Below are positions 1 through 64,000 of a stretch of DNA of 64,000 nt, one piece after another (position 1 is the stretch's first letter; every line of letters starts with the position of its first letter). Position numbers and translations under genes: made by a program. The DNA comes from a virus, in IMG/VR virus record IMGVR_UViG_3300017783_000007, positions 1 through 64,000 of that record, one strand, 5' to 3'. The notes under the pieces are model-generated. The model was not told where the DNA came from, did not search any database, and worked only from the letters and a program-made list of their open reading frames with translations.

Positions 1-513
1 CACTGGTCTCCTCTAGAAATGGTATCTGCTACCATTGAAATTGAAACAACGCGAGACATTGCACGACAAATGCTGCGTCATCGCTCTTTCTCCTTTCAGG
101 AGTTTAGTCAGCGATATGCTATGCCTGAAGCATTGGGTACTCCTGTTTTTCGTGAAGCACGGGGTCAAGATCCTAAGAATCGACAGAATTCTGTACGGCT
201 TGAGGACGGACCGATTCATGCGGAATGGTTAGTAAAACAACGAAATGCTTGGGAAGCTGCTCGTACTGCCTACGATTGGGCAATCAAGCAGGGTATTGCT
301 AAAGAGCAAGCTCGTGCTGTCATGCCCGAAGGAATAACTCCTTCACGACTATATATGGCAGGGACTATTCGTAGTTGGGTACATTTTATTCAGCTACGGA
401 GCGGAAATGGCACACAGCTAGAACATGCACGGATTGCAGTAGAGTGTGCAGAAGCACTAACAGAAATCTTCCCTATGATTACTGAGTTTGTAGACGGAGC
501 GTATAATCCGTGA
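1..513 (+). CDS. thyX: Flavin-dependent thymidylate synthase ThyX (5'-truncated by window edge)
   Basis: ThyX motif RHRSFSFQEFSQRY. The frame is open from base 1 (HWSPLEM...), so the true start is probably upstream of the window. Confidence 0.95.
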   Translation, partial: HWSPLEMVSATIEIETTRDIARQMLRHRSFSFQEFSQRYAMPEALGTPVFREARGQDPKNRQNSVRLEDGPIHAEWLVKQRNAWEAARTAYDWAIKQGIAKEQARAVMPEGITPSRLYMAGTIRSWVHFIQLRSGNGTQLEHARIAVECAEALTEIFPMITEFVDGAYNP

Positions 514-734
514 AGTTTACAATCTATGGAAAGCAAGACTGTGTGTTCTGCGATAAAGCAAGACGATTGCTAAAAAGTAAGAATCTTAGCTTTGATTATA
601 TGCAGCTTGACCGCGACTATACGATGGATGATTTATGGGCAAAAGTAAAGTTTACTACCTACCCGCAAATTTTTATGGATGATTACCACATCGGTGGCTA
701 TGACAAACTTTATAAGTATATAGAAAATCTATGA
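510..734 (+). CDS. Glutaredoxin
   Basis: CVFC active site, TYPQIF cis-Pro motif, IGGY; 74 aa. Confidence 0.92.
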   Translation: MKFTIYGKQDCVFCDKARRLLKSKNLSFDYMQLDRDYTMDDLWAKVKFTTYPQIFMDDYHIGGYDKLYKYIENL

Positions 735-1174
735 CAGGAAAGAAATATGACGGAGAGAAGCCACAAATGTATTTGCTTCCTCCAAAAGCAATCACAGAGG
801 TAGCAAAAGTATTGACATTTGGGGCTTCTAAGTACGGCCCAGATAACTGGAGAAAGTTAGATGATTTACAGAACAGGTATAGCAGTGCTGCTATGCGGCA
901 TATTTTTGCTCACATCGACGGCAGTGTATTAGACGAAGAAAGCGATTTATCACATTTGGCACATGCTATTTGTTGTTTATTATTCAAATTGGAGATAGAG
1001 TTAGAGAATGGCAAGGGTAAAAAAGAAGAGCTACGAGAATCTTACATCTGGAAACATTCAGAGAGTTATAGAAGCCCTCCGCCAGGAGTCACCTATAACC
1101 AAGAAAGAAGCCTGCGAAATGCTGAATATAGCATACAATACGACTCGTCTGACCCGAATTCTGGAGGACTTTGA
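731..1174 (+). CDS. dATP/dGTP diphosphohydrolase-like protein (DUF5664 type)
   Basis: GKKYDGEKP...VLTFGASKYGPDNWRK...AAMRH...DEES.LSHLAHA pattern. The last ~55 codons overlap the next gene. Confidence 0.8.
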   Translation: MTGKKYDGEKPQMYLLPPKAITEVAKVLTFGASKYGPDNWRKLDDLQNRYSSAAMRHIFAHIDGSVLDEESDLSHLAHAICCLLFKLEIELENGKGKKEELRESYIWKHSESYRSPPPGVTYNQERSLRNAEYSIQYDSSDPNSGGL

Positions 1175-1679
1175 GGAACAACAGGCATATGTAAAAAAGA
1201 GAAAGCAACATAATAGAGGTCGTCCTGCTTCCACAGCAGAGATTCAGGATGCAGTGCTTTCTTATTTGCAGGGTGATAACATTAGTGATATTTCTAAGTC
1301 TATGTATCGTTCTGCGCTATTTATAAAGAATTTGTTAGAGCGCATAGGAGTGCCTCAAAGACCTGCTTCTCTTGATGAAAGAGTACAGAATGCTTATCTA
1401 CCAGAAGAGTGTGTGTCCGATGACTTTGAGGTAGGAGAGAAAGTATGGTCAGCAGGATATCATGCTCCAGCAGTTATAGAGAAAAGATTAGACGATAAAA
1501 AATACATAGAGTTGTATGGATGTCCGTGTTACTCTATTTATATCTTTGAGAAAGTAGACTCTTCCGAAAGTTTCTATTCAAATACTGAGTTAGGGGGCTT
1601 TTATGCCTACTCCCCTGCCTATGATTTAGGTAAGCTAGCGCACTTACAAGAGCATGGAGTAAATCTGGAACGTATATGA
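1008..1679 (+). CDS. T5 D2-like protein (putative DNA-binding)
   Basis: TKKEACEML, YLQGD..S.I...YRS and C-terminal HL...GV resemble T5 D2; GGAG/AGAG upstream; syntenic before D3. Confidence 0.75.
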   Translation: MARVKKKSYENLTSGNIQRVIEALRQESPITKKEACEMLNIAYNTTRLTRILEDFEEQQAYVKKRKQHNRGRPASTAEIQDAVLSYLQGDNISDISKSMYRSALFIKNLLERIGVPQRPASLDERVQNAYLPEECVSDDFEVGEKVWSAGYHAPAVIEKRLDDKKYIELYGCPCYSIYIFEKVDSSESFYSNTELGGFYAYSPAYDLGKLAHLQEHGVNLERI

Positions 1680-1831
1680 TTTGGAAGATTTGGAAATATG
1701 CGATTGGGTCTTTTAATGATGAGACAACCCGAGAGTATGATAATCATGTAGCTATCATAAGAACAATAGTGGTACTTATAAACTTTCTCACTTGTTTCTT
1801 TATTATGGCAAATGTAGTGCACAATTGGTGA
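1676..1831 (+). CDS. Small putative membrane protein (51 aa), not in ORF track
   Basis: Hand translation: MIWKIWKYAIGSFNDETTREYDNHVAIIRTIVVLINFLTCFFIMANVVHNW. ATGA overlap with the D2 stop; hydrophobic C-terminal helix. Confidence 0.7.
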   Translation: MIWKIWKYAIGSFNDETTREYDNHVAIIRTIVVLINFLTCFFIMANVVHNW

Positions 1832-1836
1832 TTGAT

Positions 1837-2070
1837 ATGAGCTTTGCAGACAATGTATTAAATGCCCTTTATGAGGATAATATACGCATTACATATACCA
1901 GTGTTATTAGTGGCAGAGAGCTGCAGGGCGTATATACTCTAAAAGGCGATAAAAGAATACAGCAACAAGACGCTTCCGACACTATAGTGTGTTGGGACGT
2001 GAAAAATAAGGTATGGCAAGACATTCGTAAAGAAACAATTACGACATGGATTCGAGTCATAGATTGGTAG
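1837..2070 (+). CDS. Hypothetical protein, WYL_2/SH3-barrel-like
   Basis: IVCWDVKNKVWQDIR resembles the phage WYL_2-type motif; ATG at 1837 follows the upstream stop. Confidence 0.55.
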   Translation: MSFADNVLNALYEDNIRITYTSVISGRELQGVYTLKGDKRIQQQDASDTIVCWDVKNKVWQDIRKETITTWIRVIDW

Positions 2071-2153
2071 ATAAGGAAACTAAGCTAGGACTAAAGATAG
2101 GGATGTGCTTAGTTGCAGGCATATATCTGCTTTCAGTTCTACTAGTGTTATAA
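2046..2153 (+). CDS. Possible small membrane peptide (35 aa)
   Basis: MDSSHRLVDKETKLGLKIGMCLVAGIYLLSVLLVL; one hydrophobic helix; fills the gap between neighbours. Confidence 0.4.
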   Translation: MDSSHRLVDKETKLGLKIGMCLVAGIYLLSVLLVL

Positions 2154-2163
2154 TGGGAAAAAT

Positions 2164-2286
2164 ATGGACGACAAAAAAGATGACGTTTATTACAGCGGTT
2201 GGTTCTACTGTTACCTCAGACGAGATAAGTTTAGGTGGCCCGAATATATCGAGTTTTATAGACGACTTGACAAAAATATTTCTTGA
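2164..2286 (+). CDS. Possible small aromatic-rich protein (40 aa)
   Basis: MDDKKDDVYYSGWFYCYLRRDKFRWPEYIEFYRRLDKNIS; GGGA upstream; ends at the promoter -35 box. Confidence 0.45.
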   Translation: MDDKKDDVYYSGWFYCYLRRDKFRWPEYIEFYRRLDKNIS

Positions 2287-2311
2287 CAGAAATGTCAATA
2301 TCAATTATAAT
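2272..2311 (+). promoter_or_regulatory. Sigma70-type promoter with A/T-rich upstream element
   Basis: TTGACA (2283-2288), 17-nt spacer, TATAAT (2306-2311); preceded by AAAAATATTTC. Confidence 0.9.
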
Positions 2312-2420
2312 AGTTGTCAATAAAGTTAAGGAAACCAATGGGCGACCGATTTTATCAACAGCAAATAGACAGCTTGGGTACTTGCCCAGGCTCCACCCGT
2401 AAACCGAAAAGGAAACGAAA

Positions 2421-2784
2421 AATGGCTTGGGACGACGACAAGAAAGCAGCAGTCATCAAAGATTACGAAGCTGCTGAGCCTACCCCTGAAACTTCAATGG
2501 AAATTGTCAAAGACATCGCAGATGAGTACGGCGAGTCACCAAATGGTGTTCGTATGGTTCTCAGCAAAGCCGGTGTATATGTAAAGAAAACTCCTGCCCC
2601 TTCAGGTAGTAGCTCTTCTGGTGGTGGTGGTGGTGGTACTCGCGTATCAAAAGCTGCTGCCCAAGAAGCTCTCATCGCAGCAATCACTGATGCAGGTCAA
2701 GAGGTCGACGAAGATGTAGTATCTAAGTTGACTGGTAAGGCTGCTCAATACTTCACCACGGTACTCACCTCAGTAACTAGCTAA
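2421..2784 (+). CDS. T5 D3-like DNA-binding protein (alternative in-frame start at 2338)
   Basis: SMEIV..IA.E.G..PNGVRM.L.KAG.Y.KK, R.SKA.A and KLTGKAA match my recall of T5 D3; AAGGA RBS. Confidence 0.8.
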
Positions 2785-2788
2785 TCCC

Positions 2789-2817
2789 AGGGGCTTCGGC
2801 CCCTCCTTACTCCTTTT
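2789..2817 (+). terminator. UUCG hairpin, probable weak terminator
   Basis: AGGGGC-TTCG-GCCCCT just after the D3 stop; U-tract is interrupted. Confidence 0.55.
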
Positions 2818-2866
2818 AGTGGCACAGTAAAATACTTTTTGCTAACCTACTATTTAAGGAGATTTT

Positions 2867-3133
2867 GTGAGAAAAGAGGACTTAGCAAAGCTAGTAACTG
2901 AGTACGGTGATGCAATCATCACGTATCGAAGTGAAAACTCTAAAAAACTAAAATACAACGTGTGTACTTTAGATTTTAGCACTCCATATATTCAGACAAA
3001 AACAAACCGGGCAAAGGGGTCTGATAGGACTCTTTTGCTTTTTTGTTGGGACACTGACTCGTATAGACTGCTTAAACCAGAAAATGTAACAAGCGTTGTG
3101 CCTCTTTCGTCAATTCTACGCAATGGGAAGTAG
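2867..3133 (+). CDS. Conserved T5-like hypothetical protein (SH3-like)
   Basis: AAGGAG RBS plus GTG start; LLFCWDTDSYRLL; same position as the T5 gene after D3. Confidence 0.65.
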   Translation: MRKEDLAKLVTEYGDAIITYRSENSKKLKYNVCTLDFSTPYIQTKTNRAKGSDRTLLLFCWDTDSYRLLKPENVTSVVPLSSILRNGK

Positions 3134-3135
3134 TT

Positions 3136-3435
3136 ATGGAACTACACGAAGCCCCTGCGGTATATGAAAAAATCATACACTATGATGAAGCGAAAGAGAT
3201 ACAAGTACGTCTTGTTGTTAGTACTTTTCGGGGTATAGAATATCTACACCTTAGAAAATACTATTTAGATTTTACCGAAGAATGGAAGCCAACACCGGAA
3301 GGTGTAGCTATGCAACTCGACTTCAATAACTCCCGAGAACTATTTTCTGGACTTATCGAGATCCTCTCCCTTGCAGAATCAAAGTCTATTTTAGAAGAAT
3401 ATTTCAAAGATTATTTAGACGAGATCTATAAATAA
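3136..3435 (+). CDS. PC4/p15-like ssDNA-binding protein
   Basis: VRLVVSTFRGIEYLHLRKYY...WKPT..GV PC4 signature; T5 synteny. Confidence 0.8.
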   Translation: MELHEAPAVYEKIIHYDEAKEIQVRLVVSTFRGIEYLHLRKYYLDFTEEWKPTPEGVAMQLDFNNSRELFSGLIEILSLAESKSILEEYFKDYLDEIYK

Positions 3436-3438
3436 TAC

Positions 3439-3467
3439 TTTACTTTTTCTTCTGAATCCCGTATAAT
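3439..3467 (+). promoter_or_regulatory. Sigma70-type promoter
   Basis: TTTACT-N17-TATAAT upstream of ligase subunit A. Confidence 0.7.
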
Positions 3468-3492
3468 ATATATTCATTCAGTGGAGAAATAC

Positions 3493-4413
3493 ATGCAATT
3501 TTTGGAGAAAGCCGCAGCCGCTTACTATGCAGGAGACCCCATCATTTCTGATGAAGAGTTCGATGCGTTGTCAGGCGAGTACGGCTATGACTCTGTAGGA
3601 CATAAGATTACTGATGGTATACCCCATCGTTTTCGAATGTACTCATTGCAGAAGTACTTCTCCCTGGAAGATGCCGGCTCTTTGGTGCCGGAGTATATCA
3701 GCTCTCCAAAACTGGACGGTGCCGCAGTATCTATTCTATATGTATCTGGTCAATATGCCTTGGGCTTGACCCGTGGTGATGGCAAGATAGGTAGAGACAT
3801 TACAGATAAGTTGGCTCATCTTGTCCCAGACACTATCGGCTTAGATGGAATCGTACAGATTACTGGAGAAGTTGTTGCCCCTGCACATATTCCTAACGCT
3901 AGGAACTATGCTTCTGGGGCTCTTAACTTGAAGGACATGGAGGAGTTTGCAACGCGAGACATCAGCTTTATTGCTTATGATATAGCTCCCAACCCTTTTG
4001 TTTACTTGCGTAGTTCCTTTGTGGGTCTTAGACGTATGGGGTTTACTACAGTCGCTGATGTTCCTGAGGGGTTGTACCCGACAGATGGCATTGTATATCG
4101 TGTCAACGATAACGAAAAGTTTGCTGAACTAGGGTACACAGACCACCACCCTCGCGGAGCCTTTGCTTTGAAAGAAGTAAAGAGTGGAGTAGTAACAAAA
4201 CTACTGGATGTAGAGTGGCAGGTAGGCAAAAGCGGGGTCGTAAGTCCCGTAGCAATTCTAGAGCCTGTACAAATCGGAGATGCTACGGTATCTCGTGCAA
4301 CACTGCACAACATTGAGTACATTCGCTCACTAAATCTTGAACTAGGTTGTGATGTGGAGGTCATTCGCAGTGGCGAGATCATACCTCGCATCGTCCGACG
4401 TGTAAAAATTTAG
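3493..4413 (+). CDS. ligA: NAD-dependent DNA ligase, subunit A (adenylation and OB domains)
   Basis: KLDG adenylation motif, TRGDG, GEV, RNYASG, DGIV, ATLHN, GEIIPRI. Confidence 0.93.
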   Translation: MQFLEKAAAAYYAGDPIISDEEFDALSGEYGYDSVGHKITDGIPHRFRMYSLQKYFSLEDAGSLVPEYISSPKLDGAAVSILYVSGQYALGLTRGDGKIGRDITDKLAHLVPDTIGLDGIVQITGEVVAPAHIPNARNYASGALNLKDMEEFATRDISFIAYDIAPNPFVYLRSSFVGLRRMGFTTVADVPEGLYPTDGIVYRVNDNEKFAELGYTDHHPRGAFALKEVKSGVVTKLLDVEWQVGKSGVVSPVAILEPVQIGDATVSRATLHNIEYIRSLNLELGCDVEVIRSGEIIPRIVRRVKI

Positions 4414-4424
4414 GTGCAGGTCAG

Positions 4425-4465
4425 AAAAAATAATTCTTGACAAGAATCTCATTTTCTCGTATAAT
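4425..4465 (+). promoter_or_regulatory. Sigma70-type promoter between the two ligase halves
   Basis: AAAAAATAATTC-TTGACA-N17-TATAAT. Confidence 0.88.
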
Positions 4466-4493
4466 ATACGTTCAATTTCACAGGAGTCTTTTA

Positions 4494-5258
4494 GTGACAA
4501 CGATTCAAGTTCCAACAAATTGCCCCAGTTGCAATTCTGTTCTTGAATGGTCTAATGATCAGCTATTTTGTCGTAATTCTAATTGCGATAGCCAGTCTCA
4601 AAAGAAAATTGTGCATTTCGCAAAAACTCTCAAGATCAAAGGTCTCGGCCCAGCCTCCGTAGAGAAGCTAGGCTTTGAGGGTGTTGCCGATATATATGAC
4701 GCTGATATTGAGCTTTTAGCTGAAAAGTTAAACTCTGAAAAGCTCGCGGAGAAATTGTTTAAAGAAATACAAAACTCTCGGAAGGCTCCTTTGAACCTTC
4801 TGTTGCCGGCAATGAGTATTCCGTTGATAGGCAAGACAGCTACTGAGAAACTTTCAAAATGTTCAAACGGACTCTATGAAGTCGATGCGGAAGTTTGTAG
4901 AAGTGCTGGTCTTGGCCCGAAGCAGACTGACTCTTTGTTAGGATGGCTAGAACTAAACGACGACCTGGATTTGTTGCCTCACTCTTTGCAGTTTGAAAAA
5001 ACAAGCGTAGAAAGTACAGAATCCCAGGGTGCAGTATGTATTAGTGGTAAGCTCAAGAGTTTCAAAACTAAAGCTGACGCTACACAAGCACTATCAGAGT
5101 TAGGGTATTCTGTGAAGAGTTCTTTAACTAAAGAGGTGACTATTTTAATTAATGAAAGCGGAATTGAGTCAGCTAAAACAAAACAAGCCAGACAAGCTGG
5201 CATAACTATTATTGAAAATCTTTTAGATTTTATTGGAGAAAAACATGGCATTGCCTAA
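4494..5258 (+). CDS. ligB: NAD-dependent DNA ligase, subunit B (Zn finger, HhH, BRCT)
   Basis: CPSC...C...C, IKGLGP and IPLIG HhH motifs, BRCT-like C-terminus; AGGAG plus GTG at 4494. Split ligase as in T5. Confidence 0.9.
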   Translation: MTTIQVPTNCPSCNSVLEWSNDQLFCRNSNCDSQSQKKIVHFAKTLKIKGLGPASVEKLGFEGVADIYDADIELLAEKLNSEKLAEKLFKEIQNSRKAPLNLLLPAMSIPLIGKTATEKLSKCSNGLYEVDAEVCRSAGLGPKQTDSLLGWLELNDDLDLLPHSLQFEKTSVESTESQGAVCISGKLKSFKTKADATQALSELGYSVKSSLTKEVTILINESGIESAKTKQARQAGITIIENLLDFIGEKHGIA

Positions 5259-5970
5259 GTGGACCGAAGAACGTACTGACCAGCTCGTTAGCTTTGTTGG
5301 TGACGAATCCCCAGTTTCTCAAGCAACTGTTGCAGAAGCAGCAGAACAGCTTGAAACCTCAACTCGCTCAGTTTCTAGCAAGCTGCGCAAGATGGGTCAT
5401 GATGTAGAGCTAGCCTCTGCCTCAGCTTCTCGTGCTTTTAGCGAAGCACAAGAAAGCACTCTTGCAACTTTTGTGCAAGACAACAGCGGTGAGTATACTT
5501 ATGCTCAAATCGCTGATAACTTTGAAGGCGGTGCCTTCTCAGCTAAGTCAATCCAAGGCAAGATTTTGTCTATGGAATTGACTGATCACGTCAAGCCTGC
5601 TCCTAAGGTAGAGACTGTTCGTACTTACTCTGAAGCAGAAGAAGAAACTTTTGTTCAGATGGTGAACGATGGTGCCTATGTAGAAGCAATCGCTGATGCT
5701 CTTGACCGTAGTGTTAACTCAGTACGAGGCAAGGCTCTGAGCCTGCTGCGTTCTGGTGACATTGATGCTATTCCTCGTCAGGAGCACACGAAAGGCGCTG
5801 CGAAAGAAGATCCATTGGCAGACTTGGGTGACATCTCAGGTATGACAGTAGAGGCTATCGCAGAGGCCATTGGTAAGACTGCTCGTGGTGTCAAAACTAT
5901 GTTGACTCGACGTGGCTTGTCTGCCGCAGACTATGACGGTGCTGCTAAAGCTGCTAAAGCTGCGCAGTAA
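5245..5970 (+). CDS. T5 D5-like DNA-binding protein/regulator
   Basis: RSV.SKLRK.G, YTYA.IA, QGKILSMELT, RGKALSLLR and DYDGAAK match my recall of T5 D5. Confidence 0.88.
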   Translation: MALPKWTEERTDQLVSFVGDESPVSQATVAEAAEQLETSTRSVSSKLRKMGHDVELASASASRAFSEAQESTLATFVQDNSGEYTYAQIADNFEGGAFSAKSIQGKILSMELTDHVKPAPKVETVRTYSEAEEETFVQMVNDGAYVEAIADALDRSVNSVRGKALSLLRSGDIDAIPRQEHTKGAAKEDPLADLGDISGMTVEAIAEAIGKTARGVKTMLTRRGLSAADYDGAAKAAKAAQ

Positions 5971-6030
5971 ACTAACAAAAGATTGGAGTGAAGTCTTTTG
6001 CCAGAAGGCTTCTCTCCGTTGGGAGAAAGA

Positions 6031-7383
6031 GTGAATATTGCTAGTGCGCTCATAAAGCAGGTACTTGTGCTGCAGGATTTCGATACCTGGAGTTCTGTAC
6101 GCAAAGACTATTTGCCCGCTGAATATCATACGGTATTTAGCACAATTGATAAGCACTATGATAAATATCACTCTCTTCCAACATTTGAAGACTTAAAGTT
6201 TGAGGTAAGAGACACCGCAACCCTAGAAAAGCTGTATGCTATTCAGAGTGTGGATGTAGATGTAGACGCATTTATGCTTCTGCAGTACCTAAAAAATGAG
6301 TACACCCAAAAGGAAATCTTAGATTCCTTAGAGGATTATATTGATAACTCTGTTGCCTTTGAGGATGCAGAAGAGTCAGTATCGCACCTACATCAGATTG
6401 TATTAGACGTCGAAAAGAAAGTAGACCTCGAAATGCCACAAGAGAGTATGCAACGTATTCCCTTGTTTGAAAATGATGAAGAGATCGGCAAATATCTGCC
6501 CCTTGGTCTAAACACCGAGTACGACCACGAGATCCAGTTCTCTCCCAGAGATTTGGTTCTTCTCGGGGGTCGTCGCGGGGCAGGTAAATCTCTAACGTGT
6601 GCAAACATTGCTCACAATGTCTTTGAGAGTGGTCGTTCGGCTATGTATTTCACTATCGAGATGGATAGCCGTTCGATTCTTCAAAGAGTATGTTCTATTG
6701 CTACGGGAATACCTTTTTCTCGTTTGCGAACAAAAAATCTTAGTGTGCTTGAATGGGAAGCAGTAGCCGGATGGTGGGCCAACCGCTATAAGGCTGGACA
6801 AGAAAGGTTTGTAGAATACAAAGAACATCGTGACTTCGAGAAATTTCATCATAGCTTATCAACAACTACCGAACTTCTCCCAGATCGGCAGCTTGATGTT
6901 ATCTATGATCCAGGTCTTACTCTGGCAAAAATTAAGGCCGAATTGGACAAGAAAGTGAAAGCTCTCAACGTTGGGGTAATTCTAGTAGACTATATTAACC
7001 AAGTAAAACGCTCGGCTATTCCTTCTCGCTCAGGACAGTATGATTGGACAGAACAGATAGAGGTGAGCAAAGCCCTCAAGTCTATGGCACAGGAGTACGA
7101 ATGTACTGTTGTATCGCCATATCAGACGGACGCGAGCGGCGAAGCACGCTTTGCCAAAGGTATACTTGATGCTGCCGACGCAGCTTATGCTCTTGAGACT
7201 TATGACCAAGAGGATGCTTGTATGACTTTTAATTGTGTAAAGATGCGATCCGCCGCTATGCGCTCCTTCACATCTCAAATGAATTGGGAGACTATGAAAA
7301 TAGGCCCAGAAAGTGCAATGACGCCACAAGAGAAGGAAGGGTCTACACATAAGACGGGCGAAGAGATAGACGACGTTATATAA
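6031..7383 (+). CDS. DnaB-like replicative helicase
   Basis: Walker A GRRGAGKS, FTIEM, VDYIN Walker B, ARFAKGILDAAD; GGGAG plus GTG at 6031. Confidence 0.9.
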   Translation: MNIASALIKQVLVLQDFDTWSSVRKDYLPAEYHTVFSTIDKHYDKYHSLPTFEDLKFEVRDTATLEKLYAIQSVDVDVDAFMLLQYLKNEYTQKEILDSLEDYIDNSVAFEDAEESVSHLHQIVLDVEKKVDLEMPQESMQRIPLFENDEEIGKYLPLGLNTEYDHEIQFSPRDLVLLGGRRGAGKSLTCANIAHNVFESGRSAMYFTIEMDSRSILQRVCSIATGIPFSRLRTKNLSVLEWEAVAGWWANRYKAGQERFVEYKEHRDFEKFHHSLSTTTELLPDRQLDVIYDPGLTLAKIKAELDKKVKALNVGVILVDYINQVKRSAIPSRSGQYDWTEQIEVSKALKSMAQEYECTVVSPYQTDASGEARFAKGILDAADAAYALETYDQEDACMTFNCVKMRSAAMRSFTSQMNWETMKIGPESAMTPQEKEGSTHKTGEEIDDVI

Positions 7384-7420
7384 AATAGTTCTTGACTTTT
7401 TCAGCTGAATCTAGTATAAT
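7382..7420 (+). promoter_or_regulatory. Sigma70-type promoter
   Basis: AAAATAGTTC-TTGACT-N17-TATAAT. Confidence 0.85.
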
Positions 7421-7447
7421 ATGTGTTCACTTGAAATAGGAGAAGCT

Positions 7448-7762
7448 ATGATTATTGTAGGCAGTATGAACCATACCCCTTCAGGCCGTCGTAAGAAAAG
7501 AATTGTGACCAAGAAAAAGAAAGCAGAGTTTGTTCCCCTCCGTGCTAAACCTCATCAGCTACCTGAGTTTAAACAGGCACAGTGGCAAAAAGACTATCAA
7601 GCAAGACCTTATGTACCGGGGCAAATTAACAGCCTGGGTATCGACCTCGAGTGGGAAGCCGAAAAGAAAAAAATCAGCAATAAGTATACTGTAGCACCCG
7701 CTTATAACAAAGGTGCTTATCAGGTTATACCCTCGGACTCTATAGACCAAATTGGCAAGTAG
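7448..7762 (+). CDS. Basic hypothetical phage protein
   Basis: AGGAG plus ATG at 7448; Lys/Arg-rich N-terminus; C-terminal APAYNKGAYQVI. Confidence 0.65.
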   Translation: MIIVGSMNHTPSGRRKKRIVTKKKKAEFVPLRAKPHQLPEFKQAQWQKDYQARPYVPGQINSLGIDLEWEAEKKKISNKYTVAPAYNKGAYQVIPSDSIDQIGK

Positions 7763-7763
7763 T

Positions 7764-8012
7764 ATGAACTTCAAAGAAAAAATGCTCGTAATCACTATGG
7801 AAGAGTGCGGCGAGCTTACTCGTGCTTGTTCTAAGATATTAAGACATGGAGTCTTAAAAGATGAAAAGTATATCAAGAATCTAAAAGAAGAACTAGCTGA
7901 TGTACAAACAATGCTGCGAGTCATAGCTTATGAATATGCTATAGATGAGAAAGAAATAGAAGACCTAGTAATTAAACGAACACTTAAGATGGCGCAGAAA
8001 GACTACAGATGA
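7764..8012 (+). CDS. MazG-like NTP pyrophosphohydrolase
   Basis: EECGEL...EELADV, the EXXE...EXXD all-alpha NTP-PPase motif. Confidence 0.75.
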   Translation: MNFKEKMLVITMEECGELTRACSKILRHGVLKDEKYIKNLKEELADVQTMLRVIAYEYAIDEKEIEDLVIKRTLKMAQKDYR

Positions 8013-8839
8013 ATGTAGAAGAATTATTAACTCAGAAGCAGATTCCTTTTATTCCGAAAGGAAAGGATTATGTAGTGCGTTGTCTAAATCCTGAGCATGA
8101 TGATTCCAACCCAAGCATGAGAATCGACCAGATAGATGGTCGGTTCAATTGTTTTGCGTGCGAGTTCAAAGGTAATATCTTTACTTACTTTGGAGAAGCC
8201 GCAACGGGGTTACAGTTACGCAAAGAGTTGCTTAAGAAAAAGATTCAGGAGAAGCGAGCTGAGAATGTTGGCCTTGCTTTTCCAAAAGACTATATGCCCT
8301 ATGTCGGTAACTGGAGAGGCATCTCTCCCAAGACTTACAGAAAGTTTGAAGCATTTGAACACAGTGGCTCAGACTATATTAGTAGAATTAACTTTCCGAT
8401 ACGAGATATATCTGGAAAGATTGTAGCATTTCAGGGCAGACATACTTCGGGCGGAGTTCCTAAGTATAAGTTCAGTCCCCCAGGTGCTAAACTTCCTTTA
8501 TTTCCTGCAAGTATAGAACCAAAGCTAGGAGAAGTACTTCTAGTAGAAGGTATATACGATGTAATTAACTTGCATGATAAAGGATTGACCAATGCAGTAT
8601 GTTGTTTCGGTACAAACAATATCAATGAAGATAAGCTCGCTATGTTGCAGATGCAAGGAGTATCTAAACTAGCAATCTTTTTTGATGGTGACGAAGCCGG
8701 ACAGAAAGCTGCAAACAATGTTAAAGTAATGTGCGAGAAAGTTGGTCTCGTAACTAGGAACATCAATCTCGCAGAGACTGATCCTGGTGCACTTACTGAA
8801 TCTCAAGTAAATAAATTAGAGAGAAAATTATATGCCTAA
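8009..8839 (+). CDS. DNA primase
   Basis: C..H...C..C Zn ribbon; Toprim VEG.YD and FDGDEAG. Confidence 0.92.
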   Translation: MNVEELLTQKQIPFIPKGKDYVVRCLNPEHDDSNPSMRIDQIDGRFNCFACEFKGNIFTYFGEAATGLQLRKELLKKKIQEKRAENVGLAFPKDYMPYVGNWRGISPKTYRKFEAFEHSGSDYISRINFPIRDISGKIVAFQGRHTSGGVPKYKFSPPGAKLPLFPASIEPKLGEVLLVEGIYDVINLHDKGLTNAVCCFGTNNINEDKLAMLQMQGVSKLAIFFDGDEAGQKAANNVKVMCEKVGLVTRNINLAETDPGALTESQVNKLERKLYA

Positions 8840-11117
8840 AGTTGCATTAGTAGAAACTAAACCTAGTCGTACAAATTTTGCAAGAGAGTTTGATGGCGCA
8901 TTTGAATTTGACCAGTATCAGCTATGCTCTGATGCGAGTATTAAAAAAGTATTGAAGAAAGATTGTGATATCGACATCAATACAGACGCCTACGAGTGGA
9001 TTGTTCTAGTCGGTAGTGATGCTTTGAAGTACTTTACTAAGATTAATTCAGTTACCGAATATTCTGGAAAGAAAGTAGAGGGTAAGTTCTTGCCTGTAAT
9101 CAATCCTGCTATGCTTGCCTTTAAGCCAGAGGCTCGTAAGACGTGGGAATCCTCCAAAGAAAGTATTGTAGCTCATATCAATGGCGAGATTGAAGATGTA
9201 ATTATTGATGAAAGTATTGCTATGGGCACCCAGGATACTGCCGTAGCAAAGGCTTGGATTCAAGCAGCCCTTGATGCAAACCCAGAATATATTGCCCTTG
9301 ACTCAGAAACAAATGGCTTATACCCTAGAAACGGTCACATGATTGGTATTTCTATGTCTTACACAGGCAAGGACGGTATCTATATTGATACTGACTGCTT
9401 TGATGAAGAGATAGAGGCAATGCTGCATGAGCTTTTCAAGACTCGCAAAGTAATCTTTCATAATGCTAAGTTTGACGTAGCTTTCTTCCAATATCACTTT
9501 GGCTTTGAGTTTCCAGACTTCGAAGACACAATGTTGCTCCATTACCTCATAGACGAGAATCCCGGAGGTCATGGGCTAAAGCAGCTATCTATTAAGTTCA
9601 CCCCCTATGGTGATTATGAAAAGCCAATGTATGATTGGATTGACCAATACAAGCGTGCGAATGGGTATAATCAGGAAAGTTTTTCTTGGGATATGATTCC
9701 CTTTGATGTAATGAAAACATATGCAGCTATGGATGCTGTATGTACTTTCCTTCTTTACGAAAAGTTTGTGAAGATTAAGCAAAACCCAAAACTCAAGTGG
9801 GTATACGATAATATTTTGATACCTGGAGTGCGCTTCCTTCTCAGCACACAAGATAATGGTGTGCCGTTTGACCGTGAGCGTCTTTTGGTAGCCCAAGAGC
9901 TAATGTTGAATGATATTGATGAAGCTATACAAGAACTCTATAAGGTGGATGCCATTCGTGAGTTTGAGAAAGCTCAGGGTAAGGATTTTAACCCAAACAG
10001 TACAGTACAACTGCGATCCTTGTTGTTCGATTATATAGGCCTACAGCCCACGGGCAAAAAGACGGGCACAGGAGCACACAGTACAGATGCAGAAGTGCTA
10101 CAAGAGTTAAGTGAAACCCATGAAGTACCTAAACACATTCTTAATATACGCCAGAAATCTAAGATCAAAAACACATACCTCGACAAGATTATCCCACAAC
10201 TCGACAGGGACTCTCGACTTCGTACTAATTTTAATCTACATGGTACTACTTCTGGACGTCTTTCTTCATCAGGTAAGCTAAATATGCAGCAGCTTCCTCG
10301 TGACAATCCTATTGTCAAAGGATGTATTAAAGCTGCACCAGGCAACAAAATTGTTGCAATGGACTTAACTACAGCAGAAGTATATGTTGCTGCTAAGTTG
10401 GCAGATGATAAAGCACTGATGGATGTATTCCGTAGTGGCGGAAACTTTCATAGTAGTATTGCTCATAAAGTATTCAGACTACCTTGCGAAGTAGAGCAAG
10501 TGGCAGAACTATATTCAACTCAAAGACAGGCGGCAAAAGCAGTTACTTTTGGTATTATGTATGGTGCTGGCCCTAAGAAAATTAGTGAACAAGTCACTAA
10601 GGACTCAGGAACATATTTCAGTGTATCAGAAGCTAAAGAAGTTATTGACGACTATTTCAAAGAATTCCACAAACTTAAAAAGTGGATTGAAGATAATCAA
10701 AAGTTTATTGAACAAAATGGGTTCGTATACTCGTATTTTGGACGAAAGCGACGACTACCAAATGTCGCATCTGAAGATGCGGGTATTCGCAGCCATAGTG
10801 TTCGTTCTGGTCTTAATTTCTTGGTACAGTCAACTGCTTCGGACATTAATCTACTAGGTGCGATAGATATGCATGAGCATATACGAGCTAACAAAATGGA
10901 AGCGCGTATTTTTGCTCTTGTGCATGACTCAATCCTTGCAGAAGTGCCAGAAGACGAAGTAGATGCGTACTCAGATGCATTAAGACATTACATTCAGCTA
11001 GATCGTGGAGTTTCTATTCCAGGCGCTCCCGTTGGCTGTGATTTCGATGTACATGAGGATTATTCTCTAGGTAAGTTCGAGAAACAATATGGTAATTACG
11101 TACAGTCGCTTGGCTAA
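8832..11117 (+). CDS. polA: Family A DNA polymerase (T5-like)
   Basis: Exonuclease DSET, HNAKFD, YAAMD; SGRLSSS; motif A DLTTAE; motif B RQAAKAVTFGIMYG (Phe at the E. coli 762-equivalent); motif C VHDS. Confidence 0.96.
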   Translation: MPKVALVETKPSRTNFAREFDGAFEFDQYQLCSDASIKKVLKKDCDIDINTDAYEWIVLVGSDALKYFTKINSVTEYSGKKVEGKFLPVINPAMLAFKPEARKTWESSKESIVAHINGEIEDVIIDESIAMGTQDTAVAKAWIQAALDANPEYIALDSETNGLYPRNGHMIGISMSYTGKDGIYIDTDCFDEEIEAMLHELFKTRKVIFHNAKFDVAFFQYHFGFEFPDFEDTMLLHYLIDENPGGHGLKQLSIKFTPYGDYEKPMYDWIDQYKRANGYNQESFSWDMIPFDVMKTYAAMDAVCTFLLYEKFVKIKQNPKLKWVYDNILIPGVRFLLSTQDNGVPFDRERLLVAQELMLNDIDEAIQELYKVDAIREFEKAQGKDFNPNSTVQLRSLLFDYIGLQPTGKKTGTGAHSTDAEVLQELSETHEVPKHILNIRQKSKIKNTYLDKIIPQLDRDSRLRTNFNLHGTTSGRLSSSGKLNMQQLPRDNPIVKGCIKAAPGNKIVAMDLTTAEVYVAAKLADDKALMDVFRSGGNFHSSIAHKVFRLPCEVEQVAELYSTQRQAAKAVTFGIMYGAGPKKISEQVTKDSGTYFSVSEAKEVIDDYFKEFHKLKKWIEDNQKFIEQNGFVYSYFGRKRRLPNVASEDAGIRSHSVRSGLNFLVQSTASDINLLGAIDMHEHIRANKMEARIFALVHDSILAEVPEDEVDAYSDALRHYIQLDRGVSIPGAPVGCDFDVHEDYSLGKFEKQYGNYVQSLG

Positions 11118-11583
11118 AGTGACTTTTCCTGTCTTTAGACTGGGATCTTCTAACTGGCATGTTCAGGATGGGTTGCTTTATCTAGATGGACTACTGTTGG
11201 ATGATAAGAATATGAAAGGAAATACGCTGGGTCTAAGAAGGCTACAGACCCCTTTCAATAATTTGTATAGACTGAACAAATCTTTGGATAGTTTAGTGGG
11301 AATACTGAAACAATCTAATAATACATTTATAGATAATGCAGGCAACCCTTTTCTTTATGAAAAGACTAGAAACTGCAAACTTATTTATAGAAAGATTAGA
11401 AAGATTGAAAGAAAAGATACTGCTGCCGTGCTTTGGCTAGAAGAGATAGGGCATCCCATGAGAGCTCCTAGGCCTCCAGCCCCCGAAATGGTATGGGCAG
11501 CAGTTCTCTACTTAAATGATGCACCTTGGATGATATATGAGTTTTCGGAAACTAAAAAACCTGACACTCGAAGAAAAGTATAA
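11089..11583 (+). CDS. Conserved T5-like hypothetical protein
   Basis: Syntenic between pol and D10 in T5-like phages; overlaps the pol end. Confidence 0.6.
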   Translation: MVITYSRLAKVTFPVFRLGSSNWHVQDGLLYLDGLLLDDKNMKGNTLGLRRLQTPFNNLYRLNKSLDSLVGILKQSNNTFIDNAGNPFLYEKTRNCKLIYRKIRKIERKDTAAVLWLEEIGHPMRAPRPPAPEMVWAAVLYLNDAPWMIYEFSETKKPDTRRKV

Positions 11584-11586
11584 ATT

Positions 11587-12246
11587 ATGGCAAAACGAAA
11601 CAGAACTCTTGCTGGTGCAAGTCTTGTATTACAAGAAATTGAGCCACTAACTCAGAATCAGTTAATAGCATTTGACAGTGAGAAGCATATGCTGCTCCAC
11701 GGGGTCGCAGGAACTGGAAAAACTTTCATTTCCTGCTATCTAGCTTTTGACGATATGGTAAAAGGTCAGTATGAAAAATTAATCTTAATTAGAAGTGCTG
11801 TCCCTACCAGAGATATTGGCTTTTTGCCCGGCAATGAAAAAGAAAAGAGCGCTATCTATGAAGCCCCCTATAAAGATATAGCTGTAGAGCTATTTCAAAG
11901 AGGAGACGCTTATGAAATCCTAAAGACAAAAGGAATAGTTCATTTTATGACAACTTCTTTTATTAGAGGAGTTACTCTTAGAGATGCAGTAATCATCGTA
12001 GATGAGTGTCAGAACATGACATTTCATGAGCTTGACTCTATAATTACTCGAGTAGGACAAAACTGTAGGGTTATCTTTTGTGGTGACTTTAGGCAGTCTG
12101 ATCTAAATAAGAATGGTTTGAAAGATTTTGTAAGAATTTTGAAAGCTATGGAATCTTTTGACTTGATTGATTTCGAGATAAAAGATATTGTAAGAAGTGA
12201 CTTTGTTAAGAGTTATATAACCGCAAAAACAGATTTAGGACTATAG
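11587..12246 (+). CDS. phoH: PhoH-family ATPase
   Basis: GVAGTGKT, IGFLPG, RGVT, DECQN, GD.RQSD, DIVRS. Confidence 0.93.
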   Translation: MAKRNRTLAGASLVLQEIEPLTQNQLIAFDSEKHMLLHGVAGTGKTFISCYLAFDDMVKGQYEKLILIRSAVPTRDIGFLPGNEKEKSAIYEAPYKDIAVELFQRGDAYEILKTKGIVHFMTTSFIRGVTLRDAVIIVDECQNMTFHELDSIITRVGQNCRVIFCGDFRQSDLNKNGLKDFVRILKAMESFDLIDFEIKDIVRSDFVKSYITAKTDLGL

Positions 12247-13392
12247 ATGGATAGAACAATATTATCAATTCTTGAAAAAGAGAAAGAGAGACAAGAGCAC
12301 GCTCTTGAATTAATTGCTAGCGAGAATTTTGCTAGTGAAGCTGTTCGTGCCCTTTGTGGTAGTGTTTTTACAAATAAATATGCGGAAGGTTACCCAGGCA
12401 AACGTTACTACAATGGCTGCGAGCATATGGACGAAATAGAGCAATTAGCAATTGATTCTGTTTGTATGTTATATGATTGTAGCTATGCAAATGTACAGCC
12501 TCATAGCGGGGTTAATGCAAATACTGCGGTATTCCAAGCTTTTCTGAAACCAGGGGATAGAATTCTTGGTATGGATTTGGCTAGTGGCGGACATCTTAGC
12601 CATGGCGCCCCTCCAACTCTAAGTGGTAAAGTGTATGAAGCACACACATATGGAGTAAACAACGAGGGCTGGCTAGACTATGACGCTATTCTTGAGCAAG
12701 CAAAAGTAGTGAAGCCAAAACTAATTATTGCAGGGGCTAGTGCATACTCCCGCCAGATAGATTGGGCAAAGTTTAGGGAAATAGCAGATGCAGTAGACGC
12801 TTTTCTTATGTGTGATATGGCTCATTACAGTGGGTTAGTTGCTGGAAATGGATATGATAGTCCTCTTCCTTTTGCTGACGTAGTAACAAGTACAACACAT
12901 AAAACCCTTAGAGGCCCAAGAGGTGGTATGATTTTGTGGAATAACTCTGATTTTACAAAGAAAATTAATAGTGCAATATTTCCTGGTACTCAAGGAGGCC
13001 CACTAATGAATATTATAGCTGCAAAAGCACAATGTTACAGCGAGGCTCTTGATCCTTGTTTTGATGTTTATATCCAAGATGTATTAGATAATGCTAAATC
13101 TATGGCGAGTGTTTTTACAGAAAAAGGTTATAATATTATCAGCGGAGGCACAGATAGTCACATACTACTGCTAGACCTTAGTAATAAGTCTTTGAGCGGC
13201 AGACGGGCTGCTGATATGCTTGAAGAGAATGGTATTACTGTTAATAAAAATGGAGTACCTAATGATCCTCGTAGCTTTGTAGAGACAAGCGGTATTCGTA
13301 TAGGTACAGCGGCAGAAACAACTCGAGGCCGCACTGCAGAGGATTTTGCAGCTATAGCTGAGCATATGGTAAATATCATGGAAGGCGAATGA
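12247..13392 (+). CDS. glyA: Serine hydroxymethyltransferase
   Basis: LIASEN, NKYAEGYPGKRYY, GGHLSHG, DMAH, PLP lysine in TTHKTLRGPRGG, FPGTQGGP, SGIRIGT. Confidence 0.97.
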   Translation: MDRTILSILEKEKERQEHALELIASENFASEAVRALCGSVFTNKYAEGYPGKRYYNGCEHMDEIEQLAIDSVCMLYDCSYANVQPHSGVNANTAVFQAFLKPGDRILGMDLASGGHLSHGAPPTLSGKVYEAHTYGVNNEGWLDYDAILEQAKVVKPKLIIAGASAYSRQIDWAKFREIADAVDAFLMCDMAHYSGLVAGNGYDSPLPFADVVTSTTHKTLRGPRGGMILWNNSDFTKKINSAIFPGTQGGPLMNIIAAKAQCYSEALDPCFDVYIQDVLDNAKSMASVFTEKGYNIISGGTDSHILLLDLSNKSLSGRRAADMLEENGITVNKNGVPNDPRSFVETSGIRIGTAAETTRGRTAEDFAAIAEHMVNIMEGE

Positions 13393-14672
13393 AAGCAGTA
13401 ATCAGCAATAGAATTTACTTGGAAGTTACGAATGAGTATAAAGATTTTTTAAACAAAGAGTTAACTTATACAATTCCTAGCTATAATCCGAAGGATCCTC
13501 CTTTAGTAATTAAAAATATGGCTCGTGTAAAGACTAACTTAGTTACTATTCCTGTGGGTCGTACGGATTTAATACCCGAGGACTATGAAATTGTTGATAA
13601 ACGAGTAGAGGTCCGCGAAGACTTCCCAGAATTCAAGTTTCCTTTACGAGAGAGCCAACAAGCAGTATTTGATGAGATTGAAGACAACGCTATAATTAAC
13701 GCATGGGTAAGCTGGGGTAAAACATTTACAGGGCTAGCTATAGCTGGAAAGCTGGGACAGAAAACCCTAGTTGTGACTCACACTGTTCCTCTGAGAAATC
13801 AGTGGGCAAAGGAAGTAGAGAAAGTATATGGAATCACCCCCAGTATTATCGGAAGCGGTAGCTTTGATCTTTCTGGTCCTGTGGTTATTGGGAACACTCA
13901 AACTCTTTACCGTAATCTTCCCGCTATACGTAAAGTATTTGGCACAATTATCTTGGACGAAATGCATCATGTCTCGTCTCCGACGTTTTCGAAGATAATA
14001 GACACTAACTATGCTAGATACAAGATAGGCTTGTCGGGTACGATTGAGCGAAAAGATGGTAAACATGTAGTTTTTAGAGATTACTTTGGTAATACGCTAT
14101 TTAAGCCACCCAAAGAAAACTTTATGCCACCCACTATTCACATTCTAAGATCCGAGGTAAGATTCATGGATGGTAATAGAACTCCTTGGGCAAACCGAGT
14201 GACACAATTAGCAAACAATGATGAATATCGACATACTATTGCCATGACTGCTGCGGCCTACGCCGCAAAAGGGCACAAAGTATTGGTCGTAAGCGATCGA
14301 GTTCACTTCTTAAAAGCATGCGCCGAACTGGCAGGTGAACGCGCTATTTGTGTTACGGGTGAGGTTTCGCATGAGGACAGAGAAACGTACTTGTCTGAAA
14401 TTAGAAGCGGTAATAAAGATATTCTTTTTGGTACTCAAGCAATATTTTCGGAAGGTATTTCAGTAAACAATCTGAGTTGTCTAATACTAGGCACTCCGAT
14501 TAACAATGAACCTCTTCTTACTCAGCTTATTGGCAGAGTAATAAGAAAAGAAGAGGGCAAGAGAGATCCTGTAGTAATAGACATACATTTAAAGGGGAAT
14601 ACTGCCAAAAAGCAGGCTTCTAATAGGATGGGTCATTATATGAAACAGGGTTATTCAATAAAGCAACTATAA
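13389..14672 (+). CDS. T5 D10-like SF2 helicase
   Basis: SWGKT, DEMH, SGT, QLIGRVIR; T5 synteny. Confidence 0.9.
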   Translation: MKAVISNRIYLEVTNEYKDFLNKELTYTIPSYNPKDPPLVIKNMARVKTNLVTIPVGRTDLIPEDYEIVDKRVEVREDFPEFKFPLRESQQAVFDEIEDNAIINAWVSWGKTFTGLAIAGKLGQKTLVVTHTVPLRNQWAKEVEKVYGITPSIIGSGSFDLSGPVVIGNTQTLYRNLPAIRKVFGTIILDEMHHVSSPTFSKIIDTNYARYKIGLSGTIERKDGKHVVFRDYFGNTLFKPPKENFMPPTIHILRSEVRFMDGNRTPWANRVTQLANNDEYRHTIAMTAAAYAAKGHKVLVVSDRVHFLKACAELAGERAICVTGEVSHEDRETYLSEIRSGNKDILFGTQAIFSEGISVNNLSCLILGTPINNEPLLTQLIGRVIRKEEGKRDPVVIDIHLKGNTAKKQASNRMGHYMKQGYSIKQL

Positions 14673-14712
14673 AAAAATAGTTCTTGACTTCAACCTCACA
14701 TTTTAGTATAAT
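14671..14712 (+). promoter_or_regulatory. Sigma70-type promoter
   Basis: AAAAAAATAGTTC-TTGACT-N17-TATAAT. Confidence 0.85.
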
Positions 14713-14714
14713 AT

Positions 14715-15122
14715 ATGTTCTTATTTGACTGGACGAAAATCTACATAGAGAGCGATGGCAACGTCGTGGAAACTGTGCGCATTTTGCGTATGCTTGTCGA
14801 AAGACAAATACCTAGAAATCGCAAAGACCCTATCTATGGATATTCGCAGAAAAACTTTTCTGGGCGCAGCTTCCTGCTGCATCCTGACGTCCTTCTATAC
14901 CATTCTTATAAGTACACGTATCGTGAAGTAGCCCAATACATTGCGTTGGCTGCCTTGCGTTCGTACGCTGATTATATTAGCAACCAAAAAATAACCCTTG
15001 ACCTCGTGTTTATGCCCGGGGATCAAGGACTATCAATTATAGAAAATAATAGGCTACTTTATTTAGAGGATGACCAAGTTCATTTTCTTTACGAAGAAGT
15101 CAACAATATGGAGATACATTAA
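14715..15122 (+). CDS. Conserved T5-like hypothetical protein
   Basis: FLFDW N-terminus and LAALRSYADY resemble the T5 gene before D11. Confidence 0.6.
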   Translation: MFLFDWTKIYIESDGNVVETVRILRMLVERQIPRNRKDPIYGYSQKNFSGRSFLLHPDVLLYHSYKYTYREVAQYIALAALRSYADYISNQKITLDLVFMPGDQGLSIIENNRLLYLEDDQVHFLYEEVNNMEIH

Positions 15123-15755
15123 ATGGCTATTTCATTTAACCAACAGAAGGGTTCTGCCCAAAAAAGTTCTATCAGTAGCTTTCAGTATACTGATGGAGAT
15201 AATAAATTTCGCCTGGTAGGGGATATCCTTGCACGGTATGTGTACTGGGTAAAAGGTGAGAATGATAAGAATATTCCTCTCGAATGTCTGTCTTTCGACC
15301 GAAACAAAGAAACCTTCAATAACATGGAGAAAGATTGGGTTCGGGAGTATTACCCTGACCTCAAGTGTGGCTGGAGCTATGCTACTCAGTGCATCGACAA
15401 CGGTCAGGTCAAAGTTGTAAATCTAAAGAAGAAACTGTGGGAGCAAATTATTACTGCCGCAGAAGATTTAGGAGATCCTACTGATCCTGATACTGGCTGG
15501 GATGTTTGCTTTAAGCGAGTAAAGACTGGACCTCTGCCTTACAATGTAGAGTACCAGCTACAAGCATTGAAGTGCAAGCCCCGTGCGTTGGAAGATGATG
15601 AGCTTTCTTTAATTGCTGAACTTAAGTCTATGGATGAAGTTATGCCTCGTCCTACTCCAGATGCTCAAAAAGAGTTGCTGGATCGCGTCCGTGATAATGC
15701 TGGCGCAGCTAATGAGATTGATGAAAGCATTGAAGAAGAGTTCAAAATCGGATGA
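15123..15755 (+). CDS. T5 D11-like putative ssDNA-binding protein
   Basis: RYVYW, DPTD...GWD..FKRVKTGP...NVEY; acidic C-terminal tail. Confidence 0.8.
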   Translation: MAISFNQQKGSAQKSSISSFQYTDGDNKFRLVGDILARYVYWVKGENDKNIPLECLSFDRNKETFNNMEKDWVREYYPDLKCGWSYATQCIDNGQVKVVNLKKKLWEQIITAAEDLGDPTDPDTGWDVCFKRVKTGPLPYNVEYQLQALKCKPRALEDDELSLIAELKSMDEVMPRPTPDAQKELLDRVRDNAGAANEIDESIEEEFKIG

Positions 15756-16711
15756 TTTTATTTACGGCAGACTGGCATATTAAGCTAGGGCAAAAGAATG
15801 TGCCACGAGAGTGGGCATTAAATCGCTATAATATGTTCTTTGATCAAGTGCATAGCTATTGCAAACAGTGTGACTCCCATATTATTGGGGGAGACTTGTT
15901 TGATCGTCTGCCTAGTATGGAAGAGCTGGAACTTTACTTTTCGTTTATTCGGAATGTTAAAGTTCCCACCATAATCTACGACGGAAATCATGAAGCAACA
16001 AAGAAGAATAAAACATTCTTCAGTCAGCTAAAGCAAGTCAGCAGGGATATTAACCCTCTGATTCATATAGTTGATGTTTCTTACATTGATGAAGATGTAG
16101 GTTTTGGTGTACTTCCTTATGCAGATTTGCACAGAAAAGAGAGTATTGAGCGTTTCAACACTTCTCAGCCTTTGTTCACTCATGTTAGAGGAGAGATTCC
16201 TCCGCATGTAAAGCCAGAGGTAGATTTAGACAGGTTTTCAGAATTTCCCGTAGTGTTTGCAGGTGATCTTCATGCTCACAGCAATACTCAAAGAAACATA
16301 GTGTACCCTGGAAGCCCGATGACTACTTCCTTTCACAGAAAAGAGGTCTCAACGGGGTGTCTGTTTATTAATGAAAAAGATTGGAGCTGGATATGGGAGC
16401 CTTTTGATCTTCCTCAGCTTATTCGTAAAACAGTCACAAACCCAGAAGATATGATACCTACTGACTATCATCATACTATTTATGAAATAGAGGGTGATAT
16501 ACAAGAATTGGCCTCTGTAGAAAACTCAGAATTACTGGATAAAAAGGTAATAAAGCGTAACTCGGAGGCATCTTTGGTTATTGATAAAGATATGACCATA
16601 GAAGAAGAACTAGTAGAGTATCTAACTTATATTCTAGAAATACCAGATAACAAAGTAGCTGACATAGTAGGAACTTATAATGATTACGCTCAAAAAACTG
16701 AAATGGAGTAA
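15752..16711 (+). CDS. T5 D12-like Mre11/SbcD nuclease
   Basis: DWH, GDLFD, GNHE and GDLH metallophosphoesterase motifs. Confidence 0.92.
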   Translation: MILFTADWHIKLGQKNVPREWALNRYNMFFDQVHSYCKQCDSHIIGGDLFDRLPSMEELELYFSFIRNVKVPTIIYDGNHEATKKNKTFFSQLKQVSRDINPLIHIVDVSYIDEDVGFGVLPYADLHRKESIERFNTSQPLFTHVRGEIPPHVKPEVDLDRFSEFPVVFAGDLHAHSNTQRNIVYPGSPMTTSFHRKEVSTGCLFINEKDWSWIWEPFDLPQLIRKTVTNPEDMIPTDYHHTIYEIEGDIQELASVENSELLDKKVIKRNSEASLVIDKDMTIEEELVEYLTYILEIPDNKVADIVGTYNDYAQKTEME

Positions 16712-18482
16712 CTGCTTCAGCTATGGACCAGATAATGAACTAGATCTGGAAGATAATACAGTAACGCAAATCATTGGTACAAACGGTATGGGGAAGTCCT
16801 CCATACCGTTAATCATTGAGGAAGTTTTGTATAATAAGAACTCTAAAGGAATCAAGAAAGCAGATATCCCAAATCGCTATATCAATAACGGATATAGTAT
16901 AGAACTTAGCTTTGAGAAAGACGGTAATGAGTATCGTATTGGCGTAGACAGAAAAAGCAATATCAAAGTAAAGCTGGAAAAGGACGGAGAAGATATTTCT
17001 AGTCATACAGCTACAAATACGTATAAGAGTATTCAAGAAGTTATTGGTATTGACTTTAAAACATTCTCGCAGCTTGTGTACCAAAATACAAATGCGAGCT
17101 TGCAGTTTCTTACAGCCACTGATACTAACAGGAAAAAGTTTTTAATTGATTTACTACACCTTGATAACTATGTCAATTTATTTGAGGTATTTAAAGAGGC
17201 AGCAAAGGAGTCTAACTCTAGGATTGTCGAGGTAAACTCAGAAATTGCAACAATTGAAAAATGGTTACAAAATAATAAATTAGATAGTACGATAGTACTG
17301 CCCTTGTTAGATTTTGAAATTGATACGGAAGAAGATGAGAAAACTTTCCGTTCTCTATCAGTAGAACTTGAAAATATCTCTGAAAAAAATAAAAAAATCT
17401 TACAAAACAATCAATATAAAAATATGCTGTCCAGCATAGATATTAACCAGGTGCAGACTGCTTTACATCAGTTGCCCCCTGCTGAGTCATATGATAAGTA
17501 TCAGAGCGACTTAGGGCAGCTAAATGCAGGAATAAAGTCCGCTAACAGCATGTTAGACAAGCTGTTAAGGCTAGAGGATAAGTGTCCTACCTGTGAGCAG
17601 GATATTGATGCAGAGTTTAAGAATGAGTTAGTGCAGTCCGAAAAGACTAAGCTAGCTAAATTAGATAGCGATAAAGACTTTAACGAAGACATGATACGGC
17701 AGATAAAAAGAAACAATAATTCTAGGCTTAATTTATCTAAAGCACAAAAGGAGTGGGAAGACCTTTATAGAGGTATAGACAACTCTTTGCCAAATCAAAT
17801 ATTAGACAAAAAAGAATTGTCGGATAACTTGGCAGAGCTTAAAACTAAGCTAGTAGCAGCAAAAGCAGAGCTAGCTAAGATTGCAAAAGAAAATGAAGCT
17901 AGAACTAGATCTAATACTCGTATCGAAATAATTCAAGCCCAAACAGATGGCTTTTTAGATAACTTAAAAAAATCTCAGCAAATACTAGAAGAACAACGGC
18001 AGTTGGATTCTAATTTGGATGTACTTAAAAAAGCATTCAGTACGAATGGATTACTAGCGTATAAAATAGAAAATCTTGTAAAGGAATTAGAAGAGCTAGC
18101 TAACACGTACCTTGCAGAGCTATCCGATGGGCGTTTTACACTACAATTTATTGTTTCAAACGATAAGCTAAATGTACAGATAACCGATAATGAAAATGTA
18201 GTAGATATTCTAGCACTTTCCTCAGGTGAGCTAGCTAGAGTAAATACTGCCACTCTCATAGCGATTAGAAAGCTGATGAGCAGCATCTCTAAATCTAGAA
18301 TTAATATCCTATTTTTAGATGAAGTTATTAATGTACTGGATGACACAGGTCGGGAGAAGCTAGTAGAGGTTTTGCTCACGGAAGAGCTGAATACTTATGT
18401 AGTTTCTCACGGCTGGACTCATCCCTTGCTCGAAAAAATTGAAGTAGTAAAACAAGGCAACGTAAGTGCATTAGACAAGTAG
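16680..18482 (+). CDS. T5 D13-like Rad50/SbcC ATPase
   Basis: GTNGMGKS, coiled coil with CPTC Zn hook, LSSGE signature, LFLDE. Confidence 0.93.
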   Translation: MITLKKLKWSNCFSYGPDNELDLEDNTVTQIIGTNGMGKSSIPLIIEEVLYNKNSKGIKKADIPNRYINNGYSIELSFEKDGNEYRIGVDRKSNIKVKLEKDGEDISSHTATNTYKSIQEVIGIDFKTFSQLVYQNTNASLQFLTATDTNRKKFLIDLLHLDNYVNLFEVFKEAAKESNSRIVEVNSEIATIEKWLQNNKLDSTIVLPLLDFEIDTEEDEKTFRSLSVELENISEKNKKILQNNQYKNMLSSIDINQVQTALHQLPPAESYDKYQSDLGQLNAGIKSANSMLDKLLRLEDKCPTCEQDIDAEFKNELVQSEKTKLAKLDSDKDFNEDMIRQIKRNNNSRLNLSKAQKEWEDLYRGIDNSLPNQILDKKELSDNLAELKTKLVAAKAELAKIAKENEARTRSNTRIEIIQAQTDGFLDNLKKSQQILEEQRQLDSNLDVLKKAFSTNGLLAYKIENLVKELEELANTYLAELSDGRFTLQFIVSNDKLNVQITDNENVVDILALSSGELARVNTATLIAIRKLMSSISKSRINILFLDEVINVLDDTGREKLVEVLLTEELNTYVVSHGWTHPLLEKIEVVKQGNVSALDK

Positions 18483-18483
18483 T

Positions 18484-18930
18484 ATGGTTGATTCAAGAGC
18501 AAAAGGTGCTAGAGGTGAGTATATTGTAAGAGATATGCTTAGAGAATACACTGATCTTCAGTTCGAGAGAGTGCCTAATTCAGGCGCTCTTGAGTACTTA
18601 AAAGGTGATCTTTATGTACCCCACGAGAAAAACAGATTCTGCATAGAAGTAAAAAACTATGCAGAGTCTCCCTTAACAGATAGAATATTTACAGCACCTA
18701 AAACTAACAACCTAATTAAGTGGTGGAAAAAACTAAAAGAGCAAGCAACGGGAGGTAATCAAGAGCCCCTGCTATTTTTTAAGTATAATAGATCCCCTGT
18801 ATTTGTAGTTACCGAAGAAAAACCAGTGACTACCCTACAATACATGCAGATTAAGTTTTTGGATTGTTATGTTCTACTAGCCGAAGACTGGCTAAAAACA
18901 GAAGAAATGGATTTTTTATATGGCGTTTAA
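18484..18930 (+). CDS. T5 D14-like PD-(D/E)XK endonuclease (putative resolvase)
   Basis: SRAKGARGE, SGA...KGD, IEVK. Confidence 0.82.
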   Translation: MVDSRAKGARGEYIVRDMLREYTDLQFERVPNSGALEYLKGDLYVPHEKNRFCIEVKNYAESPLTDRIFTAPKTNNLIKWWKKLKEQATGGNQEPLLFFKYNRSPVFVVTEEKPVTTLQYMQIKFLDCYVLLAEDWLKTEEMDFLYGV

Positions 18931-19759
18931 TTTTTCAGAGAAAGTAAATAATAAAAATCCAAATTGTGCATTAATAGTAGACGCACTTAATTTAGCTTTT
19001 AGATGGAAGCACCAAGGTCGAACAGACTTCCGGTATGAATACCAGCGAACTGTAGAGTCCTTAGCTCGCTCTTATGATTGTGAAAAAATTATAATGACGG
19101 CAGACTGGGGCTCTTCTAGCTACAGAAAACAAATTAGTCCTGACTATAAACAGAATAGAAAGGATAAGTTCGCAGATCAATCCGAGGAGGAAAAGATAGC
19201 GTTTGAAGAGTTTTTTGAAGAATATGAAGAGTCTTTAGCTTTATTAAAAGAAGAATACCCCCTACTACGATTTAGGGGGGTGGAGGCTGATGATATAGCG
19301 GCCCATCTGGTTAAAGAAAGGGAGCGATACGGTTTGGAGTATATTTGGTTAATTTCCAGTGACCGAGACTGGGATTTACTAATACAAGAGAATGTAGGAA
19401 GATTTTCCTATGTAACTCGAAAAGAAGTGACGTTAGAAAACTGGAGTACACACTATGATGTAACCCCAGAAGAGTATATTTCACTGAAGTGCCTTACTGG
19501 AGATAAAGGGGATAATGTTCCTGGTATTCCAGGTATTGGACCAAAAAGAGCGTTGGGGTTAATTAAGGAGTATGGAGATGCCTTAAATATTTATGATGCT
19601 TGCCCTATCCCAGGGAGGTATAAATATATTGAGTCATTGAATGAAAATTATGAGCAAATAGCCCAAAATTACGAATTGATGGATTTAATTACATATTGCG
19701 ATGATGCAATTGGGGCTGATAATATATCAGAAATAAGGAGTTTGCTCGATGCAGCTTAG
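18920..19759 (+). CDS. T5 D15-like 5'-3' flap endonuclease
   Basis: VDALNLAFR, YKQNR, EADD, SSDRDW, GDKGDNVPGIPGIGPK. Confidence 0.93.
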   Translation: MAFNFSEKVNNKNPNCALIVDALNLAFRWKHQGRTDFRYEYQRTVESLARSYDCEKIIMTADWGSSSYRKQISPDYKQNRKDKFADQSEEEKIAFEEFFEEYEESLALLKEEYPLLRFRGVEADDIAAHLVKERERYGLEYIWLISSDRDWDLLIQENVGRFSYVTRKEVTLENWSTHYDVTPEEYISLKCLTGDKGDNVPGIPGIGPKRALGLIKEYGDALNIYDACPIPGRYKYIESLNENYEQIAQNYELMDLITYCDDAIGADNISEIRSLLDAA

Positions 19760-21518
19760 TTATAATAGAGATAAGTATCTTTCTGAATTTAGTATAAAAA
19801 CTTTGGAAGATAGATATTTAGTAGATGGAGAGTCTTCTCCTCAAGATGCATTTGCTCGCGCTGCCAAAGCATTCGCAGATAATGATGCACACGCGCAGAG
19901 ATTATATGACTACGCTAGTAAGCTGTGGTTTATGTTTTCTACGCCTATTCTATCGAATGGGGGTACAAAAAGAGGTATGCCTATCAGTTGCTTTCTGAAC
20001 TATGTTGATGATAGTAGAGAGGGTATTACCGATCATTATACCGAGAACGCATATCTATCTTCAGTAGGTGGCGGAGTCGGCGGATGTTGGAACGGGGTCC
20101 GGAGTGTAGGCTCGAAAACGAGCAACGGCTCCGAAAGCACGGGAGTAATTCCGTTTCTAAAAGTAGTGGATGCTGAAATGCTAGCATTCTCACAGGGTGT
20201 AACACGAAGAGGAAGCTATGCAGCATATCTTGACATCTCTCACCCAGAAATTGAAGAGTTTCTGGATATTCGTAAACCTACAGGTGGTGATATTAACAGA
20301 AAGTCTGTTAATCTTCATCATGGCGTCCTTATATCTGACAAATTTATGGAATTGATTGAGAATGCTACGCGCTATGAAGGTTTTGATGATTCTTGGGATC
20401 TAGTAGACCCACATTCTGGTAAAGTTACGAAAACTGTATCTGCAAAGACACTTTGGGTAAAACTTATTCAAAATCGAGTGGAAACAGGAGAACCTTACAT
20501 AATGTTCAGTGATACTGTAGAAGAGGGTTTACCAGAGTTTCAACAGAATTTAGGACTAAGTGTTCATCACTCAAATCTATGTTCAGAGATTACACTTGCT
20601 ACAGATAAGGACCGCACAGCGGTATGCTGTCTGTCTAGTGTAAATCTGGAAGAGTACGATGAGTGGAAAAATGAGCCTAATTTTATTCCTGATCTAATTC
20701 GTATGCTAGACAACGTTATTGAATACTTTGTGCACCATGCTCCAGACCAGCTATCTCGTGCTAAATTTAGTGCGATGAGAGAGCGAAGCCTGGGATTAGG
20801 TGCAATGGGGTTTCATGCTCACCTTCAACGTCATAGTATTCCATTTGAGAGTGCCATGGCAAAAGGTAGAAACTTACAGATGTTTCAGCATATTAAATCG
20901 GAGGCAGTACGTGCAACAAGACAGCTTGCTGAAGAGCGAGGCGAGTGCCCTGACGGAGAAGGCTATGGTGTGCGTAACGCTCATCTTTTGGCTATCGCTC
21001 CTAATGCCAGTAGTAGTATTATCTGTGGTAATACTTCTCCTTCAATTGAGCCTTATAGGGCTAACGCTTTTACTCAGAAAACTAAAAGTGGCTCTAGTCT
21101 ACTTAAAAACGAGTATCTTGAAAATGTTTTACAAGACTTAGACCAAGATACGGAAGAAGTATGGAAGAGTATTGTAACCAATGGTGGTTCAGTACAACAT
21201 CTAGACTTTTTAGATGATTGGAATAAAGATGTATTTAAAACGGCTGTTGAGCTAGACCAACGATGGGTAATCGAAATGGCAGCAGACAGACAAGAGTATA
21301 TTTGCCAGAGTCAATCGCTAAATGTATTCTTTCCTGCAAATGTATCTAAACAGGAACTTCACGCCACTCATATGATGGCTTGGAAAAGAGGAGTGAAAAC
21401 TCTTTACTATCTACGCAGCGAGGCGTATAAGAGAGCGGAAAACGTTTCAGACGAAGCTCTGCGAAGACAAATCTTTGAAAGTATTGACGACGATGGTTGT
21501 CTGGCGTGTGAGGGATAA
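19749..21518 (+). CDS. nrdA: Class I ribonucleotide reductase alpha subunit (short, no apparent ATP cone)
   Basis: PISCF, NLCSEI, CCLSS, LGLG.MG, APNASSS, KTLYY, C-terminal CLAC. Confidence 0.95.
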   Translation: MQLSYNRDKYLSEFSIKTLEDRYLVDGESSPQDAFARAAKAFADNDAHAQRLYDYASKLWFMFSTPILSNGGTKRGMPISCFLNYVDDSREGITDHYTENAYLSSVGGGVGGCWNGVRSVGSKTSNGSESTGVIPFLKVVDAEMLAFSQGVTRRGSYAAYLDISHPEIEEFLDIRKPTGGDINRKSVNLHHGVLISDKFMELIENATRYEGFDDSWDLVDPHSGKVTKTVSAKTLWVKLIQNRVETGEPYIMFSDTVEEGLPEFQQNLGLSVHHSNLCSEITLATDKDRTAVCCLSSVNLEEYDEWKNEPNFIPDLIRMLDNVIEYFVHHAPDQLSRAKFSAMRERSLGLGAMGFHAHLQRHSIPFESAMAKGRNLQMFQHIKSEAVRATRQLAEERGECPDGEGYGVRNAHLLAIAPNASSSIICGNTSPSIEPYRANAFTQKTKSGSSLLKNEYLENVLQDLDQDTEEVWKSIVTNGGSVQHLDFLDDWNKDVFKTAVELDQRWVIEMAADRQEYICQSQSLNVFFPANVSKQELHATHMMAWKRGVKTLYYLRSEAYKRAENVSDEALRRQIFESIDDDGCLACEG

Positions 21519-21519
21519 A

Positions 21520-22479
21520 ATGGACTTATTGACAGAAAGAGAATACTACAAACCTTTTAACTATCCGTGGGCTTTTGAGCACTATAAAACTCAACAGCAC
21601 ATGCATTGGCTTCCTGATGAGGTCAATCTAGCGGATGATCTAAAGGACTATAGGGAGAAAATGAGTGATGGAAACCGAAGACTGCTTTCGAGCATCTTTC
21701 GTTTCTTTACTCAAGCTGATGTAGATGTATGTTGTGGATATGCAAAGCACTATCTACCTACGTTTAAGCAGCCAGAGGTGCGAATGATGCTATCTGCGTT
21801 TGCTGCTATGGAGGCAGTACACCAGGAAGCATATTCGTTGCTTTTGGAAACACTTGGGTTCGGAGATGATGAATATCAAAAATTCTTTGAGCACAAAGCT
21901 ATGCTTGATAAGCATGAGCATTTAAGTAACTTTGGAATGGATACACCTATGGATATTGCAAAAACCATGGCTATCTATTCTGGATTTACTGAGGGAGTAC
22001 AGTTATTTAGTAGCTTTGCTATTCTACTGAATTTTCCTCGCCATAACTTGATGAAAGGTATGGGACAAATTGTTACATGGTCAATTCGCGACGAGACCCT
22101 TCATGTTGAAGGAATGTCACAATTGTTTAGAACTTTTATACAAGAGAATCCTGAGTTATGGAATGACGATCTAAAATATGAGATTTACTGTGCCGCAGAG
22201 CGAACAGTAGAACTAGAAGATGCATTTATTGATTTATGCTTTGAAGGTGCTGATGTACCTGAGCTTACAGCAGATGAAGTAAAGGCATACATTCGTTATA
22301 TTGCAGATCGAAGACTCCTAGGACTGGGAATGAAAAAGATCTTTTCAAGCGAAGAAAATCCTCTTCCTTGGCTAGATTATATGTTGAATGGCGTAGAACA
22401 CGCTAATTTTTTCGAGAACCGTGCCACTGAGTACTCGCGCGCTAGTACTACAGGTAATTGGCAAGATATTTTTAAATAA
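21520..22479 (+). CDS. nrdB: Class I ribonucleotide reductase beta subunit
   Basis: FFTQAD, EAVHQEAY (radical Tyr), EG..LFSSF, RDETLH, NFFE. Confidence 0.95.
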   Translation: MDLLTEREYYKPFNYPWAFEHYKTQQHMHWLPDEVNLADDLKDYREKMSDGNRRLLSSIFRFFTQADVDVCCGYAKHYLPTFKQPEVRMMLSAFAAMEAVHQEAYSLLLETLGFGDDEYQKFFEHKAMLDKHEHLSNFGMDTPMDIAKTMAIYSGFTEGVQLFSSFAILLNFPRHNLMKGMGQIVTWSIRDETLHVEGMSQLFRTFIQENPELWNDDLKYEIYCAAERTVELEDAFIDLCFEGADVPELTADEVKAYIRYIADRRLLGLGMKKIFSSEENPLPWLDYMLNGVEHANFFENRATEYSRASTTGNWQDIFK

Positions 22480-22490
22480 GGAACCTTATT

Positions 22491-22712
22491 ATGGCTGAAG
22501 TTGATCAAACTGAAGAAAATCCTGTATTAACCTTCAATGGGACAGAGTATCCTATTGCAGATCTTACAGACGAGCAAAAATACCTTGTAAATCAAATTCA
22601 AGATATTGAATCTCAGTTATCTCCTCTAAGAGCAAAAACCCATCAGCTCACTAGAGCAAAAGATGGATTTGTAACAGATCTAGATGTTTCATTAACACCT
22701 GGAGAGGAGTAA
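22491..22712 (+). CDS. Small acidic coiled-coil hypothetical protein
   Basis: AAGGA RBS; last gene before the terminator. Confidence 0.6.
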   Translation: MAEVDQTEENPVLTFNGTEYPIADLTDEQKYLVNQIQDIESQLSPLRAKTHQLTRAKDGFVTDLDVSLTPGEE

Positions 22713-22739
22713 AAAGAAAGGGGCTTAGGCCCCTTTTTT
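22711..22739. terminator. Bidirectional rho-independent terminator between convergent arms
   Basis: A-tract, GGGGC-TTAG-GCCCC, TTTTTT. Confidence 0.88.
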
Positions 22740-22756
22740 ATTACCATTTTACTTCC

Positions 22757-25573
22757 TTATGATGACCAGGCTGGCATATTTGCGGAGCCTAAAATTCCTC
22801 TATAATAGTCATGTATTTTCTGCATATTAGCTGTAGATAAAACATTATCATACACAATAAGTGCTCTAACATGGTGAGGTTTTCTAAACGTTGCAGAAAC
22901 ATACCCATTAAAGTCTATCCCGCTAGGGAATACAGCCCCTGATATTATAGCAGTATTATACTTAGATTGCTCATGAGCATCAAATGATGTATTTCTATCA
23001 TTCAGGACGGTATTACCGTTAACTCTATGTTCCCGAGTTTCTCCACTATGAGTATTAATTGCTGAAGTTTGACCGGTAGTTGACCCGTCTTGGAGTACAT
23101 AAGCGTAAGTACTCGAATTACTACCATAGCTCCACAAAAGAGTATTTTCTAGTGTAGTTGGTGTGTGATAAATTAAAATAACAGTCTTAGCTTTTCCACT
23201 CCCTGTACCCGAAAGTGCAGTAGGAAATTCAAAGTTTCCTACGCTCTCCCCGCCCGCCGCAAATTGCATTGCAGCTACACTATGAGCGGTTGTGCTAGAA
23301 GAGTATGTTCCACCAGAAAAAGTTATATTGTTACTATTAGAAGAAATATCAGTCCACGTTGTACCTGAGCCCCCATAACTACTGGAGTCTCCAAAGTCCC
23401 AAAATCCTATTAAACCTGATATACTAGTAGGTCCAAAAGATAATGTAAACGTTGAAGAAGCACTGTTAGTTCTTACACCATCAAAAGCCTTAAATCTAGC
23501 AGTAAATGTTCCGCCATTAGACTCATTAGTACTAGGAGTTACTGTGAATGTGCCCCCACTTTGGGTAATTGTAGCTTGAGCTTGATTAGAAGGGCTGGTA
23601 TCATGACTATAAGTCACATCGAACCCTTCTGGATCTGTAGCTGCTACAGTAACAGTAGTTGCTGTGCCGTCCGCTTCTAGTGCGTAGGAAGCTGCGGGAC
23701 TAGTAGTGAATTCAGGCAGTGTGTTTACTCCGCTAAAAATTCTATCCCACTCCGTACCGTCCCAGCCATAAAAAGCTTTCACATCCGTTACAAATGCTAG
23801 GTCTCCACCAGTATTTCCAGAAGAAGGTAGAGCTGCTATGTTTGCATATGTAGTTACACCACCTCCTGGGAGGAGCAGCCCGGCTGCCGCTGCTGCTGCA
23901 ATTTCGCTTTTTACAATTAACTTAGTCGCTGAAACAGCGGTTCCTGCTAATACTGAAGGAGATCCCGCTGTTGTTGACAGTGTACCGTCGTTTTGTATGT
24001 AATAAGACTGCCCGGCAGTTAGCCCAGACTGAGCATCATCTACTGAACCTATAAGTTGAACTGTAGCAGTAGCAGAATTAGCATAGGCCGCATCCGATAC
24101 TCCTATGTAGTTACTTGCTGTAAGATTTGTTGAAGTTGAGGCTGCCCTAGCTGTTTGCTTTACACGAGCTGTTCCACGGTTAGAGTTTCCTCTGTCCCTA
24201 TAAGCGAGTACTACTTTGTTTGAATTTGAGTCAAAAGTTGTACCATAATTATTATCTGATTCACCACTGTTGTATACCTCTGCTGAACCCAGAGTAAGAC
24301 TTGTCCCGCTCACAGTACACTCACGAAGAGTACCGTACCAAGAGTTGGCTACATCTAAGTAGGTAATTACAATTTTATTAGTATTTGAGTCAAAAACAAC
24401 ACTATTATCATACATGCCTCCCGTCGTAATCCCAGTAACTTCTGTTCCAAAACTAATACTGCTACCGCTCACTGTACCTACCCTGATTGCTCCTGCAGCA
24501 GAATTAGCATAATACATTGCTACGACTTTATTTGAGTTTGAGTCAAAACCGAGAGCAATGTCATTAGCTCCATTAGAACTGACACTCACGGCAGTACCAA
24601 AACTAATACTTGTTCCAGATACTGTACCTACAATTGCTTTAGTAGAACGAGAACTATCTGAGTTGTTTCCGTCCACGTAGACTAATACGCATTTATTTGA
24701 GTTTGAATCAAATACAACATCTCCCGCCTTGCTCGCTCCTGTTGTACCGTTATAAAGTACACGACTACCAAAACTAATACTTGTTCCAGATACTGTACCT
24801 ACTCTTACCGCTGCATGGAACCCAGTATTTGTAGAGCTAACGTAAGCAGCTCCTTTATATACATAACAGACTACAACTTTATTTGCATATGAGTCAAAAG
24901 TGATACCCCCTCTATTGGCAAAGGAGGACGAACCTATGTCACTGGTCATATCAGAAATAGGCTCCATAATGGTTGGCGAGCCAAAACTAATACTTGTTCC
25001 AGATACTGTACCTACAATTGCGGTAGCTCGGTCCCTCGAATACGTTGTACCACTGATAGTCTCGGCATGCTTATCCTGATATACAATTACAATTTTATTT
25101 GAATTTGAGTCAAAAGTGATCATAGGCCAGCTAGTTTCTCTTGTATTAAATACCACTTCACTTCCAAAACTAATACTGTTACCGGACACTGTACCTACGA
25201 TTGCCGTTCCGTAGTTACTGTTACCTGCATCCCTATAAGCGAGTACTACTTTGTTTGAATTTGAGTCAAAAGTTGCACTGGCGCCTTGCTGTCCTGTATT
25301 AGCTGTGCTGTCATTAAATACAGTCTCACTACCTAAAGCAGCAGCAATCGCACTAACCTCTGAGCCTGCCACAGCACTTACAGTACCATCAGAGTTTACT
25401 ATAACCATATCTCCATTTGCAAGAGCCCCACTCGCAGTAGCTGTGAGAGTAGGATTCGCTGCTGAACTAGAAGTAATTTTCCATTTTTCGGTAGAACTAT
25501 TATAAGTGTAATTCCTACCATCCGCTGTTATTGTGTCTCCATTACTGGGACTATCTGTAAAGTTAATTGCCAT
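22757..25573 (-). CDS. Fibre/adhesin: N-terminal module, beta-propeller-like repeats, cadherin/Ig-like domain, LamG-like C-terminus
   Basis: FDSNSNK.V..Y...GTVSG.SISFG repeats; DPEGF; WDFGDSSSYGGSGTTWTDIS LamG-like start. Confidence 0.75.
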   Translation of the reverse strand: MAINFTDSPSNGDTITADGRNYTYNSSTEKWKITSSSAANPTLTATASGALANGDMVIVNSDGTVSAVAGSEVSAIAAALGSETVFNDSTANTGQQGASATFDSNSNKVVLAYRDAGNSNYGTAIVGTVSGNSISFGSEVVFNTRETSWPMITFDSNSNKIVIVYQDKHAETISGTTYSRDRATAIVGTVSGTSISFGSPTIMEPISDMTSDIGSSSFANRGGITFDSYANKVVVCYVYKGAAYVSSTNTGFHAAVRVGTVSGTSISFGSRVLYNGTTGASKAGDVVFDSNSNKCVLVYVDGNNSDSSRSTKAIVGTVSGTSISFGTAVSVSSNGANDIALGFDSNSNKVVAMYYANSAAGAIRVGTVSGSSISFGTEVTGITTGGMYDNSVVFDSNTNKIVITYLDVANSWYGTLRECTVSGTSLTLGSAEVYNSGESDNNYGTTFDSNSNKVVLAYRDRGNSNRGTARVKQTARAASTSTNLTASNYIGVSDAAYANSATATVQLIGSVDDAQSGLTAGQSYYIQNDGTLSTTAGSPSVLAGTAVSATKLIVKSEIAAAAAAGLLLPGGGVTTYANIAALPSSGNTGGDLAFVTDVKAFYGWDGTEWDRIFSGVNTLPEFTTSPAASYALEADGTATTVTVAATDPEGFDVTYSHDTSPSNQAQATITQSGGTFTVTPSTNESNGGTFTARFKAFDGVRTNSASSTFTLSFGPTSISGLIGFWDFGDSSSYGGSGTTWTDISSNSNNITFSGGTYSSSTTAHSVAAMQFAAGGESVGNFEFPTALSGTGSGKAKTVILIYHTPTTLENTLLWSYGSNSSTYAYVLQDGSTTGQTSAINTHSGETREHRVNGNTVLNDRNTSFDAHEQSKYNTAIISGAVFPSGIDFNGYVSATFRKPHHVRALIVYDNVLSTANMQKIHDYYRGILGSANMPAWSS
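24150..25330 (-). repeat. About 6-7 imperfect 55-70 aa repeats (propeller blades)
   Basis: CAAAACTAATACT..T.CC...ACTGTACCTA recurs near 24450, 24600, 24770, 24980 and 25165. Confidence 0.85.
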
Positions 25574-25575
25574 TT

Positions 25576-25893
25576 TTATACCTCTATAATGTTAACGCTT
25601 AGAGCAGAATTCCACAATATATCAAGCTGTTTAGCCCACATATTGTAATGCGACTTTATATCTTGTTTATTTTCAGGAAGTTTAGATAAACTCCTTACAT
25701 ATTCTACTGTAAAAGTGTCTAATAATTCTTGCTCAGTATTAAACTTCATTTTTTTAGGCTCAAAAATCCAAAAAACATCTTTAGTTAAACTCTCATCCGT
25801 TTCACTTACTAAGGTTATATTCGCTTGTATATACTTAATAGTATTGTCTACATGATATACCTTAACAGAGTTCCATTGTTCTATAAAATTCAT
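25576..25893 (-). CDS. Hypothetical protein (possible fibre chaperone)
   Basis: GGAG plus ATG at 25893; composition unlike the fibre proteins. Confidence 0.5.
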   Translation of the reverse strand: MNFIEQWNSVKVYHVDNTIKYIQANITLVSETDESLTKDVFWIFEPKKMKFNTEQELLDTFTVEYVRSLSKLPENKQDIKSHYNMWAKQLDILWNSALSVNIIEV

Positions 25894-25895
25894 AC

Positions 25896-26111
25896 TTACT
25901 CCCACGATTCCGGATCTGCTGCTGCAGCTCCGCTGCTATCTGTTGTTCTTGCAGGAAATGGAAGCAAAGTACTCCCAAGAGGTACATCTGCAACGATAAG
26001 ATCTCTTGCTGCGGGAAATAGGCTTCCCGCTAAAAGTAAAGGTGATGGAGGAACCGTTGCAAAAACTATTTCTGTTACTGTAGTAACGCCCCCTTCTATT
26101 GTTAATGCCAT
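25896..26111 (-). CDS. Small hypothetical virion-associated protein
   Basis: AGGAG RBS; tightly packed in the operon. Confidence 0.55.
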   Translation of the reverse strand: MALTIEGGVTTVTEIVFATVPPSPLLLAGSLFPAARDLIVADVPLGSTLLPFPARTTDSSGAAAADPESWE

Positions 26112-26121
26112 GTTTTTTCTC

Positions 26122-27282
26122 CTATGTTTTTTTAATTAAATAATGTCCTAGATCCGGCCGAAGATCTACAACAGGGGCATATACATAATCATTTCCTGAG
26201 ATTGTAACTTCCTCAAATGCAGTTCCAATCCCAGAGGGGGCAAACCAAACATTATTTAAAGTAGAAAAGTCCTTTACATCTGGAAAAAAGCCAGGACCTT
26301 TTATATATAAGGGGAAAACTACTAGTGCTTTTGTGCCGTTCGCGGTATAGGATAATTGGTTGCTATTTTTAAATGAAGCGGTGCCGGACGAGGTGGAGGC
26401 AGCATAAGACATATTCCATTGCATGTCAGTATTGATCTCACCTACGTCAGAGCCAGTAATTGTGCTATTCTCTAGTTTTGCTATACTATAATAGTATCCC
26501 TCGGGGTCGTACGCATTGCCGTTAGTAGAAGCTGTCCATAGTCGTATAGTGCCTCCTTCATTTCCCGCAAGGTGTGTACCAAAGTTACAGAGTTGTGCAA
26601 AATCTCCTGGGCTAGTGTTTCCAAACCAACCTGAATTAGAACTTGATCTATACATTGGCGAAGCCTCACCCGCGTTGTGTTTACTCGCGTCGGATGCAAA
26701 AACAAAAGCATTAGGACACACAGACTGTTTTTGATCTAAAGGACCTTGGGGGCCTTCTAAAATCATAAAAGCTCCCTCTCCGCTATCTATGTAACCCAAT
26801 ATTATAATTCTTTTTGGATCCGCAAAAACTCGTATAGTACGACCACTTGTATACATAGCATGAGAGCTAGCATAAGTACTGTTCGTACCAGAGTACCCCC
26901 AGCTTAAGTTTTCTGTGCTCGTATTTGGATCAAAAATAACCCCCAAACAAAACCCAAAGCTAGTACTATTATAGTATGAAGTACTAGTGTGGGCCCCAGA
27001 GGTATATAAGGCACAATACTTTGGGATGTTGTTTGTAGCAGAAGTACCTTGAAGAATATACTGTGCGTCTGCCGCTGCTATACTACCACTTTGCAAAGAG
27101 TTAGAGCTATGTAAGGCCCAACCACTGTTTGCTCCCGCTGTTAATTCAGAGTCAGCTGTCGTAATAAACTCTAGATTACTTAAAGACGCGCTACCCGAAC
27201 TAGACTCATGAATAATTCTAGTTATATCCCTTACTACTTCTCCATTTGTTGTATTTGAGGGAAATTTTAATTTTGCATACAT
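26122..27282 (-). CDS. Putative virion/fibre-associated protein
   Basis: AGGAG RBS; S/T/G/N-rich; lies in the fibre operon. Confidence 0.6.
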   Translation of the reverse strand: MYAKLKFPSNTTNGEVVRDITRIIHESSSGSASLSNLEFITTADSELTAGANSGWALHSSNSLQSGSIAAADAQYILQGTSATNNIPKYCALYTSGAHTSTSYYNSTSFGFCLGVIFDPNTSTENLSWGYSGTNSTYASSHAMYTSGRTIRVFADPKRIIILGYIDSGEGAFMILEGPQGPLDQKQSVCPNAFVFASDASKHNAGEASPMYRSSSNSGWFGNTSPGDFAQLCNFGTHLAGNEGGTIRLWTASTNGNAYDPEGYYYSIAKLENSTITGSDVGEINTDMQWNMSYAASTSSGTASFKNSNQLSYTANGTKALVVFPLYIKGPGFFPDVKDFSTLNNVWFAPSGIGTAFEEVTISGNDYVYAPVVDLRPDLGHYLIKKT

Positions 27283-27305
27283 TGTATTTTCTCCTGATAT
27301 GCTAG

Positions 27306-28586
27306 TTATGAAAAACTAAATACTAAATATAGGTTGGCACCCGCTGTGCTAGAACCTACCTGTGTTATATTTACGGTTATATAGTCACCTTCCGAAAAAG
27401 TTGTAGTATCACTATTATTAACACTAGAACTAGCTCCGTTAGCAATTGTTATTGTTTTAAACGCGCTTCCTGCGCCATTTTTAATTAAGGCTATAGTAGC
27501 CGCTGATCCAGCGGGTGCAGTATCTACAAAAGCATCTATAAAATCAAGCGTAAAAGAGTCATGCAGATATAGTCGTTTTGATCCTGTATTTACAGCAAGA
27601 GTATCATCATACCTATATGCCTTTACAAAGCCTCCTCCCGCTGATTGGCTTGCCCAACTCAATACTCCACTGCCATTTGTAGTTAGTACTTGATTTGCAC
27701 TTCCGTCAGCATTTGGCCAAGTATGATTGTCTAATACAATGTTTCCTGACCCATCGGGTTTTATATCTATATTACCATTGCCAATAGAAACAATATCTTG
27801 TCCGTTGACATCTAGATTTCCCCCAAGCTGAGGTGTTGTGTCAGCTACTACTGACGCAATACCCCCTGATCCTGTTGAATCTGCTGCGGGCGCCCATTCA
27901 CTCCCGCTCCACTTTAATACTTGACCAGAACTGGGACTTGTAGAGCTTACATTTGTTAAATCTGATAAAACAGCAACGCCTCCTCCACCATCAGGATTAG
28001 CAAATTCAATCCATTGATTACTGCTGCCGTCAGCATAGTAAATATAGGGGGTCAGCTCAGTTGTATCAAACCATAAATCTCCCGAGGAAGGACTGCTGGG
28101 AGCAGTATCAGAAGTAGATACTGAAGCACCTCCTCCTCCTCCACTGCTTTGCGCAGTCCAACTTAGATTTCCAGATCCGTCTGTTTTTAGAACGTAATTT
28201 GCAGTGCCATCTGCAGTAGGCCAGCTCAACCCATCAAGTATAATTTTTCCTGAGCCATTTGGAGTTATAGAAATATTTCCATTGCTAACTGAAACTAGGC
28301 TTTGCCCATTAACGTCTAGATCACCTCCCAGCTGCGGAGTTGTATCTTCAACTAGGGAGGATAAGCCTCCAGAACTTACGGTAGTGAATGTAAAAGAACC
28401 ACTGCCGTTTGTAGTTAATACTTGACCATTTGTGCCATCAGACCCGACATCTGTTAGTGATAGTAAAGTATCGCCGGGGCTTGAAGTAACGTCCCATTTA
28501 CCTGTACTATTACTAAATGTATATGTACGTCCATCAGCTGTAATAGTAGCTCCGTCACTTGGACTGTTTGTAAAATTAACTGCCAT
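27306..28586 (-). CDS. Tail fibre segment protein
   Basis: GQVLTTNGSG, DTTPQLGG.LDVNG and GDLWFD...QWIE fibre motifs. Confidence 0.78.
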   Translation of the reverse strand: MAVNFTNSPSDGATITADGRTYTFSNSTGKWDVTSSPGDTLLSLTDVGSDGTNGQVLTTNGSGSFTFTTVSSGGLSSLVEDTTPQLGGDLDVNGQSLVSVSNGNISITPNGSGKIILDGLSWPTADGTANYVLKTDGSGNLSWTAQSSGGGGGASVSTSDTAPSSPSSGDLWFDTTELTPYIYYADGSSNQWIEFANPDGGGGVAVLSDLTNVSSTSPSSGQVLKWSGSEWAPAADSTGSGGIASVVADTTPQLGGNLDVNGQDIVSIGNGNIDIKPDGSGNIVLDNHTWPNADGSANQVLTTNGSGVLSWASQSAGGGFVKAYRYDDTLAVNTGSKRLYLHDSFTLDFIDAFVDTAPAGSAATIALIKNGAGSAFKTITIANGASSSVNNSDTTTFSEGDYITVNITQVGSSTAGANLYLVFSFS

Positions 28587-28588
28587 TT

Positions 28589-29107
28589 CTATTCTCCAAA
28601 TGTCACTTTTCTGCTAACTACGTTATCAGATTTACTATTTTCTTCTGCAAGTGAAAACTTGTTTGCATTAATTAGACTCTGAACATTTCTCCACGCTGTA
28701 GTATCTCCTTTTACCATATTAAAAGAAGCTGTAGTTGTTCCCATGGTTTCTCTAATTTGTGCTCTTACTGTCTGAAACTCGTCCGTGTACATCCAGGCCT
28801 TGCTATTTTGTGCATCCGGACCTGCTAACCACATACCCCATTCAAAATTTGTTCCTTCAATAGTGCCTGCAATCAAAGCTAAACATCGGGCTCCGGCTCT
28901 TACTGCAACAACGGTTCTTTCAGAGTCTGAAGCGAAGGAGCGATAAAGAGCTAGTGCTGTTTCTCTTTTTTCTTCCTCGGTAGTTGCATTGAACTCGCTC
29001 CAAGAAAAAACACTTTCAGACATAGCATCTTCTTTACAGCCCTCCCATACAATATTAAAATCATCGTTACGAACTTTGTCTATAATATCAATAGTATAAT
29101 TACTCAT
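28589..29107 (-). CDS. Hypothetical protein downstream of the adhesin (possible assembly factor)
   Basis: Start overlaps the upstream gene end; globular charged composition. Confidence 0.55.
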   Translation of the reverse strand: MSNYTIDIIDKVRNDDFNIVWEGCKEDAMSESVFSWSEFNATTEEEKRETALALYRSFASDSERTVVAVRAGARCLALIAGTIEGTNFEWGMWLAGPDAQNSKAWMYTDEFQTVRAQIRETMGTTTASFNMVKGDTTAWRNVQSLINANKFSLAEENSKSDNVVSRKVTFGE

Positions 29108-29711
29108 TAAAATCCACGTCCTTATCGCTTGTGGAGGTTACCCAGTTTCCTAAAGTTGTAGTATAGGCAGAACTGTTGGCCCAGACCCATTTAGTGTTTC
29201 CGTCGCTCTGGGTGTGAGTGGCACTAGAAGAAGTAAGGTTCTGACTTCCTACATCTATAGAAGTAAAAAATCCTTGGGCTCTAGTTCCTGAGAGCACTAC
29301 TTCAAATCCTCTGCCTGATATAACATTTGTTTTTAGGTCTTGTGTTCTGCGTTCTCTCAATACTTTTATAGTTGCTCCATCATATGTAGTCGCACTACCA
29401 CTAGCAATGCTTCCAATAGTTGTTGAGGCAATTGAGTCGTAGCCATGAGTAAGATAGCCATTGCCTCCAGATATAGTAATAGTTACATCAGCAGACGAAG
29501 AAGATGCAGTTCCTTTTGCCGCTCCATGAAAGTTAGACATTTTTATCCTACCCGTTAAGGGAACATTAGTAATAACTCTGCCACTATTTCCTGCAGACAG
29601 ACCAATAATAGTACCTCCTCCATAGTATTCCGAAAAGGATATAGGATTTTCTCCGCCAAATTCCGTCTGTAGTTCGCTAAATTTTAATTGACCTGAAGAT
29701 GCTAAAGCCAT
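29100..29711 (-). CDS. Fibre-tip adhesin-like protein
   Basis: MALASSGQLKFSELQTEFGGENPISFSEYY N-terminus, typical of adhesin genes that follow S74-chaperone fibres. Confidence 0.65.
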   Translation of the reverse strand: MALASSGQLKFSELQTEFGGENPISFSEYYGGGTIIGLSAGNSGRVITNVPLTGRIKMSNFHGAAKGTASSSSADVTITISGGNGYLTHGYDSIASTTIGSIASGSATTYDGATIKVLRERRTQDLKTNVISGRGFEVVLSGTRAQGFFTSIDVGSQNLTSSSATHTQSDGNTKWVWANSSAYTTTLGNWVTSTSDKDVDFNE

Positions 29712-32700
29712 TATTTTTCTCCTTTTAGTTCTTCTATTTCTTGTTTTAGCTCTTTTACGGCTTCTATCAATACAGCAACTAATTTTTCATATCTTACTGC
29801 TTTTGTGCCATCTGGTCGCTCCGCGACTAACTCAGGCAGTACTTTCTCAACATCCTGTGCGATTACACCACTATCATGCTTTCTATGAAAGTACCCATCT
29901 TCTCCTCCCTGCTTTTCTAAGTACTCGTCTGTCCAGTCAAACGTTACTCCACGAATTTGCTGAACTTTACTGAGAGCATTTGGAATTATTTCAATATTTT
30001 CCTTAAGTCTCTCGTCAGAAGAATAATAAGCTACTACGTCTCCATCTGCTCTAATTTCCGCCCCATAGTGAAGAGCAGTTGTATTCATGGTAAAGTCTAC
30101 GCCCGGTATTCTTACATTGTTAATAAGTCCGTCACCAGAAGCAGTTCCTATTGTCATCTCATTATTTGTTGAAGTACTAGTTGCTTCAGCATTATAGCCT
30201 ATAAGTATGTTATGGCTGCCGTTTGAACTGGTAGCATTGTATGCTTGACCTCCAATTACAATATTCTTAGAGCCTGTAGTTATTGCATTACCGGCATTGT
30301 AGCCTAACAATACGTTCATATTAGCAGAGGTAATACTATCTCCAGCATTTACACCCACCGCAACGTTTGCACTGGCACTGTTTGTAACGGCTGCGCCAGC
30401 ATTTGCACCCAGAAAAAGACTAAGTGCAGTAGAGTTATAAACAGCATCTGATAAGTCATCAATAGATGTAGCCCCTGCAGAAGCGGGCGTAGTCCAACTT
30501 AATACACCAGACCCATCTGTTTTTAAAACTTGATTCGCACTACCATCATCATTTGGTAGTGTTAAAGTATAATCAGCAGACGCGCTGTGAGGAGGTCCTT
30601 TAATGGTCACTCCATGTGAGTTGACTTCGCAATTTAGTTTAAACTGCCCAGAACCTTTTGTACTGTTGCCTTTAAATACAACAACACCGGATCCGTTTGG
30701 ATCTAAATCTATATCGCCGTTGCTTGCTGTTACAATGTCTTGCCCATTTAGGTCTAAATCTCCACCTAATTGAGGTGAAGTGTCCGCAGATACAGAAGCT
30801 ATACCACCAGTGCCGGTTGAGTCGGCAGCAGGAGCCCACTCACTTCCGCTCCATTTAAGAACCTGACCGCTACTAGGACTTGAACTACTTACATTTGTTA
30901 ACTCTCCAAGAGCAAGCGCACCGCTTCCCGCTCCTCCTCCATTTGAGTTTGCAAATTCAATCCACTGGTTGCTATCGCCATCTGCATAGTAGATATATGG
31001 ACGCAGATTACTAGAGTTAAACCACAAATCTCCTGAAGAAGGGCTACTAGGAGCAGTATCAGAAACATCTATACTGGAACCAGCAGTAATTGTAACATTT
31101 GAAGCAGAGGTAACTCTTCCTTGGCCGTCTACAACAATTTGGGGGATAGTTGTTGCACTTCCATAAGTTGCTGCAGTAACGCCAGTGTTTTCTAAGCTTA
31201 AAGTAACGGCTCCGGAGGTTCCTCCTCCTGTAAGCCCGTTTCCTGCACTTACAGCAGTTATATCAGCATCAGAGGTAGTATGTTCTAATAACAGCTCCGT
31301 TGCTGAGACAGCGACACCCATTTTAATATTATAGCTATCTGCAGTTGAGTTTAAAGTTCCGTTAGAAGTAAGATAGTAGGTGGCGCCAGTTGTTAAGCTA
31401 GATTGATTTCTATCAACTCCACCCATTAAATTTACAGTGCCCGAAGCGCCCGCAGAAATGTTCTCGTCGGCAATTCCTACTACTGTATTTTCAATATTAG
31501 TTGTCGTAACAGTATTTTGTATTCCGTAAAATTCTCCATCAAGCTGACTAATCATGCTCGCAGATGATCCATATCTAGTAAAGCCGTATACCAGACCTGC
31601 AGACTTATAAATTAATGCACCCGCATTAATTGTATTACTGTGCGACATCACAGTACTGTTGCTTGCGTGAGTTATAGTACCATTCGAGCTCATCGTGAGA
31701 CGCCCTAGGAGCAGCCTACGGGCAGAATTGTAAGAACCGTTGGATAAATAAACTAAAGTATTTGTACCTGTATCTACCGCTCCTGCTACTATGCTTGCAC
31801 TAAGAAATGATCCACTTCCTCCTGGATCAGTGTCTTTATGCGCAACTGTAAGAGTGCCGTTTTCTTCTATTGTTACACTATTATACCCGACTGGCCATGT
31901 TTTATTGCCGAAATATTCATAAGTTATTTGATAAATCATCAAAAACTTTTGACGATTCGGAATGTAAAAAATATGTGGATTGCCAGCTGCACTAGGAGTG
32001 TATACATTTCCTGTTATATCAGAAGATTGTAATGTAGTATTCGTAACTGTAACAGCAGAGCCCAGTGTAATAGATCCACTGGAGCAAGTCCACTTTTTAC
32101 AATAATTTGAGCCTCCTGACGTATAAACAACTACACCGGCATTTCTTACGGGATCGTAAGCCACAGAAGTGTGCGAGCCCCCAACAGTTACAGCTGTTCC
32201 TACAGTAAAGGTATCATTCGAGCTATTATAGGTTAGAGCTCTAATATTGTCTCCACCCACTAAAATCCATTTTCCGTCATTATCATCATAGGTAATGCTA
32301 CCAGCAGAGTCCCACGAAGTGCTTGCAGAGTATAGAGTAGCATTAGTACCCCAAGTTATCGCTCCTGTAGACGTATTAATTGTACCTATATTGTAATAAG
32401 TAGCTGAACCAGTACTTCCAATTAAAGCTATTTTATTACTTGCTACCAGAAATGCGGGACCAGTAGTAATTTGATTAGAATTACTCGGCATAGAGCCAGT
32501 GGAAGATACAGTTACGGAGCCGTCCGCTGCAAGAGTAGCCCACCTATAATAGTAGGTACTGGACTCGTAAGTCAATTGAAATATCTTATTAGAATAATCG
32601 GGAACTAGAACTGCTTGCCCCACCCCCTCCGAAGAGGAAGTAGTACCTAGATACTCTATACTCGTTGATGTTTGAGTAACAGAAGCGCTAATTGTACTTT

Positions 32701-34345
32701 CCCCCGCAGTCGCATACTGAGAATTTGCACTTTCATATACAATTACATCTCCTGCGGATGCGGCGTCAGAGATAGTAAGTTCTGCTTGTACTGTTTTAAT
32801 TTGATCTACAAAGGATAAATTACCGCTGCCATCGCTTTGTATAACTTGCTCTGCATTTCCATCATTATTAGGAAGTGTCAAAGTATAAGAAGCAGCTGCG
32901 CTATGGGGAGGGCCCTGTAGCTTGACTCCATGAGAATTATTCTCACAGTTAAGAGTTATAGAGCCAGAGCCTGCGGTTGAGTTTCCTTTTATCTTGAATA
33001 AACCAGAACCATTTGGGTCAACTTCTATGTTTCCATTACTAACAGAAGTGAGCGTATTTCCATTAACATCTAGATTTCCTCCCAGCTGAGGAGTAGTGTC
33101 ACTAACTATATTTGGAACAATATCTGCTGATCCATTGAAAGACACTCCCCCAATAGTTCTTGCAGTAGTTAGAGTAGCTGCAGATCCAGTAGTATTTTGA
33201 TTTCCTGTTGTATTAACTCCAGGCAAGTCTATATTTGCAGACCCGTCAAAGGACACACCACCAATAGTTCTTGCAGTAGTTAGAGTAGCTGCAGATCCAG
33301 TAGTATTTTGATTTCCTGTTGTATTAACTCCAGGTACGTCTATATTTGCAGACCCGTCAAAGGATACACCACCAATAGTTCTTGCAGTAGTTAGAGTAGC
33401 TGCAGATCCAGTAGTATTTTGGTTTCCTGTTGTATTAACCCCCGGTAGGTTTATGTTTGCAGACCCGTCAAAAGAAACCCCACCAATAGTTCTTGTAGTC
33501 TCAAGAGCTGTTGCGGTACCCGCATTACCAGAAGTGTCTTGAGTGCCCACAGTGTTAACCCCAGGCAGGTTTATGTTTGCAGACCCGTCAAAGGATACAC
33601 CACCAATAGTTCTTGCAGTAGTTAGAGTAGCTGCAGATCCAGTAGTATTTTGATTTCCTGTTGTATTAACTCCTGGGAGACTAATACTACTAGTTCCATC
33701 AAAAGAAACTCCCCCAATAGTTCGTGCTGTCGCAAGCGCGGTAGCAGTAGCTGCGAGCCCCGAAGTGTTTTGGTTTCCTGTTGTATTAACTCCGGGCAAG
33801 TCTATATTTGCAGACCCGTCAAAAGAAACTCCACCAATAGTTCTTGCAGTAGTTAGAGTAGCTGCAGATCCACTAGTGTTTTGGTTTCCTGCTGTATTAA
33901 CTCCAGGCAAGTCTATATTTGCTGACCCGTCAAAGGATACACCACCAATAGTTCTTGCAGTCTCAAAAGCTGTCGCGGTACTCGCATTACCCGAAGTGTT
34001 TTGGTTTCCTGTTGTATTAACTCCGGGCAAGTCTATATTTGCTGACCCGTCAAAGGATACACCACCAATAGTTCTTGCAGTTGTTAAGGTGGGTGCAGAA
34101 TTAATTGTAGAATCAATGGCACCGTCTCCGGTATCATCGTACAAAAAAGAAATACCGGAATGACTACCGTTGGTAGCAAATTGAGCTCCTACAATATCTT
34201 GAACTTCTTCAGATGTTACGGAAGAAGTAGAAGAAGAGGGCGTAAAATCCCACCTAGATTTAGTGGAATTAAAAGTATAAACTGCCCCATTAACTGTAAC
34301 GGTATCTCCATTTGAAGGCGAGTTTGTAAAATCTGTAAATGCCAT
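29711..34345 (-). CDS. Long tail fibre with C-terminal intramolecular chaperone (peptidase S74-like)
   Basis: SSDERLKENI...GVIAQDVEKVLPELV; tandem shaft repeats; propeller-like insert. Confidence 0.85.
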   Translation of the reverse strand: MAFTDFTNSPSNGDTVTVNGAVYTFNSTKSRWDFTPSSSTSSVTSEEVQDIVGAQFATNGSHSGISFLYDDTGDGAIDSTINSAPTLTTARTIGGVSFDGSANIDLPGVNTTGNQNTSGNASTATAFETARTIGGVSFDGSANIDLPGVNTAGNQNTSGSAATLTTARTIGGVSFDGSANIDLPGVNTTGNQNTSGLAATATALATARTIGGVSFDGTSSISLPGVNTTGNQNTTGSAATLTTARTIGGVSFDGSANINLPGVNTVGTQDTSGNAGTATALETTRTIGGVSFDGSANINLPGVNTTGNQNTTGSAATLTTARTIGGVSFDGSANIDVPGVNTTGNQNTTGSAATLTTARTIGGVSFDGSANIDLPGVNTTGNQNTTGSAATLTTARTIGGVSFNGSADIVPNIVSDTTPQLGGNLDVNGNTLTSVSNGNIEVDPNGSGLFKIKGNSTAGSGSITLNCENNSHGVKLQGPPHSAAASYTLTLPNNDGNAEQVIQSDGSGNLSFVDQIKTVQAELTISDAASAGDVIVYESANSQYATAGESTISASVTQTSTSIEYLGTTSSSEGVGQAVLVPDYSNKIFQLTYESSTYYYRWATLAADGSVTVSSTGSMPSNSNQITTGPAFLVASNKIALIGSTGSATYYNIGTINTSTGAITWGTNATLYSASTSWDSAGSITYDDNDGKWILVGGDNIRALTYNSSNDTFTVGTAVTVGGSHTSVAYDPVRNAGVVVYTSGGSNYCKKWTCSSGSITLGSAVTVTNTTLQSSDITGNVYTPSAAGNPHIFYIPNRQKFLMIYQITYEYFGNKTWPVGYNSVTIEENGTLTVAHKDTDPGGSGSFLSASIVAGAVDTGTNTLVYLSNGSYNSARRLLLGRLTMSSNGTITHASNSTVMSHSNTINAGALIYKSAGLVYGFTRYGSSASMISQLDGEFYGIQNTVTTTNIENTVVGIADENISAGASGTVNLMGGVDRNQSSLTTGATYYLTSNGTLNSTADSYNIKMGVAVSATELLLEHTTSDADITAVSAGNGLTGGGTSGAVTLSLENTGVTAATYGSATTIPQIVVDGQGRVTSASNVTITAGSSIDVSDTAPSSPSSGDLWFNSSNLRPYIYYADGDSNQWIEFANSNGGGAGSGALALGELTNVSSSSPSSGQVLKWSGSEWAPAADSTGTGGIASVSADTSPQLGGDLDLNGQDIVTASNGDIDLDPNGSGVVVFKGNSTKGSGQFKLNCEVNSHGVTIKGPPHSASADYTLTLPNDDGSANQVLKTDGSGVLSWTTPASAGATSIDDLSDAVYNSTALSLFLGANAGAAVTNSASANVAVGVNAGDSITSANMNVLLGYNAGNAITTGSKNIVIGGQAYNATSSNGSHNILIGYNAEATSTSTNNEMTIGTASGDGLINNVRIPGVDFTMNTTALHYGAEIRADGDVVAYYSSDERLKENIEIIPNALSKVQQIRGVTFDWTDEYLEKQGGEDGYFHRKHDSGVIAQDVEKVLPELVAERPDGTKAVRYEKLVAVLIEAVKELKQEIEELKGEK
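33120..34082 (-). repeat. Tandem 111/120-bp coding repeat, 8 full copies plus 1 partial
   Basis: TARTIGGVSFDGSANIDLPGVNTTGNQNT(T/S)G.. units; pattern (40+37 aa)x3, then 37 aa x2. Confidence 0.95.
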
Positions 34346-34354
34346 TTATTTCTC

Positions 34355-36049
34355 CTACGAGGCTCCGTATATAAGTACACGTCTCGTACCTGCTCCAGTA
34401 CATGTAATAATTAATTCGTTGTTTGCTGATATTCTAACGCCGTTTCCTAGTTCCTGAAAACTGTCTACAGAGCCAGAGTCCAATGAAGTCGGTTTATCGA
34501 TAGTGGCTGTTAAAGAGCTATCAGATAGATCATACTCATACACTCTCCCAAGAAAACGATTACTTGAATCTCCGTAGCGACGATCTCCTATAAATATTTG
34601 AGAATTATTAAAGTCGAGATCAAACCCAAACATAGTTTCGTTGGTAACGTTATTATATACCTCCCCACCAGTATTTGGATTTGTAAAAGTATTCTCAAGA
34701 CTGCCAGTAGATGTATTAAATACGTAAACACGTCCTAAGCCTTTCTGCGTGGTTGCATCCGAAGAAGCACGAGGAAGATTCCTAAGTGCAGTTACGGCAT
34801 ACTTGCTGCCATCTGAATTAAACTTAACAAGATGTCCAAAATTAGGAGGAGAATCTGAATAGTAAGTAAAGTCAGAGGGCCAAGAAGTTTTTCTTAGTAA
34901 ACTACCATCAGATAAATCGTAAATATAAACTGCTCCTACATAGTCATTACTTGAAACACTTTCTTTTTGGTGACTTACAATAAGATACTCGCCGCTCATA
35001 TCCATACATGCCCCAAAGTGGTAATTGGCGTACCCCGAAACAACAGTAGTAGGATTTTCAATAGTTCTCTCTAGAGACCCATCTGATAAGTTGTAAATAT
35101 AAATTATACCTTTTCTAGACGCGGAAGTAGCGTTATTCGATGCAATCGCAACATATGTATTATTGCAGGCAACTCCATTACCAAAGTAGCCATTAGAGAC
35201 ATTTGTAATAGGGTTACTATGTGTTCTTATTAAACTTCCCGTTGCCGCATTGTATATATCAACCACACCTGTTCTAGTATATGTACCGGTCGCTGGCTCG
35301 TAATAGGAGCCAGCGGCTAATCTGGTGCCATTGGGAGACAGCTGTAATGAATATCCCAGCCAAGCAACTGCATCTCTACCGGACTCGGCGGATATACTTC
35401 TCTCGTAACTTCCATCATCTATAGAATATAAATGTATTTCTTGGTCTGCTGCTGTTGTCGAACGCCTAGGAACGGCTAAACGATTGCCCCCTACGCTAAT
35501 CTCTGAGTCTTGTCTGTCGAAGAAGAAGGCGTTATTATCGGGGTCTGTTACAGCTCTTTGATAGGTTACGTCTATACCAAAAGATAAGCTAAATGCTGCT
35601 GCGGCACTAACTGCTCCGTTAGTACCATCAGTAGCACTAAAAGTAAGAGTAAAGGTTCCCCCAGTCGAAGTAGAAGGAGTTATAGTGAACACATTATCTG
35701 CTTGTGATACAGTAGCCGTAGACCCCAAAGCCCCTGTTGTAACAGCATAGGACCATGTAAGAGGAAATCCTTCGGGATCCGTTGATACAGCCGTAATAGT
35801 AGTTGCTGTGCCGTCCCCTGAAAGATCATAGCTGGAATTAACTCCTGTTATACTACTTGGAGCATTATCTTGTACTGTCGCAATTAAGTACCAACCGGAT
35901 CCATTGTACAAAAACAACTTATTATTAGCACTGACATAAGCTTGATCTCCTGCTGCCATTCCTGTTAAAGCTGTTAAAGCCGCCATATTAGCCACAGTTG
36001 TAGTAGTTACACCTGCCGATATTGTTTTAATGTCTATATAATTTGCCAT
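34355..36049 (-). CDS. Fibre-associated adhesin with cadherin/Ig-like domain and FG-GAP-like beta-propeller
   Basis: DPEGFPLTWS; repeated FG...G.VYIY.LSDGSL blades. Confidence 0.75.
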   Translation of the reverse strand: MANYIDIKTISAGVTTTTVANMAALTALTGMAAGDQAYVSANNKLFLYNGSGWYLIATVQDNAPSSITGVNSSYDLSGDGTATTITAVSTDPEGFPLTWSYAVTTGALGSTATVSQADNVFTITPSTSTGGTFTLTFSATDGTNGAVSAAAAFSLSFGIDVTYQRAVTDPDNNAFFFDRQDSEISVGGNRLAVPRRSTTAADQEIHLYSIDDGSYERSISAESGRDAVAWLGYSLQLSPNGTRLAAGSYYEPATGTYTRTGVVDIYNAATGSLIRTHSNPITNVSNGYFGNGVACNNTYVAIASNNATSASRKGIIYIYNLSDGSLERTIENPTTVVSGYANYHFGACMDMSGEYLIVSHQKESVSSNDYVGAVYIYDLSDGSLLRKTSWPSDFTYYSDSPPNFGHLVKFNSDGSKYAVTALRNLPRASSDATTQKGLGRVYVFNTSTGSLENTFTNPNTGGEVYNNVTNETMFGFDLDFNNSQIFIGDRRYGDSSNRFLGRVYEYDLSDSSLTATIDKPTSLDSGSVDSFQELGNGVRISANNELIITCTGAGTRRVLIYGAS

Positions 36050-36053
36050 TTTA

Positions 36054-39000
36054 TTACCTATTTATGAGAACCCAGCCGTTATTAGCATTATAATATACTA
36101 ATTGAAAGGCTGCTCTATCAGTGGAGACTATTAAATCTTCTGCAGCGCCTTGGATCTTATGGCCATTTCTGGCTATAGTTATATTGTTAGTAGAAGCATC
36201 CCCTGTCCCGTCAATTATATGCACTTCATCTCCAATAGACGCTGTGCCCGGAAGAGTCAATGTAATAGCTGACGAAGAGGTATCTACAATTTTCTTAGTT
36301 CCAGCTACTAATGTTGTAGAAGAAGTTTGCTCTGCGAATTTAACAACCCCACCGCCGCCTGAAGTAGGTGTTGAAAGCTCAACCCATTGAGCACTGTTAC
36401 CATCATTATAATATATATAGGTAGTTAGATTGCTGGGGTCAAACCATAAAGATCCTGTAGAGGGGCTACTGGGAGCACTCTCACTAATAGTAACAATAGG
36501 GTCTCCCGCGCTGGCGGAGCCTCCAGTTACTATAAGATCAATGGTGCCATCACTATCATCATATGTAACAGTAATACCCGTTTCAGTATTACTTGTAAAC
36601 ATAGCTCCGACAGTATCCTGTATCGCTTCGGTTAGGTCTACATTTGCTGATCCATCAAAGGGATGGTTAACACTGTTTACAGTTATATTTCGTGCTGTTG
36701 TAAGAGTATCGGCCGAGCCAGTTACCGTACCAGTAACATCGCCCGTAATATTACTAGCAGTAAAGTTACCAGATACAGAAATAGTGTCACTCGATGCTGT
36801 GATTTCCTGCGTGCCCAAGAAAATTGTTCCCGCATCAAAGTAGCCTTTTCTGAATCGCGCGGTAGGGGATCCTAAGTCATAAGTTTCAGTCGCATCTGGT
36901 AGAATATGACCATAAACAGTTATAGCTGTAGATGTAGTATCTGCAAGTTTAGTCGTACCATTATATAGAGCATTTGTAGTAACATCTAAAGTACCATCAA
37001 CATCATCATATGTAACCGAGGTTCCTAGCTCAGTATTCCCAGTAAACATAGCTCCGACAGCATCTTGTAATGCCTCGCTTAAATCTACATCTGCGGATCC
37101 ATCAAAGGGGTGATTGGTTGCACCTATAGTAAAGTTTCTAGAAATCTGCAAAGAGGTGGCCGTTCCTGCGTTTCCAGAAACATCGCCTGTTAATCCTCCA
37201 GTAATATTGCCCGTAATATTGCCTGTTACATTACCAGTAACATTACCAATAAAAGTACCTTGAACATTACCTGCAAAAATTCTATTAGCGGAAGGATTGT
37301 AATAGAAAGTATTATCCGTTTTTAAACTTAAGTTGCCGGACTGAGAATCTACAAAGGGTATATAATAAAGAGCATTATCTGATTGTTCGGTACCAACAGT
37401 TACTGTTGTAGCTACTGTTGCTGTAGAAGCAGTACCCGTAAAAGTTGCATCCGTTCCATCGGTGCCCGCTTCCAATATCTTGCTAGTGCCGTTGCTTGCA
37501 TATACATCACCCGTAACATTACCGGTAACGTCGCCTTCAACATTTGCAACTAAAGTACCTACGGTATAGCCTGTACCGCTAGCATTAACTACCGTAGTGG
37601 GTGCTGCCTGTAAGTCTTTAAATAACTTCCACTTACCAGAGTCATTAGCATCTCTAAAAAGTCCGGCGTATAGATCCTGACTTCCAGAAGTATCATAAAT
37701 TCCATAAAATCCAATATCAAGACTATCTGAAGTAGTATTTCCTCTTGCTAGCTCTATAAGTGGATCCTCTACAGACAAATTTGTTGTTTCTACTATAGTG
37801 TTGTTGCCATTTACAGCTAAATCACCTGTTATAGTAAGATTACCCGCAACAGTCACATTATCGGGTAGCCCTATAGTAAGTGCTGCTCCTTCTGTACCAG
37901 ACCCGCTTACTTCTACCTCGTTAGCAGTCCCCGCTATAGTTGCAACATAGTTACCTGTTGTTTGCGTACTTAAAGCTACAGCATTATCAGCAATTTTATC
38001 CCCAGTTACGGCGTCTGTTTTTATGTGGTCCGTGCCTATAGCTCTGGCAGAATCAGTTGTAGCAGAAGAGGATATTTTTGTACCGGTAACTCCATTGGTA
38101 GCAAGAGTAAATGCTAGATCAAATTCATCTCCATCTGCTCCGCTATCAGTATCGTTAAAGTTAATATTAATTTCATTATTATCTACAAACTTTAGTTGTT
38201 TGTTTTCAGTAATTGTAACTTCGGTTCCATCACCGTCCTCTACTACAAATCCTGCTCCCATGGTATCAGAGGTTGATACCGTGCCCCCAAGTTCTATTGC
38301 GGATCCGTTAATTGTAATAGAAGAGTTTGCTAGCTTATCATTAGCAATACTACCTGCAAGCATAGCATTAGTAACCCCAGTAGCTTTAATATTAAGCGAG
38401 TTACTCGTAAATTCTATAGAGCTATCATCAACTTCAGAAGCTTTGATATAATCTTCTACCAAATCGCCGTCAGCAACAGACGAAGCTTTTAAAGTAACAA
38501 CCCCACTACTAACAGTAAAGTCCGAGGCATCAAATCTAGCAACACCTTTGTTACTTGATGTCGCTTCTTCTGCAGCAATAGTGATTGTGCCAGATGCTTC
38601 TGTGACGTCTATACCTTCTCCTGCTGAGAACGTAATAGTGCCTCCCAACGCGGTTGATGTTGAGTTGCTGCCGTCCGTAACAGTGATAGAGGGGTTTTGT
38701 AACTTACCGTTTGGAATACTACTATCTTCGATAGAAAAAGCAATTGTAGGGACTCCGCCGACATCAGCAGCAACAGAAGTTAATATCGTGCCATCACCCT
38801 TGATAGTAAGAGTTTCTGTTCCAGGAATTACACTAGGACTGCTCGTAGTAGTATTACCTGCAATCGAAGTTGGGGAACCGCCCGCTGGTGTTGCAGTACT
38901 TGTAGCAGTAATTCTACCTTTAGCATCTACTGTTATAATAGGAATTGCAGTAGCACTGCCTACTGTACCTGCCGTTGCACCACTGTTTGCTAGTGTTAAA

Positions 39001-42000
39001 GTACCAGTTACATCCTCTGTACCGTCAAAAGCACCTGATGTATAGGTTGCATCGCCAGTGATTGAAATAGTCCTACCTGCTGCTAATGCTGTCGCGGTCG
39101 GTGGCGTAGTACTTACTGATGTAATTCTACCTTTAGCATCAACTGTAAGTACTGGTACTGCTGTTGCGCCCCCATAACTTCCTGCTGTTGCACCGCTGTT
39201 TGCTAGTGTTAAAGCACCAGTTACATTGCCTGTACCGTCAAAACTACCTGAGGTATAAGTTGCATCACCAGTGATTGCAATAGTTCTGCCTGTTGCTAAA
39301 GCGGTTGCCGTACCCGCATTACCAGAAGTGTTTTGGTTTCCTGTTGTATTAACGCCAGGCAAGTCTATATTTGCAGATCCGTCAAAGGATACACCACCAA
39401 TAGTTCTTGCAGTCTCAAGAACTGTCGCGGTGGCTGCAGTGCCTGAAGTATCCTGATTTAGCGTCGGGACTCTAGCTGCATTAATGGTACCGGTTGAAAT
39501 ATTTGTTGCATTTAAGTTAGTTAAAGATGAACCATCACCGCTAAAATCGCCTGTAAAAGTTTTAGCACTTGAATCAACCATAACAGAATTGTCACTTGCT
39601 TTAACATCCCCAGTTAAGTCTCCAGCTACGTTACCTGCAAAAGTTGTAGCTGTTACTTCATTTGTACTCGGGTTAAACCTTAAGCCGGTATCTGTATGTA
39701 TAGATTGAGACCCAGTTGCCCCAGAGGACATGGTAATATACCAACTAGCATCAGTATCCTCAGAGCCTGTCAAGCTCAAATTAGTGGATGAAAGATTAGT
39801 AATTTCAAGCTCATTAGACGTTGTGTTAAACTCTACGCTAGCCCCTACATGATTAGAGTGCTCTAGTAAGCTTCGAGCCTGAGTAGTAACCCTTGCATCA
39901 GTGTAATATAAATTACTAGAGCCTTCACTTAAATCGTCTGTATCCTTGCTTGATAATACCAAGTTTGCGCCAGTTTGTAGCGCAATTCTGGCATCTGCTC
40001 TTGCGTTTGTAAAGTATAAGTTTGAACCTTCACTTAAATCACCTGTGTCTTTAGTGCCAATCCTAGTGTCAAAGTCGGAGTTCGCTCTACTAGATGTATA
40101 GTATAAATTACTTGAACCTTCCGCTACTGTATCAGTATTGCCCTGTGTAAATGTTAATACACCAGTGCCACTATTATAGCTTAGTTGTGTCGAGCCTTCG
40201 CTGATAGCCCCTCTGGCTCTTGCATTTGTAAAGTATAAGTTTGAACCTTCACTTAAATCACCTGTGTCATGGTTAGCAATACTAGTTACGGTACCAGTTA
40301 CAGCACCTGTAAATGTAGCATCAGTACCGTCTGTACCTGCCTCAAGTATTTTACTAGTACCGTTACTGGCATACACATCCCCCGTTAAATCACCTGTTAA
40401 ATCACCTGCAAAACTAGTTGAGGAAAGTACAGATGTAGATGGATTAAAAGAAAAAGTGTTTTTTGACTCAAGTTTAGAGTCTGTAATGTTTAGTTGATGG
40501 TACAGAGGTTGGGTGGTTGTACTAAGTACTTTTGAAACAATAAATATACTTTGTGAAGCGTCAAAGACTAAAGCATTTCTAGATCCTGACCTTACATTAG
40601 TAGAGCTTATTTGAGTCTCAGAGGTAAATGATATATCCGAACCTGTAGCAACAGCTCTCTTAAATACGTACCCTCCACTGGACTTATCTGCTAAAAGTAT
40701 TACTTCTTTTGTTGTAGGATCATTTGCTAAAACCATATCCTTATAAAACGAGGAATTAAGAGTTACATCTGATCCATAAGTATGAGTACTACTAGAGCTA
40801 GATACAATAACTTTTCTATACTTATTGCCATGGACTATTATACCAAGCTTATCGTCATTACTTTCTGTATACTCTATATCTCCTAAAGTACGGATTACCC
40901 CTGAGTCTTGAAGAGTAGCAAAGGGCAGACCCTCTATGCCTGAACTAGATAGAGTTGTTCCACTACTTGTTAAAATTCTTGTATTATTGTATCCATTACT
41001 TTGTGAAGGGTTACTAACGCTTGCCAGTCTTTCGCCAATAGCTACAATAAATTTATTTGCAATACCTGACCAAGATGCATCAATATTCATTGCATCATTC
41101 TCAGAGACGTCAGTAGTAGCAAAACCAGTGTTTGTTATAGGAAAACTTCCTCCTGACCCAGGAGCTCCTGCTAAGTCAGAAATGCTTGAGCCACCTGCAA
41201 AATTTGCTCCTGTGTAGGTTGGCCCTGTAGTATAACCCCTACCAGTATTTGTCATAGTTATACCGGTTAGATAATACTTACTATCTCCGGATTCGAATGT
41301 CCAGTCAAAAGTACCTGCTGCTTGCTCACCCCCGGGTAAATCTGGAGCACTAAAAGTAGGAGTAATTTGTGTTCTAAGGCTGGAATCGCTCTGAGCAAGA
41401 CGCGGAGTTCTATTACCTGAGTAAGTTGCATCAGGGGCAGAAAAGTAATTCGTCATTTGATCCGTAGTACTTACTCGCCTATTAACCATTGCAAGCTCAG
41501 AGCCTAAAGTAATTGAACCTTCGCTCGAAATATTTGCAATTAATGCTATCGGGTTTCCGTTTGTATCAATATGAGTAACAAGAGTTCTATTTGTAGAAGT
41601 ATCGGTAGGATCTCTTGTAATACTAATAGCACCTAGTAAAGTATCAGAACTCGTACTTTCAACATTAGTGGAAGCACCGAATGTTACTGTAGAACCATTA
41701 AAGGTAAGCACTCGTAGTGTATTTACCTTATTTGAGCCACTAGCTTCTGTCAAACTTATTAGAATGTTTGAAGAAGGATTAAGATCCGCTAAAGTTATTT
41801 GTCCGTATGAAGGTTGAGTATTGCTGTTTGCTCTTTGCGCACAGACAATATTTCCATTACTATCGGCTGCTGTAGTAACATTTCCCCATGTAATACTTCC
41901 CGAAGAATATGTACCAATGCTGTATTTTAATACACCTGAACTTGTCTGGGCCCAGAATGCAAGATACTTATTGTAAAGCTTAGAATAGTATAAAGACGGA

Positions 42001-45000
42001 GCGTGAGTATGTATATTATCGGATGAATTAGATACAATTGTCGCACCTGTTGTTACACTATCTGCATTTGGCTTTAAAAACGGTATTTCATGAGCAGCAC
42101 TTACACCCTCCGAAGGAAAAATACTGGCGTTTCTTGCACGAGTAGCTGTACCTGAAAGAGTACCCGATATATTGAGTACCCCTGTCGCACTTTTTAAAGT
42201 ATTAGTAGAAGGAATATAGTTTAGTAAAGAGCTTATCTCTATAGATTGAGGAGAAGCTGTCCCATCAACAAAAGCAAGATAGTGAGTATCTGCACTAGAC
42301 TCTTGAGTAGTAATAGCCACTTGAGAGGCTACAGAAGAAGACCCGCTAACATTTCCTACAAATGAAGTGGCTCGGAGAACTCCGGTGCTCGGATTGTATG
42401 TAAGTGGATTGATATCTCCGGATACACTTAAATCTTTTCTTAAACCATGGTAATCTACAGAGCTAATTGTCTCCGCCGTAGCATCTCCAAATATAATCGG
42501 AAAATCGGAGTTAGTTGTATCCGTTTCAGTTACAGCAACTTTTGTAGACTTTGTTGATATACCGGTAAATGTAGCATCAGTACCATCTGTACCGGACTCA
42601 AGTATTTTATTAGTACCGTTACTAGCATATACATCTCCGGTTAGATTGCCAGTAATTGCACCAGTAGTTGTAAATGCGCCTGCTGTCATAGTACCTGATA
42701 CTATAGGAGCATTTACTAAACCAAATGTAATTGTATTGTCACTTACCGTTGTTGTTACTTGGTTTGTTGTTCCTGAGAAAGCTAATGTTTGCCCTGTTGT
42801 AAAAGTATCATTAGAACCAGAATCAGCACTTAACGTAAATGAAGAGTTGACGTTTGAAATCTCAGTATCAACGTATGCTTTAATAGATTGTTGAGTAACA
42901 CCAAATTGATCTGAGTCATCAGACATTGAATCATCGTCTAAGAACCCTGAAACTGCAATATTATTAGTACCTTTGAAGGAAGCGGCCGTAATAGCACCTG
43001 CTTTTAATGCACTTGCTGTGCCTGTAAAGGTATTTGAACTTTCTGTGGCATCTGCAATGAATACAAATTCACTTGCTGAATCATCATAACCAAAGAAACC
43101 TTTCTTTGCGGACGAACCATCGTGCCAATTAAACTTTATGCCTCTGTCCAAGTTGTCATCAGATGAAATTGCTGGATCACCTACTTCAAAAATAGGATCA
43201 TCAACTTGAACTGTTGTACTGTTTACCGTGGTTGTTGTACCGTTTACTGTAAGTGTTCCGTCTACTACAATATCATTGCTAAAAGTCTTATTGCCTGAAA
43301 TAGTGGCAGCTATAGAAACTCCATTACTATCTACTTCTAATCCGCCATTAGTTTTAGGCTGTACAGAAAGAGTTAGAGCTCCTTGCGTGTTGCTATTAGC
43401 TTCTAATATACCGTTCCCAGCAGTTATAGAGGTAACGCTAGCTCCGTCCAAGCCATTTACAGTTGCACCGTCAAAATCTACAGTCGCATTATCAAAGTCT
43501 ATAGTTACGCCGCTATTGAAACCTAAGTTGCCCGTTAGAGTGCCACCACTTATAGGAAGAGCATTATCTGCTTTAGTACCCTGAGCATCCGTAGCATAAT
43601 CTGAAGAATCAAATGCTTTTACTTGAGCAAGATTAGTTACTTCAGAATCCATCAAAGCGCCAGCGGCTGTTACATTCGTAGTATCCGTAACATCTGCACT
43701 AGCCTCAACTCCTGATAGCTTAGTTTTTTCAGCGTCAGTAAACGCATTAGTATCTGAGTTGTTTTCATAAGCTGTTTTAATTTCAGCGTCAGTTTGATCA
43801 GCGGTTGCGCTGGCTTCAATGCCATCCAGCTTAGTTTTTTCCGAGTCAGTAAACGCATTAGTATTTGAGTTGTTCTCATACGCTGTTTTAATTTCAGAGT
43901 CAGTTTGGTCAGCGGTTGCACTAGCCTCAACTCCTGCTAGCTTAGTTTTCTCGGAGTCAGTGAACGCATTAGTATTTGAGTTGTTCTCATACGCTGTTTT
44001 AATTTCAGAGTCAGTTTGATCAGCGGTTGCATTGGCCTCAATTCCTGATAGTTTAGTTTTTTCAGAGTCAGTAAACGCATTAGTATCTGAGTTGTTCTCA
44101 TACGCTGTTTTAATTTCAGAGTCAGTTTGGTCGGCGGTTGCGTTGGCTTCAATACCGTCAAGCTTAGAGCCGTCTGTAGCAACATCACGCCCATCAACAG
44201 TTCCACCCACGGTAATATTTCCTGATGCGGCAATATTTACAGCGGAGGAAATAGATCCAGAAGATATACTTAAAGTACCGTCGCTAAGAGCAGGAGCAAC
44301 TAAAGAATCTGTTGAGTTATCAAAGTAAATACGAGAGTCACCCTGTAGAGTTCTAATACCTGAGCGACCGTCTGTTAGGACAATATTTCTATGGCTGGCC
44401 GGAACTGTTGGGTTCGTAGTATCGTCAGTATTTTTCTGAACTACAACAGTTGTAGCTACACTAGCAGTCGGAGCAACTGCGTTACTATCAAAAGTTCCTG
44501 CAAAAGTTCCTGCAAAAGCTCCCTCAAAGTTACCTGCAAAATTACCATTTAAGTTACCTGCGGTAATAGTGTCCTTTCCTGGATTATAAGTAAATGCTGA
44601 ACTTGCAAAAATATCAGACGTTCCAGTTCTTGAATCTACAAAAGCCATGAAATGGGCAGCATCCAGCATTACGGTGCCTGTTCCCGACCCATTAGCTGAT
44701 GCAACAAAGTCTGTTTGTATAACTGTCCCTGTGCCCTGACTAGCCGCAGGAGTTTCTACTACGGTTCCGGTTCCAGTACCCGCTCCCGTTGCTGTAAAAA
44801 CTGCTCCAATATCGTTAGAGGTTGCCCCTATTGCTAGAAAGTTAGAGGTGCCGGGAGATACAATTCTATATTCTTCTCCGGCAGATATTGCATCAGCCGA
44901 AATTGCAGTGCCTGCACTTCTTGCTTTAAATATCTCCCCTACGGAAGGGGTAGGGGAGCTTCCATAAGCAATCCAATTAGACAAAAGTAACACAGTACCA

Positions 45001-45677
45001 GTGCCTTCGCCTGTAGAACCAGATTTTGTGAAAACTGTTCCTACATTATTATCTGCGGCACCTATTTGAGTAAAGTCAGTAGTCCCCTGCGATACTATCT
45101 GGTATACAAAACTATTTTCAGCAGTATCAACGTCCTGAGCGGTACCCAAGTTAGTAATTAGATACTCATCGAAGGAAACCAAACCATCATCTATGCCAAA
45201 CTGAGAGGCGCCGATACTAGTCCAATTCGTATTTCCTGCGCTTTTAATAACATAAGCCGTTGCATTTACAATATCCGCCGCAGGAATAGTTGCGTCCTGT
45301 ACGCCGATTTCAGCAACAGGAGTATTTTCAACAGTAGTAATAGAAGTTATTCGACCCTGTTGGTCTACAGTTATTCTAGGTATAGTACTAGACGTACCAT
45401 ATGTGCCCGTAGATACAGAAGTATTATCTAAGTCTATAGTAACTTCATCAGGAGTTACAGTTGTAGTTATACCTACACCACCTGATATACTTAGGGTATC
45501 TGCACCTATTTCTACTGTATTTGTGCTACCAACATCTGCTGTAATAGCAAAGGAAGCTCCGGACAGTCCTATTACGTTATTCTGCCATACACCTTTGCTT
45601 GCATTGTAAGTCCAGGTTATGTCCCCCGACGTGATAGTATCGCCGTTACTAGGGCTTGAAGGAAAAGTTAAAGCCAT
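36054..45677 (-). CDS. Giant mosaic tail fibre protein (3207 aa)
   Basis: T/S/G/A-rich; many fibre shaft motifs (G.YG..T.IP.ITVD..GRIT, LTVNGTTTTVNS); C-terminal T4 gp9/gp10-like domain (ITLTLP...TNNITIARNG...LVY...GW). Confidence 0.85.
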   Translation of the reverse strand: MALTFPSSPSNGDTITSGDITWTYNASKGVWQNNVIGLSGASFAITADVGSTNTVEIGADTLSISGGVGITTTVTPDEVTIDLDNTSVSTGTYGTSSTIPRITVDQQGRITSITTVENTPVAEIGVQDATIPAADIVNATAYVIKSAGNTNWTSIGASQFGIDDGLVSFDEYLITNLGTAQDVDTAENSFVYQIVSQGTTDFTQIGAADNNVGTVFTKSGSTGEGTGTVLLLSNWIAYGSSPTPSVGEIFKARSAGTAISADAISAGEEYRIVSPGTSNFLAIGATSNDIGAVFTATGAGTGTGTVVETPAASQGTGTVIQTDFVASANGSGTGTVMLDAAHFMAFVDSRTGTSDIFASSAFTYNPGKDTITAGNLNGNFAGNFEGAFAGTFAGTFDSNAVAPTASVATTVVVQKNTDDTTNPTVPASHRNIVLTDGRSGIRTLQGDSRIYFDNSTDSLVAPALSDGTLSISSGSISSAVNIAASGNITVGGTVDGRDVATDGSKLDGIEANATADQTDSEIKTAYENNSDTNAFTDSEKTKLSGIEANATADQTDSEIKTAYENNSNTNAFTDSEKTKLAGVEASATADQTDSEIKTAYENNSNTNAFTDSEKTKLDGIEASATADQTDAEIKTAYENNSDTNAFTDAEKTKLSGVEASADVTDTTNVTAAGALMDSEVTNLAQVKAFDSSDYATDAQGTKADNALPISGGTLTGNLGFNSGVTIDFDNATVDFDGATVNGLDGASVTSITAGNGILEANSNTQGALTLSVQPKTNGGLEVDSNGVSIAATISGNKTFSNDIVVDGTLTVNGTTTTVNSTTVQVDDPIFEVGDPAISSDDNLDRGIKFNWHDGSSAKKGFFGYDDSASEFVFIADATESSNTFTGTASALKAGAITAASFKGTNNIAVSGFLDDDSMSDDSDQFGVTQQSIKAYVDTEISNVNSSFTLSADSGSNDTFTTGQTLAFSGTTNQVTTTVSDNTITFGLVNAPIVSGTMTAGAFTTTGAITGNLTGDVYASNGTNKILESGTDGTDATFTGISTKSTKVAVTETDTTNSDFPIIFGDATAETISSVDYHGLRKDLSVSGDINPLTYNPSTGVLRATSFVGNVSGSSSVASQVAITTQESSADTHYLAFVDGTASPQSIEISSLLNYIPSTNTLKSATGVLNISGTLSGTATRARNASIFPSEGVSAAHEIPFLKPNADSVTTGATIVSNSSDNIHTHAPSLYYSKLYNKYLAFWAQTSSGVLKYSIGTYSSGSITWGNVTTAADSNGNIVCAQRANSNTQPSYGQITLADLNPSSNILISLTEASGSNKVNTLRVLTFNGSTVTFGASTNVESTSSDTLLGAISITRDPTDTSTNRTLVTHIDTNGNPIALIANISSEGSITLGSELAMVNRRVSTTDQMTNYFSAPDATYSGNRTPRLAQSDSSLRTQITPTFSAPDLPGGEQAAGTFDWTFESGDSKYYLTGITMTNTGRGYTTGPTYTGANFAGGSSISDLAGAPGSGGSFPITNTGFATTDVSENDAMNIDASWSGIANKFIVAIGERLASVSNPSQSNGYNNTRILTSSGTTLSSSGIEGLPFATLQDSGVIRTLGDIEYTESNDDKLGIIVHGNKYRKVIVSSSSSTHTYGSDVTLNSSFYKDMVLANDPTTKEVILLADKSSGGYVFKRAVATGSDISFTSETQISSTNVRSGSRNALVFDASQSIFIVSKVLSTTTQPLYHQLNITDSKLESKNTFSFNPSTSVLSSTSFAGDLTGDLTGDVYASNGTSKILEAGTDGTDATFTGAVTGTVTSIANHDTGDLSEGSNLYFTNARARGAISEGSTQLSYNSGTGVLTFTQGNTDTVAEGSSNLYYTSSRANSDFDTRIGTKDTGDLSEGSNLYFTNARADARIALQTGANLVLSSKDTDDLSEGSSNLYYTDARVTTQARSLLEHSNHVGASVEFNTTSNELEITNLSSTNLSLTGSEDTDASWYITMSSGATGSQSIHTDTGLRFNPSTNEVTATTFAGNVAGDLTGDVKASDNSVMVDSSAKTFTGDFSGDGSSLTNLNATNISTGTINAARVPTLNQDTSGTAATATVLETARTIGGVSFDGSANIDLPGVNTTGNQNTSGNAGTATALATGRTIAITGDATYTSGSFDGTGNVTGALTLANSGATAGSYGGATAVPVLTVDAKGRITSVSTTPPTATALAAGRTISITGDATYTSGAFDGTEDVTGTLTLANSGATAGTVGSATAIPIITVDAKGRITATSTATPAGGSPTSIAGNTTTSSPSVIPGTETLTIKGDGTILTSVAADVGGVPTIAFSIEDSSIPNGKLQNPSITVTDGSNSTSTALGGTITFSAGEGIDVTEASGTITIAAEEATSSNKGVARFDASDFTVSSGVVTLKASSVADGDLVEDYIKASEVDDSSIEFTSNSLNIKATGVTNAMLAGSIANDKLANSSITINGSAIELGGTVSTSDTMGAGFVVEDGDGTEVTITENKQLKFVDNNEININFNDTDSGADGDEFDLAFTLATNGVTGTKISSSATTDSARAIGTDHIKTDAVTGDKIADNAVALSTQTTGNYVATIAGTANEVEVSGSGTEGAALTIGLPDNVTVAGNLTITGDLAVNGNNTIVETTNLSVEDPLIELARGNTTSDSLDIGFYGIYDTSGSQDLYAGLFRDANDSGKWKLFKDLQAAPTTVVNASGTGYTVGTLVANVEGDVTGNVTGDVYASNGTSKILEAGTDGTDATFTGTASTATVATTVTVGTEQSDNALYYIPFVDSQSGNLSLKTDNTFYYNPSANRIFAGNVQGTFIGNVTGNVTGNITGNITGGLTGDVSGNAGTATSLQISRNFTIGATNHPFDGSADVDLSEALQDAVGAMFTGNTELGTSVTYDDVDGTLDVTTNALYNGTTKLADTTSTAITVYGHILPDATETYDLGSPTARFRKGYFDAGTIFLGTQEITASSDTISVSGNFTASNITGDVTGTVTGSADTLTTARNITVNSVNHPFDGSANVDLTEAIQDTVGAMFTSNTETGITVTYDDSDGTIDLIVTGGSASAGDPIVTISESAPSSPSTGSLWFDPSNLTTYIYYNDGNSAQWVELSTPTSGGGGVVKFAEQTSSTTLVAGTKKIVDTSSSAITLTLPGTASIGDEVHIIDGTGDASTNNITIARNGHKIQGAAEDLIVSTDRAAFQLVYYNANNGWVLINR
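39890..40275 (-). repeat. Four DT.D(L/T).EG.SNLY(F/Y)T..R repeats
   Basis: Visible in both translation and DNA (GTATAAGTTTGAACCTTCACTTAAATC). Confidence 0.85.
43700..44165 (-). repeat. Tandem 111-bp coding repeat, 4 copies plus partial
   Basis: KL.G(I/V)EA.ATADQTD.EIKTAYENNS.TNAFTD.EKT (37 aa). Confidence 0.95.
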
Positions 45678-45686
45678 AGTAATCTC

Positions 45687-45980
45687 CTAGATTTCTACCC
45701 ATTGGAAAGAGCTGCCATCATAATAATAGATGTATGTTTTTAAATCAGCAGTATCTCTCCACATATCTCCTTCTTGGGCGGGACTGGGTGCAGTAGCAGA
45801 TTGAACTAAAAATACTGAGCCACGATTAATATGTACAATACTTTCAGTGCCGCCAACACTCTTCTTAATGTACATATCTCCATCATAGGTATTAATTGCA
45901 ACTTCTCCAAGTTCAAGTTGCGAAGTGGTAGGAGCGGTATTGGCAGAGCCAGACCGCTTTAATTTGATAGTTTGTGCCAT
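45687..45980 (-). CDS. Small fibre adaptor (Mtd-N-like N-terminus plus GDMW...QWVE module)
   Basis: MAQTIKLKRS...LELGEVAINTYDG; EGDMWRDT...YIYYYDG..QWVEI. Confidence 0.7.
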   Translation of the reverse strand: MAQTIKLKRSGSANTAPTTSQLELGEVAINTYDGDMYIKKSVGGTESIVHINRGSVFLVQSATAPSPAQEGDMWRDTADLKTYIYYYDGSSFQWVEI

Positions 45981-46023
45981 TTGGCTCTCCTAAATGCTGC
46001 GTATATACGCGGGAGAAAAGATA

Positions 46024-47766
46024 TTAGTAGGTGCCGCCGTCTAGAGTATTAGACCATTGAGCAGCTCCACTTCCGTTCATAGCTAAAATATAATCGTGAT
46101 TTGTTGTGCTTGCATTTCCTGAAGGTTTTACGAGTCGGGTATACCCTCCGTCAGAGGCTGCTCCAATAAGTAAATCACCAACTGCTGTTGTTGAAATTCC
46201 CTTAATTCGTAAAGCATCTGCCGATACCTCTAATGTAATATCATCGTCGTTTACATTTAACGTGTTACCGCTTTTTGAAAGCGCGTCACCAGCAACAATT
46301 TGACCGGCACCTGAGAACTGAGTAAATACTAAATTACTTGTGCCAAGAGTAGCTTCTCCTGTTACATTAGTAAGAACGAAACCATTGTCCCCATCGGAAC
46401 CTTCCTCAACAAATACAAATAATCCACCGGTTACTTCAGCATTAACATTGGCATCCGAAGATCTGGTGAGTACTGCGCTTGCAGCGGGATCCGCCGCACC
46501 AACAGTTGTAACTTCATATATGCCGTTTTCAACTTGACTTGTTTGATTCTGCACAAGTACTCTATCACCCTGTGATAAAGCAACGCTATCAATAGTAAGT
46601 GCGCCCGTGGCTGTTGCAGTAAGAGTTCCTGCAGAATTATCATAGGAAGCGGTAAAGTTAGCTTGAGTCGCAACGCGAACGGAGTCTTTTATATCTAATG
46701 CTTGCTTTACAGCATCTACATATGCTTTAGTGGCGGCATCTTGTGCCTGAGTAGGATCCACAACATTAGTAATTCGGCTAGAGTTTACATCTACAACACC
46801 GGTACCGTTGGGATTTAAGGAAATATCACCATTAGTATCAGTAGAGGATATTTCATTTGCTGTTACATTAATATTTCCTGCAGTAAGATCTGTAATAGAG
46901 GTTGCTAAGCTTACAAAGCCTCCTGAAACATTAAAATCACTGCTATTAAAAGACGCAGTACCTAAAGAAGCTGCTCCAGCATTTGCTCCATCGGTAGCTG
47001 CAGTAGCGCTAACAGTAAGAACTACGTCATTACCACTTGTAGTAACTGCTGTATTGATTGGGTTTGTACCCAAAATTTTCAGCTCACCATTAAGCTGCGC
47101 TAAATCTTGCTCTCCCCCTACATCATCAGAAACCTTTAAAACAGTAGATACTGCTTGAAAAGTAAGCTCTCCAGCTGCATCAGAAACCAGAGCATGTCCG
47201 CTAGTGCTAGCATCAGCAGTAGGGAAAGTATACCCAGCGGCTCCATCGGCTCCAAGGTGTAGCTGTTTATTTAATTTAATCTCTTCGGCAGAATTAGTAG
47301 TAATAAGTGTAATATAATTATTAGTGCCTTCACTAATTGTTAGCCCTGTTGCAGAATTATCTACAATTTTAAGCTCTGTAGCTTGGCTAGATACATCTAC
47401 AGTTCCTGCATCAATATCAAGATTTCCTGTTCCTGTGTCAATTTTTACATTGCCGGATACTGCAGTAATCGCATTTGCATCAATAACAAGATTGGCAGTT
47501 TTAAGCTTATTTACTTTTCCGGAAGAGTCTACAAGAATTGCACTTTCTGCACTTTCGTTTAGAGTGCCTGCAGTGTGGGCCATTAAGTCTGTAAAATATT
47601 TGCCCCCAATTACATCAATGCTAGCCGCGTTGCTTCCAGCACCAGGTCGTCCAATATAAAGTTTGTTTTCGGTTGAGTGAGCATTATAGGCTAACTCACC
47701 TACCGCCATAGTGCTAGGAGTTCCTGCACTTGCGTGACGTCTTTTAATTTGAATTGTCTGAGCCAT
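46024..47766 (-). CDS. Proximal tail fibre protein
   Basis: MAQTIQIKR...GELAY; DAATKAYVD..KQALDIKDSVRVAT; GDRVLV.NQ...ENGIY. Confidence 0.75.
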   Translation of the reverse strand: MAQTIQIKRRHASAGTPSTMAVGELAYNAHSTENKLYIGRPGAGSNAASIDVIGGKYFTDLMAHTAGTLNESAESAILVDSSGKVNKLKTANLVIDANAITAVSGNVKIDTGTGNLDIDAGTVDVSSQATELKIVDNSATGLTISEGTNNYITLITTNSAEEIKLNKQLHLGADGAAGYTFPTADASTSGHALVSDAAGELTFQAVSTVLKVSDDVGGEQDLAQLNGELKILGTNPINTAVTTSGNDVVLTVSATAATDGANAGAASLGTASFNSSDFNVSGGFVSLATSITDLTAGNINVTANEISSTDTNGDISLNPNGTGVVDVNSSRITNVVDPTQAQDAATKAYVDAVKQALDIKDSVRVATQANFTASYDNSAGTLTATATGALTIDSVALSQGDRVLVQNQTSQVENGIYEVTTVGAADPAASAVLTRSSDANVNAEVTGGLFVFVEEGSDGDNGFVLTNVTGEATLGTSNLVFTQFSGAGQIVAGDALSKSGNTLNVNDDDITLEVSADALRIKGISTTAVGDLLIGAASDGGYTRLVKPSGNASTTNHDYILAMNGSGAAQWSNTLDGGTY

Positions 47767-47785
47767 TTATGAACTCCGGGGTAGC

Positions 47786-48208
47786 CTAAAAGGCTCCTGC
47801 ATCTAGTGTGTCTGAATCTCCTTCAGCTGCACCTACAATTATAGGTACCCACTCAAAAGTGCCAGTACTAGTTTCGCGATATATTTTTACTTGGTCATCG
47901 TCCGTATCATACCAAATATTTCCCTCACTTACAGAAGAGCCCCCTGTTGGGGCCGGTGTATTATCCTGTGAATAAGAAGCCAGATCGGCTAGCTGCTTTA
48001 CAGCGCCATCTATAGTTGTGGCCGTAATTTGGCCATAAGGAGTGAAGTATACGTTAGACGCAGATGCAGAAATAGGAAGAGCAAAGTTATTGACTACTAA
48101 ATCGGTCTGATCTCCCACAACATTTACAGAGATCGCACCTTCTTCACTTACTGTTATCTCTTTTACTTCTTCAGTGATACTAACCTGAGTAATGTCTTGA
48201 TCAGCCAC
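47786..48208 (-). CDS. Fibre anchor/adaptor protein
   Basis: Follows the collar gene; EGNIWYDT motif; ends TLDAGAF. Confidence 0.55.
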   Translation of the reverse strand: MADQDITQVSITEEVKEITVSEEGAISVNVVGDQTDLVVNNFALPISASASNVYFTPYGQITATTIDGAVKQLADLASYSQDNTPAPTGGSSVSEGNIWYDTDDDQVKIYRETSTGTFEWVPIIVGAAEGDSDTLDAGAF

Positions 48209-48554
48209 TTGCTCCCACCGTAATTCCAGCAGTAAGATTTACTGTGCCTTCGATAAGTCTCTTAACTGTGACATTATCCGCAGTATGTATTTCTAAATCG
48301 TAAACATACAGACCCGGCGATAGCGCCGCAGTAATATTTGGAAGTAGTTGCATTTTTATCTTACCATCCGTTACTGGGTCAGGAATAGTGCAAGTAAATG
48401 TAGCGGCTACATCAGTAGCACTCTTGCTAGTTTTCATCTTTGCACGAGCCGCGTAGCCGTCAAGGTTTTTAACTACCCCGGCTTCCTTAATAATCAAGTC
48501 GATCGCAAAAGTCGATCCCTGGTCAATCACTAGGTCATAGTTAGCTGCGCTCAT
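48201..48554 (-). CDS. T5 p132-like side-fibre collar protein (BppU/Ig-like)
   Basis: DLVIDQG..., ATFTC.I, YVYDLEI...RLIEG.V...G.T; position between tail tip and side fibres as in T5. Confidence 0.7.
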   Translation of the reverse strand: MSAANYDLVIDQGSTFAIDLIIKEAGVVKNLDGYAARAKMKTSKSATDVAATFTCTIPDPVTDGKIKMQLLPNITAALSPGLYVYDLEIHTADNVTVKRLIEGTVNLTAGITVGASG

Positions 48555-48573
48555 TGAAATTCTCCATGATTAA

Positions 48574-48614
48574 ATTATAACAAAGGGGACATGCGTAGTC
48601 AAGAATTATTTTTT
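48574..48614 (-). promoter_or_regulatory. Sigma70-type promoter for the side-fibre operon
   Basis: On the - strand: AAAAAATAATTC-TTGACT-N17-TATAAT. Confidence 0.88.
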
Positions 48615-48620
48615 AAGTGG

Positions 48621-51600
48621 TTAAGTTAATTTTCCGAGACGCACTCTTAACACATTATTCGAGTCTTTAATGTCTATTCTGGTATTGCTACCGTCAAAAA
48701 ACATAGTAGAGGCACTCGATGCTGTGGATGAAATAGTTAGCTGCTCTGCATCAATACTTCCTGTTTTTATATTTGCTCCATCAATAGAAGTAGCGGCAGT
48801 AGCTCCATTAATAGCAGTGGGCCCGCTAGAGAATGTACCATTACTAAATGTTACTACCCCTGTAAAGTTAGTATACGCAACAATAGAAGAATAAGTAACA
48901 TTAAAACTAGAACTTCCTGCGGTAGTTTCTGTGCCAAAATACCTAATTGTATGATGCGTATTGGAGCTAGTAGGAACTTGAGGCCTGGGCGAGTTCCTCC
49001 AGCAATTCGTAGTTCCATTGTCATTTATATTACCCCCTGAAACTACACCCGTTGAAAAAGTATACAAATTGCCGGTAGGAGTAGGAACTGAACCACTCGA
49101 TTTTTCATAGTATAAATAGCCTTGTACGGTACGTAGTCCCGCAGCGCCATCAGTCCCGTCCTGTGCAAGCAAAGAAGAAGGAGCCCATTCACTGCTTGCT
49201 ATAGTATCTGATGATAGTCTGCTAATTGCTGCTGCCTGAGAGGTCCACAGATAAGCCCCACCAGTGGAAGGAATATTCGAGCTCCATCCATTTGCAGTTG
49301 TAAAAGAAATATTTCCACTAGAAAAGGTATAAGTGGTATTACCTGAGGGTAAACTGCCAGAACTACTGCTACTATTGTTTTTCTTATAAATTCGCACTGT
49401 GGCACTATTAAAACCATCTATACCGTCTTCTCCATTTTGAGAAAGAATTACGGGGGAAGACCACTCCCCAGATCCTACGGTATCTGATGTTCCGGTGCCA
49501 GAAGCGACAGCAGCCACTATATATAAAGCGGAATTACCGCTAGGGATATCTTTTTGCCAGCCATTAGACAAGCTGGTTGTTGTAATTTTACCTGTTTGAA
49601 GACTAACTTCTACGGATCCGGGATTAGAAGTTATCGCGCTTGAAGACCTTTGATATGCATATACTAATGCGGTTTTTGTTCCTGCAGGTCCATCACTTCC
49701 GTCTTGCGCGATTAAAGAGCTCGCAGCCCATTCACTACTTGCTATAGTATCTGATGAAGTAGTACTGGCGGCTGTAGCCTGTGAAGTCCATAAGTATCCG
49801 CCTCCGGTGGAAGGAACTGTAGAGGTCCAACCATTGGAAGTTGTAAAAGAAATATTTCCACTAGAAAATGTATAAGTAGTGTTACCAGAAGGCAGGCTGC
49901 CGGAGCTAGTGCTACTATTATTTCTTTTATAGATTCGAACTGTGGCGCTATTAAGCCCTGGATCCCCTGCCTGCCCATTTTGGACAAGAATTACTGGGGA
50001 AGACCATTCCGTAGCTCCTATAGTATCGGAAGTACCTGTTCCTGCAGCAGAAGCAGCTACAACATATAGAGGGGCAGTGCCGCTAGGTATAGTTTTAGAC
50101 CAACTATTAGCCAAAGTACCTGTTGTAATTTGTCCAGTCTCTAAACTAACCGTTACTGCGCCCGGATTAGAAGTTATTGCACTTGAAGACCTTTGATATG
50201 CATATACTAATGCGGTTTTTGTACCATTACTACCAATAATACCTGCTCTAGCCTTAGAATAAGAAAAAGTCTTATTAAAAACAGGGCCTCCATGATTAAT
50301 AGTTATAGGTATACTTAAAGTACCTGAGTCATTACTCGATAAAACTGCTGTAATATCAACTTCAAAATCTAATGCAGGACTCGAGCCTACAGTTCCTGTA
50401 GAAAGTGTTAAACCATTGGAAGGGCTCTGAGTGACAGTTCCTACGGTATAGGTATTGTCTGCTGGATCTGAAGAATTATCATAATAGTATCTGATATCCC
50501 CATTAAATACGTTTACCGTAAAGTCAGCTCCTGCTACGGAAGAGACATTACCTGCAGGATCTGCTTGAAATACATGAGACTCGTGACCTAATAATGCCGA
50601 ATAACCGCCCTTAGGCTGAGCACTGGAAAGATACGGATCAAAAGAATATTCTCCCGATGAAAAAGTAACTTCCCCTAATATAGCATCTGCTCCTTTGTCA
50701 GGATTAAATGCAGGAGTGTAAATATTTACGCCAGACACAGTACGAGTAAAAGGAGACCCAGCTTGAAGTTCAGTATCGCTTATAACTCGTCGCACAAGCT
50801 TATATTCTGCAGCAGCAGTTTCAGTGCCGGGAGCTCCCGCAGAAGTAACTTTTATTAACTGACCTTCACTAATATCAGTAAAAGTAGTAGAAGAGCCTAT
50901 CAATCTATCCGAACCTGAGACCGTACTAACAGTGCCCGATACATTTAATAAACCATTATTAGAAGCAGCTCTTTCTTTAAAGTAAGATGCCTCCGTCTCA
51001 TTTCCGTCTATATCTTCTACAGTTTCATCAGTATGTACAACAAAACTACGCAGAGGATTAGTAGAGCTGCTAGAATCAAAATAAAGATACATAGTATCAG
51101 AAGATGACATGCCAGAAAAACTTTCTGTTCTCTGCGCAGAAGTAGCATTGCTGAAAACTATAGGCGCGGCAGCAGGGGGAGTAAATCTAAAATTACGAGA
51201 GTTTATAGTAAATACTCCCGTTGTAGAATTAAAATTAAAAGGAGCACTAAGATCTCCGCCCTGAGCCACAGATTGTATATTTCCGGTAGAAATAAGAGGA
51301 CTGCTAATTGCAACATTAGCTATTTCCCAGGCAGATTTTGCTCCTAAAGTATTTACGGTTCTAACTTTTACAGTGTAAGAGCCAGCCGCTACATTAGATA
51401 TAGCAAAAGAGGTCGAGCCTTTAGGAGCCTCTACTGTTGTCATATTTGCAGGGCCTGAGCCGTTCGGCAAAAGGTCATGCGAAATTTCAAAACGCTCTAT
51501 AAATCTATAATTTCTTGTGCGAAGAGATCCTGAAGAATCAGTATATGTTTCTGTAGGAGGAGTCCACCCTATAATACCTTGATAAGCCGAGGTTTGACCC

Positions 51601-54581
51601 GAGGCAGAGGGATCACCTATAGGCGACATTTCTAAGGAAACTCCACTTGGAGGAGGAACAGGCCCGCTCGCCTCTGTAGCAGGTATGTAATCAGTAGTGT
51701 ATGTTGGAATAGATACATCTATTTCATCAAACTTTAGCTCATCATATTGAGTAGCAGATATAGAGTATTTACCTGCTCCATCCTCTGCTAATCCGGCTAC
51801 CCTGAAAGTTTTCAAGTTGCTGCTATCAGAGGTGTCTCTAGTTATAGCCCATATATAGTCTTGCAGTGGGGCTTGCGAAAAAGCACCACTTACAGTAATA
51901 CTACTAGCTGTTGTGCCTGTATTAGTAATATCTTTAACCTCTACACGACTATTCTTACTAAACTGCACATCTATATGATTACCAGCATTATCAAAGTAGT
52001 TTACTGCACTTTCTGCAGTAGGGGGGTTATTTACTAAATCTATGAGATTGTCGTCCTCATCCCTGACCTCGGGAAGAAAAGCTCCTCTAGTGTAAGTGGG
52101 AGGCGTGCCTCCCGTTCCTATAGTGGCGGAATCTTGCGCTAAGTATACTGAGGCACCTGGAAAAATAATATGCAGCTTACAGTCAGTTCCTGCTGTATTT
52201 CCTGGACCAAAGTCTACTTCTCTATCCAAAGCTATAGTGGAGGTCGTACTGCCGGAGGACACTCTTCCAGATGCTTCAATATTTTGATCGTCTTTATCCT
52301 GAATATTGATTATATCACCGGGTCTTAAGAAAGAAGCATTTATACCTGTAGTAAATGAAACAATTTCGGTTTCTTTAGTGTCGGTGTAAAGGTGCCACTC
52401 AGCTAGTCTAGAGGCTTGGGACTCGGACGTGCAGCCAAAGGCTACAATATCCTGGGAAACTACTTTACCTTGCAACACTATGTTTGCCGTGTCTTCTACA
52501 GTAAGAATTGTTTTCTTGTAAAACTCATCAGGATTATTCCATGTAACATTAATTTGGTTAACTCTCGCTCGCTGCCCCGTATAAGTATACTCAAAAACAC
52601 CCTGCTCTACATTAGCCTTAGTAAAGGTATAAACTGCCTCTTTTGGAGAATCCTGTACTCCTACAATCTTACCATCAATCCAAGCTAACATGCCTCGAAA
52701 AGAGCTGGCGAGATCTTTCAGTACTTTGTAACTCTCTTCGATAGTAGATAAGTACACATTGCAGGAGAATCTTGGTTCTTGACCTCCCTTACCGTCAGAA
52801 ACTAGTTCATCACAATATCTTGCAATTTGATAAAGAGAAAACTTATCTATGTCATCTTCACTGATAAACTGTCCTAACCCATAATCCTTGTCAGTAAGTA
52901 TATCATAAAAAACCCATGCAGGATTATTGCAATATACTTTGCGAAAATTAACATGTGTAGGAGAAAGGCTTTCATCCCCCCTAAAAGATCCTGTCCATGG
53001 AACATAGCTATTAGAATCTGCTCCCGCGCTGGTTCTAGTATATTTTGCCGAAGCTGTGCCTGTCTCTTCGCGAGTTATATAGTTACTAGGGACTTTAATT
53101 TTTTTGCCATAAATATGGTAAGATCTGCTGGGAGGGGTTGTAAAATCTTCTGCGGAGTAGCCTACAACTGCATAAGCTGAAGTTGCATAATTAAATTTAT
53201 TTTCTATAATTGCTTCGTAGGAGTCTATAGTTGCATTTAGTACAGCATCATTATCATCACAGTAGTCTTTAACGCCTTCAGGGCTCAGGCGCCTAACTTC
53301 TAGGCTCCACGAACTAAAAGGTTGGTATTTCTTAACGTCGACATCATATGTTGCTATAAACGCAGGGTTATTTCCTTTTTTCTGAATTAATCCAGTATTT
53401 CCGCCATTTGCTACACGCCCTCCTCCCGGATACTTATATAGAGATAGGCCTACACCTCTAGTACTGCTGTTAGCTACAGTAGAAGACCAATTAGGCACAC
53501 TTTGCAAAAAATCACTTCCCCCATAGTCTCTCCCGTGAACTAATACAGAGGTGGCTGAAGAAGCGCCTTCTGTGGTATACTTAAATACTACTTGGAACTC
53601 TGCATAGGCAGTTACATCTTTTCCCTTTGAATCTATATGTCGTAGTCCGCCAGGAAATTTAATATTTACTTTTAGTCTATCTATTTCGCTTGCAGTGTAT
53701 TGCCCTAAGGAGACATTTGAGGATACTAATGCTCCCGCAGAGGGGCTTTGCGTACCCTGTCCAGATGGAGCATTTACTGCATTAACAAGTTTTAGGGGCT
53801 GGTTAACTTGATATACAAAACCCGCACTTTGAGAACTGCCTACTGAACTCTCATACTCCTCACCAAATCGAGTACCTCGAAAAAACGAAGTTTTAACATT
53901 ATCATAAGCTAAATTTTTGCCGGAGTTTTGTATATTGTATATATTGTCGACAGAAGCAGAAGATACTCGTACTATTCCGCCACTAATGCTCGTGGGAACA
54001 CTAGATACAAGGGTTGCGGCTCCATTGTTAGTAATAGAGGATATTTTTATAACTTCATCAACAGTTATGACAGTACCGTTTGCAACACTAGTCTGAGGAA
54101 GGGGCCATATTAGAGCATTAGTAGATGAGTTTATAGTTCTTACAATACCTCGATATTCAGTTCCATCAGGGCCTGCTCCAGGAATACGAACAAAGTATCC
54201 TGCGGACGATAAAACACTAGCACTTCCCCCTCTAGGATCCGAAGTGTGTTTTGATTGAAATAATGCGGAGTTTACATTAACTCTTGCAAGACCTCTAGGG
54301 AGCGCTCCTGCAAGGGTGGAACTTCCGCCACCCCCTTTTATTTCTAAATACCTATCTCCGTCATTTAAATCTATGTCTGCAAATAAGCTTCCCGCACCCG
54401 TAACGGAAGTACCAGAAATATTTGCAGTAGAAGACCTACCTGTAATATTGCCGTTTGCATCATCAAGAAGAGCAGTGCCATTTAGATACACACTAGCTTG
54501 CCCATTAACTAGGCCCCCTATTTCACCACACGCAATTAAATCTACAATACTAGCGTGTTGATTTTCATATATTGCTGGCAT
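48621..54581 (-). CDS. Central tail tip/host-specificity protein (lambda gpJ-like)
   Basis: GEIGGLVNG..SVYLNGT, NNPAWVFYD, LYQIARYCDELV.DG.GG.EPRF, GCTSESQA.R, FN3-like domains; likely ATG at 54581. Confidence 0.88.
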   Translation of the reverse strand: MPAIYENQHASIVDLIACGEIGGLVNGQASVYLNGTALLDDANGNITGRSSTANISGTSVTGAGSLFADIDLNDGDRYLEIKGGGGSSTLAGALPRGLARVNVNSALFQSKHTSDPRGGSASVLSSAGYFVRIPGAGPDGTEYRGIVRTINSSTNALIWPLPQTSVANGTVITVDEVIKISSITNNGAATLVSSVPTSISGGIVRVSSASVDNIYNIQNSGKNLAYDNVKTSFFRGTRFGEEYESSVGSSQSAGFVYQVNQPLKLVNAVNAPSGQGTQSPSAGALVSSNVSLGQYTASEIDRLKVNIKFPGGLRHIDSKGKDVTAYAEFQVVFKYTTEGASSATSVLVHGRDYGGSDFLQSVPNWSSTVANSSTRGVGLSLYKYPGGGRVANGGNTGLIQKKGNNPAFIATYDVDVKKYQPFSSWSLEVRRLSPEGVKDYCDDNDAVLNATIDSYEAIIENKFNYATSAYAVVGYSAEDFTTPPSRSYHIYGKKIKVPSNYITREETGTASAKYTRTSAGADSNSYVPWTGSFRGDESLSPTHVNFRKVYCNNPAWVFYDILTDKDYGLGQFISEDDIDKFSLYQIARYCDELVSDGKGGQEPRFSCNVYLSTIEESYKVLKDLASSFRGMLAWIDGKIVGVQDSPKEAVYTFTKANVEQGVFEYTYTGQRARVNQINVTWNNPDEFYKKTILTVEDTANIVLQGKVVSQDIVAFGCTSESQASRLAEWHLYTDTKETEIVSFTTGINASFLRPGDIINIQDKDDQNIEASGRVSSGSTTSTIALDREVDFGPGNTAGTDCKLHIIFPGASVYLAQDSATIGTGGTPPTYTRGAFLPEVRDEDDNLIDLVNNPPTAESAVNYFDNAGNHIDVQFSKNSRVEVKDITNTGTTASSITVSGAFSQAPLQDYIWAITRDTSDSSNLKTFRVAGLAEDGAGKYSISATQYDELKFDEIDVSIPTYTTDYIPATEASGPVPPPSGVSLEMSPIGDPSASGQTSAYQGIIGWTPPTETYTDSSGSLRTRNYRFIERFEISHDLLPNGSGPANMTTVEAPKGSTSFAISNVAAGSYTVKVRTVNTLGAKSAWEIANVAISSPLISTGNIQSVAQGGDLSAPFNFNSTTGVFTINSRNFRFTPPAAAPIVFSNATSAQRTESFSGMSSSDTMYLYFDSSSSTNPLRSFVVHTDETVEDIDGNETEASYFKERAASNNGLLNVSGTVSTVSGSDRLIGSSTTFTDISEGQLIKVTSAGAPGTETAAAEYKLVRRVISDTELQAGSPFTRTVSGVNIYTPAFNPDKGADAILGEVTFSSGEYSFDPYLSSAQPKGGYSALLGHESHVFQADPAGNVSSVAGADFTVNVFNGDIRYYYDNSSDPADNTYTVGTVTQSPSNGLTLSTGTVGSSPALDFEVDITAVLSSNDSGTLSIPITINHGGPVFNKTFSYSKARAGIIGSNGTKTALVYAYQRSSSAITSNPGAVTVSLETGQITTGTLANSWSKTIPSGTAPLYVVAASAAGTGTSDTIGATEWSSPVILVQNGQAGDPGLNSATVRIYKRNNSSTSSGSLPSGNTTYTFSSGNISFTTSNGWTSTVPSTGGGYLWTSQATAASTTSSDTIASSEWAASSLIAQDGSDGPAGTKTALVYAYQRSSSAITSNPGSVEVSLQTGKITTTSLSNGWQKDIPSGNSALYIVAAVASGTGTSDTVGSGEWSSPVILSQNGEDGIDGFNSATVRIYKKNNSSSSSGSLPSGNTTYTFSSGNISFTTANGWSSNIPSTGGAYLWTSQAAAISRLSSDTIASSEWAPSSLLAQDGTDGAAGLRTVQGYLYYEKSSGSVPTPTGNLYTFSTGVVSGGNINDNGTTNCWRNSPRPQVPTSSNTHHTIRYFGTETTAGSSSFNVTYSSIVAYTNFTGVVTFSNGTFSSGPTAINGATAATSIDGANIKTGSIDAEQLTISSTASSASTMFFDGSNTRIDIKDSNNVLRVRLGKLT
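49140..50228 (-). repeat. Internal tandem duplication in J (543 bp / 181 aa x2)
   Basis: GTKTALVYAYQRSSSAITSNPG occurs twice, 543 nt apart. Confidence 0.9.
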
Positions 54582-54583
54582 AA

Positions 54584-55234
54584 TTAAAGACCCCCCTCTA
54601 TAAAGGTCCATCGAGACCCTGTGTCAATATTTTTCGCATACTCTGCACCCCCTGTGTAGGATACACTTATAGGCATGCCTCCTACTATAAGTTCTCCATA
54701 CGCTACCGGAACAGGGAGCCCTTGCGATATCGTATTTTGTGGACCATTAAATAAATAAGAAGGATCTGTGCCTTCGTCTGTCTGAGGACCAGGTGCTAAT
54801 AGTTGTGTTATTCCAGCAATTGCTAGATTGACAGCGACCATGGTCAGCCCTACAGTCGCTGACGCAACGAGAGCACCTTGTGTACTTGTGCCAGTTAATG
54901 CAGCAGTAAACGAGCCTGGTAGCAGAATAGCAACAGTTATAATTGCAATTGCTGCTAAAATCTTAGATCCGGCACTCTTTGAACCTGCAGGAACTTCAGT
55001 AATAATTATATCTTCATTATTTAAGGATAAAAGCATCTCTTCAGGCTCTTCTAAAAACTCCTCACCTCTTTGTATCTCAAATCCTACCCCGGCTTCCGCG
55101 GCATCTACTAGGTATTTTCTAAACCCAGGAGTCTGACAATCTATTAGTCTAAAAATATCTCTAATATTAGAGCACTCGGCCTCCCAATGTGGACCAAATT
55201 TTTCTATTCCTCCAACTAAATAAACTGATTGCAT
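54584..55234 (-). CDS. Tail assembly protein (lambda gpI-like)
   Basis: Ubiquitin-like N-terminus, hydrophobic middle, SYLFNGPQNT..QG.PVPVAYG. Confidence 0.88.
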   Translation of the reverse strand: MQSVYLVGGIEKFGPHWEAECSNIRDIFRLIDCQTPGFRKYLVDAAEAGVGFEIQRGEEFLEEPEEMLLSLNNEDIIITEVPAGSKSAGSKILAAIAIITVAILLPGSFTAALTGTSTQGALVASATVGLTMVAVNLAIAGITQLLAPGPQTDEGTDPSYLFNGPQNTISQGLPVPVAYGELIVGGMPISVSYTGGAEYAKNIDTGSRWTFIEGGL

Positions 55235-55920
55235 CTTACTATCCTATGTAAATGTATACCCCATCCTGAGTGTAAAGACTCTCTGCAAGAAAGCCTATTA
55301 ACAGCATGGTGTAAAAACATATCTTCTCCTATATATACTCCACAATGGTTGGGTACATTTGAAAATACTTTAAAAATTAGCGCGTCTCCTATCTTAGGAG
55401 AATCCACTTCTGTAAATCCGTATGACTCAAATAAGTCATCAAAATAATTAAACCCTTTTTCCCACCAGTCGTCTTCAAATACAGTTTTTGGCAACTCAAT
55501 ATTATACGTTTCGCTATAATAGTCCCTAAGTAGAGAGTAGCAGTCATACTTTCCAAATAAATAGTCTCTTCCTAATAAGGGCTGTCTTATCTTGGGTGGT
55601 GTGTATACAAATTTATCTACATCAGGTAAAGAATATATAATATAGGGTATTTCCAAGAAGTCACTGGCTTTTATATCAGATTCGCTAGGCTCACAAGAAG
55701 CATCAGGATGACTATGTACTATAGCTTGGACATCCCCTAGTAGAGCTGCTTTTGCATAATCCTTTGGAGAAATTACAAAATCTTCTTTAGGGTTTTCCGC
55801 AACATTCTCACAATGCCTCCAGACTAGCTTACCTCTTTTATTCAGTAATAATCCACAGCCCTCATTTGGGTAGTCATTAAATAAATCTTGTACTATTTCT
55901 TTATCTACGCTGTCTAGCAC
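55216..55920 (-). CDS. Tail assembly protein (lambda gpK-like; JAB plus NlpC/P60)
   Basis: EGCG, HSHP...PSESD, DCY, HCGVY, LHH; GGAGG plus GTG at 55920. Confidence 0.9.
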   Translation of the reverse strand: MLDSVDKEIVQDLFNDYPNEGCGLLLNKRGKLVWRHCENVAENPKEDFVISPKDYAKAALLGDVQAIVHSHPDASCEPSESDIKASDFLEIPYIIYSLPDVDKFVYTPPKIRQPLLGRDYLFGKYDCYSLLRDYYSETYNIELPKTVFEDDWWEKGFNYFDDLFESYGFTEVDSPKIGDALIFKVFSNVPNHCGVYIGEDMFLHHAVNRLSCRESLHSGWGIHLHRIVRCNQFI

Positions 55921-57055
55921 CTGGAAATCCTCCAAAAGGTAATGCTATGTTTGCTTCAGTAATCGCTATTCCCCCAGTTACACTACTATGCTCTCGTGCG
56001 TTGAATCTAAGAGAGCAGGACTTTATTTTCTTTCCACAGATATCACCTTCCGTCCAATATATACCTTCTTTAATAGTATCATGGCTGCCCCCAGTTTGGG
56101 TGAATTTATTGACTTGCCAAAGTTTTCCTGAGGATAAAATATAGTTACTATATCTACTGTCCCTATACGAATAATAAGTAGTTGAGGATGAATAGTTAGA
56201 GTATACTCGTACTCGTCTCCAACTAGCACTTGCATCATTAGGAGAAGTAGAAGTGGCTGAAAGTGCTTGCCAATAAGCTGTAACAGTTTGATTACTAGAA
56301 GATGTTTTTGTTACTTGTACTTGAGTTTCATTAGTAATGTAGTAAGCTCCCTCAGTCGAGGTACCAGAGAATACAGACATACCGCTAAATATAGAGGCAG
56401 GCACAATATACTCATCAAATTTATTCATAAAAATTTTGTCTACATCTGTAGCAATTAATTTTTGATCCCAAGTACAGCCTCCTATCTTGTCTTGCCTTTG
56501 AACATTGGAAGAAGCACCTCTATATTTAAAGGGGCAGGCGCCTCCAATAATTACCCTTCTAGGAAGCGTAATGCCGGCTAGATCAAAGGGGGCTGCTAGT
56601 TCAAAAGTGACAACAATAGCCGTTTTCGACTTTATCCTATCTATTACATAAGTCGCTTTCGGAAATTCTACTGGGGCGTTCCCTGACCCAGAGTCCCCAG
56701 TACCTCCAACTAAATATTTCTCTAAAGTTGTTCTTCTAGTAAGTCTCTTTCCTATTAACTCTTCAAAACCCAATCCCCCTATCTCGTTAGAGAATATCGA
56801 GCCTAAATTTGCTACAGATATCTCAGGTCTAGCATATGACCCGTCTGAAGACACCTCAATACCCTCCATCTCTATAGGAATGGCTACGTATGTGAGTATA
56901 TTTCCTTCCGAATTTCTAAACTCTATATCATCACTATTTTCATCCACTCCCGCATGGAAGTGTGCAAAAGACCCCGGAGCATACTCTAGGTCATATAAAT
57001 GTATATATCCGGAGTTTATCTCTTGTTTCTGAACATCTTTAATTAGGTCACTCAT
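55901..57055 (-). CDS. Minor tail protein (lambda gpL-like, Fe-S)
   Basis: FELAAPFDL...LPRR, CPFKYRG...C...DICGK...C, LPFGGFPG. Confidence 0.9.
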   Translation of the reverse strand: MSDLIKDVQKQEINSGYIHLYDLEYAPGSFAHFHAGVDENSDDIEFRNSEGNILTYVAIPIEMEGIEVSSDGSYARPEISVANLGSIFSNEIGGLGFEELIGKRLTRRTTLEKYLVGGTGDSGSGNAPVEFPKATYVIDRIKSKTAIVVTFELAAPFDLAGITLPRRVIIGGACPFKYRGASSNVQRQDKIGGCTWDQKLIATDVDKIFMNKFDEYIVPASIFSGMSVFSGTSTEGAYYITNETQVQVTKTSSSNQTVTAYWQALSATSTSPNDASASWRRVRVYSNYSSSTTYYSYRDSRYSNYILSSGKLWQVNKFTQTGGSHDTIKEGIYWTEGDICGKKIKSCSLRFNAREHSSVTGGIAITEANIALPFGGFPGARQRR

Positions 57056-57426
57056 GCTTCGTAAACCCTTCTAATCGTAGCTGTGCAGGAATAAAAATCA
57101 TTATTATTGTAAGAGACACTAAATGTATCAACTACAGCCTTAATCGTAGTCTCTGATCCTGATGAATTAGTGTCAGGAACTGTAAAGCTAAAAGCGGTGA
57201 CTCCCTCTTTTGCACTAAAAAAGGATGCTATATCGTCTATCTCTGCTTTTGGTCTATTATTGAAGGAAACAGAGTATTCCTCTCTTAAATTATTTATACC
57301 AGCAACCGCCCTCTGCTCATATCCGTCTCCAAAAGAAATTCTATTCACATGAGGAGTAACAGTCCTAGCCATTGTTCTATCAGGAATTCTTCGTGCATTA
57401 CCTAAATCTAAAAATCCTAGTGCCAT
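57052..57426 (-). CDS. Distal tail protein (lambda gpM-like)
   Basis: FGDGYEQR...GINN signature. Confidence 0.88.
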   Translation of the reverse strand: MALGFLDLGNARRIPDRTMARTVTPHVNRISFGDGYEQRAVAGINNLREEYSVSFNNRPKAEIDDIASFFSAKEGVTAFSFTVPDTNSSGSETTIKAVVDTFSVSYNNNDFYSCTATIRRVYEA

Positions 57427-60400
57427 TACGCTGCTCCATATCTACTAAGTATACCGCCCGGACGTTTTTGCTTATGCAGCTCTTCTTGAACCACACTAGC
57501 AACAACTTTTCCTAAAGCGGCTGCTTGATTCTGTTGGGATGCTTCATTTTGCGTGCTACTTGCATTCCCCTGATTATCAATATTAATATTAATTCCAATA
57601 GTATTATTAGAGGTACCCCCTCCTGTCATTTCTACGGGAATGGCATTACCATTAGGCAAAGGAACAACTGCTTCAGTTCCATGTAAAATTGCTGGGTACC
57701 CTGCGTTTCTTCCTCTTGCTATGCCGCCCTCTGAGTAGCCTTTTGCAATACCACCATATCGACGACTTGCGAATCCTATGCTCTTGGTAGCGTTAGCAAC
57801 TTGTGCGCTTGCACCAGCACTTGCCTGATTAGCTAAATTTTGAGTGGGGGCTACTGTAGTACCCACTCCTCCAAAAGCAGCAAGTAGTAATCTTGCAACA
57901 AGCATTTCAGACACAATTCTTGAGATAATTCTTAATACGCTAAGTCCCATATTTGCAAATGCTTGCTTAACAGTCATAGTTCCTTGAACCAATCCATCTA
58001 AGCCGTTAGTAAGTCCTTGGGTTAAGCCGTCTCTTAATCTTTCTTGCATGTTTATTAAAACATTCAAAGATTCTTGCTGTTTAATCTGCTCCTCAATAAG
58101 AGCTATTTGAGTAGAATCCATAACTACTCCAGCATTCTTTTGTCTCAGTATTTCATCATTTATTTTTTGTTGAATTCCGCTCATAGAAAACATTTGAGAC
58201 TGTACCCTCAAATTTTCTGTTGTTCCCAGCAGTTTATTACGTTCTACTTCTTCTAGACGCTGTGATATATCTAACTGCTGGCGAGTATTAAGTAAAGTCT
58301 TTTGAATTGAAGCTTCCTGAGCTAGTAGATTGGTTAATTTTACTTGATCCGCTTCTTCCTTTTTATTACTTTCTTTTTGGATCTCTCCACTAATCGCTTT
58401 TTCTTTTAGCTTTAAATTATTAATGTTTTGCTGCAATAAAAGTTCTTGCGCGGCCCTTGCCTCTCTAGCATTCGCAATAGAGCCCTTGCCTGCGCTCTGG
58501 CCGAGCCCTGCTTTAATAAGCTGAATTTTTTGCTCAGTGGTAGTAATCTCATTTAGAACATTTAATCGCTGACGCTCTATATTATTTAGTTTTTCGGCTA
58601 AATCTATTCCTGTTATTTGCTCGTCAACTATTAACTGTCGTTGATTTAATTGCTGTTCTCCAATGTGAAGGCTGTCCCTTGCTCTTGCTAAACCTATGGC
58701 TGCTTCAGTTACTGCCAGTGATCCCTCTTTGCCGCTGCTTTTAATTGCGGTCTCTAATGCCGCTTCGGCTATCAACTCTTTATTTTTTAATTCTAAAACT
58801 TTATTAGAAAGCGAGATAGTAGTTTGCTGTGCCATCACTCTTTGATTAGCAAAAGATCTATCAGTTTTATTTACGGTAGCTAGTGCCCTATTATTATTTA
58901 AGATTTCCGTTTCATTCTGTCTTATAGTACCTATTCTTTTTTCCAGAGCTTTTTGAAAGTTTGCTGCCTCTGTACTTTGAGCCTTAAGCCTGGCAATAGT
59001 ATCTTTATCTTGTGCCGCTTCAGTCTGCCCTCTTTGCTCTGCTAGAGCTATATCTTTTTCTAAGACTTTGACTGCACTCTGGGCTGATCTTTTTCTTGAA
59101 TTATTGCGTCTGCCGGCCGCAATAAGCTCTGCGTCTGCTGCTTTTTTCTGCTCTCTAAGAGAAGCTAGAGTGTTAGCATTTGTAGTTTTTCTAACGGCAC
59201 TTTCAGCTTCTAGGCCTTTCAGTGCGTCTTTGGAGGTGTCGACCAACCTAGATACGCTCTGCGATAACTTATCATAAGGGGATACTGCAACTGCTCCAGT
59301 TATAGAAGATAGCTGCGCTTTAAAGTCTTTCTGTACTTGGCTAAGTGCCTCTAAAGCTTGCCCATACCCTCGAAGCTCTACATCTAGTTTTCTATATTGT
59401 TGAGCACTTTTTTCACTAATTGACCCTGTCTGCTCTAGCTCTATTGAAAGGGCTTTAAAAGCAGGATTAACTTTTTCTAATTCGGAAGTGGTTTTTTCGA
59501 TACTTTCTTTTAATTTATTAAATTCATCACTACCCGCCTCTAGCTTTTGTAGTTTATTTACTTCAGCAATAAATAAAGGAATATTAACTGTAGCAAGAGC
59601 TCTTCCTGTTTGAGTTGCTTGTTGAGTTAAATCAACCAAACCTTCCGCTCTAGTTTGATTAATTTTTGACAAAAATTCAGCTGTCTCACTTAATCTATCA
59701 TTTGTTCTTTCTAATTCTTCATTTAGCTTACTTGCAGCGTCCTCTGTTCCAAATAAAAAGTTATACGCTTCTTTGCCTAAATCAAAAAGTAAAAATGCCA
59801 TTCCTACAAAAGAGGCAAGCTTAAATGCTTTATCAATCCCCTTTACTGCAAGTACGCCCGCGCGTTGAATCATCCCAAAAGCACCAACTCCAACAACTCC
59901 AACCGCTCTATAACCTACTTTTAGTCGTGCAAAAGCTCTTGTTTTCAAAGTCACCTGCTTTTTCATCTGCTCGTCAACTATTTGGGTTCTAATTGTATAA
60001 GACTTTCGTAAATCTGCAACCTGTGCTGCATTATACCCTTTTAGCTTTCCCGTTATTACCTTGCCAGTATCATCTATATTTTTTTCTGCAGAATCTAAAA
60101 TTCTTTTTGCGGAGGCTCCGGCTCTTTTATCATCAGTATTACCGGACAAGAAATCAATCCCACCCTTACCACTTTTTGCGCCTGCAGTATCAGGACTTAG
60201 TGCTTTCTTACTAAGTTTATTGGCTCTTTTCAGCGCTTTTTCTTGAGTATCACTTAGCTTTTCTACTTCTTCTCTCTGTTCCTGCAGAACTTTTTTAGAT
60301 CTAATAAAAGCTATGTTTGCTGACCTTGCTGCTTTTTTACTGCTATCGGCCCAGTCATCCAGTGAGGGCAGAATGCTTTTTGTTATAGGAATTGCAAAAA

Positions 60401-61280
60401 GAGCCAAAGATGCTACTAGAGCATTTGTATTTTCTGTTAAAAATTTTAAAGCAGGAGTTAGAGTATTGATTACCCCTACCTTTAATACATTCACCAAGTC
60501 ATCAAAAGATTTTGTAAACTGAGAAACAACAAAAGCGTCATCCCCCATAATTTCTCCAAGGCGCCCAAACTTTTTATCGGCTTCTTCAAGCACAAAATTA
60601 GTTACTGCCTGAGTTCTTTGAAAGGCATTCAAATCGTTAGCAGCAAGCCCTATACTAGCGGCATACTCTTCTGTAGCAGGCTTTAGTCTAAGAATAATAC
60701 CTAGTTCGTCTAAAAGTTCTGGTTCTGCTTTTGTTGTACCACGGATTAAACGATTAAAAGAATCAGTTAAATCTCTACCTAGGGCAACGGAAGAGTTCTG
60801 GGCAGCTTTTGCAAGACCCTCGAGTTGACCCGCTGTTAAGCCTGCAGCACTACCTATGGCTGTTGCTGATGCAGCTTCTTGATACTTTAACTGTCCGCTG
60901 GTTGCAGCTTGTAACGATTTAGTAATACCAGCAAAGTTTGTGCCAGTAACAGCTCCATAAATTTCTTGAGATTCTATAAGATTTTTGTAGTTGGAAGCAC
61001 TGGACAGGAATTGGAAAGCTGCACTAACAGCGAATACCTGGGCAGCCAAAGTAGCGTAGGCAGGAACTAATCCTCCGGATATTCCTTGAGCCATTTTGGA
61101 AAAGTTTTTGGTACCATTTGCAGATGCCTGAGCAGCTCCCTTAAGACGCCTGTCCGCAGTAAGACCCCCTTTACCTGCTTCATTTAAGGCTATTCCAAGT
61201 TTTTTTGCGCTTACAGCTACTCTTTCTGTAGTACCTTTGTCATCAACTACTACATCTATATATATTTTATTCTTGGCCAT
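57426..61280 (-). CDS. Tape measure protein (T5 pb2-like)
   Basis: 1284 aa, helical, with hydrophobic segments; LGRDLTDSFNRL..G..K.EPELLDELG; position after the chaperones. Confidence 0.9.
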   Translation of the reverse strand: MAKNKIYIDVVVDDKGTTERVAVSAKKLGIALNEAGKGGLTADRRLKGAAQASANGTKNFSKMAQGISGGLVPAYATLAAQVFAVSAAFQFLSSASNYKNLIESQEIYGAVTGTNFAGITKSLQAATSGQLKYQEAASATAIGSAAGLTAGQLEGLAKAAQNSSVALGRDLTDSFNRLIRGTTKAEPELLDELGIILRLKPATEEYAASIGLAANDLNAFQRTQAVTNFVLEEADKKFGRLGEIMGDDAFVVSQFTKSFDDLVNVLKVGVINTLTPALKFLTENTNALVASLALFAIPITKSILPSLDDWADSSKKAARSANIAFIRSKKVLQEQREEVEKLSDTQEKALKRANKLSKKALSPDTAGAKSGKGGIDFLSGNTDDKRAGASAKRILDSAEKNIDDTGKVITGKLKGYNAAQVADLRKSYTIRTQIVDEQMKKQVTLKTRAFARLKVGYRAVGVVGVGAFGMIQRAGVLAVKGIDKAFKLASFVGMAFLLFDLGKEAYNFLFGTEDAASKLNEELERTNDRLSETAEFLSKINQTRAEGLVDLTQQATQTGRALATVNIPLFIAEVNKLQKLEAGSDEFNKLKESIEKTTSELEKVNPAFKALSIELEQTGSISEKSAQQYRKLDVELRGYGQALEALSQVQKDFKAQLSSITGAVAVSPYDKLSQSVSRLVDTSKDALKGLEAESAVRKTTNANTLASLREQKKAADAELIAAGRRNNSRKRSAQSAVKVLEKDIALAEQRGQTEAAQDKDTIARLKAQSTEAANFQKALEKRIGTIRQNETEILNNNRALATVNKTDRSFANQRVMAQQTTISLSNKVLELKNKELIAEAALETAIKSSGKEGSLAVTEAAIGLARARDSLHIGEQQLNQRQLIVDEQITGIDLAEKLNNIERQRLNVLNEITTTEQKIQLIKAGLGQSAGKGSIANAREARAAQELLLQQNINNLKLKEKAISGEIQKESNKKEEADQVKLTNLLAQEASIQKTLLNTRQQLDISQRLEEVERNKLLGTTENLRVQSQMFSMSGIQQKINDEILRQKNAGVVMDSTQIALIEEQIKQQESLNVLINMQERLRDGLTQGLTNGLDGLVQGTMTVKQAFANMGLSVLRIISRIVSEMLVARLLLAAFGGVGTTVAPTQNLANQASAGASAQVANATKSIGFASRRYGGIAKGYSEGGIARGRNAGYPAILHGTEAVVPLPNGNAIPVEMTGGGTSNNTIGININIDNQGNASSTQNEASQQNQAAALGKVVASVVQEELHKQKRPGGILSRYGAA

Positions 61281-61720
61281 TACCCTTTAACATTATGGGT
61301 GAAACTTTGTCCACCGCTGGAGGATTTTTGCTTTCGCTCTTCCGCTTTTCGCTGCTCTTCTGACTTCTTAGATCGGTAGGACACTAAAAGGCTTTCATAA
61401 ATTTTTGCAAAGAAAAAAATATCTTTGCTGTTATCCATATCGTATACTCTAACAATGTACTCGAAGGAGGACCATTCTTTTCCTAAATATACTCCTGACA
61501 TCCCATCCCATCTATCTGGCATTAAATCGAACACAAAAAATGCCGCTTGAACCTCTTCCGGAAATACAGAAGTGCTCAGCGGCATTTTATCAGGGTCTGG
61601 TTCCTCTCCCAACTGCTCACATATAGTTAGATACTTAGAAATATCAAAGGAGGAATCTGACTCCTTTATAGCGCGCTCAAGTAGCGTTATTATCTCAGCT
61701 ACTTGTTGCTCGTAAAATTT
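61280..61720 (-). CDS. Tail assembly chaperone, downstream (T-like) frame, probably reached by -1 frameshift
   Basis: The -1 frame is open from the slippery site at 61720 (FYEQQVAEII...CEQLGEEPDP) to the stop at 61280. Confidence 0.75.
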   Translation of the reverse strand, partial: KFYEQQVAEIITLLERAIKESDSSFDISKYLTICEQLGEEPDPDKMPLSTSVFPEEVQAAFFVFDLMPDRWDGMSGVYLGKEWSSFEYIVRVYDMDNSKDIFFFAKIYESLLVSYRSKKSEEQRKAEERKQKSSSGGQSFTHNVKG

Positions 61721-62121
61721 TCCAAGTCACCTACAGTCTCTGTAATCCAAGTATCAAAAGAGTTTGCATTCTTCATCAACAACTCTGCATTATCAGATGT
61801 GTACGGGAGGCAGTCATCAGGATCAAGAGCTGATATATCCACCAAAAGAAGCTCTTCTAGGTAACGATATTTTAAGCCTTTCCATCCTTTAATCACTGCT
61901 TTGCAGTATTCTACTAAGAACTTATCTTCGTCTAAATCTTCCTCAGGTTGATGAGTCTTCTTATTAAACTTTGTAGAAATACACTTTTTACGTAGCTTAA
62001 TGAGCTCTTCTCTTGCAAGGTAGCATACATCAATAGACATTCCAGAGTATCCTGGAAAATCAATAGTAACTGTTTTACTAGGAGTCATAAGACTGGCTAG
62101 TGAAATAGGCGAATCGGTCAT
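61699..62121 (-). CDS. Tail assembly chaperone (G-like)
   Basis: Between tube and tape measure genes; IKGWKGL; ends with A-AAT-TTT heptamer. Confidence 0.8.
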   Translation of the reverse strand: MTDSPISLASLMTPSKTVTIDFPGYSGMSIDVCYLAREELIKLRKKCISTKFNKKTHQPEEDLDEDKFLVEYCKAVIKGWKGLKYRYLEELLLVDISALDPDDCLPYTSDNAELLMKNANSFDTWITETVGDLENFTSNK

Positions 62122-62156
62122 TTGGGAATCCTTTTTATTATCAAACTTTAGATCAT

Positions 62157-62196
62157 AGTATATTCTATGGTAGGAGAAATGTCAAGAATTATTTTT
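62157..62196 (-). promoter_or_regulatory. Sigma70-type promoter for the chaperone/tape measure/tip operon
   Basis: On the - strand: AAAAATAATTC-TTGACA-N17-TATACT. Confidence 0.85.
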
Positions 62197-62208
62197 GCTT
62201 GGTGTAAT

Positions 62209-62233
62209 AAAAAAGGGGCCGAAGCCCCTTTTT
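62209..62233 (-). terminator. Rho-independent terminator after the major tail gene
   Basis: On the - strand: GGGGC-TTCG-GCCCC-TTTTTT. Confidence 0.9.
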
Positions 62234-62249
62234 GTAAGGTAGGTTTTAA

Positions 62250-63374
62250 CTATGCACCTACATACTTCAATGCTACTTCGTCTGTACTACTAATTGTATC
62301 TGGCAGAGCCTGAAAATTAGTTTCAAGGGAGATAACATCATCAATGCTGTGCGCAGGAATCTCAAAGTGAGAATGATCCATAGCCAACTCTAGGCGAGGA
62401 GTACCGGAGGCTCCACCCACCTTAAACGTTGTTGCAAACTCGTTTGTAATCTTACCCAAAGCTCCAGAAGAGGTTAGGTCATTAAAGAAGTCAGTAGACG
62501 TACCATTATTAGCAACAGTGTCCAAGTTTAGATAACATGTAAAGTTACCAGACACAGTACGAGCACCTGTTACGTGACCTACTGGAGTGTTTACAATACC
62601 AAGTTCTTCCGGAGTAATAAAGGTAATATTATTTGAAATAGTAATACTGCCTCCTGTCAAAGTAAGGTTATATACACCGTTACTATTTGCTCCAGGGAAT
62701 GTAGTAGTATCTGTCGCCGTAATACTTAACTGAGTTAGTCGGTTACGAATAAAGTTATCTGTTGCCGTAATATCTTCTGTCAAAGTCGGAGTAGGAGCAC
62801 TGTCCTGAGTAACTGTGTTAGCAAAGCCAGACCAGTTAATAGTAGCCAAACCATCGATATCAAAATCAATCGTAGCTTCGTTTACAACTGCGCCAGATAA
62901 CTTATATACCACAGGATTCGTTGTTCCGCCCATCTTAAAATATAAGTTAGCAGTTCCTAATGTAGATTTGTTTGAATCTGAAAAACTAATATCAAGATCG
63001 GTTGTATCTCTTGTAAAGCCGGTAAAACTACTGCTGCTATACGCCGCATCTCCCGCCATCAATGCCCACAAAACTTCCTCTACAGCATGGTGACTATTAG
63101 CAACAGTATTTACCGCTCCTGGACCAGTGCCTGCAGATTTAAAAGGACGAACATATGTAGAAAACGACCATTCAGCTGGGGCTAATGAGTCATTAAAGAA
63201 TGCTCGACCACGACGGGATACTCCCGCACTACTTTCCATTTCAGCCAAAGTAACTTCAGTTGAGTTAGAATCTTGAGAAAAGCTAAATCCATCAAGTACA
63301 GGAAGTTCCCATACGTCGGATCCAATTTCAACATAAAGTTTAGTATCTCTACTAAAATACAATACGTCAGCCAT
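62250..63374 (-). CDS. Major tail tube protein (T5 pb6-like, apparently without C-terminal Ig domain)
   Basis: QDSNST.VT, RG...FNDSL.PAEWSFSTY, DIDG.ATI.WSG, ITGGS.TI.NNITF.TP match my recall of pb6. Confidence 0.88.
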   Translation of the reverse strand: MADVLYFSRDTKLYVEIGSDVWELPVLDGFSFSQDSNSTEVTLAEMESSAGVSRRGRAFFNDSLAPAEWSFSTYVRPFKSAGTGPGAVNTVANSHHAVEEVLWALMAGDAAYSSSSFTGFTRDTTDLDISFSDSNKSTLGTANLYFKMGGTTNPVVYKLSGAVVNEATIDFDIDGLATINWSGFANTVTQDSAPTPTLTEDITATDNFIRNRLTQLSITATDTTTFPGANSNGVYNLTLTGGSITISNNITFITPEELGIVNTPVGHVTGARTVSGNFTCYLNLDTVANNGTSTDFFNDLTSSGALGKITNEFATTFKVGGASGTPRLELAMDHSHFEIPAHSIDDVISLETNFQALPDTISSTDEVALKYVGA

Positions 63375-63435
63375 AGTAATCTCCTATGCATCTTGAAAAG
63401 ACTTGGACGTGAACATTTGTTCGTGCCAGTATTTT

Positions 63436-63891
63436 CTAATATTGAACCTCAATGAGTATTTCTCCTACTCCTAAAGGTTCCAAAACACCTTCGTCAGTAT
63501 CTATACTAACTACTGTGATTTGTTGAGTTTGAAAGATGTTATTTAAAGAGTCAAAGTACTCTAACCTAGAGTTTTCTTCTACTACAGTTTCAATATCTTC
63601 CATTAATTTATTTAAGGCTTCTTGAGCGCCTTCTTCATTAACATAACAACGAATAGTTATTACTAAAAATCTGTCCTTGAAGCCGCCGCCTTGATAAGTT
63701 CTTGTCTCACTTCCTGCATTTAAATGTACTGCAGGAAACTCGTCTACCTCGTCCCAAAACTTTAAAAAAGGAAAAACTTGATTATTTAAATCAACCAAGT
63801 ATTGACCCGCGCCATTGATGTCTTTTAGTTTTGCCGTCAAAGCTTCTACAATATTAGATCGCCTAGAAGTGTATACGCGTTCCGTAGCCAT
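63436..63891 (-). CDS. Tail terminator (T5 p142-like)
   Basis: KF.DEV.EFP, G.ET..Y, SIDTDEG.L.P.G. Confidence 0.8.
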   Translation of the reverse strand: MATERVYTSRRSNIVEALTAKLKDINGAGQYLVDLNNQVFPFLKFWDEVDEFPAVHLNAGSETRTYQGGGFKDRFLVITIRCYVNEEGAQEALNKLMEDIETVVEENSRLEYFDSLNNIFQTQQITVVSIDTDEGVLEPLGVGEILIEVQY

Positions 63892-64000
63892 TAATTTCTC
63901 CTAGTATACAATCGTGTAGTTACTAACTGTGCTGCTATCTGTCGTATAGACGCATCTATTAAAGTTCTAGGATCTCTTTCGACATCACTAAATCTAGAGC
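63891..64000 (-). CDS. 3' end of tail completion protein (T5 p143-like), truncated by window edge
   Basis: ...ERDPRTLIDASIRQIAAQLVTTRLYTRRN*; synteny. Confidence 0.6.
   Translation of the reverse strand, partial: SRFSDVERDPRTLIDASIRQIAAQLVTTRLYTRRN

What the first reader, a model, noticed from the sequence alone, without database searches (positions are those of the whole stretch)
22757..48554. Putative plug-and-socket daisy chain assembling one giant side fibre from many genes
Seen: four proteins start with the same ~32-aa module MA..F..SPS.G.T.T..G..(Y/W)T(Y/F)......W (3207, 1544, 426 and 938 aa). Four proteins carry one internal or C-terminal module S..AP.....G.(L/M)W.......YIYY.DG...QW.E (97 aa at ~45690-45800; 3207 aa at ~36375-36500; 1544 aa at ~30950-31075; 426 aa at ~28000-28125). 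In gene order the first has only the internal module, the middle three have one of each, and the last has only the N-terminal module. Inference: each N-terminal 'plug' docks on the previous protein's 'socket', giving the chain 97>3207>1544>426>938. Branched receptor-binding complexes are known (CBA120, K64-1, via gp10-like domains), but I do not know of a serial chain built on this module pair.
Basis: partly seen in the sequence, partly recalled or inferred. Interest (0 to 1): 0.82.

Follow-up and report, generated by a model that had tools for sequence, protein, structure and literature searches.

The report
Plug-and-socket modules linking phage tail fibres
An uncultured marine phage, like thousands of related protein families, starts its extra tail-fibre proteins with one conserved 35-residue "plug" and places a related "socket" in the fibre gene upstream, which most likely lets several receptor-binding fibres dock on each other as a branched complex; only the module pair is new, not the principle.

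Summary
Four proteins (3207, 1544, 426 and 938 aa) start with the plug P. Five proteins, not four, carry the socket S; the 140-aa protein was missed.

P and S are probably distant homologues (hhalign 83 %, P = 9e-6), each a three-strand module of about 35 aa. No Pfam family, PDB sequence or paper matched.

In 81 non-redundant arrays from viral contigs:
- P sits at residues 1-5 in 288 of 298 hits.
- S-only genes precede P genes in 148 of 152 pairs.
- The first gene is S-only in 28 of 35 arrays, and the last is P-only in 26 of 28.
- An upstream socket co-varies with the next gene's plug (r 0.42 against 0.27 ± 0.06 when shuffled). P and S within one protein do not.
- No other protein family accompanies P.

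A 3+3 model of p97 with the p3207 plug supports binding: score 0.73, best control 0.46.

The docking idea is therefore supported. "One giant fibre" is not: sockets lie well before the fibres' own tips, 25 of 64 arrays have two or more plug-only genes, and S also occurs without P and in tandem.

This is a new variant of the known branched receptor-binding complexes. It is widespread (3,879 protein clusters) and untested at the bench. An earlier scan note on this same stretch proposed a branched tree.

The parts
48621..54611 (-). 1996-aa central tail fibre (lambda J-like). It gives the tail-tip context just upstream of the array.
   Evidence: PHROG 31 'central tail fiber J', E 3.6e-130.
48201..48554 (-). 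p117, a small structural protein of PHROG 1084/3304. It may be the base that carries p140. In PHROG 3304 the same domain is fused to a socket-like C-terminus.
   Evidence: PHROG 1084 E 6.6e-23; PHROG 3304 positions 8-117 of 177. The socket modules of p97 and p426 match PHROG 3304 positions 127-165. Its stop overlaps the p140 start by 8 nt. No PDB sequence match.
47786..48208 (-). p140, a socket-only protein. Its divergent socket spans aa 84-123 (47834-47971), and the protein ends in TLDAGAF.
   Evidence: Socket profile E 1.2e-10; match to p97 aa 60-97. Conserved in L008-L010, L089 and L098.
46024..47766 (-). p580. It starts MAQTIQIKR (the same N-terminal class as p97) and ends TLDGGTY. It has no plug and no socket.
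   Evidence: PHROG 30390 and head-decoration or fibre-like hits at aa 322-531.
45687..45980 (-). p97, an adaptor. It has an N-terminal fibre-anchor module (aa 1-53) plus a socket (aa 58-97; 45690-45815) that ends exactly at the C-terminus.
   Evidence: PHROG 17885 matches aa 1-53. The family comprises 18 proteins of 97-102 aa, all ending ..W(V/I)(E/Q)(I/V). In the AF2 monomer model (pLDDT 82.6) the socket forms three strands: 73-76, 82-87 and 92-96.
36054..45677 (-). p3207, the giant fibre. Plug at aa 1-35 (45573-45677); socket at aa 3062-3100 (36366-36497); a GGGG linker and a ~100-aa C-terminal domain follow.
   Evidence: Plug E 6e-18 and socket E 1.5e-19. Tail-fibre PHROGs 24456 and 697. 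The same C-terminal ending recurs in root fibres of relatives.
34355..36049 (-). p564, a fibre-like protein with neither plug nor socket. It belongs to a different N-terminal class (M.NY..IK..) and has weak Ig-like and FG-GAP matches.
   Evidence: Weak Pfam hits below cut-off. Homologue at the same position in L093; domains shared with plug-bearing proteins elsewhere.
29711..34345 (-). p1544, a fibre. Plug at aa 1-38 (34238-34345); socket at aa 1091-1130 (30944-31075); its own distal part ends in an S74 intramolecular chaperone at aa 1443-1507 (29825-30019).
   Evidence: Plug E 2.7e-13 and socket E 6.9e-21. Peptidase_S74 E 4.3e-16, above cut-off. Many tail-fibre PHROGs.
28589..29711 (-). p203 and p172, two small genes without plug or socket. 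Their role is unknown; they may be accessory or assembly proteins.
   Evidence: No family hits apart from one weak PHROG match. No relatives in the fetched loci.
27306..28586 (-). p426, a short fibre. Plug at aa 1-37 (28482-28586); socket at aa 155-194 (27993-28124). A GGGG linker and a second short motif (SPSSGQVLKW..W) follow, both shared with p1544.
   Evidence: Plug E 3e-14 and socket E 3.2e-21. Sequence comparison with p1544 aa 1091-1230. PHROGs 677 and 9729.
25576..27282 (-). p386 and p109, without plug or socket. The p386 family (MYAKL..) recurs beside plug genes in 7 loci.
22757..25573 (-). p938, the terminal fibre. It has a plug only (aa 1-37; 25469-25573) and no socket.
   Evidence: Plug E 4.9e-17; no socket hit. 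Its body is homologous to plug-bearing fibres in L093, L011 and L082.

Best explanation
The cluster encodes a multi-fibre receptor-binding complex held together by a two-part connector.

S (socket) is a ~40-aa, three-strand module found in fibres: ..P.SP..GD(L/M)W.......Y(I/V)YY.DG..QW(V/I)... P (plug) is a distantly homologous ~35-aa module that occurs only at the free N-terminus: MA.NF..SPS.GDT.T..G..YTY.....W.

Root proteins carry a tail-binding anchor and a socket but no plug. Here these are p140 and the 97-aa adaptor p97. Each later fibre (p3207, p1544, p426, p938) docks by its plug on a socket of a fibre encoded upstream, most often the nearest one. Fibres that carry a socket can take a further fibre; p938 ends the array.

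Each socket-bearing fibre continues past its socket to its own tip. The product is therefore a branched tree of several receptor-binding proteins, not one linear fibre.

Shown here: the modules, their positions, the gene-order rules, the co-variation and a supportive model. Inferred: physical binding, trimer stoichiometry, which plug takes which socket, and the geometry at internal sockets.
For: 1. P is strictly N-terminal. It starts at residues 1-5 in 288 of 298 hits in the loci and at residues 1-3 in 149 of the best 150 among 1.84 billion representatives. It never follows S in the same chain (0 ORFs).

2. Gene order in 81 non-redundant arrays.
- S-only genes lie upstream of P genes in 148 of 152 pairs.
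- The first gene is S-only in 28 of 35 arrays (random-gene mean 11.5, maximum 20).
- The last gene is P-only in 26 of 28 arrays (random-gene mean 11.8, maximum 22).
- Non-last P genes carry S in 34 of 51 cases; last P genes in 3 of 29.
- The rule 'sockets offered so far >= plugs so far' holds in 12 of 17 complete arrays (shuffled mean 4.4, maximum 10 in 2000).
- P and S counts correlate (Spearman 0.77).

3. S is the only common companion of P. It is present in 62 of 64 P arrays. After masking P and S, no other family occurs in more than 12 of 64 loci.

4. Root proteins use several unrelated N-terminal anchors. The same S-then-P rule holds in a cultured T4-like cyanomyovirus (ACG-2014f: a 1956-aa protein with S, then three P proteins).

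5. Within arrays, similarity among upstream sockets tracks similarity among the next genes' plugs: r 0.418 against 0.27 ± 0.06 shuffled, p <= 0.003. P and S of the same protein, although only ~40 aa apart, show no such signal: r -0.29 against -0.11.

6. Complex model: three copies of p97 with three copies of p3207 aa 1-55.
- Score 0.73; best of 3 controls 0.46.
- That mark was reached by 58 of 80 solved complexes and 2 of 110 mismatched pairs. These counts hold only roughly here, because my own alignments and multiple copies were used.
- The runs agree in at least 98 % of contacts, and partner pLDDT is at least 68.
- The interface joins p97 residues 62, 64 and 76-97 with plug residues 1-5, 7, 17-22 and 28-33. 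It therefore includes the free N-terminus and the conserved Trp strand.

7. Selection acts on the peptide: conserved residues use different synonymous codons. Each plug gene has its own GGAG-type ribosome site.
Against: - S is broader than P. 17 of 81 arrays have S and no P.
- S often occurs in tandem every ~48 aa, up to 7 per protein, and is often followed by collagen-like GXY repeats. It is therefore also a general shaft or trimerisation module, and not every copy can be a docking site.
- Counts are not 1:1. Five of 17 complete arrays break the prefix rule, for example L057 with 6 P and 3 S.
- At internal sockets the chain continues, so a coaxial trimer-on-trimer stack is hard to picture. 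The geometry is unknown.
- P and S are probably homologous, so the model may simply stack like modules. One control reached 0.46.
- The loci were ascertained on P or S, and many are fragments.
- There is no experimental or structural precedent for this pair.
Confidence: 0.6

Rival explanations
1. One reading: the five proteins join strictly end to end (97>3207>1544>426>938) into one giant linear side fibre.
For: - With one plug-only protein and a socket in each earlier member, a single path is formally possible.
- p97 ends exactly at its socket, and p3207's socket is ~100 aa from its end.
- The near-identical sockets of p1544 and p426 precede the most similar plugs, those of p426 and p938.
- Adjacent-pair co-variation is seen in relatives.
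Against: - The sockets of p1544 and p426 lie ~410 and ~230 aa before the C-termini. p1544 has its own distal end with an S74 chaperone.
- A fifth socket in p140 gives 5 S for 4 P.
- 25 of 64 related arrays have two or more plug-only proteins, so branching or alternative occupancy is the general rule.
- Five genes in the cluster carry neither module.
Confidence: 0.12
2. P is a common anchor that docks on something other than S, such as a baseplate or collar site or another part of the root fibre. S is only a generic trimerisation or shaft module of these fibres. The co-occurrence merely reflects that all of these are fibre proteins.
For: - S occurs without P, in tandem arrays, and before collagen-like repeats.
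- The weak fold matches of S include collagen XV/XVIII trimerisation domains (Z 3.9, rmsd 1.9, 37 aligned).
- P is more uniform than S across paralogues.
- Plug and socket counts are not 1:1.
Against: - It does not explain why last genes lack S (3 of 29) while earlier P genes have it (34 of 51).
- It does not explain why sockets co-vary with the next gene's plug.
- No other shared protein family was found near P genes.
- Root proteins and phage morphotypes differ, while S is the constant.
- The complex model places the plug on the socket.
Confidence: 0.2
3. P and S are two halves of one composite N-terminal domain that folds within a chain in the common 'P at 1, S at ~42' proteins. Plug-only and socket-only proteins are incidental or complement each other only occasionally.
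For: In 86 of 127 proteins that carry both modules, S starts within 60 residues of the N-terminus (median 43), after a short Gly/Ser linker. P and S are related three-strand modules that could pack on each other.
Against: - There is no co-variation between P and S of the same protein.
- In this window P and S are 118 to 3026 residues apart.
- The model predicts neither the S-first, P-last gene order nor the trans co-variation.
Confidence: 0.06
4. The repeated modules are conserved linkers kept for homologous recombination, so that fibre cassettes can be swapped. They have no binding role.
For: Fibre bodies behind the plug are exchanged freely between relatives while the plug stays.
Against: Conserved residues are encoded by different synonymous codons (Ser as AGC, TCG, AGT or TCA; Pro as CCT, CCA or CCC), and no long identical DNA runs link the copies. 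The module is conserved as a peptide over 3,879 clusters at 50 % identity.
Confidence: 0.03

Closest known systems
Anchor-branch dual receptor-binding proteins of Klebsiella podophages KP32, K11 and KP34 (branching domain of RBP1 plus conserved N-terminal docking peptide of RBP2; PMC13352976)
   Same: A conserved N-terminal element of a secondary fibre or spike docks on a dedicated element of the primary one. Only the primary protein carries the virion anchor. Cassettes behind the docking element are exchangeable.
   Different: In those phages the docking site is a T4gp10-like branching domain, and the system has two members. Here the site is a ~40-aa module that is itself homologous to the plug. 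No gp10-like domain was detected. Arrays reach seven plug genes and cross sipho-like and T4-like phages. No experiment exists for this pair.
Hierarchical branched spike complexes of Ackermannviridae (CBA120), G7C and jumbo phage phiKp24 (primary, secondary and tertiary fibres; PMC11414711, PMC9700779)
   Same: Several receptor-binding proteins are assembled on one another. Secondary fibres can offer sites for tertiary ones, and the complex broadens host recognition.
   Different: Those complexes use T4gp10-like (XD) domains in long N-terminal parts. The modules here are unrelated in sequence, much smaller, and placed anywhere from residue ~40 to ~3060 of the carrier.
T4 long tail fibre (gp34-gp35-gp36-gp37), known from textbook knowledge and not tested here
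   Same: It is a fibre built in series from several gene products encoded in order.
   Different: T4 makes one linear fibre with a single tip, and its joints are not a repeated module pair. Only the C-terminal, S74-chaperone part of p1544 matches 'long tail fiber distal subunit' PHROGs.
Mtd-type N-terminal fibre module (motif ..KRG....L..GE...DT....L.IGDG..W, recalled from memory)
   Same: p97 and p580 start with a motif of this general shape, and S and P have a similar three-strand pattern.
   Different: No Pfam hit for p97 at E <= 0.01. The resemblance is a lead only.

Membership tests
T4gp10-like branching-domain / docking-peptide RBP systems (KP32, CBA120, G7C, phiKp24) | A T4gp10-like (XD) branching domain in the carrier protein | tested here: inconclusive
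   No such family was found by Pfam or PHROGs in p140, p97, p3207, p1544 or p426. The structure search of the p97 model gave only Z 2.8 to CBA120 TSP4 1-250. These were sequence-level tests plus one small model.
T4gp10-like branching-domain / docking-peptide RBP systems (KP32, CBA120, G7C, phiKp24) | A conserved N-terminal docking element on secondary RBPs, absent from the primary RBP, which instead carries the virion anchor | tested here: met
   P is at residue 1 of four fibres here and of 149 of 150 top representatives. Root proteins lack P and carry other anchors. This is a functional analogy, not homology.
T4gp10-like branching-domain / docking-peptide RBP systems (KP32, CBA120, G7C, phiKp24) | Demonstrated physical interaction of the two elements | not testable with these tools
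   There is only a model: score 0.73 against a best control of 0.46.
Peptidase_S74 intramolecular chaperone fibres (PF13884) | C-terminal S74 chaperone domain above Pfam's cut-off | tested here: met
   p1544 aa 1443-1507, E 4.3e-16, 59.4 bits against a cut-off of 22.
Lambda J-like central tail fibre | Full-length match to the J family profile | tested here: met
   p1996 matches PHROG 31, E 3.6e-130, over aa 271-1955.
Mtd_N-type N-terminal fibre domain | Match to the Pfam model | tested here: not met
   No Pfam family for p97 or p580 at E <= 0.01. Only a motif-level resemblance, recalled from memory.
T4 long-tail-fibre chain (gp34-37) | Homologues of the proximal, hinge and distal subunits with their joints | tested here: not met
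   Only the C-terminal chaperone-bearing part of p1544 hits distal-subunit PHROGs. No gp34-, gp35- or gp36-like hits.

The most novel reading that the evidence does not exclude
P and S form a previously undescribed, portable connector code of marine phages. The plug is a socket-derived module that continues the socket's beta-stack in trans through its free N-terminus. Pair specificity follows gene order, so a phage can stack up to seven different receptor-binding fibres on one root. The same connector works on sipho-like and T4-like tails.
Probability: 0.35. Interest if true: 0.8.

Novelty: new variant of a known kind. Interest (0 to 1): 0.65.

Why it matters
If plugs do dock on sockets, the number and order of receptor-binding fibres, and hence the likely breadth of host recognition, could be read from sequence for a large group of uncultured marine phages. 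The plug alone defines 3,879 protein clusters at 50 % identity.

The pair would also be a very small, orthogonal connector (about 35 plus 40 residues) for attaching foreign receptor-binding proteins to a phage. That would complement the much larger gp10-like branching domains now used in phage engineering.

It would also show how a repeated shaft module can evolve into an inter-protein joint.

Tried and rejected
- Megablast of the 23-kb region against cultured phages: no match.
- Pfam on all cluster proteins: nothing for either module; only S74 in p1544.
- PDB sequence searches with the plug and socket profiles and with p117: only chance-level hits, such as WW domains at E > 1.
- Foldseek of the p97 model against the PDB: no match at E <= 0.001.
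- VIA wide search: best Z 4.3 (CBA120 TSP3 585-622, rmsd 1.5, 36 aligned) and Z 3.9 (collagen XV trimerisation domain). All are below the level the tool calls meaningful.
- Full-text searches for the motif strings and for conserved N-termini of marine fibre arrays: no paper on this pair.
- Earlier scan notes searched by sequence: nothing. A search by words failed on the word limit.
- Scan of 185,579 prokaryote genomes for the plug: two contigs of one Neomarinimicrobiota MAG only. No host clue and no prophage carriers.
- Natural S-then-P fusions (a Rosetta-stone test): none found. The one internal P-like case, P0135, has tandem P-like pairs without S.
- Recombination-linker idea: rejected on codon usage.
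- No further complex job was available, so the other plug-socket pairs, internal sockets and p140 were not modelled.


Full report
**What is there**

The minus strand of the window carries one tightly packed operon. Gaps range from -8 to 43 nt, with one of 216 nt, and GGAG-type ribosome sites precede the plug genes. The operon lies downstream of a lambda J-like central fibre (p1996; PHROG 31, E 3.6e-130).

The gene order is p117, p140, p580, p97, p3207, p564, p1544, p203, p172, p426, p386, p109, p938.

The record is a 78.5-kb linear viral contig, estimated 82 % complete. It has no close cultured relative. Partial protein matches are to marine phages of Pelagibacter and cyanobacteria.

**Checking the observation**

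- A fifth, more divergent socket lies in p140 (aa 84-123, E 1.2e-10). The window therefore holds 5 S and 4 P, with two socket-only proteins at the head.
- The copies are conserved as peptides, not as DNA. Conserved Ser and Pro residues use different codons, and there are no long identical runs.

**Nature of the modules**

- P and S share the register SPS.GD / Y.Y / W. Profile-profile comparison gives 83 % probability and P = 8.8e-6 over 36 columns, so they are probably distant homologues.
- In an AF2 model of p97 (pLDDT 82.6), S forms a three-strand meander at 73-76, 82-87 and 92-96.
- Neither module matches Pfam, any PDB sequence or, convincingly, any solved fold. No paper containing the motifs was found.
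- p97 belongs to a conserved family of 97-102 aa. It joins a widespread fibre N-terminus (aa 1-53, PHROG 17885) to a socket that ends exactly at the stop codon. It is a dedicated adaptor, not a gene remnant.

*Sampling.* Scanning IMG/VR with the plug profile gave 236 relatives (77 loci fetched). Scanning with the socket gave 56 loci. Removing duplicates left 81 arrays: 62 with both modules, 2 with P only and 17 with S only.

*N-terminal position.*
- P starts at residues 1-5 in 288 of 298 hits.
- P never lies downstream of S in one chain.
- In an independent search of 1.84 billion representatives, 3,879 clusters match. In 149 of the best 150 the match starts at residues 1-3.

*Gene order*.

| Test | Observed | Random expectation |
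|---|---|---|
| S-only gene upstream of P gene (pairs) | 148 of 152 | – |
| First gene is S-only | 28 of 35 | mean 11.5, max 20 |
| Last gene is P-only | 26 of 28 | mean 11.8, max 22 |
| Earlier P genes that carry S | 34 of 51 | – |
| Last P genes that carry S | 3 of 29 | – |
| "Sockets offered so far >= plugs so far" holds | 12 of 17 complete arrays | shuffled mean 4.4, max 10 of 2000 |

*Other partners.* After masking P and S, no other protein family accompanies P in more than 12 of 64 loci.

*Root proteins.* Root proteins use at least three unrelated N-terminal anchors. A cultured T4-like cyanomyovirus, ACG-2014f, shows the same rule: a 1956-aa baseplate-associated protein with S, followed by three short proteins that start with P.

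*Closest extended relative.* It keeps the core p117-p140-p581-p97-giant-p564-p1544-like. It swaps the distal plug-bearing fibres and keeps the plugs.

**Co-variation**

Within arrays, similarity between upstream sockets tracks similarity between the plugs of the next genes. The correlation is r = 0.418, against 0.27 ± 0.06 for within-array shuffles (p <= 0.003; 27 arrays, 118 comparisons).

The plug and socket of the same protein are only about 40 residues apart, yet they show no such signal (r -0.29 against -0.11). This argues for a trans relationship and against simple linkage.

Within the window, the near-identical sockets of p1544 and p426 precede the two most similar plugs, those of p426 and p938.

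**Structure prediction**

I modelled three copies of p97 with three copies of p3207 aa 1-55, each with its own alignment (A4 and A3). The verdict was "supports binding".

- Score 0.73; best of 3 controls 0.46.
- That mark was reached by 58 of 80 solved complexes and 2 of 110 mismatched pairs. The tool warns that these counts hold only roughly here, because my own alignments and multiple copies were used.
- The runs agree in at least 98 % of contacts, and partner pLDDT is at least 68.
- The interface joins p97 residues 62, 64 and 76-97 to plug residues 1-5, 7, 17-22 and 28-33. It pairs the last socket strand with the plug's Trp31 strand and buries the free N-terminus. That would explain why P is always N-terminal.

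This is a model, not a measurement. Because P and S are related, the model may simply be stacking like modules.

**What does not fit a simple chain**

- S is also a general fibre module. It occurs without P (17 arrays) and in tandem every ~48 aa, up to seven per protein. Its last copy is often followed by collagen-like GXY repeats or a Gly linker.
- Counts are not 1:1, and five complete arrays break the prefix rule.
- 25 of 64 arrays hold two or more plug-only proteins, which must attach in parallel.
- In the window, the sockets of p1544 and p426 lie ~410 and ~230 residues before the C-termini. p1544 ends in an S74 intramolecular chaperone, and p3207 has a ~100-aa terminal domain after its socket. 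Each carrier therefore keeps its own tip.
- p564, p203, p172, p386 and p109 have neither module. p564 and p386 belong to other recurrent N-terminal classes.
- How a plug binds an internal socket while the carrier chain continues is unknown.

**Interpretation**

The best reading (confidence about 0.6) is a branched, multi-fibre receptor-binding complex. Plug-bearing fibres dock on sockets of fibres encoded upstream. The roots are p140, p97 or both.

Its "one giant linear fibre" is not.

In principle this matches known branched RBP systems:
- the KP32-type branching domain plus docking peptide (PMC13352976);
- the primary, secondary and tertiary fibres of phiKp24 and Ackermannviridae (PMC9700779; PMC11414711).

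The module pair itself is different, much smaller, internally homologous and, as far as I could find, undescribed. I therefore rate it a new variant of a known kind. An earlier scan note on this same stretch (e1-6082329) also proposed a branched tree.

Noticed in passing
window 47786-48208, 46024-47766 and 45687-45980 (minus strand); L008-L010, L088, L089, L098: There is a second candidate joint. p140 ends TLDAGAF and p580 ends TLDGGTY, and each is followed directly by a gene that starts MAQTI..KR (p580, then p97). The arrangement is kept in close relatives. In the fetched loci (a redundant set), 20 of 27 genes with such a C-terminus are followed directly by an MA.TI..KR gene.
   Followed up: partly
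window 34355-36049 (p564); L093:4982-6676; L051:15056-17497: A further N-terminal class (M.NY..IK.., then ..GD.AYV...N.L(F/Y).Y.G.GW) heads fibre-like proteins interspersed among the plug genes. Its GD...Y..W motif looks like a third relative of P and S.
   Followed up: partly
window 26122-27282 (p386); L021, L022, L025, L083, L093, L105: A ~390-420-aa family that starts MYA(K/H)L.F recurs next to plug genes in 7 loci. It has no known domain. It may be an assembly factor or another receptor-binding protein.
   Followed up: no
relatives, e.g. L011, L014, L016, L027 (proteins with P at residue 1 and S at ~42): In many relatives the socket is followed directly by collagen-like GXY repeats (GPAGPAG.., GADGADG..). 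This suggests S also nucleates a triple helix. The weak fold matches of S include collagen XV/XVIII trimerisation domains.
   Followed up: partly
protein P0135 (1801 aa, metagenomic representative): This was the only one of the top 150 plug matches that is not N-terminal. It has two internal tandem pairs of plug-like modules (aa 603/632 and 801/832) and no socket.
   Followed up: partly
L085 (KJ019151.1, Synechococcus phage ACG-2014f) 3977-12204: A cultured T4-like cyanophage holds a 1956-aa 'baseplate wedge initiator' with one socket. Three 'tail collar domain' proteins that start with the plug follow it, interrupted by a glutaredoxin gene. It could serve as an experimental system.
   Followed up: partly
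proteins P0019-P0120: The N-terminal ~50 residues of p97 (MAQTIKLKR..LGE..NT.DG) recur at ~80 % identity in many proteins of 54-167 aa on long contigs. Some have little else attached. These may be mini-adaptors or gene-calling fragments.
   Followed up: no
L142, L143 (NZIV01000030.1, NZIV01000047.1): The only plug matches among 185,579 prokaryote genomes are two 55-63-kb contigs of one Neomarinimicrobiota MAG. One has the same length and coordinate range as a viral contig that was already fetched (L071), so they are probably binned phage contigs.
   Followed up: no
window 48201-48554 / 47786-48208: p117 and p140 overlap by 8 nt. PHROG 3304 (177 aa) looks like a fusion of a p117-like domain with a socket-like C-terminus, so p117 and p140 may act as one unit. 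The PHROG's name, 'L-shaped tail fiber protein assembly', is annotation only.
   Followed up: partly
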